This document shows positions 1 through 64,000 of a DNA stretch of 64,000 nt, in pieces (positions within the stretch are counted from its first letter, which is position 1; each line of letters begins with the position of its first letter). Below the pieces are notes generated by a model that ran no database searches, had not been told where the DNA came from, and saw only the letters and a list, made by a program, of their open reading frames with translations. The DNA is from an uncultured Gemmatimonadales bacterium (GTDB lineage: Bacteria; Gemmatimonadota; Gemmatimonadetes; Gemmatimonadales; GWC2-71-9), in assembly GCA_963828735.1 (NCBI GenBank), contig CAWHFW010000002.1, positions 800,001 to 864,000 on the forward strand, read 5' to 3'. A program made the translations under genes and the position numbers.

Positions 1-729
1 GGCGAGGCGCTCCGGCAGATCCGCGGCAAACGGATCGGAATGATCTTTCAGGACCCCATGACCAGCCTGAATCCGGTCTTCACCGTCGGCGACCAGATCG
101 CCGAAGGCGTGCGCGCACACCTCCCGGTGACCAGGGCCGAGGCGCGGGAGCGCGCGCTGGCGCTGCTGCAGGAGGTCGGCATTCCGGACCCGGCGGGCCG
201 GCTCGATGCGTATCCGCATCAGCTCAGCGGGGGGATGCGGCAGCGGGTGATGATCGCGATCGCGCTGTCCGCCGAGCCCGAGATCCTGGTCGCGGACGAG
301 CCCACGACGGCGCTGGACGTGACCGTGCAGGCGCAGATCCTCGAGGTCCTCGATCGGCTCCGACGCGCCAGGGGCATGGCCGTGCTGTTGATCACGCACG
401 ATCTCGGCATCGTCGCGGGCCGCGCGGATCGGGTGGCGGTGATGTACGCCGGACAGATCGTCGAGGAGGCCACCACCGCGGAGCTGTTCGCGCGCCCGTC
501 GCACCCGTACACGAAGGGCCTGTTCGCCTCGGTGCCCAGGATCACCGGCCCGGTGCAGCGGCTCACGCCGATCGGCGGGACGGTGCCGCCACCGACCGCG
601 TGGCCGTCTGGCTGCCGGTTCCGGCCGCGCTGCCCGCAGGCGTTCGAGAAGAGCGAGCTACCGCCCGAGATGCTCCCGGTCGGCCCGGGACACCGGATGC
701 GCTGCTGGCTGGCGGAGGGGAGTGAATGA
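1..729 (+). CDS. Oligopeptide/dipeptide ABC transporter ATP-binding subunit (OppD/DppD-like), 5'-truncated by window edge
   Basis: Frame open from base 1; IFQDPM Q-loop, LSGGMRQR signature, ADEPTTALD Walker B, C-terminal GCRFRPRC oligo_HPY motif. Confidence 0.95.
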
Positions 730-1727
730 CGGCGCTCCTCGAGGTGCAGGATCTCGTCAAGCACTACACGAGCGGCGGCCTCTTCGGACGCGCCGCCGCG
801 CCCGTGCGGGCGGTGGAGGGCGTCTCGTTCCACGTGGAGCGCGGCGAGACGCTCGCGCTCGTAGGCGAGAGCGGGTGCGGCAAGTCGTCGGTGGGGCGCA
901 CCATCTTGCGCCTCCAGGAACCGACCAGCGGCCAGGCGACGTTCGAGGGCACGAATGTGTTCACGCTGGACCGTGCCTCGTTGCGGCGGCTTCGCCGCCG
1001 GATGCAGATCATCTTCCAGGATCCGTACAGCAGCCTCAACCCCCGCATGACCGTTGGGGCCGCTGTGGCGGAGGGCATCGAGATCCATGGGCTGGCGCGC
1101 GGCGCCGACGTCGGTCGTCGCGTTGCCGCCCTGCTCGAGGAGGTCGGACTCGATCCCGGATACGCGAGGCGTTATCCCCATGAGTTCAGCGGTGGCCAAC
1201 GCCAGCGCATCGGGATCGCGCGGGCGCTCGCCGTCGAACCGAGCTTCATCGTCTGCGACGAACCCGTCTCCGCGCTCGACGTCTCCGTCCAGGCGCAGGT
1301 GCTCAACCTGCTGGCCGACCTGCAGCGCGAGCGCGGGTTGTCCTACCTCTTCATCGCGCACGACCTCGCCGTCGTGCGGCAGATCGCCCAGCGGGTCGAG
1401 GTGATGTATCTGGGCCGCATCGTGGAGTCGGGGCCGACGGAGGCGCTTCTCTCGTCGCCCCGGCATCCGTACACGGTTGCCCTGCTCTCGGCGGTCCCCG
1501 AGCCCGACCCGACGCGGCGCCGGTCGCGCATCGTGCTGGGCGGCGACCTGCCGAGTCCGTCGAACCCTCCCCCCGGCTGTCCCTTCCACACCCGCTGCTT
1601 CCACCCGGCACGCAATGAGCGCTGCCGTACCGAGCTGCCCGTCCTCCGGCCCGTCGGAGCCACGATGGCTGCCTGCCACTATGCCGAAACCACCCCCATA
1701 GCCGCACCGGCGGCCGCAGCGGGGTGA
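726..1727 (+). CDS. Oligopeptide/dipeptide ABC transporter ATP-binding subunit (OppF/DppF-like)
   Basis: GESGCGKS Walker [34 protein letters not shown] overlap with previous gene. Confidence 0.96.
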
Positions 1728-1841
1728 GCCCTCTCCCTTCCTCGCAACGGCTCGCATCGATGCGGTGAGTGTCGTCACGGCCCCACCAGCCGTACCGCCG
1801 CAGTATGTCCTCGAAGGATCGACCCTGACTACGAGGACACT

Positions 1842-2063
1842 ATGGCTGACGACAAGGACCTGGCAACCGAGGGCATGAAGGACCGGCTGAAGGGCGCGGC
1901 CAAGCAAGCCGAGGGCCGCGTGCGCGGCACGGTCGGAGGGGCCACCGGGGACACCAGCGAGCAATTGAAGGGCAAGGCGCAGGAGATCAAGGGAAAGGTC
2001 CAGCAGGAAATCGGCAAGGCAAAGCAGCGCGCCGATCCGGAGCCTGGCGTAGACGACGAGTGA
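1842..2063 (+). CDS. CsbD family general stress protein
   Basis: 73 aa; DRLKGAAKQAEGRVRGTVGGATGD...KGKAQEIKGKVQ pattern; GAGGA RBS. Confidence 0.9.
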   Translation: MADDKDLATEGMKDRLKGAAKQAEGRVRGTVGGATGDTSEQLKGKAQEIKGKVQQEIGKAKQRADPEPGVDDE

Positions 2064-2343
2064 CGCGTCGCCGGCGCGACCTCGCACCTGTCGTGTGGTA
2101 CCAGTCGAGGCTCGCACAGCTGCACACTGATCCATGGGAGGTCGTCGGCCGAGTGGCCGGCGGCCTCTCGACGTTTCCGTCGGTCGATCTCGACAGGGCG
2201 CCGCTCCGAACGGCGATGCCGCACGCTGGGAGGGACGCGGGATCGCACCGAGGGGAATACTGAAAGAAGGTGATCCGCCGGCGCTTGCCTAGCGGCCGCC
2301 GTGGCGCTACAACTGACGGAGCGACATTGACGGAGGCGGACCG

Positions 2344-3426
2344 GTGGACAGCGAACATTGGCAACCTTGGGCCTGGATTGCGATCGCGCTTTTCGGCGGC
2401 GTCGGGGCGGCGCTGCTGGTGCACGCGCTGCTCTACCATCTGTTCGACCGGATCGCCAAGAAAAGCCTGACCGAGGTGGACGACGTGCTCGTCCGTCACA
2501 CGTACTCGCCCACGCGCCTCCTCCTACCGATGCTCGCCTGCGTCGCCGTCTTCGACAGCTTCCTGAGCGTCTCCGTCTGGATCGTCCTCCTGCGCCGGGC
2601 GGCGGTCGTTGGCGTCATTTACTCTGCGGCTTGGCTCGTGGTCGGCTTGATCGGCGCGTTCGCGACGGTCATCGAGGACCGCTACCAACTCGGCGCTTCC
2701 GACAACCTGCAGGCGCGGCGGATCCGTACCCAGGTCGAGCTGCTGCAGCGCGTGGCCGTCGGCATCGTGGTGGTCATCGCGCTGGCTGCGGCCCTCATGA
2801 GCCTTCCCAGTGTCCGCCAGGTGGGATACAGCCTGTTCGCGTCCGCGGGGGTCGCCGGCCTGGCGCTTGGCATGGCGGCCCGGCCGACTCTCGGAAACAT
2901 GATCGCCGGCGTCCAGATCGCCCTCTCACAGCCCATCCGGCTTGACGACATGGTGGCCGTCGACAACGAATTCGGGCGGGTCGAGGAAATCAACGCAACC
3001 TACGTCGTGCTCAAGCTGGGGGACGAGCGGCGGATGGTGGTCCCACTCACCCGGTTCATCGAGCAGCCGTTCATCAACTGGACCCGGACCGGCACCTCGA
3101 CCCTTGGCTCGGTGCTGGTCTATGTCGACTACGACACCGACGTCGAATTGGTGCGCGCTGAGCTGAGCCGGATCGTCGAGGGCACTGAGCTCTGGGACCG
3201 ACGCGTCGCGATCGTTCAGGTCACCGATGCCAGCGAGCGCGCGATGCAGCTCCGCGCCCAGGTGAGCTCCGCGAACCCAGGCGAGGCATTCGACCTACGC
3301 TGCCTCGTACGGGAGCAGCTCATTGCGTTTCTGCAGCGCCAGCCAAGTGGACTCCCGCGCGTCCGCGTGGCAATTCAGCCCGAGGTTCTGCCGACGGCCA
3401 GTGACGGAGTGTCCGTCGGCGGTTGA
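2344..3426 (+). CDS. MscS family small-conductance mechanosensitive channel
   Basis: Several TM helices, LFASAGVAGLALGMAARPTLGNMIAG, QPIRLDD..V, GRVEEI; GTG start. Confidence 0.92.
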   Translation: MDSEHWQPWAWIAIALFGGVGAALLVHALLYHLFDRIAKKSLTEVDDVLVRHTYSPTRLLLPMLACVAVFDSFLSVSVWIVLLRRAAVVGVIYSAAWLVVGLIGAFATVIEDRYQLGASDNLQARRIRTQVELLQRVAVGIVVVIALAAALMSLPSVRQVGYSLFASAGVAGLALGMAARPTLGNMIAGVQIALSQPIRLDDMVAVDNEFGRVEEINATYVVLKLGDERRMVVPLTRFIEQPFINWTRTGTSTLGSVLVYVDYDTDVELVRAELSRIVEGTELWDRRVAIVQVTDASERAMQLRAQVSSANPGEAFDLRCLVREQLIAFLQRQPSGLPRVRVAIQPEVLPTASDGVSVGG

Positions 3427-3545
3427 AAATCCTGCCAGCCTAGCCCTCGCTGGCCACGCCGTGGTCGCGGCATAGATGCCACGCGCGAGCACCTGGGCTT
3501 GGCTCGAGACGCCAGTTCGGCACGGTGGTGATCCGATCCGGCGTG

Positions 3546-4682
3546 CTACGGCCGCCCCGTCGGCGCGAACTCCTCCATCGGCACCCAGGCTCCCGGCGTC
3601 CTCGTCCAGAACCCGGTGGCGTAGACGTAGACCTCACCGGACGGTCCGATGTAGAGCCCTGCCCCAGCGGCGAGATTGCAGTAGGTACACCGCAACAATC
3701 GCTCTCCCGTCTTTCGGACGAGGATGCGCTGGCGGTCATCGATCTCGAGGCGGTACCAGTGTACATGGTCGTGGCCCCGTGAGGGCGGTGGGACGGCCGT
3801 GTTATGAGTGCCCACCATGTAGAGGGCGCCGTCGCACTGGGTGAGAACCGCAAGGTTCTGGAAGCCACCGACACCCTGCCCCACGCGAATGCCAAGGCGG
3901 TGGAACGCCAGCCCCGGCGACTCCAGAGAGCCGCTGTCGGAGACGAAGAACTCGAGGATCTTCGAGCTGTGTACCCCGAGGATCATGAGGTAGCGACCGT
4001 CGGCAAGGCGGCCGAGTCCAACGGCGCTGGCCTGGATCGAGGTGGAGGGCGCCGGCACGTCACCGTGATCGAACGCGCCGAGGCGGCGCGGCCGCTTTGG
4101 GGTGCTGACGTCGTAGAAGGCGACCTGGGAATGGCCCTCCCCGTCCATCGGCACGGCGAGGACGGTCCCGACCAGCGACAGTCCGCCCGCGTGCGTGTAC
4201 CCGGAATCGAAGGGAATCCGCGCCACGACCCGATCCGCTTCCGGCGGCGCGCCGTTGCCTCCCCCTTCGGCCGGCACCCAGCTGGTGCCGAGCACACCGC
4301 CTCCCGGCGGCCGCGATCCAAATGACGCGATGAGGACCGCGGTCTGACTGCCGCTCCGGGAGATGAAGAAGTAGGTCGTGTCCCCCGTGCTGAGCCGCTG
4401 GATCCCCTGCCAGTGGCGCCGGTATCCGCCGACCCCTTCGGCGCCGGCGAGATGAAACCCGAGCGCCGTCCCCTGCTGTGGCAGGTGCGCGAGCGCGACC
4501 GGCACGTCAGGAATACAACGTTCCCCGGCCGTGTCCCTCCAAGCCAGCGTCGCGTCGCCGCGCATCACGATCGCGGGCGCACCTGGGGAAACGTGGTAGG
4601 TGGCAGCGCAACCCGGCAGCGCGGTCCAGAGGAACGCGACGCACCAGTGCCACCCATGCATCACCCGCCAGTTACGACCCAC
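3546..4682 (-). CDS. Hypothetical secreted lipoprotein, probably beta-propeller (true start may be the Met ~8 codons in)
   Basis: 378 aa ORF; hydrophobic leader ending LPGC; repeated beta-strand pattern with HWQGIQ and HAGG motifs. Confidence 0.65.
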   Translation of the reverse strand: MGRNWRVMHGWHWCVAFLWTALPGCAATYHVSPGAPAIVMRGDATLAWRDTAGERCIPDVPVALAHLPQQGTALGFHLAGAEGVGGYRRHWQGIQRLSTGDTTYFFISRSGSQTAVLIASFGSRPPGGGVLGTSWVPAEGGGNGAPPEADRVVARIPFDSGYTHAGGLSLVGTVLAVPMDGEGHSQVAFYDVSTPKRPRRLGAFDHGDVPAPSTSIQASAVGLGRLADGRYLMILGVHSSKILEFFVSDSGSLESPGLAFHRLGIRVGQGVGGFQNLAVLTQCDGALYMVGTHNTAVPPPSRGHDHVHWYRLEIDDRQRILVRKTGERLLRCTYCNLAAGAGLYIGPSGEVYVYATGFWTRTPGAWVPMEEFAPTGRP

Positions 4683-5093
4683 GAATCCATCCTGGAAGCG
4701 GAGCCCGGTGCCGATCGGGAAGAATCGTGCGCTCGCTGTGGACCGCGCCGCACGGGCGACGTCCCCGACGATCGCCCGAAGCTATCCGAACCGAGCGCGC
4801 CCGAACGATCACAATGACCGGATCGGCCGGTGGCCCGGCCTCTCGCATACATCGTCCTCGCCATCGAGGCTCCCCGCGGCAATGAGCAGATACGCGAGCT
4901 CGATCGGAACGTCAGGGGCGGCCTCCCTCGAATCAAGGGTGCGGCACCAGGCTCGGACCTAGACCTTGGGTCACGTTCAGGGGACGGTCGCTCGCGAGAT
5001 TAGCCGGCTCTACCGAGCGGGGGCCGAATGCGCGAGGTCCCCTTGGGTGTTCCGGACGGAACGAGGGACGAGGTCGAGAGGAAGGCAGAGACT

Positions 5094-5522
5094 ATGACGC
5101 ACGACGATGGGTCGGATCGGTGGGCCGCGGGGTCCTACGAGCTGGTGGGGGTGGGCGGCTCCCTGCTTCCGGCCAGAGCGGCCGTTGTACATCGCCAGAC
5201 CCGGCGGGTGGACCCATGCAGAATGCTCTCGGGCAACCTGCGGCTCAGTCCCGACAAGACGTACGTCGTGGAGTTGACCTCCGAGCACGATGGGGCGCCT
5301 GACATCACGTTCACCCAGGTGATGTCCGACTGCGGAACCTGGCGGTACGTGGCGTCCGGTCTCGATCGGACCAGCGGCTCGATTCTCATGACGGCCGTCA
5401 ACGGCGAACAGACCGCGGCAGCGTTGACCGGCGTCTCACTGGTCCACTACGCACCCGTTTCCATGCGCGCCGTGCAGTGGACCGTCTTCAACTGGGTGTA
5501 CCTGAGGCAGGACCTGGCCTGA
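5094..5522 (+). CDS. Hypothetical protein (beta-rich, lipocalin-like pattern)
   Basis: ATG preceded by GAGGAAGG; GSYEL...GTW pattern typical of small beta-barrels. Confidence 0.55.
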   Translation: MTHDDGSDRWAAGSYELVGVGGSLLPARAAVVHRQTRRVDPCRMLSGNLRLSPDKTYVVELTSEHDGAPDITFTQVMSDCGTWRYVASGLDRTSGSILMTAVNGEQTAAALTGVSLVHYAPVSMRAVQWTVFNWVYLRQDLA

Positions 5523-5592
5523 TCCGCGGGGTGAGCGACCCGCGCTTTGAACCATTGAGAGGCCCCGATCCTCCCGGAGACCTCCCGCGCGC

Positions 5593-5675
5593 CTCGTGAA
5601 CGCCCCCTTCACTTCCCTCCGTTTCTTTCCTTACTTCAATCCGCACTTCAATCCGCTCCAACCCCCGTTCACGAG
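5593..5675. repeat. Pyrimidine-rich tract with tandem 12-bp repeat, bracketed by a 10-bp inverted repeat
   Basis: ACTTCAATCCGC x2 at 5633-5656; CTCGTGAACG (5593-5602) / CGTTCACGAG (5666-5675). Confidence 0.75.
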
Positions 5676-5681
5676 CGCCCC

Positions 5682-6479
5682 ATGCCCGTCGTCCAAGCGT
5701 TCACCCAAGTGGACGCGTTCACCGACCGACCCTTCGCCGGCAACCCGGCGGCGGTCTGCGTACTGCCCACGGCCCGTGACGCGACGTGGATGCAGCTGGT
5801 GGCGCGCGAGATGAATCTGGCCGCGACGGCCTTTCTCGTTCGCCGAGACGTCGAGTTCGATCTCCGATGGTTTACGCCGACGGCCGAGGTGGATCTGTGC
5901 GGTCACGCGACGCTGGCGAGCGCGCACGTGTTCTGGGAGGACGGGCATCTTCCCCCCGACGCCACCGTGCGTTTCCACACGCACAGCGGGCTCCTGACCG
6001 CTGAGCGACGGGAGGGACTCATCTGGCTCGACTTTCCCGCCACGCCTCCGGCCGCGGTGGCCGCGCCGGACGCGCTTCGCGACGCACTCGGCATTCCCCT
6101 CGGCTTCGTCGGCCGCACGCGCTTCGATTACCTGGTGGAGGTGGACGGGGAGGCCGCCGTGCGCGACCTGGTGCCGGACCTCTCGCGGCTGGCGAGGCTT
6201 CCGGTGCGGGGCGTGATCGTCACGGCCCGCTCCTCGACGGCCGACCACGATTTCGTGAGCCGGTTCTTCGCTCCCGCCGTCGGCATCCCGGAGGACCCCG
6301 CCACCGGCTCGGCGCATTGCGCGCTGGCACCCTACTGGGCCGCAAAGCTGGGCCGGTCCGAGCTCCGCGGCTATCAGGCGTCCGCGCGCAGCGGACGGAT
6401 CCGCGTCCGGCACGCGGGCGACCGGGTCCTGCTCGGCGGACAGGCGGTGACCGTCATGAGGGGGGAGCTGATGGCATGA
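5682..6479 (+). CDS. PhzF/YddE family isomerase/epimerase
   Basis: QVDAFTDRPFAGNPAAV, RWFTPTAEVDLCGHATL, EDPATGSAH motifs. Confidence 0.93.
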   Translation: MPVVQAFTQVDAFTDRPFAGNPAAVCVLPTARDATWMQLVAREMNLAATAFLVRRDVEFDLRWFTPTAEVDLCGHATLASAHVFWEDGHLPPDATVRFHTHSGLLTAERREGLIWLDFPATPPAAVAAPDALRDALGIPLGFVGRTRFDYLVEVDGEAAVRDLVPDLSRLARLPVRGVIVTARSSTADHDFVSRFFAPAVGIPEDPATGSAHCALAPYWAAKLGRSELRGYQASARSGRIRVRHAGDRVLLGGQAVTVMRGELMA

Positions 6480-6805
6480 ACCCGATCGAGGCCTTCGAGA
6501 CGCTGGACCTCAGGGTGGGACGCGTGCTGCGGGCGGAGCCAAACGAGCGCGCGCGAAAGCCGTCCTACAAGCTCTGGATCGATTTCGGTCCGCTGGGAGA
6601 GAAGACCTCGAGCGCGCAGCTCCGAGCGATCTATGCCGCCGAGGAGCTCGTCGGACGCCTGGTGATCGGTGCCGTGAACCTGGGCACACGGAACATCGCC
6701 GGATTCACCTCGGAGGTGCTCGTGCTGGGCCTGCCCGACGAAGGCGGGAACGTCGTCCTGCTGGCGGTCGAGCGTGAGGTGCCGCTCGGCGGGCAAGTTT
6801 ATTAG
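6476..6805 (+). CDS. csaA: CsaA-like tRNA-binding/export chaperone (OB fold)
   Basis: DLRVGRV...ARKPSYKLWIDFGPLGEKTSSAQL...VNL...SEVLVLG; ATGA overlap with phzF-like gene. Confidence 0.9.
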   Translation: MNPIEAFETLDLRVGRVLRAEPNERARKPSYKLWIDFGPLGEKTSSAQLRAIYAAEELVGRLVIGAVNLGTRNIAGFTSEVLVLGLPDEGGNVVLLAVEREVPLGGQVY

Positions 6806-6818
6806 TGCGGGGAGACCG

Positions 6819-7226
6819 TCAGGGCTGCTCGTCCGGGACCGGCCGCACCACCAGACCGGTGACGGCGCCATCCCGATCGAGACTCCACTCGATGAGCATG
6901 GGCCGGAGCGACATCTTGAAGGACGCCGTGCGCTGGTAGACGCTGAAGGGCGTTACCCCGTTCACCCGCTCGTCGAGCGCGCGCTTCTCCGGTCCGAGCC
7001 GTGAGACCGCACGGCCCGCGAACGAGGCGAGATCACCCACGCTGCCGAACGTCTGCTGCATCTCCGGCGAGAACCGGTCCCACAACTTCTGGTACTGGCT
7101 GCCGTAGAGCCAGCTGGTGTACAATCGTCCCTGCTCCAGCAGGGTGGGGGGCTGCTTGTCACCCCGCGGGGCGCAGGCCGAGAGGGCCGCGATACCGACG
7201 AGTCCCCATACACGCGCACGCATCAC
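6819..7226 (-). CDS. Hypothetical lipoprotein (DUF3887-like)
   Basis: Lipobox LSAC; LWDRFSPEMQ and DGAVTGL.V.P motifs. Confidence 0.7.
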   Translation of the reverse strand: MMRARVWGLVGIAALSACAPRGDKQPPTLLEQGRLYTSWLYGSQYQKLWDRFSPEMQQTFGSVGDLASFAGRAVSRLGPEKRALDERVNGVTPFSVYQRTASFKMSLRPMLIEWSLDRDGAVTGLVVRPVPDEQP

Positions 7227-7275
7227 TCACTCTCCACGGTCCACTGGACCAGATCCCCTGACCACAGGAGCCGCC

Positions 7276-8101
7276 ATGCGGGTGTACATCTCCGTCGACA
7301 TGGAAGGTGTGGCCGGCGTCGTTCACGAGGACCAGACCGACCCGATCGATCCCCGCCATGCGGGAGAGTATAACAGATTTCGCCGCCTCATGACGGCCGA
7401 AGCCAATGCGGCCATCGAGGGCGCGCTCGCCGCCGGGGCCGAGCGCGTGCTGGTGAACGACAGCCACTGGCTCATGCGGAACCTGCTCGCCGAGGAGCTG
7501 CACCCGGCGGCCGAGCTTCTGAGCGGCGGGCCCAAGGCGCAGTCGATGGTGGAAGGTGTCGAGCTCGGCTTCGACGCGGCTCTGTTCGTGGGATACCACG
7601 CCATGGGCGGCACCGGCCACGCGATCATCGATCACACCTACACGAGCCTGGTGCACGAAGCCAGGCTGAACGGGCGCGCCGTGGGCGAGCTCGCCATCAA
7701 CGCCGCTCTGGCGGGCACCTACGATGTGCCGGTCGCGCTCGTGAGTGGTGACCAGGCGCTTGCGGCCGAGGCGCGCGAGCTGCTCGGTCCCTCCGTCGAG
7801 ACCGTGGTGGTGAAGCATGCGGTCGGTCGCTTCGCCGCCCGCAGCGTCGCGCCTGCCGAGGCCTGCCGCCGCATTCGCGAAGGAGCGAGCACGGCTCTGC
7901 GCCGCTCGCATGCGCCGTTCCGGCTGGCGGCGCCCATCCGCCTCGAGGTGGACTTCGCCGAGACCCAAATGGCCGACATGGCGGAGTTGGCCCCGGGGTC
8001 GGTTCGCGTCGGCCGGGCGTACGGTGACGTTCACGCACGATGACTACCGTGAGGTCTTTCGCGCCTGGAGGGCACTGTACAACCTGGCCGGCGTGAAGTA
8101 A
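7276..8101 (+). pseudogene. M55 family D-aminopeptidase (DppA-like) with a +1 frameshift near 8013; probable sequence error
   Basis: SVDMEG, VNDSH, GYHAM and HT metal-binding motifs; C-terminal RTVTFTHDDYREVFRAWRALYNLA lies in the next frame; removing one C from GGCCGGG restores VGGRTV. Confidence 0.88.
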
Positions 8102-8138
8102 GGCGGTTCCCGCCCTTCACCGGCCTGACCCCGCTGCT

Positions 8139-8164
8139 GGAACCAATCCCGCTCCCACGGCATT
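8139..8164 (+). promoter_or_regulatory. ECF sigma promoter (GGAACC-N16-CATT) for the HbpS-cupin-gluconolactonase operon
   Basis: GGAACC aatcccgctcccacgg CATT, 50 bp before ATG 8214; one of five copies. Confidence 0.78.
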
Positions 8165-8213
8165 AGAGCCCGCGTCACCGGGCACCCATTCTCCACGCCG
8201 AGGAGCGACACCC

Positions 8214-8708
8214 ATGAGACTTTCTCCCTCCATTCTCACCGCCGCGGCGCTCCTGGCCCTGGGCGGTCGAGCCCATGCGCAGACTACCGAGACGAAATCG
8301 ACGCTCACGCTCGAGGGCGCGAAGAGCATCGCGGCCGCCGCATCTGCCGAAGCGAAGAAAGGCAACGAAGGCGCCTCTATCGCCATCGTCGATGACGGCG
8401 GCAACCTGATGTACCTCGAGCGGTTGCAGCCCACCTTTCCGATGGGCGCCACGATCTCCACCGAAAAAGCTCGCACGGCCGCTCTGTTCCAGAAGCCGAC
8501 CAAGATCCTCGAGGACGCCATCGTCGGCGGCCGGACGCCGTTGCTGAACGTCTGGTCCGCGCCGCTCAACGGCGGCGAGCCGATCGTCGTGAACGGACAG
8601 GTCGTCGGCGCCATCGGGGTGAGCGGAGCCTCGAGCGCCGCGCGTGATGCCGTCATCGCCCTGGCCGGCGCAGCCGCGCTCGGTGGCAAGACCAGCGCGT
8701 CCAGGTGA
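8214..8708 (+). CDS. Secreted GlcG/HbpS family heme-binding protein
   Basis: Signal peptide (AHA); IAIVDDGG.L, KARTA, GG.PI...GQVVGAIGVSG. Confidence 0.92.
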   Translation: MRLSPSILTAAALLALGGRAHAQTTETKSTLTLEGAKSIAAAASAEAKKGNEGASIAIVDDGGNLMYLERLQPTFPMGATISTEKARTAALFQKPTKILEDAIVGGRTPLLNVWSAPLNGGEPIVVNGQVVGAIGVSGASSAARDAVIALAGAAALGGKTSASR

Positions 8709-8719
8709 GGAGCCCTCCG

Positions 8720-9199
8720 ATGCGATACCGGAACTGGCTTGCCGCCGCCCTGGCGACCCTGCCCGTCGTGGCTGGCGCGCAAACGACCGCCCAGGTGAGC
8801 GACGCGGCCGTGACCTATCTCCCCGCCGACCAGGTGAAGACCGCGTTCGCGAAGGGCGTGCCGATGGTCGAGGTGGGCGACTACAAGATCCACGCGAGCC
8901 GGCGCGAAGCCCCCGGCATGGCGGAGATCCACACTCGCGATACCGATATCGCGTACATCATCCAGGGGTCGGCGACGCTCGTCACCGGCGGCACCGCCGT
9001 CGGCGTCAAGGCGATCGGCCCGGAGGAGCTGCGTGGCACCGCCATCGAGGGCGGATCGACGCGCCAGCTCGAGGTAGGCGACGTCGTCGTCATCCCGAAC
9101 GGTACCCCGCACTGGTTCAAGAGCGTGCGTGGGCCCTTGCTGTACTACGTCGTGAAGGTGCGCCAGGCCGCCCGCGAGACGGCAACGGGGGCCATGTGA
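8720..9199 (+). CDS. Secreted cupin-domain protein
   Basis: Signal peptide; EIHTRDTD and GDVVVIPNGTPHWF cupin motifs. Confidence 0.88.
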   Translation: MRYRNWLAAALATLPVVAGAQTTAQVSDAAVTYLPADQVKTAFAKGVPMVEVGDYKIHASRREAPGMAEIHTRDTDIAYIIQGSATLVTGGTAVGVKAIGPEELRGTAIEGGSTRQLEVGDVVVIPNGTPHWFKSVRGPLLYYVVKVRQAARETATGAM

Positions 9200-10851
9200 G
9201 CCGCCGTGCGCTCGCGCCGCTCGCGGCCGGCATCATTGCGGCCACGCTGCCGCCCATCGCCGCCGGGCCGGTCCTGGCACAGGCCACGGTCGATCTTCCG
9301 GTCGTCCTTCCCTCGGCGGTCATCGACCTGCGGACAACGGACGGGGCGGCGCTGGCGGGGGCGCGGTGGCGCTACAGCGACGCGAAGGTCGTGGAGGTGG
9401 ATCACCGCGGCGCCGGGGCGGATCTCCGTGCGTCCGGCCCGCCGAACCGCACCAATGACATCACCCCGCACGCCGGCCCGGCGGATTTCGACGATTCCGG
9501 CTGGGAGGTCATCCCGCCCGAGGGCCTCGAGGCGCGCCGCGGGCACGGTCGCCTCGCGTTCAACTGGTACCGAACCAAGGTGACGTTGCCCGCGAAGGTG
9601 GCCGGCTTCGACGTCGCCGGCGCCACGGTGCTCTTCGAGCTGGTCGTGGACGACTACGCGGAGGTCTGGGTTGACGGGCAGCTCCCGCTCGTGCTCGGCC
9701 AGACCGGCGGCCAGCTCGTGAAGGGCTTCAACGCGCCGAACCGCGTCGTCCTCACGCGCGACGCGCGGCCCGGGCAGACGATCCAGCTCGCCGTGTTCGG
9801 GATCAACGGCCCCGTGTCCAATCCCCCAGCCAACTTCATCTGGATCCGCTCGGCGACGCTCGACTTCTACAGCAGGGGTGCAGTCGGCCCCGCGCAGCCC
9901 ACGACTGGGAAGGTCGTGCGGCTCGATCCCCGCGTCGACGGGATCGTGCCCAGGGGTGCGAAGATCGAGAAGGTCGCCGGAGGGTTCCAGTTCATCGAAG
10001 GCCCGGTGTGGCACCCGGACGGCTACCTGCTCTTCAGCGATCCCAACGCGAACACGATCTACCGCTGGACGCCCGATGGCGCGGTCTCGGTCTACCGCTC
10101 CAAGAGCGGCTACACCGGCCCCGACATCGGCCAGTACCACCAGCCCGGCTCCAACGGCCTCACGCTCGACCCGGACGGGCTCCTCACGATCGACGAGCAC
10201 GGCAACCGCCGCGTGACACGGCTCGAGCGAACCGGCAAGATCACGGTCCTCGCCGACCGCTACGACGGCAAGCGGCTCAACAGCCCGAACGACCTCGTGT
10301 ATCGCTCCGATGGGACGCTCTATTTCACCGATCCGCCGTTCGGCCTCCCCAAGGCGTTCGACGACCCGCGGAAGGAGCTCCCGTTCAGCGGCGTGTACAT
10401 GGTGCGAGACGGGCAGGTGAGGCTTCTCACGAAGGAGCTGCGTGGGCCCAATGGCATCGCTCTGTCGCCGGACGAGCGCTACCTGTACGTGGACAACTGG
10501 GACCTGGAGCACAAGGTGCTCATGCGCTACGACGTCGCCGGCGACGGGAGCATCTCGAACGGGCGGGTGTTCCACGATTTCACGGGGCTCGCGGAGCCCG
10601 TCGCGCTCGACGGCATCAAGGTGGACCAGCGCGGCAACGTCTACATCTCGGCGCCGGGCGGGATCTGGATCCTCTCGCCGGAGGGCGAGGCCCTCGGTCG
10701 GCTCGAGCCTCCCGAGCACGACGCGAACTTCGCCTGGGGTGATGCGGACGGACGAGCGTTATACCTGACGGCGAGCACGGGACTCTATCGCATCCGGTTG
10801 AGTGTGCCGGGCGTGAGACCGGGCATGGCGCAGCAGTCAGCGGCAAGGTAA
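9196..10851 (+). CDS. SMP-30/gluconolactonase family protein with N-terminal galactose-binding-like domain
   Basis: GTG overlapping cupin stop; signal peptide; WYR..V.LP / VDDYAEVWVDG jelly-roll; EGPVW, SNGL, NSPND, PNGI and DGIKVD propeller motifs. Confidence 0.92.
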   Translation: MSRRALAPLAAGIIAATLPPIAAGPVLAQATVDLPVVLPSAVIDLRTTDGAALAGARWRYSDAKVVEVDHRGAGADLRASGPPNRTNDITPHAGPADFDDSGWEVIPPEGLEARRGHGRLAFNWYRTKVTLPAKVAGFDVAGATVLFELVVDDYAEVWVDGQLPLVLGQTGGQLVKGFNAPNRVVLTRDARPGQTIQLAVFGINGPVSNPPANFIWIRSATLDFYSRGAVGPAQPTTGKVVRLDPRVDGIVPRGAKIEKVAGGFQFIEGPVWHPDGYLLFSDPNANTIYRWTPDGAVSVYRSKSGYTGPDIGQYHQPGSNGLTLDPDGLLTIDEHGNRRVTRLERTGKITVLADRYDGKRLNSPNDLVYRSDGTLYFTDPPFGLPKAFDDPRKELPFSGVYMVRDGQVRLLTKELRGPNGIALSPDERYLYVDNWDLEHKVLMRYDVAGDGSISNGRVFHDFTGLAEPVALDGIKVDQRGNVYISAPGGIWILSPEGEALGRLEPPEHDANFAWGDADGRALYLTASTGLYRIRLSVPGVRPGMAQQSAAR

Positions 10852-10987
10852 GGCGGGCGGACGTTCAAGCAGTCAGGCCGGTAAGGTGCGCACCGACGGA
10901 ACGTCGTTTTGTTCGGAGCGAGGGGTCTTTCCGCCAGCTCGAATCTGGTGGACAGGATCCCTCGCTTTACCCGAGGTCACACCGCGC

Positions 10988-12517
10988 TCACCCTCGCCCG
11001 ACGTGCTCCATCTTCCGCTCCGCCTCGAGGCTCGCCTTGTCCCTGCCGACCGTCACCACCGCCAGCACCTGCTTCCCACGGAGATACCTGAGCGTACAGT
11101 CCTTGGCCGACACGTCCCCGTCGACGTCGATTCGATCCCACCGCTCGGCGTGCCCACTGTAATTGATGGCCACCGAGTAATGCTGGCTCCAGAAGAACGG
11201 AACCGCGTCAAAATGATCGGCCGGTCCGAGGATGCTTCGGGCGGCGGCCTGACCCTGGCGCTGCGCCAGCACCCAGTGCTCCACCCGAATCCGTCCGCCG
11301 GTGTGCGGATCCGGCCACCGGGCGATGTCGCCCGCGGCGTAGATGCCCGGTGCGCTGGTCTCCAGCCGTTCGTCCACGAGCACGCCGCGGTCGAGCGCCA
11401 GACCCGCCTCGTCCGCCAGCCCGACGTTGGGCCGCACTCCGATACCCGCCACCAGGAGGTCGGCGGGGAGGGACTGGCCATCATCCAGGACCACCAGGCC
11501 ATCCGCGATCCTGACCGCCCTGCGACCGAGGTGGAAGACCACACCCTGCTCCTCGTGGATCTGCCGGATCATGTCGCCGAGCGCCGGGCCGAGCACCCGT
11601 TCCAGCGGCCGCGCGTCCGGGGCGACGACCCGGACATCCATCTTTCGCGCCCGGAGCGAGGCCGCCACCTCGAGACCGATGAAGCTCGCGCCGAGCACGA
11701 CCGCGCGGCCGCCTTCGCGCGCGGCACCGACGATCCGGCGGCTGTCGGCCAGCGAGCGGAGATAGTGCACCCGAGGCGTGCCGGCCTCGAGGTCGGGCTC
11801 GAGATGCACGGGACTGGCCCCGGTGGCGAGCAGCAGCGCGCCGTAGCTAAGGTCGGTTCCATCGTCGAGGCGCACGCGACGGCCGCGCGGGTCGAGGGAG
11901 GCGACGCGGGGTCCGCGCCGCAGCTGGATCCCCCGCTGCTGGTAGAAGTCGGGTGGATGCAGTGGGATCCATTCTTCGGGCGCGTTCCCCGCCAGGTAGT
12001 CCTTGGACAGGTTGGGCCGATCGTAGGGCGCGTCCCCATCCGGATCGACGATCGTCACGGGCCCCTCGTACCCCTCGCGTCGAAGGGTTTCCGCGGCGCA
12101 CTCACCGGCAGCCCCACCGCCGACGATGACGACCGACTCGGGAGCCTTGGCGCGCCGGCTCGGCCGCGGCGGCGGCTGGCGCTTGGCGCCGACCCTGACC
12201 ATTCCGTCGCTGACGGCGACGTCCCAGCACGACAGATCGTTGAGCGCGGGCGGTCGGAGCGGTTGGCCCGTGCGCAAGCTGAAACAGCCGTGGTGCCAGG
12301 GACACCGGACGGTGTCGCCCACCATCAATCCCTCCGCCAACGGCCCGCCGTAGTGACTGCAGGTGGCTCCGATCGCGAACCACTCGTCGCCCCGGTGGGC
12401 CAGCAGCACGGCTTCCTCTCCCACACGCCCCGCGATCATTCCACCGTCCGCCACGTCCGTCGTCGGAATGCCGGCCTGCAGGTCCGGGCCTTCCGGTGCT
12501 TCCTGTCCCGATGCCAT
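10988..12517 (-). CDS. Rieske [2Fe-2S] + FAD-dependent pyridine nucleotide-disulfide oxidoreductase (AIF3-like)
   Basis: CSHYG...CPWH Rieske ligands; GGGAAG, YDRPNLSK, GASFIGLE, AAGD, VPFFWS; GGAGGG RBS. Confidence 0.94.
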   Translation of the reverse strand: MASGQEAPEGPDLQAGIPTTDVADGGMIAGRVGEEAVLLAHRGDEWFAIGATCSHYGGPLAEGLMVGDTVRCPWHHGCFSLRTGQPLRPPALNDLSCWDVAVSDGMVRVGAKRQPPPRPSRRAKAPESVVIVGGGAAGECAAETLRREGYEGPVTIVDPDGDAPYDRPNLSKDYLAGNAPEEWIPLHPPDFYQQRGIQLRRGPRVASLDPRGRRVRLDDGTDLSYGALLLATGASPVHLEPDLEAGTPRVHYLRSLADSRRIVGAAREGGRAVVLGASFIGLEVAASLRARKMDVRVVAPDARPLERVLGPALGDMIRQIHEEQGVVFHLGRRAVRIADGLVVLDDGQSLPADLLVAGIGVRPNVGLADEAGLALDRGVLVDERLETSAPGIYAAGDIARWPDPHTGGRIRVEHWVLAQRQGQAAARSILGPADHFDAVPFFWSQHYSVAINYSGHAERWDRIDVDGDVSAKDCTLRYLRGKQVLAVVTVGRDKASLEAERKMEHVGRG

Positions 12518-12570
12518 TCCGTTGCCCTCCGCTTTCGGTCCGTCGTAGGTACCCCACGGTGGGGCGCCCT

Positions 12571-12598
12571 GGAACCTTTTCAGACCGGCCGGCATTCC
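12571..12598. promoter_or_regulatory. ECF promoter, readable on both strands
   Basis: + strand GGAACC-N16-CATT (12571-12596); - strand GGAAT-N18-GTT (12598-12573), 56 bp before the Rieske-FAD start. Confidence 0.7.
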
Positions 12599-12640
12599 AT
12601 TCCCCGGGTGCGAGCGTCCGGCTTACTTTTTCGAGGTGCC

Positions 12641-12943
12641 GTGGCAACATCATTTCCCGCAGCCGCCCGGTGGGCGGCGGTTTCCCTCGTGGACGTAGAG
12701 GTCGCCATCCAGACAGACCGGCGGGAGGCTCCACTGGCCGGGGAGCCCACGCTCATCCGGCTCCTTCGCCGGCCCGGGTGGACACCTGCGCAGGAGCCGG
12801 GTGGGACATTCGAGAAACTGCCCCGTCTGGACGATACACCGGACCTGTACCTTCGCGCCCGCTCCGGAAATCTCCGGCATGTCGCTCCGGACGACGAACC
12901 GGACGACGGCATCGTACCGGCGAACAAGGAGGCGGCGACATGA
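12641..12943 (+). pseudogene. Probable collapsed remnant of an ECF sigma factor gene
   Basis: Open frame between an ECF promoter and an anti-sigma gene, with TGA overlapping its ATG; fragments AQE..GTFE, LDDTPDLYL.ARSG and L..VA...DGIV resemble successive parts of ECF sigmas (recalled, not searched). Confidence 0.5.
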
Positions 12944-13218
12944 ACCGGCGTCTGGACCGTACGACGTGCGAGGAGACCTTCCGTCGCCTCGATGATTACC
13001 TCGACCGACAGTTGAGCGCGGAGGACACGCGTCTCATCGAGGAGCACCTCCAGCACTGTGCGGCGTGCAGCCAGGAGTTCGTGTTCGAGGCCGGGGTGAT
13101 CCGGGGGGTGCGACACAAGCTCAGCAGGCTGGACGCCCCGCCCACCCTGCTCGACCGGATCTCCAAGGAGATCGCGCGCGCGGCTCGGGAGGAGGATACG
13201 CCCAAGGAATCCCCCTGA
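12940..13218 (+). CDS. zf-HC2 (ZAS) anti-sigma factor, RsrA/RshA-like
   Basis: C...RRLDDYLDRQL...EEHLQHCAAC; AGGAGG RBS; soluble, 92 aa. Confidence 0.92.
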   Translation: MNRRLDRTTCEETFRRLDDYLDRQLSAEDTRLIEEHLQHCAACSQEFVFEAGVIRGVRHKLSRLDAPPTLLDRISKEIARAAREEDTPKESP

Positions 13219-13245
13219 GCCGAGCGCAAGTCTCGGCGGGGGCGG

Positions 13246-13530
13246 TCAGCGACCCAGCAGGTCGTGGAGCCCGCGCATCACGATGTAGACCAGCGGCGCG
13301 GCCAGCAGCACGCGCGGCATCAGCGCCCGAGCGCGCAGACCGTGAACCAATCGAGCGTGTGTGGCGGCGGTGAGCGTGGTGCCGACCGCGAGGGCCACGT
13401 TGGCGGCCGTCGCGGCGCTCACCCGTGACGCGAGCAGCTGACCCACGAGGAGGCCGGAGAGACTGCCCACGAAGACGGCGGCCAGGAAGCCGCCGAGCTC
13501 GCTCGCGAGAGGATGTCGCGGCGGGGTCAT
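13246..13530 (-). CDS. Small hypothetical membrane protein (3 TM)
   Basis: 94 aa with three hydrophobic segments; ATGA overlap with upstream ORF. Confidence 0.7.
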   Translation of the reverse strand: MTPPRHPLASELGGFLAAVFVGSLSGLLVGQLLASRVSAATAANVALAVGTTLTAATHARLVHGLRARALMPRVLLAAPLVYIVMRGLHDLLGR

Positions 13531-13826
13531 CGATCTTCTCGCCGTGGCCTCACCGGGAGCGTCGAGGTCGACGCCGCCCCGCCACGAAATTCGAAGTGCG
13601 CGTCCACCAGCATCCTCCCGGCGGGCCGGAGATCGTCACCGCGAAGGAGTCGCCCGGCGAGCACGCGGTCGGCCGTGATGGCGGCAGACTCCCACTCTCC
13701 GGCGACGAGCCCCGGATAGAGGTGTCGATGCTCGGGTCGAAGGCGGGCTTCCCGACGATCGGCCGCCCGCCCCTGAAGAGGCAGGGCGGCCGCCATCCGC
13801 CCCACGCTGGTCGTCACGGCCGGCAC
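13527..13826 (-). CDS. Hypothetical protein (REARLRPE...YPGL..GEW...HFEFRGG motif family)
   Basis: Operon-coupled ORF after gdh; globular-looking sequence; start uncertain (GTG 13826 or ATG 13796). Confidence 0.7.
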   Translation of the reverse strand: MPAVTTSVGRMAAALPLQGRAADRREARLRPEHRHLYPGLVAGEWESAAITADRVLAGRLLRGDDLRPAGRMLVDAHFEFRGGAASTSTLPVRPRREDR

Positions 13827-13831
13827 GACGG

Positions 13832-15019
13832 TCAGTCCCCCGCCACTTCGCAGTAGACTTTGATGGCTCCCTTGGCGGAGGTGAGCGTATGGAGCAGGAG
13901 CTGCCAGTTCTCCAGGCCGCGCACCGGATGCGTCAGCAGGCGACGGAGCCACCCCGGATATTCGGCCTCGGCCTGCGCGAGGTCCTTGACGCCGGTCTCG
14001 AAATACTCGCGATTCGCATTGACCGTGCCGACCATCACCTTGTTGCCCAGCACGAACTCCAGATTGATCCGATCGGCGGGGACCCGGATGCAGTTGTCGC
14101 CGCCGGTGACGCTGGACAGCACGAGGACGCCGTTCTTGGCCAGGACCCGCATGCTCGCGAACACGACCACGGACGACCCGGTGGCCTCGAAGATGATGTC
14201 GAACGGCCCGTACCGGACCCCACCCTCCATGATCGTCCTCGCCTCCGTCGACTCGTAACGCGCGCCGATCGCCTCGACCAGATCCGAGTTGAGGTAGGGC
14301 CGGGCGGTCCGCCCGAACACGGTCACCTCGAGGCCACGGAGCCGGAGCGCCAGCGCCGCCAGCAGCCCGATGGTCCCGGCCCCCATCACCGCGGCCTTGC
14401 GCGGATGCCAGACCCGGAGCCGGCGCTGGACCTCGTACGCCTGGGCGATCCCCTTCTCCACGACCGTGGTCGGCTCGAGCAGCACGCCGACCTCCTTCAG
14501 ACCCTTGGGGACCTTGACGATGTACTCGGGATCGTCGACGTAGTACTCGGTGAGGTACCCGTGGCGCAGGTTGATCCCGCGCTCGTAGTACACGTCATCG
14601 GTTGTCATGTCGTAGGTGCCGATCGTATCGTAGATGCTCGACCCCGGCCGACGCACCGTGGCCACCACGTAGTCGCCCGGGGCGAGTTCCGTGACGTTCG
14701 GACCCACGGCTTCTACCCGGCCGAAGCTCTCGTGTCCCGTCACGAGAAAGTCGTAGCCCGGAGGCGCCGCGCCGTACTCCGCCGCGTTGATTTCCTTGTC
14801 CGTACCGTCGACTCCGACCTTCAGCACCTTCACGAGCACGCCGCGCCCGTTCGGCACCTCGTCCAGGGATGGCCTGGCCAGCTGCGCCAGGTGCATCGAG
14901 TTCGGTGTGCCGGGAAAGACGGCGATCGCCTTCATCATCGTCGCGTCCGCCTTCGTTGCGGCCGCCGGCGCGCGGACCGGGGTCGTGAGGGCGGCGCCGC
15001 CTCGGTCACTGCTGGGCAT
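13832..15019 (-). CDS. Zinc-dependent (MDR) glucose 1-dehydrogenase
   Basis: GVDGTD, GHE, VRRP, ERGI...HG, LEP.TVVEK, GAGTIG, VLGNK..VGTVNAN; AAGGAG RBS. Confidence 0.9.
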
Positions 15020-16181
15020 GAGCGACTCCTTCGTGCTCGACGAGTTGGACGGCGTGGCCGTCGGGATCGCGGACCAGGAGCCCGCGCGAGAATCCAAGGG
15101 TGGTATCCGGCAGCGCGATCGCCGACGACGAGAGCAGGCGAAAGCTGCCGCGGCGCACCGCCGCCGCCGCCGCGTCCGCGTCGGGCACCAGCACGGTGGT
15201 CTGCCAGTGCACTAGGTCGTTGGGCCGCTCGTCGGCCGGGTAGGGCCGGCCGTCGCGCGGGGCGTCGTACTCGAGGAACTCGATGCCGGGGCCCGAGGGC
15301 GCCCGGAGGCTGGTAATGTGGAGGCGAGCTCCTTTCACGTTGTTCAAGTGCTCCTGCTCGGTGCCCGCATTCATGCTCTCACCCGCGACGCGGAAGCCGA
15401 GCACGTCGCGATAGAACGCCAGGCTCGCCCGGGTATCGGCGACGACGATCGCGGTGTGATCGATACCGAGGAACAGGCGATTCGTCGCGGCGTGCCACTT
15501 GGGGTCGCCCTTGTCCGGCGGGAACTGGAGGGCCTCGAGCGGATGGCCGTCCGGGTCGCGAAAGTAGAACGCCCGGATGCCGGCGGCGTTCGGAATGGTC
15601 TCGGGCAGCCGCTGCGGACCGGTCGACGCGTAGCGCACCTTGTACCGGCGGAGACGCGCATAGGCGCTGTCCATGTCGCGGACGATGATGGCCACGTGCT
15701 GGAACCACCGGTCGTTGCTCCGACTGTCGAGCGGTGCCGGCCGGCCAGACGAGGCGATGTACTGCGTGAGCTGCAGGGACTCGTCACCGAGGGCGAGCCG
15801 GACGACGCGGAGGCGCACGCCGAAGACGCCGGTCAGCTCCTCGTACGGAGCGCCGGCGACCTCGTCGTCGCTCACCTTGGTGAAGTCGAGGACCCGGGTG
15901 TAGAACGCGACCGAGCTGTCCATGTCCGACACCGTCAGTCCGATCATGGCGACGGCCTGCGCGCGGCCGGCCGGGTCGCCCGACGGCCCCGACGCATTGC
16001 GCGCCGTGACGCCGTGGCCGGCCCACGGTTGAGGCGACTGGGCCGGCAACCTGGAGGCCATGAGGGCCAGGACGATCGTCCACAGGATCGTTGCGAAGCC
16101 CAGCGCCGACGAATGCGTCCGGGCCCGGCCCGGCTCCGCGGAGCGGCCGCCGTAGGGCAGACTCGCGACAAATGCGTTCAT
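15006..16181 (-). CDS. Secreted two-domain VOC/glyoxalase family protein
   Basis: Hydrophobic leader; [41 protein letters not shown]. Confidence 0.88.
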
Positions 16182-17797
16182 GCCATTGCTCCCGCAGTCT
16201 CCCCTGCAACGATCCTCTCCCGCCTGCTCGCGCCCAGCCGCTCGAGGATCCGATCCCCCACGCGGAGCGCATTCGCCATGATCGTGAGCGCCGGGTTCAC
16301 CGCGCCGCTCGAGGGGAAGAAGCTTCCGTCGACTACGTACAGGTTGTCCACCTCGTGCGCCCGGCAGTTCACGTCGAGCGCGGACGTCTCGAGATCGCGA
16401 CCGAACCGGATGGTGCCATTCTGGTGCGCGACCCCGGCGAGAGGGATCCTCTGCCCGACGAAAAGGTTGCGTGCGAACAGTCCCTGGTGGCAGGCGTCCC
16501 CGTGAATGTCGCACCGCGTCTGCTGTTGCATCAGCCGCTCCAGCTTCTTGATGAGGCGCGCGTGGCCTTCCCCGTTATTGGGCGTGTAGGCGAGCACGAT
16601 GCGGCCGTCACGATCGAGGGTTACGCGGTTGTTCGGATCGGGCAGGTCCTCGGACGTCAGCCAGAAATCGAGCGAGTGCTTGCCCATGAGGTCCAGGGTC
16701 CACCCGGGAGCGATGGCGGGCGCGCCGGCCGAGAGGGTCACCCCGTCGAGCTTGCCAACGAAGGAGATGTGACCCATCGGGAACGGCCACTCCGGCGCAC
16801 CAAAGTAGAAGTCGTTGAGGGCGAGCGTCTTCTGGAAAATCGTCGGGTTGGCACAGCGGGAGAGCGCCATGAGCACCGAGTTCAGGTGCCCCATGTAGTG
16901 CCGGCCGACCACGTCCGACCCGTTCGCGAGCCCGCGCGGGTGCCGGTCGCTCGCCGAGCGGAGCAGCAGCGCCGCCGAATTGATGGCGCCGGCGGAGACC
17001 ACCACGATGTCGGCGGAATACTCCTCCCGGCGGCCGTCGCGCTCCACCACGACGCGCGTCACCTCGCGACCGGAGGCACTGGTCTCGAGCCGCGAGACGT
17101 ACGCCCGGGGGAGCAGGGTGACGTTGGGATGGCGGTCGAGCGTGGGATCTACGCACACCACCTGCGCGTCGGACTTGGCCTTGACCAGACAGGGATGGCC
17201 GTCGCACGTCGCACAGCGGATGCACGCGCTCCGGCCGCGATCGGCCTCGTTGAGCATGATGCCGAGTGGCACGTGGAAGGGCTTGCAGCCAAGCCGGGCA
17301 AAATCCTCGCTGAGCTGCCGGATCCGTGGCTCATGACTCACCGGGGGATGCAGGTACGGGGCACTCGTCGGCGGCTCGGTCGGGTCGACGCCCCGCTCGC
17401 CGTGCACCTGGTAGAGATGCTCAGCCTCGGTGTAGTAGGGCTCGAGCTCCTCATAGGTGATCGGCCACGCGGGCGATACACCACCATGATGCCGCAGCTC
17501 GCCGAAGTCTTCGCGCCGGAGCCGGAACAACGCCGCGCCGTAGAACTTCGTGTTGCCACCCACCCAGTAGTTCGTGTGCGGGTGAAGATCCTGCCCCGCT
17601 CTGTCCCGCCAGTGCTCCGCCGTCTGGTAGCGACCTTCGACGTTGACCGCTCGGGTGCTCCAGTTCTCGGGCTCGCGGGGCACGTAGTCGCCACGCTCGA
17701 GAAGGAGGATGCGCTTGCCGGAAGGCGCCAGACGGTGGAAGAGCGTGCCGCCGCCCGCGCCGGAGCCGATGATGATGACGTCGTAATGGATTGGCAT
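16178..17797 (-). CDS. GMC family FAD oxidoreductase with Cys-rich (Fe-S-like) motif
   Basis: GSGAGG, VGGNT, CIRCATCDGHPC, AHQNGT, NLYVVDGS, VNPALT. Confidence 0.94.
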   Translation of the reverse strand: MPIHYDVIIIGSGAGGGTLFHRLAPSGKRILLLERGDYVPREPENWSTRAVNVEGRYQTAEHWRDRAGQDLHPHTNYWVGGNTKFYGAALFRLRREDFGELRHHGGVSPAWPITYEELEPYYTEAEHLYQVHGERGVDPTEPPTSAPYLHPPVSHEPRIRQLSEDFARLGCKPFHVPLGIMLNEADRGRSACIRCATCDGHPCLVKAKSDAQVVCVDPTLDRHPNVTLLPRAYVSRLETSASGREVTRVVVERDGRREEYSADIVVVSAGAINSAALLLRSASDRHPRGLANGSDVVGRHYMGHLNSVLMALSRCANPTIFQKTLALNDFYFGAPEWPFPMGHISFVGKLDGVTLSAGAPAIAPGWTLDLMGKHSLDFWLTSEDLPDPNNRVTLDRDGRIVLAYTPNNGEGHARLIKKLERLMQQQTRCDIHGDACHQGLFARNLFVGQRIPLAGVAHQNGTIRFGRDLETSALDVNCRAHEVDNLYVVDGSFFPSSGAVNPALTIMANALRVGDRILERLGASRRERIVAGETAGAMA

Positions 17798-17831
17798 GGC
17801 GTGCTGCCTTCGCTGGAAGATGACTGCCACC

Positions 17832-17899
17832 GCCATCCTGAGCCCGAAGCGAGCGATCGGGAACGGCCGGGACGATCCTTCGCTTCGCTCGGGATTGGC
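17832..17899. repeat. Degenerate REP-like palindromic element
   Basis: GCCATCCTGAGCCCGAAGCGAGCGATC ... GATCCTTCGCTTCGCTCGGGATTGGC imperfect inverted repeat in intergenic space; related copy at 57063. Confidence 0.7.
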
Positions 17900-17917
17900 C
17901 CCGCGCTCAGCGCGAGG

Positions 17918-18646
17918 TCACTTGCTGCTCATCGCGTCCGTCGCCGGGGTGATCGTCATGCGGAGGACGCCGGCGATCGACGGATACGTGAATCCGTCAC
18001 GCACGTGGGCCACCGCCTGATGCTCGGCGACACCCGCGTCCGGCGTCTTCTGCCGCGGCCCCTGGTTCGGACCGAGGCCGGGCTCCTCGTTCACCTCGGT
18101 GCCGGCATCCCACAGGCTGAGCTGGGCCGTCATGTCGCCGCGCACGGGCTTGCCCGCGGCATCGAACAAGGCGACCGGCCGATCGTTCGAGTAGAACAGG
18201 TCGTTGGACTGGCCGAACATCCACGCCACCGAGAGCGACTGGCCCGGGGTGGCCTCGATCTCGAACGAGTAGCCGTTGCCCGGGGCGATCGGCCCGGCGT
18301 GAGTGGCACCGACCGACACCGCGGCGACCCCCAGGGTGACGATGCCGCCAGTGCCCGCGAGCGATTTGGCGAGGGGCTCGGGGTTGCCGGTCTCCGCGAG
18401 CGTCTCGAGGCCTTGGCCGGCATCGGGCTTCCCGCCGGTGAAGATCGGATTGACGCCCCCCGCGTGCACCGCCCAGAAGACCGGAGCCGATACGAACGGC
18501 GCCGTCTTCCCGTTCGAGAGCTTCAACGCTTCGCCCTTCGAGATGTTCTCCACCGTGATCGTGAATCGGGTGCCGGTTTGCGCCTCGGCGGCTTGGCCCA
18601 GGGCCAGCATGGCCGCCGACAGCGTCAGTGCGCGAGCGAACGACAT
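17918..18646 (-). CDS. Secreted spondin_N domain protein
   Basis: Signal peptide; FTITVEN, GLETLAETGNP, MFGQSNDLFY, WDAGTEVNE. Confidence 0.9.
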   Translation of the reverse strand: MSFARALTLSAAMLALGQAAEAQTGTRFTITVENISKGEALKLSNGKTAPFVSAPVFWAVHAGGVNPIFTGGKPDAGQGLETLAETGNPEPLAKSLAGTGGIVTLGVAAVSVGATHAGPIAPGNGYSFEIEATPGQSLSVAWMFGQSNDLFYSNDRPVALFDAAGKPVRGDMTAQLSLWDAGTEVNEEPGLGPNQGPRQKTPDAGVAEHQAVAHVRDGFTYPSIAGVLRMTITPATDAMSSK

Positions 18647-18659
18647 GGAGGTCTCCTGG

Positions 18660-19169
18660 TCAGGACGCCGGGGAAAGCGGCGCCGTGGCGAAGTTCACGT
18701 TGAAGCGGTAGCACCAGATCGTGACCGCCCGATACTTGGTCAGGTCCAGGTCCGCCGGGATGTCGTAGTTCTGGTCGCCCTGGTTGCCCTTGAGCTTGCC
18801 CAGCTCGACGAACCCGGAGCGGGTGACGGATGCGTTGTCGCTCGCGTCGGCCGCCGCGACGAGATAGACCCGGACGTCGGGACCGTTCGATGTCGTGAAG
18901 TCCGTGAACCGGAGCACGCGGTGGCCGTTCCCCAGGTCGTGGACGGTGGCGGTGCCCCTGGTTTCATGCGCGACCGAGTGGAACTGGCCGGAGAGGAGCG
19001 AGGCCGGCACGGCCGGCGCGCCCATGGTCATCCCTTCCGAGACGTCCGCGCCGCTCGTCGTGAGAGTCTCATTCACCCTCTTGTTCACGAACAGGAGCTC
19101 CGGGCGGAACAGGTACCACCCGATCCCCCCGAGTACGACTACGGCGGCGATCCAGATGCGGCGTTTCAT
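18660..19169 (-). CDS. Membrane-anchored DM13 domain protein
   Basis: N-terminal TM; H.T.G.A, F.T.NGPD..VYL, LG.LKGN.GDQNY, V.IWC.RF.V.F..A. Confidence 0.92.
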   Translation of the reverse strand: MKRRIWIAAVVVLGGIGWYLFRPELLFVNKRVNETLTTSGADVSEGMTMGAPAVPASLLSGQFHSVAHETRGTATVHDLGNGHRVLRFTDFTTSNGPDVRVYLVAAADASDNASVTRSGFVELGKLKGNQGDQNYDIPADLDLTKYRAVTIWCYRFNVNFATAPLSPAS

Positions 19170-19228
19170 CCTTCCTTCTCCTTCGGCTGACGGTGGCGAG
19201 CCTTCACGAGCTTGGCGATCGATGGCGG

Positions 19229-20071
19229 CTATAATGCCGCAGGCCCGCCGAAGGTTCCCCGCGTCGCGCGGTACTCGCAGTGGATGCAGCGCCGGGCGTT
19301 CTGATGGTGGAGCTTCGCGCAGAACAGTCGCCCGTTGCGCCGCAGGTGGAGCTCGGCCGCGCCCAGCATGCCCAGCAGCGGCGCGGCGAAGTAGATCCAG
19401 AGCGCGGTCCACTCCCCCGCCCACAGCGCCGAGCCGACCGTACGCGCCGGGTTCATGCTCATGCCGCTGAGCGGTGCCTCGACCGTGATGAACGCCGCCA
19501 CGAGCACGCCCGCGCAGGCACCGGTCAGCCATCCATGACGCGGGTCGCTCGAGACGATCAGCACGACGGTCATGAGGAGAAACGAGATCGCGACCTCCGC
19601 CGCGAATGCCGCACCCACCCCCAGCGGCCCGGGAACCGTCACGGCGTACCGCACCGACTCGTCGGCCACCAGCGGGCCCGCCATCAGCGTGGCGCCCAGC
19701 ACACCGAGCGCCGACCCGACGAACTGCGCGGCGATGTACGCGCCCGCATCCCATCCGCCGATCCGGCCGAGCCGGAGGAACGCCAGGGTGACCGCGGGGT
19801 TGTAGTGCGCCCCGGATTGCTTGCCCCAGCCGGAGTAGTTGAGCGCCACCGCCGTTCCACCCATGGCGATTCCCATGAGCAGTCGGCGTGTGAAGGGACT
19901 CGGCACCATGGCCGGGAGCGGACTCGCGGGATGAAACAGGAATACCGTGAAGAGGCACGCCGACAGCATGAACGTGCCCAGCAGCGCGGCCTCGATGGCG
20001 TACTCGGGCCAGTGCCGCGCCATCGCGCTCGAGGCGAGTGTGGTGGCGGCGGTGGCCGGGCGCGCACTCAC
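19229..20071 (-). CDS. MIP family aquaporin with Cys/His-rich C-terminal tail
   Basis: SGAHYNPAVT and SGMSMNPART NPA boxes, 6 TM; tail CAKLHHQNARRCIHC. Confidence 0.93.
   Translation of the reverse strand: MSARPATAATTLASSAMARHWPEYAIEAALLGTFMLSACLFTVFLFHPASPLPAMVPSPFTRRLLMGIAMGGTAVALNYSGWGKQSGAHYNPAVTLAFLRLGRIGGWDAGAYIAAQFVGSALGVLGATLMAGPLVADESVRYAVTVPGPLGVGAAFAAEVAISFLLMTVVLIVSSDPRHGWLTGACAGVLVAAFITVEAPLSGMSMNPARTVGSALWAGEWTALWIYFAAPLLGMLGAAELHLRRNGRLFCAKLHHQNARRCIHCEYRATRGTFGGPAAL
19233..19258 (-). promoter_or_regulatory. Internal ECF promoter for DM13-spondin and downstream genes
   Basis: Minus strand GGAACC ttcggcgggcctgcgg CATT inside the last codons of the aquaporin gene, 64 bp before ATG 19169. 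Confidence 0.7.
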
Positions 20072-22047
20072 GAGTGCACCAGCTCAAGCTCCGCGTGGGC
20101 GCCGGCCAGGACCTGCTGGTCGAGGCGGAGGAGCTCGCCCACGGACCACGCCTGGAACGGGCAGCCGCGCGGCGTGTGCGGCGGCTCGGCATCGGCGATC
20201 TCCGACACGTGCCCGATGCCCGCGCGCGAGAGATGCAGCTGCAGCGGCGTCAGGAAGCGGGACCGCGCCTCGGCGACCGAGTCGGCCGTGGCGCCCCGGA
20301 CCCGCACCCAGGCCTCGACGAACGGTCCAAGCAGCCAGGGCCAGACTGTGCCCTGATGATAGGCGCTGTCGCGCGAGCGAACGTCGCCCTCGTACCGGGG
20401 CCGATAGTCGTCCGCGTCCGCGGCGAGCGTTCGGAGACCGAGCGGGGTCCACAGCCGCCGCTCGACGGCATCCACGATCCGGCGGGCACGATCGCCCGTG
20501 ACGAGCGGGAACGGCAAGCCGCCGACAGCCAGGATCTGATTGGGCCGCATGGCCGCCTCCAGCGCTCCTGCCACGTGACCCGCGTCCACCACGTCGTAGA
20601 GGCAGCCCTCGGCCTCGTTCCAGAACCGGTCCGCAAAGGCGGCCAGGCCGCGCCTGCGAAGCGAGGCGTAGGCGCCGGTGAACGCCTCCGCGATCGTGAG
20701 CGCGTTGAGCCAGAGGGCCTGGATCTCGACCGGCTTCCCGATCCGGGGCGTCACCACCCAATCGCCCACCTTCGCGTCCATCCAGGTGAGTTGAACGCCG
20801 GGCTCACCCGAGGCCAGCAAGCCGTCCTCCATCGCCCGAATGCCGTACCGCGTGCCCCGGACATGCCCGTCGACAATGGCCCGCACCGCCTCGCCGAGGC
20901 GGGCGCGGTCTGCGGCGGCGGGCTTCCGGCCCTCGGCCTCGACGGCGCGCAGGTAGTCGTGCACCGCGACGACGTACCAGAGCGAGGCATCCACCGTGTT
21001 GTACTCTGGCCCGTCGCCCTGATCCACGAATCGGTTGGGCAGCATCCCTTCGGAGACGAGCCCGGCCCACTCGAGCAGGATGGACCGCGCGTCGCTCAGG
21101 CGCCCCGTCGCCAGACATAACCCGCGGAGCGAGATGAGCGTGTCGCGCCCCCAGTCGGTGAACCATGGATATCCTGCGACGATGGTCTTTCCCTGGCCTC
21201 GCCGGACCAGGTACGCGTCAGCCGCCCGATGCAGCGGCGTCGGGAATCGCGACCGGCGATTCCGCTCGGCGCGACGGAGGCGCGCGTACGCGGAGGCCGC
21301 CTCGGAGCCGGAAGGCACCGTGCCCGCGACGGAGAGCAGGAGGACCGCGTCGCCGTCCGCCAGATCCCAATGCAGCATTCCCGGCGCCGCCAGGTCCTCC
21401 ACGAAATCGAGACCCCGCGCACGCTCCTCGTCATACTGAAAGCCGCGATACCACTGGGGATCGGGCGCGTAGCTCCCGTTGGTGAGCGCCTCGACCGCCG
21501 GCACTCCCTGGTAGGGAGTCCAGGTCACCCGGCCGTGCCCGATGTCCGCGGCGAACCGGAAGGCGGGATTCTCGTGGTGCAGCGCGTGGGAATCGCGGCC
21601 GGAAAGGAACAGGCGCACGGCGAGAGGCACTGGGCCGCGCCGAGCGCTCGCCCGCCATCGCAGCGCCACGAGCGGTTGCCCCGACGGCACGAACAGCTCG
21701 TGCTCGATCCGCGTCCCGTCGGCGAGTCGCCAGGTCCACGTGGGCCACGGCTCCGCACCGAACGATTCGAGCGCGGCGCCCTCCGCCGGCGCGACGAGGC
21801 CCGGCGCGTATCGCTGCCGGCTCAGGTACTCGGGCGCGGCGGCGTGCCCCTCGGCCGTCGCGTGGGCCACCCAGGCGTCGAAGCCGTTCACCAGCACCAT
21901 CCGCCCGGTCGGCGGCGTGGTGGCCACCTGGAGGAGCGCGTGATAGCGCCGGGTGCGGAGCCCGCTCGTCGTTCCGGTCGCGAAGCCGCCCAGACCGTCG
22001 GCCTCCAGCCACTCGGTGGCCTCGTCCAGAGGATAGGGTTCCCTCAT
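20068..22047 (-). CDS. Glycogen debranching enzyme (amylo-alpha-1,6-glucosidase, GDE_N + GDE_C)
   Basis: [59 protein letters not shown]. Confidence 0.95.
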
Positions 22048-24773
22048 CGCGCGCTCCCCGTCAGCCGCCGGCTCTCCGTCGGCGCGACCGCGGACCCACC
22101 CGCGGCACGGCGGCGCGCGGTACCCTCGATGCAGCGGAGCACGAGCGACGTCCAGCCGGTCTGATGGCTCGCTCCGACGCCCCGGCCGGTATCGCCGTGG
22201 AAATATTCGTGGAACAGGATCAGGTCCTTCCAATGCGGATCCGTCGCATAGCGCTCCTCGTCGCCATGACACGGCCGATGCCCGGAGCGGTCGGCCAGGA
22301 ACGTGTTCGCCAGCCGCTGCTCCAGCTCGTGGGCCACCTCCTGCAGATTCATCAACCGTCCCGAGCCGACCGGGCACTCGATGGTGAGCCCTTCACCGTA
22401 GAAGTGGTGGTAGCGCTCCAGCGCCTCGAGCAGGAGATAGTTGATCGGAAACCAGATCGGGCCTCGCCAGTTCGAGTTTCCGCCGAACAAGCCCGTGTTG
22501 CCCTCCGCGGGGACATAGTCCACGCGGTGCACCATGCCCTGGACCTCGATCTCGTACGGCCGGTCGCGGTGTACCCTGGACACCGAGCGAATGCCGTGCG
22601 GTGACAGGAACTCGCTTTCGTCCAGGACATAGCGGAGCACTCGCTGCAGCCGCTCGCGAGTCGGGATGGCGAGCAGGCGCTTGAGGAGGTGGCCCTCGCC
22701 CATCCGAGGCTCCATGCACGCGATGCGGGCCGCCAGATCCGACCGGTTGGTGAGAAACCATGTCACGCGCTTCCGAAAGCCCTCGAGCCGCTCGAACTTC
22801 GCCTCATCGAGCACCTCCACGGCAATGAGCGGAATGATGCCCACGAGCGACCGGACCTTGAGCGCGCGGTGCTCGCCATCCACATGCAGCTGGTCGTAGT
22901 AGAACCCGTCGTCGTCGCTCCAGAGGCCGGAGCCGCCCAGGCTGTTGATCGCATCCGCGATGGCGACAAAATGCTCGAAGAATTTCGACGCCACATCCTC
23001 GTACGCCGGATCCTCGCTGGCCAGCTCGAGCGCCATCGACAGCATCGTGTTGCAGTAGAACGCCATCCAGGCCGTGCCGTCGGCTTGCTCCAGATGCCCG
23101 CCCGTGGGAAGCGGTCGCGACCGGTCGAACACACCGATGTTGTCCAGGCCGAGGAACCCGCCGGCGAACAGGTTCCGTCCCTCGGGATCCTTCCGGTTCA
23201 CCCACCAGGTGAAGTTGAGCAACAGCTTCTGGAACACGCGCTCGAGGAACAGCCGGTCACGCTGACCCTTGGGGCCCGTCATCTTGTAGACCCGCCAGCA
23301 GGCCCACGCGTGGACCGGCGGGTTCACGTCGTCGAAGGCGAATTCGTAGGCCGGGATCTGCCCGTTCGGGTGCATGTACCACTCGCGGAGCAGCAGCACG
23401 AGCTGCTCCTTGGCGAAGTGGGGGTCCACCTTGGCGAACGGAATCATGTGGAACGCCAGGTCCCAGGCGGCGAACCACGGATACTCCCACTTGTCGGGCA
23501 TCGAGATGACGTCGCGGTTGTAGACATGCGGCCACTCGGTGTTGCGACCTGCCAACCGACTCGACGGCGGCGGCGGCTGCGCCGGGTCGCCCTCGAGCCA
23601 ATCGCGCTGCACGTAGTGGTAGAACTGCTTGCTCCACAGCAGCCCGGCATACCCCTGACGGAGCACGCGCCGCTCGTCTTCGGTGGCGGCCGAGGGAACG
23701 CGCTCCGCGTAGAACTCGTCGGCCTCGGAGATCCGGTCCGCGAACACGCTGTCGAACGCGGGGCCAAATGCCGATCCGGCGGAATGCCGCGCCGCGCGGA
23801 GCCGGAGGCGAACCATGCGTTCACCACCCGCCGGCACGACCAGTCGATAGCGGAAGGCGGCCTTGGTTCCCTCCTCGGCGGGATTGATCGCCGCCGACTC
23901 ACCGTTCACGATCGCGCGGTGGAAGGCGTCCTTCACGTATGGCTGCGGGTTCGGCGCGCCGAACAGTCGGGAGGCGTTGGTCTCGTTTTCGGTGAAGAGC
24001 AGCGCCGGGAGGCCATCGGAAGCCGTGTCCGCCTCGAGCACGTAGCGGCCGAGGCCGGCGTGCTCCGCCGCGATGGCTGCCCCGCCTCCGGCCAAGCGCC
24101 GGAGCGTTGGTTTCGGCCAGTAGCCTTCGCCCGAGCGGCCCCAACTCCAGGTGTTCCGAAACCACACGGTCGGGAGCACGTCCAGGGTCGCAGGCTCCGG
24201 ACCGCGATTGGCCACGGTGATGCGGATGAGAATGTCCTCCTCATCGGCCTTGGCGTACTCGGCGATGACATCGAAATACCGGCCATCATCGAAGACTCCG
24301 GTGTCGAGCAGCTCGTATTCGGGCTCGGTCTTGCTCCGCTCGCGGTTGACGCGGACCAGCGGCTCGTAGGGGTACTCGGCCTGGGGGTACTTGTAGAGGC
24401 CTTTCAGGTAGGAGTGCGTCGGCGTAGAGTCGAGATAGTAGTAGAGCTCCTTCACGTCCTCGCCGTGGTTCCCCTCCGGCCCGGTGAGGCCGAAGAGCCG
24501 CTCCTTCAGGATGGGGTCGCGCCCGTTCCACAGCGCGAGCGCGAAGCAGAGACGACATTGCCGGTCGGTGATGCCGAGCAGACCGTCTTCGCCCCAGCGA
24601 TAGGTTCGGCTCCGCGATTGCTCGTGCGAGAAATAGTCCCAGACGCTGCCGTCGCCCGAGTAGTCCTCTCGCACCGTCCCCCACTGCCGCTCGGCGAGGT
24701 ATGGCCCCCAGCGCTTCCAGTTTCCCTCACGGCGCGCGTCCGATGCCAGGCGTCCCGCTTCGGCTCCCATCAT
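22044..24773 (-). CDS. GH63 / MGH1-like alpha-glucosidase
   Basis: [56 protein letters not shown]. Confidence 0.94.
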
Positions 24774-24784
24774 CGACCTCCGTC

Positions 24785-25048
24785 CTAGTACATGGTCTCG
24801 ATCATGAGACGGGTGTGGATGGCCCCGCGCAGCGCTGCCGGCAATGCGATGCGGCGCAGTCGGGCGCGGATGCCCTCGATCACCCTCCGCTCGAACCGGA
24901 CCGCCGAGGCGCAGGCGCGGCAACCAGCCAGGTGCCGCTCGACCCGCCGAAGATCCTCGCCCCTGAGCGCTCGATCCACATAGTCGTCGAGCCGACGTAC
25001 AACGTTCTCGCAGTCGTTGCGGTCCATCGAGTCGGGTGCTGCAGTCAT
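24785..25048 (-). CDS. Second zf-HC2 (ZAS) anti-sigma factor
   Basis: C...[11 protein letters not shown]...RHLAGCRAC; clear paralog of 12940-13218; heads the GH63 operon. Confidence 0.9.
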
Positions 25049-25106
25049 GCACGTGCCTTTCGCGGACTGGAACGGGCCGATGCCGCTGGAACCCCGACAC
25101 GGCCGA

Positions 25107-25132
25107 AACGCCGGCAAACCGGGATTGGTTCC
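25107..25132 (-). promoter_or_regulatory. ECF promoter for the anti-sigma/GH63 operon
   Basis: Minus strand GGAACC aatcccggtttgccgg CGTT, 59 bp before ATG 25048; shares GGAACCAATCCCG with the 8139 copy. Confidence 0.8.
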
Positions 25133-25159
25133 ACGCCGGAAGTGGGGTCCCGGGGGGTC

Positions 25160-25187
25160 TGGACCGGGGGGCCCCGGGCGGTATACT
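25160..25187 (+). promoter_or_regulatory. Possible sigma70 promoter for the pentapeptide gene
   Basis: TGGACC-N16-TATACT. Confidence 0.4.
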
Positions 25188-25339
25188 AGGCTGTCCCTCA
25201 AGCGGTCCTGCCGCGAGCTCCTGCAGGGCCCGGTTCCACGCCCAGACGTCGGTCTCGATCCCAACCCGGATATGCCCGGGCGGTACTGCCTCTCCTGTTC
25301 GTCCGAAGGCCACCAGCTGCCTGGTCCTGGAGATTGCCC

Positions 25340-26158
25340 ATGATCGAGATCCGCGCGAAGGACTCCGACGCCGTTCTCCTGCGCTTGCCCGCCGACACGC
25401 TTGCGGGTGCGACCCTCGCGGGCCTCGCGTTGCCTGGAGCGGACCTGGCGGGCGCCGACTTGCGCGGGAGCGACTTTCGAGGCGCGGACCTCTGCAAGGC
25501 GCGGCTCGTCGGGGCGGACCTTCGCGGGGCGCACCTTGACGGGGCAGACCTCACCTCGGCCGACCTCACGGATGCCGACCTGACCGGCGCTCACCTGAGC
25601 GACGTCACGTTCCTCGCAGCCACGTTCCTGCGTTCGCGGCTGGCGCGAGCCGACGCGCTGCGCGCGACGTTCGAGTTCGCCACGCTGCGTGACGCGGCGT
25701 GCGGCAGCGCCTCCTTCGTGCGGGCCGATTTCAGCCATTCCATCGTCGTGGGCTGCGATTTCTCCGGCGCCGACCTCTCGGCCGCCACCCTCAGTCACTC
25801 CACCTGGCGCCAGTGCAACCTCGCCTATGCCACGCTCGCGATGGCCGTGCTGGACGGGACCTGTCTTGCCGAGACCGACTTGAGCCATGCCGAGCTCTCG
25901 CGCGCCTTCCTGGCAGGCCCCACGCTGGCCGGCGCCGATTTCACCGGGGCCACTCTCGGCCGGACCGTGCTCGCGGCGTGCGCCGACCTCTCGCGTGCCC
26001 GCGGCCTCGAGGCGGTCGTGCACCACGGGCATTCGTGTGTGGATCTGGCGACACTTCGGGCGGGCTTGGACACGCTGCCTGAAAGCTTCCTGCAGGGTGC
26101 GGGGGTGGAGCGCGACGAGCTGGAGGCACTGAGGAGCGCCATGGCTCCGTCGCACTAG
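25340..26158 (+). CDS. Pentapeptide repeat protein
   Basis: Long A(D/N)LxG repeat run; GGAG RBS; C-terminal non-repeat cap. Confidence 0.92.
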
Positions 26159-26281
26159 CGGCCGGTCGTTTTCAATCTAGCAGCGACTCGACGTCTTGAA
26201 GCGGGCTCGCCCTCGCGACCGGACGTGGGAGCAGTGTCAGGTCGTTCGGGGCGCGCCGGACTTCCGCGGATCGCCCGAACG

Positions 26282-26316
26282 AAAAAGGGGGCAAGCTCCC
26301 GAGGAGCATGCCCCCT
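26282..26316 (-). terminator. Intrinsic terminator of the DUF4153 operon
   Basis: Minus strand AGGGGGCATGCTCC-TCG-GGAGCTTGCCCCC followed by TTTTT; a second hairpin lies at ~26242-26282. Confidence 0.8.
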
Positions 26317-26337
26317 GCACACCGAGCCACCCCCGCG

Positions 26338-27795
26338 TCAGGTTCGACCGGAAGCGTCGCAGCCGATCGCCCCGCGTGGGGCTCGCGCGAGCGCGATGGT
26401 CCAGCGATTGGCGTTCTCGAACACATGACGCCAGCGCTCATCGAGCCTCGCCGCCGCGGTACACGCGTCCGCGCTCGCCAGCTTCGGCAGCCCCCGATGG
26501 AGCGCAGGCAGCGCGTCAGCGCTCAGCTCTTCCGCGTAGCTGACGTCGAACGGGCGGCCTCGCGCGGCGCGGTCCAGGTTCACGCTCGCGATGACACCGT
26601 CCGGATTGGCCAGATTGAGCCCCGCCAACACCAGCCAGCCCGCCAGCAGAGCGCCCGTGCCGAAACGCTCGCGCCGCCCCCGGAGCACGGTCGCTCCGAA
26701 CCAGCCGAAGACGAGCACCAGCCACCCCATGAAGGCCGTGGTGTAGAACCGGAGCTCGGTGAGACCGAACTCGATCGTGTACAGCCGCATGCGGTAGAGC
26801 GCGGAGGCGAGCATCACGTCGAGGAGGACCAGCATCAGCAGGGCGAGGCGACGGAAGGCGCGTGCCCGGCCGGGATCGCGCTGGTCGAGTGACCAGTCCG
26901 CCAGGAGGAGCAGCGGCAGCGAGAGTGCCGCCACCGTCACCAGCTCGAAGAACCCGCGCCGGGCGTACTCGGCGTAGCTCAGGCCCGTGACCTCGCGCAC
27001 CAGCTCGGCGCCCCCGAACAGATAACGGAATTGGACCGCCACGAACGCGAGGAAGAGCAGGTCCACCGCCGCCAGGACCACTCCGACCTGCGCCAGCCCG
27101 AGCGTGCCGCGCCGCGCCGCGACATCGACGGCAGCGTCCGGACGGCACAGGGCGCGCAGAATGCCGGCAGCGAGCCAGGCCCACAGGAAGATGACGCCGG
27201 TGTGCGACGCGAGCGCTCCCACATCGAAATTGAACGAGCGCACCACCAACCGATCGAACACCGGATCGGCCTGCATGAGCAGGCTTCCGAACACCGCGGC
27301 GACCGGTACCGCGGCCGCGAGGCCGACGGCCGCGCCACCCGCCTGCCGCATCCGGCCCCCGACCGGCAGCGTTCGCCAGTCCACCTCGCTGAACGCGACG
27401 ATCGGCGCGCCGCTCGCGGCGCCGCCGAGCAGCTCGCTCGCGCCGCGCGCGTAGTCGCCCAGGCCCGCCCGCCTGCGACCCACCGCGCGAAGTCTCGGAG
27501 ACGCGAGCGCCCCGACCGTCGCCACGCCGGCCAGATTAACGGCGAAGAGCGCCGGAGAGTCCCGCCATATAAGGGCGATGCCGAGCAGCGCGAGCGGTAA
27601 GCCGAGCGGCGTGAGAGATCCGGGTAATCGGACGGCGCCACTGTGCGCCATCGCCAACAGGATGAGAACGAGGGCTCCGAGGCCCAGTGCGGCGTCGAGC
27701 CGGCCCGGGACCGTTCGCGCGAGGACATCGGCGACCACTCCGAACGCCAGCGCTCCCGCGAGGACTGCGATTCCCTGCCGGGTCCGGTCCGTCAT
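26338..27795 (-). CDS. DUF4153/DUF4173 family polytopic membrane protein
   Basis: LL..ADPVF, QF.YLFGG, YAEYARRGFFEL, RM.LY...FGLT.LR, LSADALP. Confidence 0.9.
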   Translation of the reverse strand: MTDRTRQGIAVLAGALAFGVVADVLARTVPGRLDAALGLGALVLILLAMAHSGAVRLPGSLTPLGLPLALLGIALIWRDSPALFAVNLAGVATVGALASPRLRAVGRRRAGLGDYARGASELLGGAASGAPIVAFSEVDWRTLPVGGRMRQAGGAAVGLAAAVPVAAVFGSLLMQADPVFDRLVVRSFNFDVGALASHTGVIFLWAWLAAGILRALCRPDAAVDVAARRGTLGLAQVGVVLAAVDLLFLAFVAVQFRYLFGGAELVREVTGLSYAEYARRGFFELVTVAALSLPLLLLADWSLDQRDPGRARAFRRLALLMLVLLDVMLASALYRMRLYTIEFGLTELRFYTTAFMGWLVLVFGWFGATVLRGRRERFGTGALLAGWLVLAGLNLANPDGVIASVNLDRAARGRPFDVSYAEELSADALPALHRGLPKLASADACTAAARLDERWRHVFENANRWTIALARAPRGAIGCDASGRT

Positions 27796-27798
27796 GGG

Positions 27799-28509
27799 TC
27801 AGCCGGCCGCCGCGTCGGGCAGGCCACCGAAGCGGCGATCGCGCGCGCTGAAGTCGCGTACCGCTTGGGCTAACGCCTCGGGTCCGAACTCGGGCCACAT
27901 GAGCGGCGTGAAGTGCAGCTCGGCGTAGGCCGCCTCCCACAGGAGGAAATCGCTGAGCCGGCGCTCGCCGCCGGTACGTATGAGCAGGTCCACCTCTGGC
28001 GCGGGCACCCCATGGTCCACGATCGCGAGGAGGCGGCCGAACGATTCGCGCGACGGCACGGTCTCCGGCCGCAGGCACTGGGCCGCGCGGAGGATTGCGT
28101 CCCGCGAGGAATAGTCGAGGGCGATACGGAGGTGCAGTCGGGTTCCCCCGGCGGTCGCGCGCTGCGCCTCCTCGACGGCCTGACGGAGCGCGGGGCTGAG
28201 CCGGTCCCGCCGTCCGATCACCTCGAGCCGAACGCCGTTGGCGACGCAGCGCGGTGTCTCCATCCGCAGGTACTCACGGAAGAGACGCATCAGCCAACCG
28301 ACCTCCGCCTGCGGCCGGCGCCAGTTGTCAGCGGAGAAGGCGTACAGCGTGAGGACGCCGATGCCCGCGTCGGGCGCGGCCTCGACGATGCGCCGCACCA
28401 TCGCGGCTCCCGCCCGGTGCCCCGCCGACCGCGACCGGCCTTGTCGCGTGGCCCACCGGCCGTTGCCGTCCATGATGATGCCGACGTGAATCGCCGTGCT
28501 TTGCTGCAT
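27799..28509 (-). CDS. uppS: Cis-prenyltransferase (UppS-like, divergent paralog)
   Basis: [49 protein letters not shown]. Confidence 0.9.
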
Positions 28510-28516
28510 AAAGTCG
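28496..28516. promoter_or_regulatory. Second copy of the 7-7-7 palindromic operator, overlapping the uppS start codon
   Basis: GTGCTTT-GCTGCAT-AAAGTCG versus GTACTTT-ACAGTAT-AAAGTAC at 29575. Confidence 0.6.
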
Positions 28517-28538
28517 CTCCGCAAAAAAAAAGAGGGGT

Positions 28539-28934
28539 CTAGTGCTCGCGCGTGGCCCGAATCAGCGCTTCCATGTGCTCCAGGTAGCGCTCGAGCGCGC
28601 GGCGGCCCGCGGGGCTCAGCCGGAACTCGGTGCGGGGAACCCGGCCCTCGAACGTCTTGGTGCACACGACGTACCCGGCCTCCTCCAGCTTCCGGGCGTG
28701 CACGCTGAGATTGCCATCGGTCGTGTCGAGCAGGCGCTTGAGCTCGTTGAAGCTCAAAGCCTCGTTGACCGCGAGGGCGCTTACGATCGCGAGGCGCATC
28801 CGCTCGTGGATGAGTCGGTCGAGCTCGAGTGGGTCGGGCGCGGCGCCGCCGCGCTCGCCGCGGAGCGGCGCTGCCGGCGGCGAGGCGCCATGCGCGGGAC
28901 GCCCTTTGGGCGCCAGGTTGGAGTCAGCCACCAT
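28539..28934 (-). CDS. Winged-helix transcriptional regulator (HTH_34, ArsR/MarR-like)
   Basis: [48 protein letters not shown]. Confidence 0.92.
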
Positions 28935-29571
28935 ACCTCCGTGCGATGATCAAGCCGAACACGATGTGGAGCGCGCCGAACCCGGCGGCCATGAACGCAT
29001 TGCCCCAGATTGGCGGACCGAACAGGGCGGCGGCGCCGAGCGCCATGAAACAGAGACCCATGAGCGGGACGACCCGCACCGAAAAGGCGCCACCAGTCAC
29101 GACGCCCGTACCGTACAGCAGGAGCCACGTCCCGGGTAATGCCGACCAGAGCCCTGCGCGCACCAGCACACCGGTGAGCAGCGCTCCTACCAGCAGCGGC
29201 GGCACGTAGCTCAGCACGAACCGCCGCCCGGAATAGGAGAAGACCGTGGTACCTGCCCGCCGCGCCTTCGCCGCCATCGTCCACCCGCCAAGGGTGAACG
29301 CCAGGACCGAGGTCGCGAGCCAGGTCACGAGCCACTCGGTGGGTGTGAGCCTGGTCTCGGCCACTGCCGCGGCGCCGAGCGCCAGCACTCCCATCCCAAC
29401 CCCGCCCCACCCAGGGACGGCAGTGAAGGCGGTGGCCCGCTCCATCGTCTGCCGAATGAAGCTGAGGTTGTCCATGGCCCGGGCGTGGAGGGCCGGGTCT
29501 TCGGTGGGGCGGGTGGGCACGCGTTGGGGAGAGGCCATGGCCTTCACAGTAGGGGCGCGAGTCGCTTGCAT
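28924..29571 (-). CDS. Hypothetical membrane protein (6 TM); start may be 29538
   Basis: AMDNLSFIRQTMERA, WLLLYG, FGALHIVFG..IARRYGG; overlaps regulator start. Confidence 0.82.
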   Translation of the reverse strand: MQATRAPTVKAMASPQRVPTRPTEDPALHARAMDNLSFIRQTMERATAFTAVPGWGGVGMGVLALGAAAVAETRLTPTEWLVTWLATSVLAFTLGGWTMAAKARRAGTTVFSYSGRRFVLSYVPPLLVGALLTGVLVRAGLWSALPGTWLLLYGTGVVTGGAFSVRVVPLMGLCFMALGAAALFGPPIWGNAFMAAGFGALHIVFGLIIARRYGG

Positions 29572-29574
29572 CAA

Positions 29575-29612
29575 GTACTTTACAGTATAAAGTACGCTCT
29601 GGAATCCGTCAA
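29575..29612 (-). promoter_or_regulatory. Sigma70 promoter overlapped by a perfect palindromic operator
   Basis: Minus strand TTGACG-N17-TATACT; GTACTTT-N7-AAAGTAC (29575-29595) spans the -10. Confidence 0.85.
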
Positions 29613-29634
29613 CCTGCCGGCTCCCCTACCCTCT

Positions 29635-29964
29635 TCAACTTCCCTCGACCACCACCGCGGTGCCGTAACAGAGTACCTCGGTCACTCCCTGCATCAGCTC
29701 GGTCGCGTCGTACCGGATGCCGATGATCGCGTTTGCCCCCGCGGCCTCGGCGTGCTCCACCATCATCTCGAACGCTTCCAACCGGGTCTTCTCGCAGAGC
29801 TCGGTGAACAGGGTGATGTTCCCGCCGAACAGCGTCTGCAGCGAGCCGCCGATCGTGCCGAAGATGTTGCGCGAGCGGACCGTGATGCCGCGGACGACGC
29901 CGAGCGTCTGGACGATGTGATAGCCGTCCAGTGTGAAGGCGGTCGTGGTGAGTCCGTGATCCAC
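29635..29964 (-). CDS. YbjQ/UPF0145 family protein
   Basis: [33 protein letters not shown]. Confidence 0.92.
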
Positions 29965-30414
29965 TCAGGCGCTCCGGAGGTCGGATGTGCAGTGCGGGCA
30001 GCGGCTCGCGGCGACCGGAACCGCCATCCGGCAGAAAGGACAGTCCTTCGTGTTCGGTGCCGCGGCCTCTTGCGGCTGCATCCGGTTGGCTGCCCGGACG
30101 ACGAGGAAGATGGCGAAGGCGGTGATCAGGAAGATCAGCACCGCGTTGAGGAAGAGACCGATGTTGATCGTGACGGCGCCGGCGGCTTTGGCGTCGGCCA
30201 GGGTGGCGTACGGTCCCGCGCCCTTGGCCCCCTCCTTCAGAACCAGGAACAGGTTGGAGAAATCGACGTTGCCCAGGACCAGGCCGATCGGGGGCATGAT
30301 GATGTCGTTGACCATCGAGTTGACGATCGTGCCGAACGCCGCACCGATGATGACGCCGACCGCGAGGTCGAGCACGTTGCCGCGCATTGCGAACGCTTTG
30401 AACTCTTTCAGCAT
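29965..30414 (-). CDS. mscL: Large-conductance mechanosensitive channel with C-terminal zinc ribbon
   Basis: [27 protein letters not shown]; tail CPFC...CPHC. Confidence 0.95.
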
Positions 30415-30604
30415 GCATCACCTTGCGTTGAGGAAGGGCTTGGCTCCAGGGGCATGCCACTGATATAAGGTCGGCGCGGTCCGCCGGGAAGTGCGGCGCG
30501 TGTGCCGACGCACGGGAAGCTGGCCTCCTCACGCGAGCGGGGGACACGACGTTGGTCGTGCCCCCCGCGCACACCCAGGATGGCCGCCTGTTCGCCGTGG
30601 CGCC

Positions 30605-31825
30605 CTACCCTGCGACCGCCATCTCGCCGTCGACCACCCACGGCCCATGGCCTCGTGCCTCGATGCAGCGGCGCTCGAGGTCGGTGAGGACGTTCATGAA
30701 CGCCACGAACGCATCGTAGGGCGACTGGTGCGGGTTGAAGTACTTGTGCACGTCGCCGTCCGCGAACCACTTGGTGCACATGTAGTAGCAGTGATCGCTG
30801 GTGGTGAGGCGGCGCCATGCCTCGAGGCGCGACGGATCGCCGAGTGCGCGGATGTCCGGGCCGAGCCGATAGAGGCGCTCGAACGCTGCCCGCTGCATCC
30901 GATTGCCGAGCCAGGCGCTGGTATCGCGATCGAGATCGGCCCATGATGTGGTCGTAGGAAACGACAGGGTCCCCACCGGCGGACGGGCGGCGAGGGTGGA
31001 TGGATGGACGCAGGCGGTGTTCCGTCGCGCGAGCGCGTCGGGGAGCGCCTGGAGGAAGTCGAAGATGCCCGTCTCCGCCCACTGGTGCTCCCCAAACGTC
31101 TCGTAGTCCATGAAGACGTGCACGCTCGACTCGGCCATGCGGGCGATCCAGTCGCACCACTTGTCCGCGGTGAGCGGCCACCCGTCCCAGTCCCGATTCG
31201 AAAACCGAAAGCCAAGGTCGTCGGTGATGCGGTAGTTGCGCGGGAGCAGTCTGAGGGTCGGCGCGGAGGCGGCCGCATACACGTAGTTGGGCGATCGCCA
31301 GCCAAGGGCCCGCTCGGCGCCTTCGACCAGCATCGCCGCGTAGCCGAGTCGCGCCACCATCGGCGCCAGATCGTCGTCGTAGAGCAGCTCCGTATTCCGG
31401 AACACGGTCGGCCGCTGGCCAAAGTGACGGCCGATGGCCGCGCGGTGCTGCTCCACCTGGATCAGGAACTCTGCCGGATCCCGAAGGCCGCTCAGGCTGT
31501 GATGGAAGGTCTCGCCGAGCAGCTCGACGCCCCCGGTCGATACCAGGTCCTGAAAGCTCGCGAGCGCATCAGGGGCGTCGGACTCGAGCTGGTCCAGCAG
31601 GACGCCGCTCAGGCTCATCGCGACCCGAAATCGGCCGTCCGACCGGCGGATGGCCTCGGCCAGCAGCCGGTTGCTGGGCAGGTAGCACTTGTCCGCGACC
31701 CGACGGAGGATGGCGCGGTTGGCATCGTCGTCGAAGTACCCGGCGGCGGTGCCGATGTCGAATACCTTGAATGGGCGCAGCCGGTACGGCTGGTGAACCT
31801 GGAAATAGAAGCAGATGTCAGGCAT
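30605..31825 (-). CDS. GH57 family alpha-amylase-like glycoside hydrolase
   Basis: FQVHQP, ETFHH, FRNTEL, FMDYETFGEH, TSDH..YM. Confidence 0.94.
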   Translation of the reverse strand: MPDICFYFQVHQPYRLRPFKVFDIGTAAGYFDDDANRAILRRVADKCYLPSNRLLAEAIRRSDGRFRVAMSLSGVLLDQLESDAPDALASFQDLVSTGGVELLGETFHHSLSGLRDPAEFLIQVEQHRAAIGRHFGQRPTVFRNTELLYDDDLAPMVARLGYAAMLVEGAERALGWRSPNYVYAAASAPTLRLLPRNYRITDDLGFRFSNRDWDGWPLTADKWCDWIARMAESSVHVFMDYETFGEHQWAETGIFDFLQALPDALARRNTACVHPSTLAARPPVGTLSFPTTTSWADLDRDTSAWLGNRMQRAAFERLYRLGPDIRALGDPSRLEAWRRLTTSDHCYYMCTKWFADGDVHKYFNPHQSPYDAFVAFMNVLTDLERRCIEARGHGPWVVDGEMAVAG

Positions 31826-33236
31826 CGGAGCTCCGTAGCTGTCCAGCGGGTCGAGTGACCGTCGTTCGCACGGGCTGATCGGCGCTGGCGATGCGGACGT
31901 CGGGTGGGCCGCCTTGGTCGGGTCGCGGTGCGGCTGAGGCTATTGGGGCGGAGGCCGGCCGACGGCTCCGCACTGCCCGCCGGGCCGTCACGCTCGGGGA
32001 ACCCTGGGAGGAGGCCTTCAACGTCGCGCTGTAGGTCCGGCCTGTATTACGAGCGGCCTGGTCCAAGCTCAGCCGATCGCTCCGCACCTCCGCGAGCCCC
32101 CCTTCGCTGAGCTCCTTCCACAAGACGGGGTGACCGAGCAGGGCGATCACCTTGTCCGCCATGTCATTCACGTCCCAGAAGTCGACCCGCATGGCATGCC
32201 GAAGCACCTCTGAGACGCCCGCCGTCTTCGGGATGATGCAGGGAGTGCCGTTCCGCAAGCTCTCGAGCGCGACGAGGCCGAGCGGCTCACTGACCGATGG
32301 CATGACGCACACGTCCGCGGCGCGGTAGAGGCGGTCCACGTCGGCACCCTGCACCCCGCCGGTGAAGTGCATACGGTCCGCCAGGCCGAGGTCGACGGCG
32401 CGCTCGATGACGCGCGGAAGCAGGTCTCCCGTCCCGGCGAGGATGAATTCCGCCTCCGCCACATGGTCCGCGACGCGGCGCGCGACTTCGACGAAGTACT
32501 CCGGGCCCTTCTGCCGGGTGACCCGACCTAGGAAGAGTACCGTCGGGCGCCCACGCGCCACCGGGAGGTCCTCGAGGTCCGCGGCCTCATTGGCCACGTC
32601 GACCCCGAAGTGCACCACGTCGACCTTTTCGGCGGGGATGTCGTATCGCTCCACGACCTGGCGCTTGAGCGTCGCGCTGTTGCTGATCACCCGATCCGCC
32701 AGCATCAGACCGGCCGCTTCCCGCCGGTGGATCTCCGGATTGCCCGGGCCGCCACAGCGGTCGTACTCGGTGGCATGGATGTGCGCCACGAGAGGCTTGC
32801 CGGACACGGCGCGCGCGCGGCGCCCCGCTTCGAACGTGATCCAGTCATGGGTGTCGATGAGGTCGTGCGGCTCGTCGCGAGCGATCACCTCCGCGATCGC
32901 GGCGTAGCGCTCGACCTCCTCGAACAGGTCGGCGCCGTACACCGCCCCGTTGCCCGTTCCCCTGCGCGCCTGCTCGGCAAGGACCTCGTACGCCTCCGCG
33001 CCGGCGTATGGGGCAAGCGGGCTGTCGACTCGGATCGGGCGAAGGCCAGGCCGCGCATCCGCCGCGCTCACGAGATGAAGGTTGGGTACGTCGGGTGTCG
33101 CGGAGAGCGCGAACGGCACTACCAGCGTGATCTCGATGCCCTGGTTGAGAAGCCCCTTCACCAGGCCGAGAGTCGCGGTGGCAAGGCCGCCGGCCTGAAA
33201 CGGAGGGAATTCCCAACCGAACATCAATACGCGCAT
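31818..33236 (-). CDS. GT4 glycosyltransferase (glycogen-synthase-like)
   Basis: MFGWEFPP..GGL, HDW.T, H.HATEYDR, GR.T.QKGP, PSVSEP.G..ALE. Confidence 0.92.
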   Translation of the reverse strand: MRVLMFGWEFPPFQAGGLATATLGLVKGLLNQGIEITLVVPFALSATPDVPNLHLVSAADARPGLRPIRVDSPLAPYAGAEAYEVLAEQARRGTGNGAVYGADLFEEVERYAAIAEVIARDEPHDLIDTHDWITFEAGRRARAVSGKPLVAHIHATEYDRCGGPGNPEIHRREAAGLMLADRVISNSATLKRQVVERYDIPAEKVDVVHFGVDVANEAADLEDLPVARGRPTVLFLGRVTRQKGPEYFVEVARRVADHVAEAEFILAGTGDLLPRVIERAVDLGLADRMHFTGGVQGADVDRLYRAADVCVMPSVSEPLGLVALESLRNGTPCIIPKTAGVSEVLRHAMRVDFWDVNDMADKVIALLGHPVLWKELSEGGLAEVRSDRLSLDQAARNTGRTYSATLKASSQGSPSVTARRAVRSRRPASAPIASAAPRPDQGGPPDVRIASADQPVRTTVTRPAGQLRSSDA

Positions 33237-33310
33237 GGGAGTCCTGATCTTCGCTGGCGAAGCGACTCGGCTGTCATGGACGGAACGTCGTGAGCTGCGT
33301 TGGGGAGGGT

Positions 33311-33336
33311 AACGCTACCTCGGCAGGTTCGGTTCC
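33311..33336 (-). promoter_or_regulatory. ECF promoter for GT4-GH57
   Basis: Minus strand GGAACC gaacctgccgaggtag CGTT, 75 bp before ATG 33236. Confidence 0.78.
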
Positions 33337-33466
33337 ACGCGGCAGGAGGAAGCGGAGGGTCCCACGGATCTTCTGCGGAGCCGATCAGCGGGCGCCTCGA
33401 TCACGGAGAGGCATCACGCATCGACCGGGAGGTGGCATGGCGGGCCCTTGTGCCGGCGGTAGTCTG

Positions 33467-34897
33467 CTACCCCGGTCGCTCGACGCTCTTGCCCGCCGCG
33501 CTCCACTCGGCGAACCCGCCACCGTACAGGCGCACGCCGGTGACGCCGCGAGCACGAAGCAGCGAGGCGGCGATCCCCGCGCGCGAGCCGGTCTGGCATT
33601 GCACCACGAGCGGACGCTGACGCGGAAGCTCGCCGATCCGATCCTCGAGCTCGCCGAGCGGAATGTTGGCGGCCCCCGGCAGATGACCCGCGGCCCATTC
33701 GGACCTCGAGCGGACGTCCAGGATGCCGACGTCCCCGGTGGCCAGGGCGCTCGCGACCTCATCCATGGCGATAGTAGAGATCGTCTCGATCGACCGGCCC
33801 GCCGCTTGCCATGCGTCGAGCGCGTTCGACCCGGCGGTCCCGGCGACGCGGTCGAGCCCGATGCCGGCCAGCGCGCGCAGGAGGTCGCCGGCACCATTCG
33901 CGCCGTGGTCCTCCGCGATGAGATAGAAGTCGCGGTCGTACGGGAGGAGCGACCCGCTCCACGTGACGAACGACCGGTTCGCCGGAATGTTGATCGTCCC
34001 TGGGATCGCTCGCCGGACGTACTCGCGCACCGGGCGCGTGTCGACGACCGGCGTGCCCGCGGCAAGCCCCGCGGCGAGCTCGGCCACGCCGACGCGCGGT
34101 GGGCGCTCGGCATGATCCCGCAGCCGTGGCCCGTCCCGATTGATGCGCTTCATCTCCGCGAAGTAGCGAGGCGGCTCCGGCTGGCCCGCGAGCACCGCAC
34201 GCATGAACTCGTCCTCGCTCGTGAGGCCGAACGCCCAGTTGAAGCGCCGCTCGTAGCCCAGCGTGGTCTGCGGCACCGCACCGAGCGACTTGCCGCACGC
34301 GGACCCAGCGCCGTGACCGGGCCAGATCTGCAGGTAGTCCGGAAGGCCACCGAGACGTTGGAGGGACTGGAAGAGCTGCCGCGCCCCGGTCTCCATCGTG
34401 CCGGCGATGTGCGCCGCGCGCTCGAGGAGGTCGGGACGTCCCACGTCGCCGACGAAGACGAAGTCGCCGGTGAGAGCGCCCATGGGCGCGGTCGCCGCGG
34501 CGCCATCGGTCACCAGGAAGATGACGTGCTCCGGTGTATGGCCCGGGGTGTGAACGACGCGCACGGCGAGGTGACCGACGCAGAACGTGTCTTCGTCGTG
34601 GAGCAGTTGCGCCCCCGCTTCGGCGGCGTAGCGGTAGCGCCAGTCTTCGCCGCCTTCGTCGGACAGAAGCAGCCGCGCGCCGGTCCGGTGCGCCAGCTCG
34701 CGGGCGCCCGAAACGAAGTCCGCGTGGATGTGGGTCTCGGTCACGTGCGTGATCCGGAACCCCTCCGCCTCCGCGCCGCGCAGGTACGGCTCGAGGTGAC
34801 GGTTGGGGTCGACCACGAGCGATTCACCGGTGGCCTGGCAACCGATGAGATAGCTGGCCTGCGCGAGCTGGTCGTCGTAGAAGCGTCGGAAGAACAT
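33467..34897 (-). CDS. MBL-fold persulfide dioxygenase-like protein with two rhodanese domains (CstB-like)
   Basis: ETHIHADF, TPGHTPEH, GDVGRPDL, PGHGAGSACG, C-terminal CQTGSR rhodanese loop. Confidence 0.92.
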   Translation of the reverse strand: MFFRRFYDDQLAQASYLIGCQATGESLVVDPNRHLEPYLRGAEAEGFRITHVTETHIHADFVSGARELAHRTGARLLLSDEGGEDWRYRYAAEAGAQLLHDEDTFCVGHLAVRVVHTPGHTPEHVIFLVTDGAAATAPMGALTGDFVFVGDVGRPDLLERAAHIAGTMETGARQLFQSLQRLGGLPDYLQIWPGHGAGSACGKSLGAVPQTTLGYERRFNWAFGLTSEDEFMRAVLAGQPEPPRYFAEMKRINRDGPRLRDHAERPPRVGVAELAAGLAAGTPVVDTRPVREYVRRAIPGTINIPANRSFVTWSGSLLPYDRDFYLIAEDHGANGAGDLLRALAGIGLDRVAGTAGSNALDAWQAAGRSIETISTIAMDEVASALATGDVGILDVRSRSEWAAGHLPGAANIPLGELEDRIGELPRQRPLVVQCQTGSRAGIAASLLRARGVTGVRLYGGGFAEWSAAGKSVERPG

Positions 34898-34903
34898 GTC
34901 GGC

Positions 34904-36259
34904 TCAGGATGTCGACGTCAGTGGTCCCAGGGGAAGCCGGAGGCAGGCGCGGGCGCCGCGTGCTTTGTCGGGCCGAGGCTCGAGCACGACGCTGCCGCCG
35001 TGCGCCTCTGCGATCTGGCGGCTCAGCACAAGGCCGATGCCGGTACCGTTCGCCTTGGTGGTGAAGAACGGGACGAACAGGTTGCCCGGATCCGGCAGCC
35101 CCGGTCCGTCGTCGTCCACGGTCACCTCGGCGACGCCGCTCAGCACGCGCCAGCCGACGCACACGCCGCCAGCCGTCTCGAGCGCCGCATCGGCCGCGTT
35201 CCGTACCAGGTTGATCAACAACTGGTCGAGCTGATCCCCGTCCGCGGTCAGCACGGCGGCGGGCCCCTCTTGCACCCGCACGTCGAGCCGCGTCTCGAGC
35301 GCTGCCACCCGACGTACCCACTCGTCGATCCGGACCGCCCCGACCTTCGGGTGCGGCAACCGCGCGAGCTGCGCGTAGGCGCCCATGAATCGCGCGAGGG
35401 ATTCGGACCGCCCCTCGATCACCTGCAGCCCCGACCGGAGGTCCTGCTCCCAATCGACCGGGCGCGCCGACCGCTCGGCGAGGCTTCGGAGGCTGCCGGC
35501 GATCGACTTGATCGGGGCGAGCGAGTTGTTGATCTCGTGACCGAGCACCCGCACGATCCGCTGCCACGCCGACCGCTCCTCCGCCCGAAGGACGCGGCTC
35601 AAGTCGGATAGCACGAGCAGGCGATGGGGGAGCCCGTCCTGGCGAAAAGTAGTGCCGCGCACCTCCCAGCGCCCGGCGCCGCCCGGAAACGCCGCCTCCA
35701 GGGTCCGCGGCGTATCGCCCTCGAGGCACGCCGCCAGGCCCAGGGCTGTCGCCTCCATGCCCATGAGGCGCTCGACGGGCAGGCCGAGGAGGCGCTCGCC
35801 GCCGCGATTCACCAGTCGGAGCCGCTGCGACTGATCGAACGCGAACACCGCGACATCGATCTCCTCGATGACGCGCCGGAGCAGCGCCGTGGCCTCCAGC
35901 GCGTGGAGGCGCTGCGAGCGCAGTGTTTCGCTGAGGATGTTCACTTCCAGGAGCGCGAGGCCGAGCCCGTCGTCCGGACTGGCGCCGCGCGCGCGGATCG
36001 AGTAGTCCCCTTCGCGCAGCGCGGCGAGCAGGTTGGCGATGGTCTGGAGCGGCCGGAGCACGCGCTCCCGCACGAGGGCGGCCCCGATGAGCCACGCGCC
36101 CACGATGAGCAGCGTGAGCGTCACCTGCACGCGGAGCGCGTGCTCTCCCGACCAGAGCAGCCATTCCGCGACCACGACGGCCGGCAGCCCCGTCAGCAGC
36201 GCGGCGGCGAAGACCCGCGACTCGTGACCGGCGGGCCGACGCCGCCGGTCAGAGCCCAT
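34904..36259 (-). CDS. Membrane sensor histidine kinase (HAMP/PAS)
   Basis: 2 TM; HEINNSL H-box, NLVRNA, DDGPG, FVPFFTTK, GTGIGL. Confidence 0.95.
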   Translation of the reverse strand: MGSDRRRRPAGHESRVFAAALLTGLPAVVVAEWLLWSGEHALRVQVTLTLLIVGAWLIGAALVRERVLRPLQTIANLLAALREGDYSIRARGASPDDGLGLALLEVNILSETLRSQRLHALEATALLRRVIEEIDVAVFAFDQSQRLRLVNRGGERLLGLPVERLMGMEATALGLAACLEGDTPRTLEAAFPGGAGRWEVRGTTFRQDGLPHRLLVLSDLSRVLRAEERSAWQRIVRVLGHEINNSLAPIKSIAGSLRSLAERSARPVDWEQDLRSGLQVIEGRSESLARFMGAYAQLARLPHPKVGAVRIDEWVRRVAALETRLDVRVQEGPAAVLTADGDQLDQLLINLVRNAADAALETAGGVCVGWRVLSGVAEVTVDDDGPGLPDPGNLFVPFFTTKANGTGIGLVLSRQIAEAHGGSVVLEPRPDKARGARACLRLPLGPLTSTS

Positions 36260-37613
36260 GATGCTGGAGACGGCGGTAGAGCGCGCTTCGGCTGAGCCCC
36301 AGCGCCTTTGCCGCGTGGCTCACGTTGCCTCCATGACGCTCGAGCGCCTTGCGGATCAGCAGGCGCTCCACCTCCTCGAGCGGCAGGTCCTCGAGTCGCG
36401 CGGCGGGCCCGGCCCCGCGAAGGCCCAGATCGGCTGCGCGGACGAGCGGCCCGTGCGCCATGAGTACCGCACGCTCGAGCGTGTGGTCCAGCTCGCGCAC
36501 ATTGCCGGGCCAGGGGTGGCTCTCGAGGGCCGCGAGGGCCTCCGGCTCGAGCCCACCGAGGGCCTTCCGATACCGGGTCGCGTACCTGTGGAGGAAGTGC
36601 TGGGCCAAGGCGCGGATGTCGTCGCGGCGCTCGCGAAGCGGCGGCAACCGGATCTCGATGGTATTGAGGCGGAAAAGCAGGTCCTCGCGGAAGCGCCCCC
36701 CGGCGACCTCCGCCGGCAGATCGGCGTTCGTGGCCGACACGATACGCACGTCGATCTTCCGTGCGCGGGACGCGCCGACGCGCTCGACTTCACCGTTCTC
36801 GAGCACCCGGAGCAGCTTGGCCTGCTGCCGGGGCTCCAGGGTCCCGATCTCGTCGAGGAGAAGCGTGCCCCCCTCGGCCAGCTCGAACCGACCGATGCGG
36901 TCGGCGCGCGCGTCGGTGAAGGCGCCCTTCACGTGCCCGAACATCTCGCTCTCGAAGAGCCCTTCGGAGAGCCCGCCGAGGTTCACGGCGACGAGCGGCC
37001 GCGCGGCGCGCGGCGAGGCGGCGTGGATCCACTGGGCCACGACCTCCTTGCCGCTGCCGTGCTCGCCGGTGATGAGTACGTTGGCGTCGGAGGGAGCCAC
37101 TCGCTCGATGAGCTGGAGCACCGGGCGCATCACGGCGGATTCCGCGATGAGCTCCGGCCGGCCGTCACGCCTGAGCAGCCGGTTCTCGCTCTCGAGGCGG
37201 CTGGTGCGGCGGAGCGCCCGGCCCAGCTCGACCTGCGTGCGCAGGGTGGCGAGGAGGCGAGCGTTGTCCCACGGCTTCTCGATGAAATCGCGCGCGCCCC
37301 GGCGCATCGCCTCGACCGCCTTGTCCACGCTGCCCCAGGCGGTCATCACGACCGCGGGCAGGGTCGCATCCAACGCCTGGAGCTCGGAGACGAGCTCGAG
37401 GCCCTCGCGCCCGGTGGTGGTGTCGCGCGCGTAGTTGAGGTCGAGCAGCACGGCGTCGAAGTCCGCGTGCTGGACGGCCGAGAGAACGGCGGCCGGGGAA
37501 GCGGCCGTCTCGATGGCGTACCCTTCGCCCTTGAGCAGCAGGCGAAGCGCCTCGCGGACATCGGGCTGATCGTCCGCGACGAGGATGTGCGGGGCGGGCG
37601 GGGAGTTCGGCAA
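36249..37613 (-). CDS. NtrC-family sigma-54 response regulator
   Basis: REC (ADD, DLN, KPW), GEHGSGKE, GAFTDA, LDEI, WPGNVREL, Fis HTH; TTG start. Confidence 0.95.
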   Translation of the reverse strand: MPNSPPAPHILVADDQPDVREALRLLLKGEGYAIETAASPAAVLSAVQHADFDAVLLDLNYARDTTTGREGLELVSELQALDATLPAVVMTAWGSVDKAVEAMRRGARDFIEKPWDNARLLATLRTQVELGRALRRTSRLESENRLLRRDGRPELIAESAVMRPVLQLIERVAPSDANVLITGEHGSGKEVVAQWIHAASPRAARPLVAVNLGGLSEGLFESEMFGHVKGAFTDARADRIGRFELAEGGTLLLDEIGTLEPRQQAKLLRVLENGEVERVGASRARKIDVRIVSATNADLPAEVAGGRFREDLLFRLNTIEIRLPPLRERRDDIRALAQHFLHRYATRYRKALGGLEPEALAALESHPWPGNVRELDHTLERAVLMAHGPLVRAADLGLRGAGPAARLEDLPLEEVERLLIRKALERHGGNVSHAAKALGLSRSALYRRLQHHGL

Positions 37614-37694
37614 GAGACCTGGGCGGTGGGTTCGGGCTGAATCTAATGCGAGGCCGGCGTTCCGGTGCGACGCGCCCGGCTCGGTCGGAGGCGG

Positions 37695-37768
37695 GGTCTG
37701 CGCACCACGGAGGTACGGAGGGCCACAGGAAGGAACATCATGCTCCGTGCCTCCGTGATGCGCAGGCC
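37695..37768. repeat. 26-bp imperfect inverted repeat (REP-like hairpin)
   Basis: GGTCTGCGCACCACGGAGGTACGGAG / CTCCGTGCCTCCGTGATGCGCAGGCC, 3 mismatches, 22-nt loop. Confidence 0.8.
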
Positions 37769-37774
37769 GTCGGG

Positions 37775-38470
37775 TTACCCGGCGTTCCCCGACACGCCGA
37801 CCCGCTCGGGCTCCACGATCCAGCCGTCACGCAGCTGAATCGTGCGGTTGCCGTACGACGCGTTCTTCTCGGAGTGCGTCACCTGGACGATCGTCGTCCC
37901 CTGCCGGTTGAGCCGGGTGAACAGCTCCATGATCTCCTCGCCCTGCGCGCTGTGCAGGTTCCCCGTCGGCTCGTCGGCCAGGAGCAGCTTCGGGCTCGCG
38001 ATGACCGCGCGGGCGACGCCCACGAGCTGCTGCTGGCCGCCCGAGAGCTGACCCGGGTACAGATCCTTCTTGCCCACCATCTGGAAGCGGTCCAGCGTCT
38101 CGGCCACGATCGCCGCGCGCTCCTTGGGCTTCACGTCCCGGTACGACAGCGGCATCTCGAGGTTTTCGTAGACGGTGAGATCGTCGAGCAAATGGTACTT
38201 CTGGAACACGAAGCCGATGTAGCGCTTGTTGAGCTCGACCCGCTTCTTGAGCGGCAGCTCGTGGACCGCCTCGCCGAAGAACCAGTATTCGCCGGTCCAG
38301 GCGTTGTCGAGCAACCCGAGAATGCTGAGCAGGGTGGACTTCCCCGCCCCGGACGGCCCCATGATGGTGAGGAACTCCCCCTCGCGGATCTCCAGCTCGA
38401 TGCGCCGGAGCACGTAGGTGCGAGTGGGACCGGCCTGGTAGTAGCGGTCGAGGTTCGCGAGTCGGATCAC
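37775..38470 (-). CDS. MacB/LolD-type ABC ATP-binding protein
   Basis: [28 protein letters not shown]. Confidence 0.95.
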   Translation of the reverse strand: MIRLANLDRYYQAGPTRTYVLRRIELEIREGEFLTIMGPSGAGKSTLLSILGLLDNAWTGEYWFFGEAVHELPLKKRVELNKRYIGFVFQKYHLLDDLTVYENLEMPLSYRDVKPKERAAIVAETLDRFQMVGKKDLYPGQLSGGQQQLVGVARAVIASPKLLLADEPTGNLHSAQGEEIMELFTRLNRQGTTIVQVTHSEKNASYGNRTIQLRDGWIVEPERVGVSGNAG

Positions 38471-38498
38471 GGGCGCTCCGTTGAGGTAAGAAGATTCA

Positions 38499-40955
38499 TC
38501 ACTCGCTCCTGAGCGCGATGGCCGGATCGACGGCCGTCGCCCGACGGGCCGGCAGGTAGCAGGCCGCGAGCGCCACCGCGGTGAGGAGCACCGCGATACC
38601 CCCGAGGGTCAGCGGGTCGTGTGGGCTGGTCTGGTAGAGCAGCCCACCGAGGAACCGCGTCAGCACGAGCGACCCCACGATGCCGACCAGGATGCTCGGC
38701 AGCACCAGCCGCATCCCGCGGGCGATCACGTCGCGGCGGGTGTGGCGCGGGTCCTCGCCCAGCGCGAGCCGGATGCCGAACTCCCGGGTACGCTGCGTGA
38801 CGGTGTAGGCGATCACGCCGAAGATGCCCACCGCCGCGAGCAGGAGGGCGATGCCCCCGAGCGCGGCCATGAGCAGCAGGTTGAACCGCGCCTGCGCCAT
38901 GCCCTCGGACAGATAGAGCTCCATCGGCGCCAGGCGGGTGACCGCGAGATCCTTGTCCATCTCGTGGACGAGCCCCGTCGCCGCGCCGCCGAGGCTCTGC
39001 GGGGCGACGCTGGTCTCGAGGGCCACGTCCACGACGGTCGGGAGTTGCTGCCCCATCGGGTAGAAGATGAGCGGCCGCACGGCGCGAGCGAGATCGTGGC
39101 TGCGCTCGTGCTCCACGACGCCGACGACCTCGGCCATGTTGTTCGCCTCGCCGGTGGGCCCGAGCTGGAGCTGCTTGCCAACTGCGCTCTGCCCCGGCCA
39201 CGCCTGACGCGCGAGGGTCTCGTCGATGATGATCACCGGCGGCTTCCCGACCGCATCGTCCCACGTGAACGCGCGTCCCGCCAGGAGCCGGGTGTTCATG
39301 GCGGTGAAGTACGCGGGTGAGATCTGTCGGCCGTCGGCCGTGACCGACTCCCAGTTCCGCGCGGTGGCCTCGTCGTAGGCATATGGAGAGAGGGGGCCGC
39401 TGCCGGTGAGCGGGAGCTTGGAGATGAGGCCGACCCGCTTCACGCCGGGAAGCTCGCCCAGCCGCCGCTCGACCTCGCGCACGAAGGTCCGGCGCGCGTT
39501 GCCGTTGGGGTACCGGCCCGCCGGCATCGCAAACTGGAAGGTGAGGACGTCCGACGCGTCGAACCCGGGCCGCACCTCCTGCAGCGCGAGGAAGCTCCGC
39601 ACCAGGAGGCCTGCTCCCACGAGGAGGACGACGGAAAGCGCCACTTCGCCCAGGACGAGCAGCCCGCGGATGCGCTGCCGCGTGCGTCCGGTGCCGGCGC
39701 GGCTGCTGCCCTGCAGGGATCGCTGCGGGTCCTTCCCCGCCGCCTGCAGCGCCGGCGCCAGCCCGAAGACGAGCGTGGTCGCGAGGCACGTGAGCGCGGT
39801 GAAGGCCAGGACCCGGCCATCCATGTCGATCTCACCGAGACGCGGGAGGTTCGAGGGATGGAGGGCCCGGAGCAGCCCGAGCGCAAGCGTGGTGACGATG
39901 AGACCCAGCGCCCCGCCAGCGACCGCGAGGACGGCGCTCTCGGTGAGCAGCTGGCGCACGACCGCTCCGCGGCTCGCGCCGAGCGCCGTCCGGAGCGCGA
40001 ACTCGCCCTCGCGCACCGTCGCCCGCACCAGGAGCAGGTGGGCCACGTTGGCGCACGCGATGAGGAGCACCAGCCCCACGGCGCCGAGCAGCACGAGCAG
40101 CGCGGGACGGGCGTGTTTCACGACGTCCTGCTGCAGCGGCACGGCGCGGATCCGGACCTGGGTACCCGCGTGCTCGGGGAATTCCTTCCGGAACTGCATC
40201 GCGATGCCGTCCATCTCCGCCTGCGCCTGCGCAAACGTCACGTCGGGCCGGAGCCGCCCGAACACCGTGAAGAAGGTGTAGTTCCGGGGCGGGGCGTGAC
40301 CGTAGTCGAACTGGAGCGGCGTCCACAGCTCCGCGTCGGTCACCAGAAACGCCTCGGCGGGCAGCGCGAGCCGGAACGCGGTCGGGAGGACGCCCACGAC
40401 CTGGTAGCCGACCCCATCCACCTGGATCGTGCGCCCGACCACGCCGGGATCGGCGCCGTAGCGCCGGCGCCAGAGCCGGTCGCTCAGCATGACGACGTGT
40501 GGTCCGCCGGACGCCTCTTCCGCCTCAAGGAAATTCCGGCCGTAGGCGGGCGTGACGCCGAACAGCGGGAAGAAGTTGGCGGTGACGGTCGCGAATGTCA
40601 CCCGCTCGGGCTCGCCCTCACCGGTGAGATTGCCGTGGAGACCGACAACGCCTGCATCCGATGCGGCCGCAAAGGTCTCAAACGTGCGGCTCCGTCGCTG
40701 GTAATCGCGAAAGTCGAGCGGTGACACCGCCGGCAGGGACTGCGCGCCGACGCCAAAATCATTCCAGATGTTCGCGATCCGGTCCGCTGCGGGATACGCC
40801 AGCGGCCTGAGCAGCACGCCGTTCACCACCGTGAAGATGGTCGTCGTCGCGCCGATGCCGAGCGCGAGCGTGAGCACCGCGGCGAACGTGAAGCCCGGCG
40901 TCCGCCGGAGGGCACGGACCGCGTAGCGCAGGTCCTGGAGGAGACGGTGCATCAT
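38499..40955 (-). CDS. ADOP-family duplicated MacB/FtsX ABC permease (7 of 7)
   Basis: [37 protein letters not shown], ends ALRSE. Confidence 0.93.
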
Positions 40956-43381
40956 TCGCTCCGAAGCGCGATGACGGGATCGACCCGCGTGGCGCGCAGG
41001 GCGGGGATCAGGCAGGCCACCGCGGACACGGCGGCCAGTGTGGCCACGGCGGCGGCGAGCACGGCGGGATCGGTGGGGCTCACCCCGAAGAGCTGGCTCA
41101 CCAGGAGTCTGGTGAGCGCCAGCGCCCCCGCGAGGCCGAGCCCGATCCCCAGCGCGGCCATGCCGAGGCCGCGGCCCAGCACCAGGTAGCGCACGCTGGT
41201 GGTACTGGCCCCGAGTGCGAGCCGGATCCCGAGCTCCCGGGTGCGCTGGCTGACGCTGTAGGCCATGACGCCGTAAACGCCCACCGCCGCGATGCTCAGC
41301 GCGAGCGCGCCGAAGACCGTGAGCAGGAGCATGCTGAACCGGTAGCGGGCCACCGCATCGCTCACCAGCTCGCTCGCCGGACGCAGCCGGCTCACCGCCT
41401 GCTCGGCATCGACGTCGTGCACCGCGGCCTTGATCGCCGGGAAGAGGGTCGTCGACGGCAGCGCCCCCCGGACCACGAACGAGATCGGCAGCGGGACGAA
41501 GATGGTCCAGAACTCCGGCGTGAGCTGCGACGCCGGCACGTAGAGCTCCGGCTGTGCCGGCGAAGACAGGCCGTCGTGATGCACGTCGCCCACGACGCCG
41601 ACGATCTCCCGCCACTCGGGCTCGTCGGTCGGGCTGCCGAAGGTCACGCGTTTGCCGATCGGGTCCTGTCCGCCGAAGAACGAGCGGACGAACGCCTCGT
41701 TGACCACGGCGACGCGGCGCTCGCCTCCGCTGTCGGTCGCGCGGAGGGTCCGGCCTCGTCGGACCGCGATCTCCATGCTCTCGAGATATTCGCCCATCAC
41801 GATACGATAGCCAGCGTAGCGCTCGTGGCCCGGCGCCGCGGCCGGCTCTCCCTCGACGGAAACGTCCCCGTTGGTGTTCCCGTCGCCGAGCGGGAGGAAG
41901 TACACGGCGCCAGCGTGCGTGACGCCCGGGATCGCGCGAAGGCCGTCGAGCACCCGGCCCACGAACTGGCGCTGCGCATCCGCGCTCGGGTACTTGGCGC
42001 TCGACAGGTTGAACTGGAAGGCGGTGGCGTGCTCCGGCTGGAACCCCGGGTCCACGCCCGCGAGCCGCCTGACGCTGACGATGAGGAGCGCGGCGCCGGC
42101 GAGCAGCACCAGCGCGAGGGCCACCTGCGCGACGACGAGCCCCGAGCGAAACCGGGTGCCCTGCCGCCCGCCAGTGCCGCGGCCCTCGCCGCGGAACGAC
42201 TCCGCGGGGTCATGGCGCGAGGCGGCGAAGGCCGGCGCGAGCCCGAACAGCAGACCGACGCCTACCGATACGAGAAGGGTGAAGGCCAGCACCCTGGCGT
42301 CGACCGAGACCCCGCTCAGGCGCGGGATGCCGCGCGGATGCAGCGCGAGCAGAGCGTCGACCGACCAGGTCGCGACCAGCATGCCGAGCGCGCCGCCCAG
42401 CAGCGAGAGAACCACCGCCTCGGCCATTGCCTGCTGCATGAGACGGCGGCGCCCGGCGCCGAGGGCGGCCCGGACGGCCAGCTCACGGGTGCGCGTCGAC
42501 GCGCGCGCGAGGAGCAGGTTGGCGACGTTGGCGCAGGCGATGAGCAGGACGAATCCCACGGCGCCGAGGAGGAGGAGCAGCGCGGGCCGGATGCTGCCGA
42601 TGGCATCCTCGGTGAACGAGGTGACCTTCGCCCCCCGCCCCGTGTTGGTGGCGGGATACTCGGTCGCGAGTGCACGCGCCACCGCGCTCATGTCCTGCTG
42701 CGCGGCGGCCAGGGTCGAGCCCGGCTTGAGCCGCGCGATCACCTCATACGAGTGCGAGTCCCGATCGTTTGCGCGCCCGGTGCCGAAGCCGAGCGGCAGC
42801 CAGAGCTGGGTCCGCCCCGGATAGTCGAGCGAGGCCGGCGCCACGCCGACCACCGTGTAAGGTGTGCCGCCGAGGTCGATCGTGCGCCCGAGGATGCCTG
42901 GATCGGCGCCGAATCGCGTGCGCCAGAGCGACTCGCCGATGACGGCGACCGTGGCCTGGCCGTGGTCCTCGCCCGGCAGCAGCCCGCGCCCCAGCATCGG
43001 TTCCACGCCGAGCGTACGGAAGAAATCCGAGGAGATCAGCGCCGCCGACATCTCCTCCGGCTCGCCGGCGCCGAGCATGGTGACGGCGACGCCGCGCCAC
43101 GCGGCGAGCGAGCTGAAGTAATGTGCCCGCGCCTGCCAGTCGAGCGCGTTGGCCCCGCTCACGGACCCGGCGACGTCGGCGGCGTATGTCTCCTGCACCA
43201 CCACCAGCCGGTCCGGCTGCGGATACGGAAACGGTCGCAGCAGCACGCCGTTCACCACACTGAAGATCGCGCTGTTCGCCCCGATGCCGAGCGCGAGCGT
43301 GAACAGCGTGACCGCCGTGAAGCCGGGAGCCTTGGCCAGCGAGCGGAGTGCGTAGCGCAGGTCCTGCCAGAGTCCGGTCAT
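40952..43381 (-). CDS. ADOP-family ABC permease (6 of 7)
   Basis: Same motifs; start overlaps upstream stop. Confidence 0.93.
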
Positions 43382-45843
43382 CAGTCGCTCCTGAGCGCGT
43401 GAGCGGGGTCGGTGCGCACTGCGCGCATCGCCGGCACCAGGGTCGCGCCGGCCGCGACGGCTGCCAGCACGAGCGCCGTCCCCCCGAACGTCAGCGGATC
43501 GGTCGGGCGGACCTCGAACAGGAGGCCCGAGAGCACGCGGCTGGCGGCCAGCGCGCCGATCGTCCCCGCCGCGATGCCGCCGCCCACGACCCACGCCGAT
43601 TGCGAGACGACGAGCCGGAGGATCTGCTCGGGCACCGCGCCCAGCGCCATCCGGATTCCGATCTCGCGCTTCCGTTCGGACACGAGGTGGGCCATGACGC
43701 CATAGATCCCCACAGCACCCAGCACCAGGGCGACGAGGGCGAACCCGCTCACCAGCAGCATGATGAGGCGCCGCTCCGCGGCCCAGGCGCCCAGCGCCGC
43801 CTCCATCGTCTGCGACTCGGCCACGGGGGTGTCGGGGTCGAGAGCGGTGACCGTCGAGCGCAGGGCTGCGGTCAGCGCCTCGGGATTGCCCGCGGAGCGG
43901 AGAGCGACGTACATCGCGGCCTGGGGCATGCCCGTTCCGGCCGGGAACTGCTCGTACGGCAGGTACATCTCCGGCCGCGCGGGCGCGGTGAGGCCTCGAT
44001 GGTGGACATCGCCTACCACGCCCACCACCGTGCGCCAGATCGAATCGGCGTCACCCCCGCCGAGCAGCACCCGCCGGCCGACCGGATCCTGGCCGGGCCA
44101 GACCTGCGCGGCCAGCGTCCGGTTCACGATCATCGCCCCCGGACCGCCGGCCCGGTCGGCGTCGGTGAAGTCGCGGCCCTGCAGCAATGGAATGCCCATG
44201 GTGCCGAAGTACCCGGTGCTCACCACCTGCCAATCGGCCGGATGCCAATCGGTCGGAAGCGGCGGCGAGGCGGCCTGACCCTCGAGCACGAACGACCAGT
44301 CACCGATCTCGAGCCTGCCGGTCATGGGGAGCGCGCGCGCCATGGCGACCGACTGCACGCCAGGCACGTGCGCCAGGCGGTCGAGCAGCTCGCGATAGAA
44401 GTCCCGTCGGGCCGTACTGGTATGGAACCGCACGGTGGAGAGCTCGATCCGCGCGGTGAGCAGCCCTTCCGGGCGGAAGCCGGGATCCACCTGCCGCAGG
44501 TGGAGGAAGCTCTGGACCAGAAGACCCGCTCCCGTCACCAGCACCAGCGCGAGGGCCACCTGTCCCGCCACCAGCAGGCGCCGGACCCGGTGACGCTGGC
44601 CGCCGGCCGTGCCCGCGCGTCCCCCATCGGTGAGGGCGTTGGACAGGTCGTGACGCACGGCATGGAGCGCCGGGGCCATCCCGAACAGGATGCCAGTGAA
44701 CAGCGTGAGGCAGAGGGTGAACAGCAGTACGCGTCCGTCCATGCCGACGGCCGAGAGACGCGGGATGGACGCGGGCGCCGCGAGCACCAGACCGCTCACT
44801 CCCCAGGAGGCCAGCATCACGCCGATTGCCCCGCCGGCCACCGCGAGCAGCACGCTCTCGGTGAGGAGCTGGCGGATCAGCCGCGTGCGTCCCGCGCCCA
44901 GCGCCGTGCGCAGCGCGATCTCGCGCTGGCGGGATTCGGCGCGCGCGAGCAGCAGCGCGGCCACGTTCGCGCACGCGATGAGCAGGAGCAGCGCGACCGC
45001 GCCCAGCAGGACAAGGATCGCGGGCCGCACGTCACCCACGACCTCCTGCTCGACCGCCGTCGCCGAGCCGTCGAATTCCGGCGTGTAGTCCATCGGGTAC
45101 GCGGCCAGCATACCGCGCATGAGGGTCGACATTTCGGCCGAGGCCGCCGCGAGCGTCACCCCGTCGCGCAGGCGGCCGACCGCCTCCAGGAAGTGCCAGC
45201 CGCGTACGCTGCGGTTGGTGGCGGGATCGAGCTGGAGCGGCGCCCAGAGCTCCATGCCGGGGCCCGCGTGGTGCGCGGGGAGCTGAAAGCCGGCGGGCAT
45301 CACGCCGACCACCGTCGTCGGCGCATCGTCGATCATGAGCACGCGGCCGACGATCGTCGGATCGGCGCCGAAGCGCCGGCGCCAGAGTCCGTCGCTGAGA
45401 AGCGCGACCGCGGGCCGGCCCGGCAGATCCTCTTCCGCGGTGAATGCGCGTCCGATCGACGGGGTGACACCGAGCACGCCCGGAATGCTGGCGGTGATGT
45501 AGCCGGTGCGCAGCCGCTCCGGGGCGCCGCCTCCCGTGAGGGTCGCGGTCCCGCCGGCGTAGGCGCCGATCCGGACGAAGGAATGCGCGCGCTCTCCGAG
45601 GTCCCAGTACTCCGGCACGCTCAGCTCCGCGTGCGGCGTCTGCGTGCGGTGCCCCCAGATCATCGCGAGGCGATCGGGCCGCTCGTAGGGTAGCGGCCGC
45701 AACAGCACCCCGTTGGCCACGCTGAAGATCGCCGTGTTGGCCCCGATACCGAGCGCGAGCGTCAGCACCGCGACCGCGGTGAACCCGGGCCGCTGCCGCA
45801 GCCCGCGCAACGCGTACCGGAGATCCTGGACGAAGCCGTTCAT
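43381..45843 (-). CDS. ADOP-family ABC permease (5 of 7)
   Basis: Same motifs; 820 aa. Confidence 0.93.
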
Positions 45844-48300
45844 TCGGACCTCAGGGACGTCATCGGGTCCACCCGCAGGGCGCGGCGGGCCGGAAGGTAG
45901 CTCGCCGTGAGCGCCACGGCGCCGAGCAGGAGGGCCACGCTCACGTAGGTGAAGGGATCGCGCGCGCTCACGCCGTAGAGCTGGCTCGTCAGCACGCGGC
46001 TCAGGATCCAGGCGCCGGTGAGACCGATGAGCAGTCCCAGGCCGACCAGTCGCATCCCCTGCCCCACCACCAGCTCGAGCACGTCACGCGAGCCGGCGCC
46101 GAGCGCCATGCGGATGCCGATCTCGTGGCGCCGCTGGGTGGTGCTGTAGGCCATCACGCCGTAGATGCCGATGGCCGACAGCAGGAGCGCCAGCCCGGCG
46201 AACAGGGTGAGCAGGAGAAGCGAGAACCGACGCTCGGCGCTGGCATCGGACACCACCTTTTCCATCGGCGTGATGCCGAACACCGGCTGGTCGGGATCGA
46301 CCGCGCGGATCGCTCGGGTCACGGCGGGGCCGAGGCGGGCGGGATCGTCCTCGGTGCGGACGATGAAGGCCATCTCCTGGTTGGGAAAGCGCTGGCTCGA
46401 GAGATACAGCTCCTCGCGCGGGGGCTGGTCCGGCGCCACCTGTCGCACGTCGCCGACCACTCCCACGATCGTCACCATCGGGCCCTGGGGACCGAAGACC
46501 TGCACGCGCCGACCGATCGGGGTCTCGTTCGGCCAGTACCTGTTCGCGAGGGTCTGGTTGACCACGGCTTCGACGGGGCCGCTCGAGTCCACCACTGCCG
46601 ACGATGGTACGGCCGCGCAAGATGGGGATCTGCATCGCCTGGAAGAACTCGGGGGTCACCACCCGCATATCCGCCACCGGTGACGGCTGGTCCGGTGGGG
46701 TGGGCCGGCCCTCGATCTCGAAGCGACTGTCCCCCCGACCGCGATAGGGTAACCGGCTCACCAGCGCCACCTGCCGGACTCCCGGCACGCTGGCGACGGC
46801 CGCTTGTGCCCGATCGTAGAACGCACGCCGCTGGGCATTGGTGTAGTACCGGCCCTTCTCAGGCTGGTTCTGCACCGGCAGCCACACCTGTAGCGCCAGG
46901 AGATGGTCGGGATTGAACCCTGGCTCCACTTCGATCAGCCGTTGGAAGCTCCGCAGCAGGAGTCCGGCGCCCGCGAGCAGCACGAGGGCGACCGCGACCT
47001 CCAGGACGACCAGCGCGCCGCGCACGCGGTTGCGGGGAGCGCCGGCCGTCGCGCCCCGGCCGGCATCCTTGAGCACGCTCTGGAGATCCGGGCGTGACGC
47101 CTGGAACGCCGGGATGATGCCGAACCCGAGCCCGGTCACGAGCGTCAGCAGCGCGGTGAATCCCAGCACGGACTTGTCGATGCCGATGTCCCGCGCGCGC
47201 GGCAGGTACAGCCGGGCGAGCTCGCCCAGCGCGCTGGTGCCCCAGGCCGCGATCAGCAACCCGAACAGCCCGCCAAGCGTCGCGAGCAGCACGCTCTCCG
47301 TCAGCAACTGTCGCATGAGGCGCAGGCGGCTGCCCCCCATCGCGGTGCGGATGGCGATCTCCCGGTCGCGCGTCGTGGCCCGGGCGAGCAGCAGGTTGGC
47401 GACGTTCGCGCAGCCGATCAGCAGCACGAACCCCACGGCGCCGAGCAGCACCAGCAGCGCGGGCCGCACGTTTCCGACCACGCGCTCCGCCAGCGGGATG
47501 CCTTCCGCCTGCCAGCCGAGCGCCGGCGGATACGCGTCGGGATACCGCGACGCGAGCCGCCCGGTCAGCGCGAGGAGCTGCGCCTGGAACTGATCCACCG
47601 TCGCTCCCGGCTTGATGCGGCCGATGAGATCGAACACCCGGGCGCCGCGATTGTTCATGAACGTGGTGTCCGGGTTGTCCATCGCGATCGGCGCCCACAG
47701 CTCCATCGGCGAGGCACCGCTCTCCACCGGGTGCCGGAATCCGCGCGGCATTACGCCGATGATGGTGATCGGGTCGTCGTCGAGGCGGACGGTCCGACCG
47801 ATCACCGCCCGGTCACCGCCGAAGCGCCGCTGCCACAGGTCGTAGGAAATGAGCGCGACGTAGCCGATGCGGCCCTGGTCGTCGGCCTTGGTGAAATCGC
47901 GACCCAACGCCGGCGCGACCCCGAGCAGCGAGAAGTAGTTGAAGCTCACGACCGCGGCCTGGATCCGCTCCGGCTCGTCGGAGCCGGTCAGGTTGATGTT
48001 GATCGGCCACACGGCGGCGAGATCGCGCAGGGCGGGCACTTCTCGCACCAGATCGTGGTACTCCGGCTCCGACATCGGCACGTCGCGCCGATTGCGGCCC
48101 ACCAGCCGCGCGCGGACGCTGACGAGCTGCTCGGGCTGCGTGTAGGCCAGCGGGCGCAGGAGCACGGTGTTGACCACGCTGAAGATCGCGGTGTTGGCGC
48201 CGATGCCCAGGGCGAGGGTGAGCACCGCCACCGCCGTGAACGCCGGACTCCGGGTGAGGCCACGGAGCGCGAACCGGAGATCCCGCCAGAAGGCGTCCAT
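45840..48300 (-). pseudogene. ADOP-family ABC permease (4 of 7) with a +1 frameshift near 46602
   Basis: N-terminal part reads to ...LRGRTI; C-terminal part (SAVVDSSGPVEAVVNQTLA...SLRSE) is in another frame; removing one base gives a full ~820 aa permease. Confidence 0.88.
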
Positions 48301-49016
48301 CAGGCCACCTCTCGATCGCCTGGCACGCCCGGCACGAGGCGTCCATCGTACAGGTAGACCGTCCGCCGTGCCTCGCGGAGGTAGCGCGGATCGTGGGTGA
48401 CGACGACCAGCGTCGCACCCTCCTCGTTCAGCTCGCGCAGCAGCGCGGTGACTTCGGCGCCGTTGGTGGAATCGAGGTTGCCGGTCGGCTCATCGGCCAG
48501 GAGCACCAGCGGGTGCCCCGCGACCGCGCGCGCCACCGCGACGCGCTGCTGCTGGCCGCCCGACAGCTGCGCGGGGTAATGCTTGAGGCGATGCAGCAGG
48601 CCGACCCGGTCGAGGGCTGCGAGCGCCGCCGTCCGCCGTTCCTCCGCGGGCATGCCGCGGTAGCGGAGCGGCAGCTCCACGTTGTCGTAGACGGTGAGGT
48701 CGCCGATCAGATTGAAGGCCTGGAAGATGAAGCCGATGGCGCGAGCCCGGACGCGAGCCCGCTGCGCGACCGACAACGTGGAGACGGGCTCGCCCGCCAA
48801 CACGTAGCTGCCCTCGCTCGGCGTGTCGAGCAGGCCGAGCAGGGAGAGCAGCGTCGTCTTCCCGCAGCCCGAGGGGCCGCACACGGCCAGGTATTCGCCG
48901 GCGCGGATCTCGAGGTCCACGCGCGAGAGGGCGTGGGTCTCCACCTCGTCGGCGTGAAAGATCCGGGACACGCCCTGCAGCCGGATCAGCGGATCGATGG
49001 CGAGCGACATGGTCAC
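48300..49016 (-). CDS. MacB/LolD-type ABC ATP-binding protein
   Basis: [31 protein letters not shown]. Confidence 0.95.
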
Positions 49017-51430
49017 TCCGCCCGGAGCGCGACGGCCGGATCCAGCCGGGCCGCGCGAAGTGCCGGCAGCAGGGCCGCGACGAGCGCGACCACCGAGAGC
49101 ACCAGAATGCCCGCGCCCAGCGTCGGCGGATCGGTCGGGCTCACGCGGAACAGCAGTCCGCCCATGAGCCGCGCGAGCGTCACGGCGCCCACCAGGCCCA
49201 GCGCGAGCCCCACGCCGGTCAGGGCGGCGGCGTGACCCACCACCAGCCGGAGGACCCGTCCGCGGCCGGCGCCGAGCGCGACGCGGATGCCGATCTCCTG
49301 CGCGCGCTGGGTCACTCCATAGGAGATGACGCCGTACACGCCGATGGCCGCGAGCAGGAGCGCGATGCCGCCGAACACGCCGAGCAGCGTGGTGCTGAAG
49401 CGGGACGCGGCGAGCGAGGCGGTACGCCGGTCGTCCATGGTCGAGATGTCGTAGACCGGGAGCGAGCGGTCGACGCTCCAGACGGCGTCACGCATCGCGG
49501 GCGCCAGCGCGATCGGCTCGCCCGACGTCCGGGCGGCGAGCGTCATGGTGCGGTCGATCCAGCGCCAGGCCGCCTTCGGCGCCTGCGCCAGCGGGAGGTA
49601 GAACTCCGCCGGCGCGTCGCGACCGAGGCCGCGGGCGTGGATGTCGGCTACGACGCCCACGATCGTCTTCCAGTTCGGCCCGCCGTCCGGGCCGGGCTCA
49701 CAGCAGGCCACCCGCTTGCCGAGCGGGTCCTCGCCGGGCCACGCGCGCTTCGCCATCGTCTCGTTGATGATCATGACGAGCGGCGCGCCCGCGCGGTCCT
49801 CCGCGGCGAAGGTGCGGCCAGTCCGGAGCCGCACTCCCATGGCCCGGAAATATCCGGCGGTGACGAGTCGCATGTCGGCCTGGATCGCCGAGCTCATCTC
49901 GAGCGGGCGTCCCTCGGGGATGAGGCCGTTGTCCCCGCCGCCCTCGAACGGCGCCGTCGAGGAAAGCCCCGCCGCGGTCGCGCCCGGGGCGTGCTCGAGC
50001 GCCTCCGCGATCCGCTCGAACGCCTGGCCCGCCGCGTCGGGCGTGCCGTAGCCGCTTTCTGGTAGCGAGATGCGACCCACCAACACACCCCGCGGATCGA
50101 AGCCCGGATCCACACCGTTGAGCGCGATGGCACTGCGGATGAGCAAGCCGGCGCCGGTCAGCAGTACCAGCGCGAGCGCGATCTCGCCGACGACGAGCGC
50201 GCCCCGGAGTCGGTCGCGCCGTCCGCCCGACACGGCCCGGCCGCCTTCCTTGAGTGCGTCCTGCGGCAGCTGGGCCGCCATCCGGCCGGCGGGCGCGAGG
50301 CCGAAGATCAGGCCCGCCGCCACCGTGAGCAGCAGCACGAAGAGCAGCACCGGGGCGTCCACGCGTGCGAGCCCCAGGCGAGGAATGTCGGACGGCCCGA
50401 TGGCGACCAGCCCCGCTACGCCCCAGTAGGCGGCGAGGATCCCCAGCGCCCCGCCGCCCGCGGCGAGCACCAGGCTCTCGGCCAGCGCGTGCCGGAGGAT
50501 GTGGCGCCGCCCCGCGCCGATTGCCGCCCGGATCGCGGTCTCGCGCGCTCGCGCGGCCGCGCGAGCCAACAGCAGGTTCGCGATGTTGGCGCACGCGATG
50601 AGCAGCACGAACCCGACCGCGCCGAGGAGAACGAAGAGTCTGGTGCGGTAGTCACCGACCAGCTCCTCGTGCAACCCGGCCACCCCGAAGCCGCGGTCGT
50701 CGTTGGTCATCGGGAACCGCTCCCGCAAGCCCTTGGCGATCTGGTCGAGCTCGGGCTGCACCTGCGTCACCGGCACGCCGGGCTTGAGCCGCGCGAGCAC
50801 CGTGAGGAAATGCTCGTCGTGCTCCACGAGCTGCGCCGGCGGGAAGGCGGCCGGCACCCACAGCTGCTCGTCGTACAGCGCGTAGTCGAGGGACCGCGGC
50901 ATGACGCCGATCACCTGGCGCGGCGAGCCGTCGAGGCGAACCTCGCGCCCGACGATCCCCGGATCGGCCCCGAATCGCCGCCGCCAGAGACCATCGCTCA
51001 GCACCACGACCGCGTCGTTGCCCGGCCGATCCTCCCCGGCGACGAATCCGCGACCGAGTGCCGGCTGCACCCCCAGGAGCTGGAAGAACTCCGTTCCCAC
51101 CCGTGCCCCGGTCACGTTCTCGGGGACGTCCGCGCCGGCCAGGTTCATGCTGGCGCCCGTCATCGGCACGAGATACTGGAACAGCCTGTCCTCGCGCTTT
51201 ACGTCGGCCCAGTTGCCGACCGACACCGATCCGGGGTGGCCCTTCCAGATCTCCCGGAACAGCAGGATCCCCTGCGGGTCGGCGAACGGCAGCGGACGGA
51301 AGAGGACGGCATACACCACGCTGAACACCGCGGTGGTGGCGCCGATGCAGACGGCCAGCGTCAGGATCACCGCGAGGGCGAGGGTCGGGGTCTTGCGCAG
51401 CGAGCGGATAGCGAAACGGACGTCGTTCAT
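49013..51430 (-). CDS. ADOP-family ABC permease (3 of 7)
   Basis: Same motifs; ends ALRAE. Confidence 0.93.
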   Translation of the reverse strand: MNDVRFAIRSLRKTPTLALAVILTLAVCIGATTAVFSVVYAVLFRPLPFADPQGILLFREIWKGHPGSVSVGNWADVKREDRLFQYLVPMTGASMNLAGADVPENVTGARVGTEFFQLLGVQPALGRGFVAGEDRPGNDAVVVLSDGLWRRRFGADPGIVGREVRLDGSPRQVIGVMPRSLDYALYDEQLWVPAAFPPAQLVEHDEHFLTVLARLKPGVPVTQVQPELDQIAKGLRERFPMTNDDRGFGVAGLHEELVGDYRTRLFVLLGAVGFVLLIACANIANLLLARAAARARETAIRAAIGAGRRHILRHALAESLVLAAGGGALGILAAYWGVAGLVAIGPSDIPRLGLARVDAPVLLFVLLLTVAAGLIFGLAPAGRMAAQLPQDALKEGGRAVSGGRRDRLRGALVVGEIALALVLLTGAGLLIRSAIALNGVDPGFDPRGVLVGRISLPESGYGTPDAAGQAFERIAEALEHAPGATAAGLSSTAPFEGGGDNGLIPEGRPLEMSSAIQADMRLVTAGYFRAMGVRLRTGRTFAAEDRAGAPLVMIINETMAKRAWPGEDPLGKRVACCEPGPDGGPNWKTIVGVVADIHARGLGRDAPAEFYLPLAQAPKAAWRWIDRTMTLAARTSGEPIALAPAMRDAVWSVDRSLPVYDISTMDDRRTASLAASRFSTTLLGVFGGIALLLAAIGVYGVISYGVTQRAQEIGIRVALGAGRGRVLRLVVGHAAALTGVGLALGLVGAVTLARLMGGLLFRVSPTDPPTLGAGILVLSVVALVAALLPALRAARLDPAVALRAE

Positions 51431-51485
51431 GGCGTCACTCGGCGCGAAGCGCCGTCATGGGGTTGGCATGGGTCGGTCGGCATCG

Positions 51486-53885
51486 TCATTCCTCGCGGAG
51501 GGCGTCGACGGGGTCGGCGAGCGACGCCTTGCGGGCCGGCAGGTAGCTGGCCACCAGCGCTACGGCGGAGAGGAAGACGGCGACCGCCAGGTACGTCGCC
51601 GGGTCGGTGCTCGCGACTCCGTAGAGCAGCCCGCGAAGCACTCGGCTCGCGACGGCCGCGCCGCCCAATCCCAGGGCCAGCCCCGCGAGCACGGGAGCCA
51701 TGCCCTGCCGCAGCACCAGCCGGAGCACGTCCTCTGCCCGGGCCCCCAGCGCCATGCGGATCCCGAGCTCGCGGGTGCGCTGAATCATGCTGTAGGCAAT
51801 GACGCCGTAGATTCCGAGGGCGGCCAGCATCAGCGCACTGGCGGCGAAGCCGGCCAGCAGCAGCGCGTTCACGCGAGGACGCGCGAGTGTGTCGGCCACC
51901 CGGTCGTCCATTGTCGCGACCCGGCCGAGGGCGAGGCTCGGATCCACCGCGGCCAGGGCCTGCTTGACGGCGGGGGCGAGGGCGAGCGGATCGCCCGCCG
52001 TGCGAAGCACGACGAGCATCGATCGGCTCGAGAGCTGCGCGAAGGGAACGTAGATCTGCGGATAGGCGGGGCTCATCGCGCCGTCCTGCCGAACGTCGCC
52101 GACGACGCCGACGATGGTCATCCACACCGAGGTCGAGTCCGCGGGGTCGCCGAAAGTGATGCGGGCGCCGACGGGATCGCCGCTGGGCCAATAGCGCCGG
52201 GCCAACGCCTCGCTGACGAGCGCGACTGGCGCCGCGTCGCCCCGATCCGCCGCCTCGAACCAGCGGCCGCGAACCAGCGGCAGCTTGAACGCCCGGAAGT
52301 AGTCGGGCGTGGCCCGGTAGATGACCGCGTCCTGAACCACCTCGGGCGGCGGCTGGTCGACGCCGGCCACCGAGAACGACCAGTAGGGCGGACCGTCGCC
52401 GATCGGGGCGTCGGATCCGACCGCCGCCACCGCCACTCCCGGCAGTGGTCGGACACGATCGAGCAGCGCGTCGGCGAACGCGACCTGCCGCTCGGGATCG
52501 TCGTAGCGTGAGCGGGGCAAGGTCACCCGCGCGGTGAGCACGCCGTGCGAGGTGAATCCTGGATCGGTGCGCTGCAGGCGCACGAAGCTGGTGAGCAGCA
52601 GCGCCGCGCCCACCAGCAGCACCGACGCCAGGGCCACTTCCGCGAGCACCAGCGCCGAGCGAGTGCGCCCGGCCGATCGGGGCCCCGCGAGTGTCCGGCC
52701 GCCTTCCGTCAGGCCGGCCCGAAGGTCGTATCGAAGGATCCGCATCGCGGGCACCACACCGAACAGGAGCCCGGTCGCGAGCGACAAGGCCAGCGCGAAG
52801 GCCAGCGCCCCGCCGTTCACCTCGATCTCGTCCAGGCGCGGCAGGGCTCCCGGGGCGAGCGCCCGGAACCCGCTGACGCCCCACACTGCCACGGCGAGCC
52901 CCAGGGCGCCGCCGGCGAGCGCCAACAGCACGCTCTCGGTCAGCAGCTGGCGGACCAGCCGCCGCCGCGAGGCGCCCAGCGCAGCCCGAATGGTCACCTC
53001 GCGCTCCCGCGATGCGACCCGAGCGAGCATGAGGTTGGCGACATTGGCGCAGGCAATGAGAAGCACGAGCCCCACCGCGCCCATGAACACGAGGAGCGAA
53101 GGGCGGACCTCGCCCACGATGCGCTCCTGCAGGCCGACGAGGTTGATGCCCCAGCCGGCGTTCGAGTTCGGATACTCGCGCTCCAGCCGGCGGGCGATCG
53201 TGGTCATCTCGTCCTCGGCGTGCCGGAGATCCACCCCCGGCGCGAGCCGTCCGATGACCTGGAGAAAATCGTTCCGGCGCCCCTGGACGGTATCGGTCGT
53301 GAGCGGCGCCCACACGTCCACCGGATCGGGCAGTGCCGGCCCGACTGCACCCACCCCGACGATCGTGTAGGGCTGCCCGCCCAGGATGATGCGGCGTCCG
53401 ATGGCGTCCGCTCGCCCGCCGAACTCCCGCTGCCAGTACCCGTCGCTCAGGACCGCCACGCGCCCCGCGCCCGACCGCTCCTCCTCCTGGCGGAAGTCCC
53501 GTCCGACCGGGACCCGCGCGCCGAGGACGCGAAAGTAGTTCACCGTCACGAGCGCGCCGTTGACCACCTCGGGCTCGCCCGTTCCGGTGACCGTGAACTG
53601 GGTGTTGGCCCACGCCATCATCCCGCTGAACGACCGCGCGTCCCGTCGCCAGTCGAGAAAGTCCGGCAGCGAGGCGGATTCGCGTCCGATTGAAGGGTGA
53701 AAGCCCCAGATCGTGACCAGGCGGTCGGGCTCGGGGTACGGCAGCGGCCGGAGCAGCACGCTGTTCACCGCGCTGAAGATGGCCGTGTTGGCACCGATCC
53801 CCAGGGCAAGCGTGAGGACCGCCGTGAGCGTGAAGACCGGGTGATGGCGGAGCGAGCGCAGCGCGTAGCGAATGTCCTGGAGCAC
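51486..53885 (-). CDS. ADOP-family ABC permease (2 of 7)
   Basis: Same motifs; GTG start after GGGAGG; ends ALREE. Confidence 0.93.
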   Translation of the reverse strand: MLQDIRYALRSLRHHPVFTLTAVLTLALGIGANTAIFSAVNSVLLRPLPYPEPDRLVTIWGFHPSIGRESASLPDFLDWRRDARSFSGMMAWANTQFTVTGTGEPEVVNGALVTVNYFRVLGARVPVGRDFRQEEERSGAGRVAVLSDGYWQREFGGRADAIGRRIILGGQPYTIVGVGAVGPALPDPVDVWAPLTTDTVQGRRNDFLQVIGRLAPGVDLRHAEDEMTTIARRLEREYPNSNAGWGINLVGLQERIVGEVRPSLLVFMGAVGLVLLIACANVANLMLARVASREREVTIRAALGASRRRLVRQLLTESVLLALAGGALGLAVAVWGVSGFRALAPGALPRLDEIEVNGGALAFALALSLATGLLFGVVPAMRILRYDLRAGLTEGGRTLAGPRSAGRTRSALVLAEVALASVLLVGAALLLTSFVRLQRTDPGFTSHGVLTARVTLPRSRYDDPERQVAFADALLDRVRPLPGVAVAAVGSDAPIGDGPPYWSFSVAGVDQPPPEVVQDAVIYRATPDYFRAFKLPLVRGRWFEAADRGDAAPVALVSEALARRYWPSGDPVGARITFGDPADSTSVWMTIVGVVGDVRQDGAMSPAYPQIYVPFAQLSSRSMLVVLRTAGDPLALAPAVKQALAAVDPSLALGRVATMDDRVADTLARPRVNALLLAGFAASALMLAALGIYGVIAYSMIQRTRELGIRMALGARAEDVLRLVLRQGMAPVLAGLALGLGGAAVASRVLRGLLYGVASTDPATYLAVAVFLSAVALVASYLPARKASLADPVDALREE

Positions 53886-53894
53886 GTCGCCTCC

Positions 53895-56309
53895 CTATTC
53901 GGACCGGAGAGCAACCGCCGGGTCGACGCGGGTCGCACGCCGGGCGGGTATGTAGCTGGCGACGACGCCGACCCCGACCAGCAGGGCCACGATTCCGGCG
54001 AAGACCGCGGGATCCGTGGCGCTCACCTCGTACAACAGCGCCCTCAGGACCCGGCTGAGCGCTGCCGCGCCGATCACGCCGACCACCACCCCGGCGCCCA
54101 CCAGCACCAGGCCGCGCCGCAGCACCCCCCGAAGCACGCGCGTCCGACTCGCGCCGAGCGCGAGCTGGATACCGAACTCGCGGGTCCGCTGCAGCACGGT
54201 GTAGGCGATGACGCCATACAGGCCGACGGCGGTGAGCACCAGCGCGACTACGGCGAAACCAGCCAGGAGCGTCGTGCTGAAGCGCCGCCGCGCCAGCGCG
54301 TCCCCGAGATAGCTCTCGAGCGGCCGCACGTCTGCCACAGCCAGGTCCGGGTCGAGCGCCTGCACCTCGCGCGGAAGTGCTGCCGCGAGCGGGCGAAGAT
54401 CGCCCTGGGCCCGCACCACCAGGTGCATGCCGCTCCAGGGGAACTGGGCCAGCGACCAGTAGATGGTGGGATTCGCGGCTGAGTCCACGCCGGCATGCTT
54501 CACGTCGCCCACCACCCCGACGATCGTGCCGACCAGTGTGTCGTTCCAGGGCATGAAGATCCGCTGGCCGATAGCGGACTGGCCGGGGAAGTAGTCGCGC
54601 ACGAAGCGCTCGTTCACGACGACTGCCTTGGGGTGGCGGGCGTCGTCGGCCGCGGCGATGCCACGCCCGGCTCGGAGGGCAATGCCCATGGCCCGGAAGT
54701 AGTTGGGATCCACCACGCTGATGTCCGCCGTCGGCTGTTCGGCATCGGTCGGGATGGGCCGCCCGCCGAACCAGAAGTCGGTCGCGGACCGGAGCCCGGA
54801 CAGCGGCAGCCAATTGATGGCGCCCGCGGCGCGCACGCCGGGGAGCGCGTCGAGGCGCGTGAGCAGCGCCTCGAAGAAGGCGGCCTGGCGCGCGGGCTCC
54901 GGATAGCGGGCCTCCGGGAGCGTCACGCGCCCGGTCAGCACCTGCTCGGGTTCGAATCCCAGGTCCACCCGCTGCAGCCGAGCGAAGCTCTTGAGCAGCA
55001 GGCCGGCACCCACGAGGAGCACGAGGGCGAGCGCGACCTGGCCCGTCACCAAGGCGGCGCGCGTGCGCCTCCCGCCTCCCGACACTCCGCGGCCCCCCTG
55101 TTTGAGCGCCTCATGCAGCTCGGGGCGCGCGGCCTGAAGGGCCGGGGCCGTTCCGAACAGCAGGCCCGCGACAACCGAGAGCAGCAGTGTGAAGCCGAGT
55201 GCGGGAAGGTCGACCGCGACTTCGCCCAGGCGCGGAACGGCCGTGGTCGCGCTCGCGACCAGCGCGTCGGTGAGCCACAGGGCGAGGAGCGCGCCGGCCA
55301 GGCCACCGGAGAGCGAGAGCAGCAGACTCTCGATGAGAAACTGCCGCATCATCCGTCCGCGTCCCGCGCCCAGTGCGGCGCGCACGGCGATCTCGCGGCG
55401 CCTGACCGTGGCCTGGGCCAGCTGCAGGTTGGCGACATTGGCGCAGGCAATGAGCAGCACCAGCCCGACGACGCCTGCCAACACCAGGAGCGGCCGCCGG
55501 AGGGAGCCCGTCACCTCATCGGTGAGCAGCGCGACGTTGGCGGACCACCCGCCGTTGAAGCCGGGATGCGCCGCTTCGAGGCGCCCCGCGATGGTGCGGA
55601 GGTCCGCTTGCGCCGCGGCAAGCGTCACGTGGGGCTTGAGGCGGGCCACGGTGGTGAGGTATCGGCCGGCCGTGGTGCGGTAGTCCTGCGCAGGATCGAG
55701 GGCGAGCGGAATCCACAGGTCAGGCAAGCGGGGTTGACCGGCGAGCCCCGCGCCCTCCGGCAGGACGCCCACGATGGTGTAGGGATGGTCATTCACCCGC
55801 ACCACCTGTCCGACCGCGTCCCGGGCGCCGCCGAATCGGCGCTGCCACAGGCCGTAGCTGATCACGGCCACGTTGGCGCCCGGTGCGTCCTCTTCGGCTG
55901 TATAGGTCCGGCCCAGAAGAGGCGTGAGACCGAGCACCCTGAACAGATCGGCGCTGGCGAGCTCAGCCGGCACTTCCGCCGGCTCGCCGTGCCCGGTGAG
56001 GTTGACGCCCTGATCGTAGATGGCCGCCGCCCCATCGAGGACACGACTTTGCGCGCGCCAGTCCAGGAAGTTCGCGGGTGAGACGGTGTTTCGGTCGGCG
56101 GCGTCGCCCTTGGCCGCCTCGAAGAGCATGACCAGCCGCTCGGGGGCCGGATACGGAAGCGGCCGCACCAGCACCGCATTGATCACCGTGAAGATGGCGG
56201 TGTTCGCACCGATGCCGAGCGCCAGGCAGGCGATCGCGGCGAGCGTGAAGGTGGGGCTCCGTCGCAGTTGCCGGAGCGCGTACCGCAGATCCCAGAACAG
56301 TGCGTCCAT
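53895..56309 (-). CDS. ADOP-family ABC permease (1 of 7)
   Basis: Same motifs; ends ALRSE. Confidence 0.93.
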   Translation of the reverse strand: MDALFWDLRYALRQLRRSPTFTLAAIACLALGIGANTAIFTVINAVLVRPLPYPAPERLVMLFEAAKGDAADRNTVSPANFLDWRAQSRVLDGAAAIYDQGVNLTGHGEPAEVPAELASADLFRVLGLTPLLGRTYTAEEDAPGANVAVISYGLWQRRFGGARDAVGQVVRVNDHPYTIVGVLPEGAGLAGQPRLPDLWIPLALDPAQDYRTTAGRYLTTVARLKPHVTLAAAQADLRTIAGRLEAAHPGFNGGWSANVALLTDEVTGSLRRPLLVLAGVVGLVLLIACANVANLQLAQATVRRREIAVRAALGAGRGRMMRQFLIESLLLSLSGGLAGALLALWLTDALVASATTAVPRLGEVAVDLPALGFTLLLSVVAGLLFGTAPALQAARPELHEALKQGGRGVSGGGRRTRAALVTGQVALALVLLVGAGLLLKSFARLQRVDLGFEPEQVLTGRVTLPEARYPEPARQAAFFEALLTRLDALPGVRAAGAINWLPLSGLRSATDFWFGGRPIPTDAEQPTADISVVDPNYFRAMGIALRAGRGIAAADDARHPKAVVVNERFVRDYFPGQSAIGQRIFMPWNDTLVGTIVGVVGDVKHAGVDSAANPTIYWSLAQFPWSGMHLVVRAQGDLRPLAAALPREVQALDPDLAVADVRPLESYLGDALARRRFSTTLLAGFAVVALVLTAVGLYGVIAYTVLQRTREFGIQLALGASRTRVLRGVLRRGLVLVGAGVVVGVIGAAALSRVLRALLYEVSATDPAVFAGIVALLVGVGVVASYIPARRATRVDPAVALRSE

Positions 56310-56318
56310 CGCCGAATC

Positions 56319-57017
56319 TCAGCTCACGGCGGTGAGCTGCCGCTCCTCAACGACCTTGCCGTCGAACAGGTGGACCGAGCGCTCCGCGTGCCGGGCGTAA
56401 CGAGCGTCGTGGGTCACCATGCAGATGGTCGCGCCGCCCTGATGCAGCTCGCGGAGCAGTTCCATCACGGCCTCGCCGTTCGTGGAGTCCAGGTTGCCGG
56501 TCGGCTCGTCGGCGAGCAGAATGGCGGGGTCGCCCGCCACGGCGCGGGCAACGGCGACGCGTTGCTGCTGACCGCCCGAAAGCTGCGCGGGGAAATGCTT
56601 CATGCGGTGGGACATCCCGACGCGCTCGAGCGCCGCCTGGACGCGCTTCCGGCGCTCGTCGGCCGGCATGCCGCGGTAGGTGAGCGGGAGCTCGACGTTC
56701 TCGTAGACCGTGAGGTCGCCGATCAGGTTGAACGCCTGGAAGATGAATCCGATCTGCCGGTTGCGGACGCGGGCCCGATCCGATGCGGAGAGCCGCGAGA
56801 CCGGCTGCCCATCGAGCGTGTAGTTCCCTTCCGTGGGCGAATCGAGCAGCCCGAGGATCGAGAGCAGCGTCGTCTTCCCGCACCCAGACGGGCCGGCGAT
56901 CGCGACGTATTCGCCCTTGCGGATCTCGAGGTGGATGTCCGACAAGGCGTGCGTCTCCACCTCGTCGGTGTAGAACACCTTCTTGATCCCTTCCAGCGCA
57001 ATCAGCGACTCGCTCAT
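56319..57017 (-). CDS. MacB/LolD-type ABC ATP-binding protein
   Basis: [36 protein letters not shown]. Confidence 0.95.
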   Translation of the reverse strand: MSESLIALEGIKKVFYTDEVETHALSDIHLEIRKGEYVAIAGPSGCGKTTLLSILGLLDSPTEGNYTLDGQPVSRLSASDRARVRNRQIGFIFQAFNLIGDLTVYENVELPLTYRGMPADERRKRVQAALERVGMSHRMKHFPAQLSGGQQQRVAVARAVAGDPAILLADEPTGNLDSTNGEAVMELLRELHQGGATICMVTHDARYARHAERSVHLFDGKVVEERQLTAVS

Positions 57018-57062
57018 GGGTCGTCCTCTACAAATCGTGGACCTGCGTGGGACTGCCGTGTT

Positions 57063-57132
57063 GTCCTCTCGGGCGCAGCGAGGGATCCGACCCGAGAACA
57101 GCGCGCGCGAAACTCACCATCCCTCGCTCCGC
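57063..57132. repeat. Degenerate REP-like palindromic element (same family as 17832)
   Basis: GCGCAGCGAGGGAT (57073-57086) / ATCCCTCGCTCCGC (57119-57132). Confidence 0.65.
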
Positions 57133-57142
57133 ACAAACGTCT

Positions 57143-58390
57143 TCATTCCACCCGCACCCGGTCCACGCCATCCCAGCGGGACATGTCGGAGATGATGACC
57201 TTCTCGCCCTGCTGCAGACCGCCGAGCACCTCGACCGTGTTGACCGAGGTCCGGCCCAGCCGCACCGTGGTGCGCAGGGCTTCCTTGCCATCCGGAGTCA
57301 GCTTGAAGAGGCCCACGGTGCTGCCGGCCTGGCCGAAAGCCGGCCGTCCGACGTGCAGCACGTTGTCCAGCCGCTCGATCTGAATGGTGCCGTCCACGGA
57401 GAGATCCGGCCGGGCGCCTCTCGGCAGCTCGCCTTCCAGCGATACGTCCACGGTCACGGTGCCATTCTGCACGGCGGGGTCGATACGGACGACTTTGCCT
57501 CGCGCGATGCCGTTCCGCGTGTCGATGGCAGCAGGCTGGCCGATGGTGACGTCCTTCGCCTGCGTCTCGGGAATGCGCAACACCGCCTTGAGCCGCCCGG
57601 GCTCCACGATCCGCGCGAGCGTGGCGCCGCTCTGGGCCCACTGCCCCACTTCGAGCGGCAGCTCCTGGAGAATGCCGTTGGCCCCCGCCATCACGACCAT
57701 CGAGTGGACGCGCCCGCGCTGGAACTGGTTCACGTCGCGGAGCCGGTCGACCTGCGCCTGCTGCAGGCTGAGCTGCGAGTCGGCCGCCTGCCGCATGACG
57801 TCGAGGCGCTCCTGCTCGACCTTGTACCGCGTGCCGAGCTCCTCCACCTGATCGCGGGTGCGGCTGGCTTCGTTCGCGGCGATGAGCTGCTTGGCGGCGA
57901 GCGATTCGGCCGCTTCGGCGTTGCGCTTGGCATCGAGGTAGGCGGCGCGCGCCCCGGCGACCTGGGCTTCCTGGGTGAGGCGCTGCGACGCCAGATCGGC
58001 GTGGAGATTCACCTGTTCCGCGCGCGACACCGTGAGCTGACGCTCCGACTCCAGCGCCTCGAGCTGGACGTCAGGGTTGCTCAGCTCGAGCAGCACGGTC
58101 TCCGGCTTTACTTCCTCACCGGCCTCTGCCAGGCGCCGCTCCACCCGCCCTGCCGTCACCGCGGAGATGTACCGGATGCGCTCGGGAACGAGCGTGCCCG
58201 GACCCCGCACCTCGATCACCAGCGGGCCGCGCTGGACGGAGTCGATCCAGACCGCGGCCCGGTCCACGCGCGGCGCCGCCGGCTTGAGGCCGTGCAGGCC
58301 GAGGGTGGCCAGCACGACCGCGAGGATGCCCAGTCCACCGTAGAGAATCTGTTTCCGGCCTCGTTTGGCCGGTGCCCGCGGTATGTCCAC
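57143..58390 (-). CDS. HlyD/MacA-family periplasmic adaptor subunit
   Basis: N-terminal TM, VRGPGTLVPE, coiled-coil hairpin, G.V.RIDPAVQNGTVTVD, GLQQGEKVI.SD. Confidence 0.92.
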   Translation of the reverse strand: MDIPRAPAKRGRKQILYGGLGILAVVLATLGLHGLKPAAPRVDRAAVWIDSVQRGPLVIEVRGPGTLVPERIRYISAVTAGRVERRLAEAGEEVKPETVLLELSNPDVQLEALESERQLTVSRAEQVNLHADLASQRLTQEAQVAGARAAYLDAKRNAEAAESLAAKQLIAANEASRTRDQVEELGTRYKVEQERLDVMRQAADSQLSLQQAQVDRLRDVNQFQRGRVHSMVVMAGANGILQELPLEVGQWAQSGATLARIVEPGRLKAVLRIPETQAKDVTIGQPAAIDTRNGIARGKVVRIDPAVQNGTVTVDVSLEGELPRGARPDLSVDGTIQIERLDNVLHVGRPAFGQAGSTVGLFKLTPDGKEALRTTVRLGRTSVNTVEVLGGLQQGEKVIISDMSRWDGVDRVRVE

Positions 58391-58451
58391 GCCTATTCCT
58401 TATTAAGAGCCGAGTCAGCAGGCCGCACGGCACGACCCGATGCCGCCACAA

Positions 58452-58467
58452 GGAAAGGAGCGTGCCA
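58452..58467 (-). promoter_or_regulatory. Probable sigma-54 (-24/-12) promoter of the adaptor-ADOP operon
   Basis: Minus strand TGGCACGCTCCTTTCC versus consensus TGGCACG-N4-TTGCW (G->T at -13); NtrC regulator in the same unit. Confidence 0.55.
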
Positions 58468-58646
58468 CCCGGTGCCCTTCCCCATGCTTCAATGCGAGAA
58501 CGACTTGCGCGGGGGCTCATCGCGAGGCACACTCCCTCGGTGTGCGGATGCGGAACCCGCGAATCCCAATTTCGAACACCTCGTGTGTTCATGGGTGCAG
58601 GTCGCGACGTCTCCAACCCAACTCCGCCTCCCTCCATTCCAACGAG

Positions 58647-59783
58647 ATGCCGATGGTGATCCCCTCACCGAAGGACCTCCGTTGCCTGGCCCTGGCTGGC
58701 GGCGCACTCGTCGCCCTCGCGTGCGGCCACACCGACCCATTCAGCGTTCCTCCTTACGGTACCAACCAGCCCTTCGACCCTACGCCACCGGTTCGGCTCA
58801 CCCTGAACGTGGGAGCCGACCGTTCGCCGTCCTGGCTGCCGGATGGCTCGGGCATCGTCTACTCCACCCAGCAGCTCGGCCGGCCCGACGCGGACGTGTG
58901 CCTCGCCCAGCTGCCGGCGGGAGGTGGGACGCAGGTGCGCTTGGTCTGCGACCTGAGCCGGCTGGGCGCCGACACGAATAACGCCATCCAGACACCCGCG
59001 CCCTCGGCCGACGGCCGGCTGGCGTTCCTCAAGGCGAGCAGCTCGATCGGCGGCACCAATCCAAGCGCCGAGGCCCTGTCGGTCGCTCCGACGTTGGATG
59101 CGGCGAACGCCGCAGAGGTTCAACGGGTCCCTTTCTTCGTTCCGGGCGAGGCCCAGCAACACACCGGCGTCCAGGCGCTTCGCTGGCTGACACCGGATAG
59201 GCTGGTCTTCGTGGGCGGGCTCGCGATCGTGCGGCAGCTGTGCAAACAGTGCACGGTCGATACGGTCGTCACCGGCCTCAAGGTGGACCTGCTCGACCTG
59301 GCGCATCCCGGCAGCGCGCCGGTCGCGCTCCCGGGTACCGACTTCGCCTCGGGTGTCTCCAGCGGCGGCTCGAGCGACGAGGTCTACTTCACGTTGTCGG
59401 GAGACACGCGCGTCTATCGGCGAGTGATCTCCACCGGCGAAACTCATCTGGCGCACGACTTCGGCGCCGCCGGCGTCGCGCGCGATGTCCACGTCGCCGG
59501 CGGACGCCTCACCGCGATCGTCGGCGGCCGCGTGATTTTCTCGGTAGACCCGAGCCTCGGCCCGGTGCAGTGGGACACGGGCGGCGTGATCCACGTGGTC
59601 AGCCTCAGCTCCGACGAGGACGTGGTCCTGGATCCCGGGGCACGCCTCTTCCGGCGTCCGGCGCTCTCGCCCGACGGGAGTCACATCGTCGCGGAGGGTT
59701 ACGACCTCATCATCACCAACCCGGCGCATCCCGATACGGCCGTGTCGCCCAAGAGCGACCTCTTCCTCTTCACCACACCATGA
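58647..59783 (+). CDS. Lipoprotein with TolB/PD40-like beta-propeller
   Basis: Lipobox ALAC; PSWLPDGS.I.Y, PAPSADG..AF and PALSPDGS.I repeats. Confidence 0.8.
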   Translation: MPMVIPSPKDLRCLALAGGALVALACGHTDPFSVPPYGTNQPFDPTPPVRLTLNVGADRSPSWLPDGSGIVYSTQQLGRPDADVCLAQLPAGGGTQVRLVCDLSRLGADTNNAIQTPAPSADGRLAFLKASSSIGGTNPSAEALSVAPTLDAANAAEVQRVPFFVPGEAQQHTGVQALRWLTPDRLVFVGGLAIVRQLCKQCTVDTVVTGLKVDLLDLAHPGSAPVALPGTDFASGVSSGGSSDEVYFTLSGDTRVYRRVISTGETHLAHDFGAAGVARDVHVAGGRLTAIVGGRVIFSVDPSLGPVQWDTGGVIHVVSLSSDEDVVLDPGARLFRRPALSPDGSHIVAEGYDLIITNPAHPDTAVSPKSDLFLFTTP

Positions 59784-62572
59784 CCATGCCCAGGCGTGCG
59801 GGTTTCCTGGCCCTCGCGGGCTTCGTCGGGATGGCGATCGCGAGCAGGTTGGCCGCTCAGACCGAGGGCGCCATCGGCGGCCGCGTCCGGGAGTCCGGCA
59901 CCGATCGCTCGCTCGGGGGCGCGCAGGTGCTCGTCGACAGCGTGGTCGGGGCGGTGACGGATACCGGGGGCTCCTACCGCGTCCGGGCCGTGCGCACCGG
60001 CTGGCATCGGGTGGCCGCGAGGCTCATCGGGTATCGCGGCATCGTGCTCGACAGCGTGTTCGTGCGCGCGGGTGCCACCGTCACGGCCGACTTCGCCCTC
60101 GAAGCCAGCGCCGTCGAGCTGGAGCCGCTCGTCGTGACGGTTCCCGTGGACGAGCTGCTCGATCCGCTGGCCACGAGCAGCGAGCAGAAGATCACCGCGG
60201 CCGACCTGCACGACTTGCCCGTCAGCTCGCTCGACGAGGCGATCGCGCTGAGCGCGGGGAGCGTCGGACAGAGCTATCGGGGCGGACGCCTCGGCGAAGA
60301 GTCGTTCATTCTCGACGGCATGGGTGTGAAGAATCAGCTCGACGCCTCTAACGGCGGCCTCGGCCTGACCATTCCGCCCGACATGCTGGGAGAGGCGTCG
60401 CTGGTGACCAACGCCTTCTCGGCCCGGTACGGGCAGGCCCTGTCGGGGCTCGTGAACGTCGTCACGCGCGAGCCCGGCCAGTCGTGGCAAGGCCGCGCCG
60501 CCATCGAGACGGACCGTCCGTTCGGCGGCGGGCAGGACCACGGCCTCGATCGCCTGGTGCTCAGCGGCGCGGGGCCGCTGGTCGGGCGCATCGGCTTGGT
60601 GGGAGCGCTCGATATCGCCGGACGCCTGGACGACGATCCCGTGAACGCACCACCACCCACCAACCCGCTCGATCCCCGCACGGAGCAGCCCAACCTGCTG
60701 CCCCACAACAGCGGCGAGCAATGGAACGGCGCGGCGAAGCTGGTGATCCCGGTGTCGTCCGCCGCGGTCGTACGGCTCTTCGGCGCCCACTCGGAGAATC
60801 AGCGGCTCCTGTACGATCAGACCTTCAAGTACGCCCTCGACTTCGCGCCCGCGCAGCGGGTTCGCGGCGATCTGGCGAACGCGCAGGTGCAGCTCCGAAC
60901 GTCCGCGACCTCGAGCTTCCCCGTGGTCGTGGACCTGCGCGCGCAGCGGTTCGTCCGCGAATTCCTCCGCGGCCAGCTCGACGGCACCGTGGATTACAAG
61001 TTCGGCGCCATCACGGGCTCGCGGTTCCACGTGGTCGGCGAGGATCAGGCGCGCGAGCTCTCGTCGAGCCCCGATCCGGTCCCCGGCCTCGCGGAGCCCA
61101 GCCTCAGCGACGCCACGCCGTGGGGCGTGCCGGCGCTCTTCCTGGCCGGGGGCTCGCGCGGTGATCTCGGATGGAACCGGTTCGGTGAGACGCGCTTCCA
61201 GATGGACGCCACCTACGGCGGAATCCGAAGTGTCGACCTCTTCGTCGGCGGACAGTACATCGCCCAGCAGGTGCGCAGCTACCAGCGCGTCTTCGGCTAC
61301 CTCCCCGTGGGCGCTGGCGATACGGTGCCACCGGTGGCGGTCTCGGACTTCTCGCCTCGCAGCCTGTCGGGCTATGTCGAAGCGCAAACGCGCGTGGGGG
61401 ATCTGGGCGTCACGGCCGGCCTCCGGTACGATGAGTTCGACCCGAAGACCGAGGAGGTGACGCAAGCCCGCGGCGCGCAGAGCAGCCTGAGCCCGCGCTT
61501 CGCCGTCTCGACCGTCCTGAGCGGCGCCACCTTCGTCGCGAGCTACGGCAAGTTCACCCAGCCGCCCGATTACCAATTCCTAGTGGACGCGGCCTTCGAC
61601 GACACCACCCGCACGGGACGGTTTCGCCACGGGAACCCCGACCTCGGCTTCGAGAAGGCCACCCAGTACGAGTTCAGCCTGCGCGTTCGGCTGCGCGAGG
61701 CGATCTCGCTTCGGATGGGGGTCTACTACAAGCGACTGGACGGTCTGGTGGCCTCGGTGCCCCTGGGCGTCAACCCGGATTCGAGCATCTTCGGGAACGC
61801 CGACGCGGGGACGACCAAGGGCCTTGAGATCCTCGCGGAGCGGGAGCTGCGGAACGGCTTCGGATTCCGCCTGGCGTACACGTTCCAGAACGCGAAGGCC
61901 ACGTCCACCGACCCCTTCCTGCTGAACCGTCTGATCGTGGTGGATCCGCAGACCGGCGACACCAGCCGGCCGGCTCGCGCCGAATTTCCCCTGGACTTCG
62001 ACCAGCGACACACGCTCACCGTCATCGGACGCGGCAAGGCACCGGACCAGGCAGGCCCGCGGATCTTCGGCGTGCGGCCGATCGGGGGACTGGAGGGGGC
62101 GGTGATCGTCCGGGTGCTGTCGGGCCTGCCCTATTCACTCACCGACACGCTCAACACCGACTCGATCGTGGGCCTGCCGAATAGTCAGCGGCTGCCGTGG
62201 CAGTCGACGGTGGACCTGCTGGTGCGGCGGCCGGTGCGCCTGGGGAGAACGCTGGGCGGGATCTATCTCGACATGCGGAACCTGCTCAACCAGAGGAACG
62301 TCGTCGCGGTCCGGCGCGACACGGGCGAGCCGCAGCCCAACGACGCCGCGATCGCCCGTCTCGCCGAGGCGGGCTACGCGGCCCACCCCGAGACCATTCC
62401 GTACGAATCCTCGCGCTACCGCCGCAACGCCGACCTGAACGGCGACGGCATGATCGCCGGACGCGAGGAGCTGTTCCCAATGTACGTCTCGGCTGCGCGG
62501 GACTACTCGCAGCCGCTGTTCGCCTACGGACCGCCCAGGCTGGTGCGCCTGGGCGTCGAGCTGTTCTTCTAG
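59780..62572 (+). CDS. TonB-dependent receptor with N-terminal carboxypeptidase-regulatory-like domain
   Basis: Signal peptide; G.I.GRV, RLIGY, RGGR.GE...DG plug, FSARYG..LSG.VN, NPDL..EK, terminal GVELFF. Confidence 0.92.
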   Translation: MTMPRRAGFLALAGFVGMAIASRLAAQTEGAIGGRVRESGTDRSLGGAQVLVDSVVGAVTDTGGSYRVRAVRTGWHRVAARLIGYRGIVLDSVFVRAGATVTADFALEASAVELEPLVVTVPVDELLDPLATSSEQKITAADLHDLPVSSLDEAIALSAGSVGQSYRGGRLGEESFILDGMGVKNQLDASNGGLGLTIPPDMLGEASLVTNAFSARYGQALSGLVNVVTREPGQSWQGRAAIETDRPFGGGQDHGLDRLVLSGAGPLVGRIGLVGALDIAGRLDDDPVNAPPPTNPLDPRTEQPNLLPHNSGEQWNGAAKLVIPVSSAAVVRLFGAHSENQRLLYDQTFKYALDFAPAQRVRGDLANAQVQLRTSATSSFPVVVDLRAQRFVREFLRGQLDGTVDYKFGAITGSRFHVVGEDQARELSSSPDPVPGLAEPSLSDATPWGVPALFLAGGSRGDLGWNRFGETRFQMDATYGGIRSVDLFVGGQYIAQQVRSYQRVFGYLPVGAGDTVPPVAVSDFSPRSLSGYVEAQTRVGDLGVTAGLRYDEFDPKTEEVTQARGAQSSLSPRFAVSTVLSGATFVASYGKFTQPPDYQFLVDAAFDDTTRTGRFRHGNPDLGFEKATQYEFSLRVRLREAISLRMGVYYKRLDGLVASVPLGVNPDSSIFGNADAGTTKGLEILAERELRNGFGFRLAYTFQNAKATSTDPFLLNRLIVVDPQTGDTSRPARAEFPLDFDQRHTLTVIGRGKAPDQAGPRIFGVRPIGGLEGAVIVRVLSGLPYSLTDTLNTDSIVGLPNSQRLPWQSTVDLLVRRPVRLGRTLGGIYLDMRNLLNQRNVVAVRRDTGEPQPNDAAIARLAEAGYAAHPETIPYESSRYRRNADLNGDGMIAGREELFPMYVSAARDYSQPLFAYGPPRLVRLGVELFF

Positions 62573-62579
62573 TCCGGCC

Positions 62580-63389
62580 TCACGCGGGCGGGGGCACCTC
62601 CCCCGGCGTCACGATGAACGGAGCGATGATCGCCTCGACATCCAACTGGGCGAGCGGCTCGTCGAAGGCCTCCGTAACCGCGTCCGCGTTGCCGAACGGC
62701 GTTACGTCCACGCCGAGCTGGATGGTGTTCTCCTCGCCAGTGTAGACGGCGGCCAATGCGCCGGTGGCCGAGTCGTTGCCCGTGATCCAGCCCTTGACAC
62801 CCGGCGACTGCGCGAGCCGTCGGATCGCCGCGGCGTGCCGCGCCTCGACCGAGTGGAGCCGAAGCACGGTCGTCACCACGGCGTCCTCGGCCTGTACCAC
62901 GGCCGCCTGCCCCTTGTAGGCCCTCACGCCGAGATCCTCGAATGCCTGCGCCACCGAGATGAAGGTCGTGGGGTTGGTGAACACGTCGTTGAAGGTGCCC
63001 CCGGCGGTGAAGTCGAACACCGGCTTGGTGATGGCCTTGTCCGGACCGCCGAGAATGGTCTGCAGGGTGGTGACGTGCGCGAGCTCCTGGTCGCGGATCT
63101 GCTCGAGGATCGTGAGCGCGTCGCCGACGTTCGCCGTAGGCAACCCGGTCACGTAGAACTCCGACTCCAGATATTCGAGGGTGAGCGCGAAGTTGAGCGC
63201 ATCGATGACTTCCTGGGGAATGTTGGCCTGCCCGAAGGCTCTCCTCGCCATCAGGCCGAAGGCCACCGGCATCGACGCCATTGCGACGATGCCCGCCCTC
63301 CTTCCGGTCTCGCGCAGCGCCTCGCGCCGGGAGACCACGCGGGTCACGAGCTCGGGATCGAGCCCGCCGAAAATCGTCTCGTCCGTCAT
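62580..63389 (-). CDS. Ferritin-like (Ferritin_2) domain protein with Tat-like leader
   Basis: SRREAL leader; LNFALTLEYLE.EFY, E.AH, FEDLGV.AY.G, SVEARHAA. Confidence 0.92.
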   Translation of the reverse strand: MTDETIFGGLDPELVTRVVSRREALRETGRRAGIVAMASMPVAFGLMARRAFGQANIPQEVIDALNFALTLEYLESEFYVTGLPTANVGDALTILEQIRDQELAHVTTLQTILGGPDKAITKPVFDFTAGGTFNDVFTNPTTFISVAQAFEDLGVRAYKGQAAVVQAEDAVVTTVLRLHSVEARHAAAIRRLAQSPGVKGWITGNDSATGALAAVYTGEENTIQLGVDVTPFGNADAVTEAFDEPLAQLDVEAIIAPFIVTPGEVPPPA

Positions 63390-63401
63390 GGTCACGGTCT
63401 C

Positions 63402-64000
63402 CTAGGTCGGAAGCTGCGAGGCGTCAATGGCCGTCACGATGAACGTATCGGCTTGCCCAAGCACCTGCGACGGGATGGCGTACTGGTCCAGGCCCGTATC
63501 CGGGTCGACCGTGAAGTCATTCGCGAACGCGTCGCTGTTCGGATTCTGCAGCAGTGCGAGTACCGCGGCATGCCGCGCCTCCACCGAGACGATCTTGCCG
63601 GCGGTCGTGAGGAAGTCGGGGTTTTCCAGCAGGAACCCCGCGCCGTTGTAGGCGCTCACGCCGAGGTTCTCGAACTGGATGGCCGCGTCGAGCACATGAC
63701 TCCGGTCCGTGAAATCCACGCTGGTAAAGTCGAACTCGAGATCCGGAATCGCGTCCGCGCCGAGCGCGGTCTTGAGGAAATCCCGGTGGATCACTTCGTG
63801 GTCCCGGATCTCGGTCAGCACCTGCTGCTCGTCCGCGGTGGCGCCCGCGTAGAACGCACCCACGACCGTCGTGTAGAACGCCGCCTCGAGTTGCTCCAGC
63901 GCGTAGGCGTAATTGAGCACGCCGACGTCGCCTGTCCCGAAATTCACCGGGCCGGCGACGACCGTGATCGTAAACGGGCTCCCGGAGATCGGGGCGCCGT
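63402..64000 (-). CDS. Ferritin-like domain protein, 5'-truncated, preceded in-frame by a filamin/Ig-like strand
   Basis: LNYAYALEQLEAAFY, HEVIH, FENLGVSAYNG, SVEARHAA; frame open to the window edge, reading GAPISGSPFTITV. Confidence 0.9.
   Translation of the reverse strand, partial: GAPISGSPFTITVVAGPVNFGTGDVGVLNYAYALEQLEAAFYTTVVGAFYAGATADEQQVLTEIRDHEVIHRDFLKTALGADAIPDLEFDFTSVDFTDRSHVLDAAIQFENLGVSAYNGAGFLLENPDFLTTAGKIVSVEARHAAVLALLQNPNSDAFANDFTVDPDTGLDQYAIPSQVLGQADTFIVTAIDASQLPT

Follow-up and report, generated by a model that had tools for sequence, protein, structure and literature searches.

The window, i.e., the whole 64-kb stretch of DNA analyzed here, comes from an uncultured soil bacterium, most likely a Gemmatimonadales, and harbors an island with genes for predicted stress and sugar-polymer functions, in which five predicted ECF promoters head five operons; gene starts are approximate, as they come from a hexamer gene caller built for this analysis. 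Predicted promoter 1 (8139..8164, plus strand, −10 CATT), the top matrix hit of the genome, ends 49 bp 5′ of operon 1 (8214..10851, plus strand), which encodes an HbpS-like haem protein (8214–8708; PF03928), a cupin (8705–9199; PF07883) and an SMP-30/gluconolactonase (9196–10851; PF08450). The N-termini of these proteins, judged by eye, resemble signal peptides. The Rieske + FAD/NAD reductase segment (10988..12517, minus strand) belongs to the island, carries no motif and is oriented divergently from predicted promoter 2 (12571..12596, plus strand, −10 CATT). This promoter heads the operon of sigI and its anti-sigma factor in relatives; here, 44 bp separate the motif end from the GTG of a sigI remnant of 100 codons (12641..12943, plus strand), the stop of which overlaps the start of ZAS1 (12940..13218, plus strand; PF13490), a soluble zf-HC2 anti-sigma factor with the arrangement Cys-x25-His-x3-Cys-x2-Cys that scores 45.5 bits against TIGR03988, below the cut-off of 62.5. 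A terminator-like hairpin is found 3′ of promoter 2, and no difference is listed for the promoter in the strain contigs that cover it (runs X5, X6, and X13).

Operon 3 (13246..19169, minus strand) encodes a DM13 protein (start at 19169), a spondin-domain protein, a GMC oxidoreductase, a glyoxalase-fold protein, a glucose dehydrogenase and two small unknown ORFs, in a gene order that is identical in relatives. Its predicted promoter 3 (19233..19258, minus strand, −10 CATT) ends 63 bp before the DM13 gene and sits within the final codons of the MIP aquaporin gene, a detail absent from the initial annotation. This aquaporin closes operon 4 (19229..25048, minus strand), in which it is preceded by the solo anti-sigma factor ZAS2 (24785–25048), a GH63/MGH1-like hydrolase and an amylo-alpha-1,6-glucosidase (PF13490, PF22422, PF06202, and PF00230 for the operon) and which starts 58 bp behind predicted promoter 4 (25107..25132, minus strand, −10 CGTT). 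The two ZAS genes that had been claimed for the region are therefore present, both as zf-HC2 proteins. A pentapeptide-repeat protein (25334..26158, plus strand; PF00805) is an island companion without motif, and a group comprising a DUF4153 protein, an undecaprenyl-PP synthase, a winged-helix and membrane protein pair, YbjQ and MscL (26338..30414, minus strand) is frequently linked to the island and has no site of its own. Finally, operon 5 (30605..33236, minus strand) encodes a glycogen-synthase-like GT4 glycosyltransferase and a GH57 protein (PF00534, PF08323, and PF03065), with predicted promoter 5 (33311..33336, minus strand, −10 CGTT) 74 bp before the GT4 gene; it is the weakest of the five sites and holds rank 10 in the genome.

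A Clustered Motif of Predicted Promoters

The initial annotation had reported five copies of GGAACC-N15-G-CRTT with invariant spacing, four of them 50–75 bp before a gene start and the fifth before a sigma remnant/anti-sigma pair. A scan of the window places the motif exactly at 8139(+), 12571(+), 19258(−), 25132(−), and 33336(−), with no further copy anywhere else in the 64 kb; the measured distances agree with that report, and the remnant behind the fifth copy is real. The number of copies expected by chance, put there at below 0.1 per window, is borne out by 100 dinucleotide shuffles of the window (mean 0.03, maximum 1). Genome-wide, nine exact copies occur in 4.78 Mb where about 3.4 are expected (P about 0.008), and 17 other spacings tried as a control gave 1–10 copies each. 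As this excess by itself is modest, the signal lies in the clustering: five of the nine copies fall within the 25.2 kb of the island, an arrangement reached in none of 200,000 simulations. Matrix hits are moreover enriched outside coding DNA (14/20 versus 17.8% at random), and in the genome-wide scan a matrix trained on other genomes only ranks four of the window sites 1–4. The −10 element reads ATT at three of the five window sites and at 75% of the 111 training sites.

In relatives, the corresponding operon heads again carry the motif, which lies upstream of 15/21 HbpS orthologues, of 23/30 DM13 loci (our own included; six more have a GAAACC −35 and one a spacer longer by one base), of 20/30 GH63 genes and of 12/17 solo ZAS genes. 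For the GT4 orthologues behind promoter 5, 4/9 carry it under a strict and 6/9 under a relaxed pattern. The spacers of these conserved sites are unrelated between genomes. No motif was found upstream of internal genes of the relatives' operons (0/27 and 0/22), of the orthologues of the Rieske/reductase (0/10) and pentapeptide-repeat genes (0/46), or of uppS and MscL orthologues (0/7 each). Beyond the genus, the motif is present at 34/48 loci of the clade formed by sigI and its paralogue sigP (88 sites) versus 2/32 loci of other SigH-like sigmas, and the reversed pattern occurs at none of these 80 loci. What stands of the proposal of one regulon is thus a single ECF promoter class, conserved and enriched in non-coding DNA, that joins the operons; its assignment to a thiol-stress regulon of the SigR/SigH type is not supported.

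Decay of the Island Sigma Factor sigI

In relatives sigI is an island gene preceded by a motif copy of its own and coupled to a zinc anti-sigma factor. The present genome retains only a remnant of it, without Pfam hit, in which region 2 is unrecognisable, region 4 is deleted in frame and the linker peptide is retained. The remnant is under relaxed selection, with 16 non-synonymous to 8 synonymous strain differences; these are near neutral and also hit the linker peptide, for which reason a selected mini-protein was rejected. An assembly error was rejected as well, since contigs from the runs of three studies cover the region in overlapping pieces without gaps, whereby one contig crosses the region-4 deletion, none spans the remnant from end to end and the source sample is possibly X1. 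The window contains no intact ECF sigma factor, so that a local sigma was rejected as driver of the island. Because the island's own sigma gene has decayed, a related sigma encoded elsewhere in the genome likely switches the island on, which the initial annotation had missed.

In the sister genomes G001 and G108 the sigI frame is complete, region 2 is eroded, and the linker and region 4 are under purifying selection (dN/dS about 0.34 versus 0.51). This half-sigma is coupled to the anti-sigma factor and stands behind the regulon's own promoter. One might speculate, although we consider it doubtful, that sigI is being converted and not merely lost, with the half-sigma acting as a decoy that would titrate the zinc anti-sigma while a sigma-54-driven paralogue transcribes; the remnant in the window would then be the end state.

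The Paralogue sigP and Its Putative Sigma-54 Control

An intact paralogue, sigP, is present on contig C5 of this genome (C5:1982210–1981614), with no anti-sigma gene beside it (+1); its strain differences amount to 4 non-synonymous and 13 synonymous ones, 13 of the 17 stemming from one contig. In a careful tree (40 of 63 rows, with long branches and near-duplicates dropped), sigI and sigP group together, separate from SigH and the core sigma, with a support of 99/100, and they share the residues of the recognition helix and of region 2.4. The sigP unit consists of a kinase-AAA-GAF sigma-54 activator, a conserved −24/−12 box, a small STAS gene and, last, sigP. The activator is a single protein of 1802 aa with kinase-like, AAA_16, GAF and sigma-54 domains and a GAFTGA motif, and rpoN is present in this genome. 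The −24/−12 box could be aligned in 8/8 STAS upstream regions and is found by pattern in 4/5 further full-length loci; with box, GAFTGA activator and rpoN, these sequence hallmarks of a sigma-54-to-ECF cascade are in place, and activation of sigP by this route is predicted. In seven congeners (G076, G080, G050, G010, G095, G107, and G105) the unit adjoins island genes, and in G108 and G045 STAS-sigP occurs without an activator gene directly upstream. A plasmid search with sigP gave no match at E 1e-35. A role of the STAS protein as dedicated anti-anti-sigma of sigP was rejected, as it has no Ser at the usual phosphorylation site. At 13 other loci STAS follows a sigma-54 activator in 10, and an ECF sigma comes after it in only 7, which indicates that it goes with the activator.

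Relatives appear to run the island with one of two sister sigmas, sigI or sigP. Of 103 congeners, 35 carry the DM13 island marker, and sigI or sigP is present in 33 of these; put the other way, it is found in 33/37 genomes with either sigma versus 2/66 with neither, counts that overstate independence since the genomes are kin. These tallies include the unpublished G094, on which no specific claim rests. Where ZAS1 is kept and sigI is decayed or deleted, sigP is present in 4/6 genomes, compared with 2/23 of those with intact sigI; two genomes with a completeness of 83% each, G001 and G098, have a decayed or absent sigI and yielded no sigP.

We regard it as probable, from comparison of sequences, that the five sites are promoters of a SigH-related alternative sigma heading five operons, and that after the decay of sigI the island is driven in trans by sigP through a sigma-54 cascade. 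A signal would activate the sigma-54 activator, which would transcribe STAS-sigP, whereupon sigP would read the five predicted island promoters; two of the operons so activated encode the soluble zinc anti-sigmas ZAS1 and ZAS2, through whose binding to sigP the response would be terminated. In this view, control of the island in this genome seems to be passing from a self-amplifying switch with an anti-sigma to a sigma-54 cascade. The predicted role of the island is in general stress (osmotic, desiccation, oxidative), the inducing signal being one that we infer from gene content only.

Other Readings of the Island

A different driver could be sigC (C5:1194073–1194645), a genus-wide core SigH-like sigma with its own zinc anti-sigma, which would read some or all five sites and leave sigP a secondary or additive role. 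In its 19/19 orthologues, Ser and Arg, the −35 contacts of SigH, are conserved, as is the Ile-Asn pair reading the G of GTT (residues according to PMC6411747), and two of the window sites are CGTT. Furthermore, the motif precedes an msrQP-like pair in 8/30 genomes lacking sigI, sigP and the island, which indicates that another, more widespread sigma reads, or once read, this promoter class; as two of these sites are CATT, a rule by which CATT belongs to sigI/sigP only was rejected. However, most of the 103 genomes have a match in the sigC identity band (91 have some match) versus the island in 35, where it tracks sigI/sigP, and the 400 bp upstream of sigC are free of the motif in 19/19 cases. 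The 26 genomes with sigI/sigP contain 2.2 motifs per Mb versus 1.25 in 55 others, at equal controls, and the HbpS sites carry A at the first position of the −10 RTT in 15/15 cases, so that we consider sigC rather unlikely as the principal driver.

A thiol-disulfide stress regulon as in SigR-RsrA, in which the sigma is set free once its anti-sigma is oxidized, would be compatible with the sigP mechanism; we hold it to be unlikely. The Cys-x25-His-x3-Cys-x2-Cys arrangement is retained in 79/79 anti-sigmas, and possible redox targets exist (HbpS-like, DM13 and GMC proteins, an FMN reductase in relatives, the msrQP-like pair elsewhere). However, although trxB and clpC belong to the SigR/SigH core regulon (PMC7776599), no site lies within 300 bp of two trxB, two trxA and three clp genes or their operon heads. 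The acidic-Cys-Cys-Leu-charged signature around HX3CX2C that marks redox-sensitive ZAS proteins (PMC3177212) is found in 1/79 orthologues and in neither of the window proteins, and much of the cargo consists of glucan, glucoside and water-channel genes.

The island might also be orphaned, its promoters being unread relics of a dead sigI. The state of sigI, the location of sigP on another contig without adjacent anti-sigma and the hairpin behind promoter 2 would fit, but four of the five sites have kept the top scores of the genome while the remnant has diverged far from its relatives, the island genes have retained their full length, and the remnant region as well as the sigP unit recur on near-identical contigs of runs X5, X6, and X13, all of which makes this reading very improbable. 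That the five sites are chance matches in GC-rich DNA can hardly be credited at all: the genome-wide count of nine does not exceed the wrong-spacing maximum (10 at N23), but the clustering, the siting ahead of operon heads, the conservation of the motif despite diverged spacers and the clean outcome of the negative controls stand against it.

Significance and Comparison With Known Systems

Gemmatimonadota are common in soil. A literature search on the phylum or ECF12 together with sigma factors found no sigma-factor regulon for them, and the string "Gemmat" is absent from the supplements of PMC7776599; the part of the PMC7826278 supplement describing ECF12 does not name the phylum, and this sigma clade may be listed in the subgroup tables of that supplement. 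For a predicted stress island present in roughly one third of the members of a large genus, there are now a defined candidate promoter, candidate sigmas, anti-sigmas and targets. The genus moreover offers a natural experiment in regulatory evolution, in which one set of promoters and genes is governed by two different upstream logics and genomes represent several stages in the loss of one of the two. The island also cautions against assigning a promoter to whichever sigma gene lies closest, as this does not work here.

The nearest known systems are SigR-RsrA of Streptomyces and SigH-RshA of Mycobacterium and Corynebacterium (ECF12). The best family hit of sigI and sigP is TIGR02947, at 139–150 bits versus a cut-off of 251.55, and the best solved structure match is SigH (5ZX2, E 7e-43). 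SigH uses a −35 GGAAY with 17 bp to the RTT triplet (PMC6411747); the motif matches GGAAY and the 17-bp spacer, and the Ser182/Arg186 contacts are conserved in sigI and sigP, whereas the position of Met181 is Arg. Ile91-Asn92 of SigH, reading the G of GTT, is replaced by Tyr/Phe-Ser, with Ser invariant at the Asn92 position in 23/23, and the majority of island sites carry A in place of that G. A soluble zinc-finger anti-sigma at +1 and a self-promoter are common to ECF12, sigI and the remnant. However, the local island differs from the global trx/clp regulon of SigR/SigH, and the second, solo anti-sigma and the sister sigma under sigma-54 are features of the island system. The earlier label "SigR/SigH-like" hence fits the −35 box, the spacing, the best match of the sigma family (actinobacterial SigH, below the family cut-off) and the soluble zinc-finger anti-sigmas, but not the motif-free trxA, trxB and clp genes, the missing RsrA redox signature or the −10 ATT of three of the five sites.

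EcfG regulons (ECF15, Alphaproteobacteria) are of general-stress character, which is also predicted for the island cargo. The promoter of EcfG-NepR-PhyR is similar (GGAAC...CGTT, CATT being tolerated; PMC7083833); the EcfG consensus is GGAAC-N16-CGTT, whereas all five sites here read GGAAC-N17-CRTT, one base longer, and the anti-sigma is NepR there and zf-HC2 here. The half-sigma decoy proposed above would resemble PhyR in titrating an anti-sigma, but would be made from a dead sigma. According to PMC5263251 and PMC8999054, HrpR/HrpS-sigma-54-HrpL of Pseudomonas syringae (ECF32) likewise comprises an ECF sigma without adjacent anti-sigma, a sigma-54 promoter and a clustered regulon. The sigP unit differs in its single 1802-aa activator and its STAS gene, predicted to be co-transcribed, and the predicted targets of sigP are instead stress genes, anti-sigmas included.

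Predicted Promoters and Their Clustering

The sequence evidence argues for a real and conserved class of predicted promoters and for an island of about 25 kb of operons behind them. The initial annotation had placed GGAACC-N15-G-CRTT at 8139(+), 12571(+), 19258(-), 25132(-) and 33336(-) (promoters 1-5), and all five copies are present with no other copy in the window; their claimed rarity by chance holds as well, with a mean of 0.03 in 100 dinucleotide shuffles of the window. The genome (4.78 Mb in 7 contigs, the window being on C2) contains nine exact copies against 3.4 expected (P about 0.008), and the half-sites occur 1-10 times at each of 17 alternative spacings, so that the genome-wide excess is weak taken alone. 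Five of the nine copies lie inside 25.2 kb, which occurred in 0 of 200,000 uniform simulations. The motif ends 49-74 bp before the start codon at four sites, and the fifth is located 44 bp upstream of the GTG opening a sigma remnant. Directly after promoter 2 a terminator-like hairpin with a T-run is seen (12604-12629), which is not evident in the alignment of the congeners G001 and G108. Further exact copies precede the gene of a 127-aa protein whose start resembles a signal peptide (C4:103733) and an apparently frameshifted alpha/beta-hydrolase-like gene (C5:2101589). A motif is also found 69 bp upstream of a 152-aa gene without Pfam match (L269, C2:144144-144696), and G003, G010 and G012 have similar sites before what is apparently its counterpart.

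Gene families were assigned by Pfam and NCBIfam. Promoter 1 heads genes for an HbpS-like protein, a cupin and a gluconolactonase, promoter 2 the sigma remnant and the zf-HC2 anti-sigma ZAS1 (12940-13218, +), and promoter 3 DM13, a spondin-domain protein, a GMC oxidoreductase, a glyoxalase-fold protein and glucose dehydrogenase. Promoter 4 is followed by the solo anti-sigma ZAS2 (24785-25048, -), a GH63/MGH1-like hydrolase, amylo-alpha-1,6-glucosidase and aquaporin, and promoter 5 by a GT4 glycosyltransferase and GH57; MscL and YbjQ lie farther along. Judged from the functions of these families, the cargo would serve in osmotic, desiccation and oxidative stress. At 38499-56318 a series of long ORFs on the minus strand, of about 800-1000 codons, follows an ABC ATPase-like gene; by eye, the first of these ORFs has the look of an ABC permease.

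Conservation in Relatives

In congeners the island genes recur in a rearranged order, and there too the motif stands upstream of operon heads. In loci of other genomes, de-duplicated by upstream sequence, it precedes HbpS in 15/21, GH63 in 20/30, the solo anti-sigma in 12/17 and GT4 in 4/9 (6/9 relaxed), and among control genes the debranching enzyme in 0/27, glucose dehydrogenase in 0/22, pentapeptide in 0/46, Rieske reductase in 0/10, MscL in 0/7, uppS in 0/7 and GMC in 3/33. Before the island marker DM13 the motif matches in 23 of 30 loci, our own included; the remainder show a GAAACC -35 box (six loci) or a spacer longer by one base (one). A matrix trained on 111 sites, all taken from other genomes, with core positions fixed by the search pattern and free flanks, placed four of the window sites at ranks 1-4 in this genome and the GT4 site at rank 10, and 14 of its 20 hits fell outside called genes vs 17.8% at random. 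Because of these orthologue counts and this non-coding enrichment, two objections raised with the initial annotation, that the motif might be equally frequent in coding regions or not conserved in orthologues, fall away. Among 80 loci of the genome collection, the motif occurs in 34 of the 48 belonging to the clade of sigI, the island sigma, and its sister sigP (88 sites) and in 2 of the 32 outside it; the reversed pattern gave 0 hits in the 80.

Across the phylum, most relatives have the pentapeptide-repeat gene and ZAS1 in convergent orientation. In the window (25334-26158) the pentapeptide-repeat gene and ZAS2 are divergent, and a sigma-70-like -10 box lies near 25187. In L065-L068 (G063, G053, G046, G018) this gene is tandemly duplicated together with ZAS1 beside sigI.

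Loss of the Island Sigma Factor

This genome has lost sigI, the self-promoted sigma. Relatives carry intact sigI between promoter 2 and ZAS1; no intact ECF sigma was found within the window, where a 100-codon frame (12641-12943) still overlaps the ZAS1 start. This remnant keeps the sigma linker peptide (13/15 residues identical to two congeners) and misses region 4 via an in-frame deletion. This structure recurs, in overlapping pieces, on contigs from other studies' runs, where the differences number 16 non-synonymous and 8 synonymous. Six genomes kept ZAS1 with sigI eroded or deleted; sigP is present in four and was not found in the remaining two, both 83% complete. The eroded full-length copies of G001 (L045, 3673-4230) and G108 (L111, 1752-2303) nest within sigI in a careful tree of 40 rows and are still coupled to ZAS1. 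Region 2 is eroded, Asn88 and Ser182 are lost, and linker and region 4 are better kept; by a crude counting method dN/dS is about 0.34 for linker and region 4, 0.51 for region 2 and 0.07-0.09 for intact sigI. Such a half-sigma could be either in mid-decay or a decoy, and we consider it unlikely that eroded sigI serves in sister genomes as a decoy for the anti-sigma.

A Sister Sigma Factor Under Predicted Sigma-54 Control

New here are two sister sigmas, predicted to be interchangeable, one self-promoted and one apparently under sigma-54. No account of this system came up in literature searches on ECF12 or Gemmatimonadota sigma factors or on STAS with sigma-54 and ECF, and the available part of the ECF12 text (PMC7826278 supplement) does not name Gemmatimonadota. 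sigP (C5:1982210-1981614) is an intact paralogue, 59% identical to sigI, with 4 non-synonymous and 13 synonymous strain differences, of which one contig supplies 13 of the 17. Among 103 congeners, sigP occurs in 16 (four partial or frameshifted), intact sigI, assigned by identity band, in 23 and both in 2; DM13 is found in 33/37 genomes with sigI or sigP vs 2/66 others. These counts, like those for the six genomes with eroded or deleted sigI, overstate independence because the genomes are kin. The sigP unit adjoins island genes in seven genomes, and in the tree actinobacterial SigH and the core sigma fall outside a Gemmatimonadota-centred clade that holds sigI and sigP (99/100).

sigP is the last gene of a unit that begins with an 1802-aa activator (kinase-like, AAA_16, GAF, sigma-54 activator and Fis domains) and an 89-aa STAS protein. 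GAFTGA is intact in the activator and rpoN is present in the genome. A GGCA-N6-TGC box ahead of STAS aligns in 8/8 loci despite diverged flanks and was found by pattern in 4/5 further full-length loci; the repeated TCCCA words preceding it may be activator sites. The kinase-like domain (L086, 10638-16046) shows no recognisable catalytic-loop motifs by eye and is possibly a pseudokinase. The module of activator, sigma-54 box and STAS recurs with different cargo (L372-L384, L388), comprising other ECF sigmas in 7/13 loci and no ECF sigma in the rest, and the STAS partner is therefore more likely the activator than sigP.

Another Sigma Factor as a Probable Reader

A copy at C5:2235315 (L089) lies 41 bp upstream of a cytochrome b and molybdopterin oxidoreductase pair, which we take to be msrQP-like. 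The motif precedes this pair in 9/16 sigI/sigP genomes (excluding one with a truncated upstream region) and also in 8/30 genomes without sigI, sigP and island (excluding G001 and G003, both holding island parts), the latter eight sites being CGTT in six and CATT in two. Since these genomes have neither sigma, another sigma would read the promoter class. This is probably the genus-wide core sigma sigC (C5:1194073-1194645), which has the SigH-type Ile-Asn pair, and it may also read at least the two CGTT sites here. A third solo zf-HC2 gene (L090, C5:1240500-1240724) has the near-motif GGAACC-N16-TGTT just upstream; its product is a possible further anti-sigma of the regulon.

Comparison With Known Systems

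An ECF sigma with a zinc anti-sigma is a kind of system already known, and the best solved structure for the sigI/sigP profile is SigH (E 7e-43). According to the available text of PMC6411747, SigH recognises GGAAYA, a 17-bp spacer and GTT, the -35 Gs being contacted by Ser182 and Arg186 and the G of GTT being read by Ile91 and Asn92. Both sigI and sigP keep Ser182, Arg186, Trp81, Ile85 and Asn88 but differ in having Tyr/Phe-Ser at positions 91-92, which fits the frequent ATT in the -10 element; excerpts of PMC7776599 describe -10 specificity as set by an Asn position in region 2 and name trxB and clpC as core SigR/SigH targets. The island motif is longer by one base than the promoter of EcfG (PMC7083833). 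The initial annotation had proposed a SigR/SigH-like regulon; trxA, trxB and clp genes are without a site, and the RsrA redox signature, as given in the accessible part of PMC3177212, is found in only 1/79 anti-sigmas. Because three defining tests fail, the system, although built like SigH-RshA, should not be filed as a SigR/SigH regulon.
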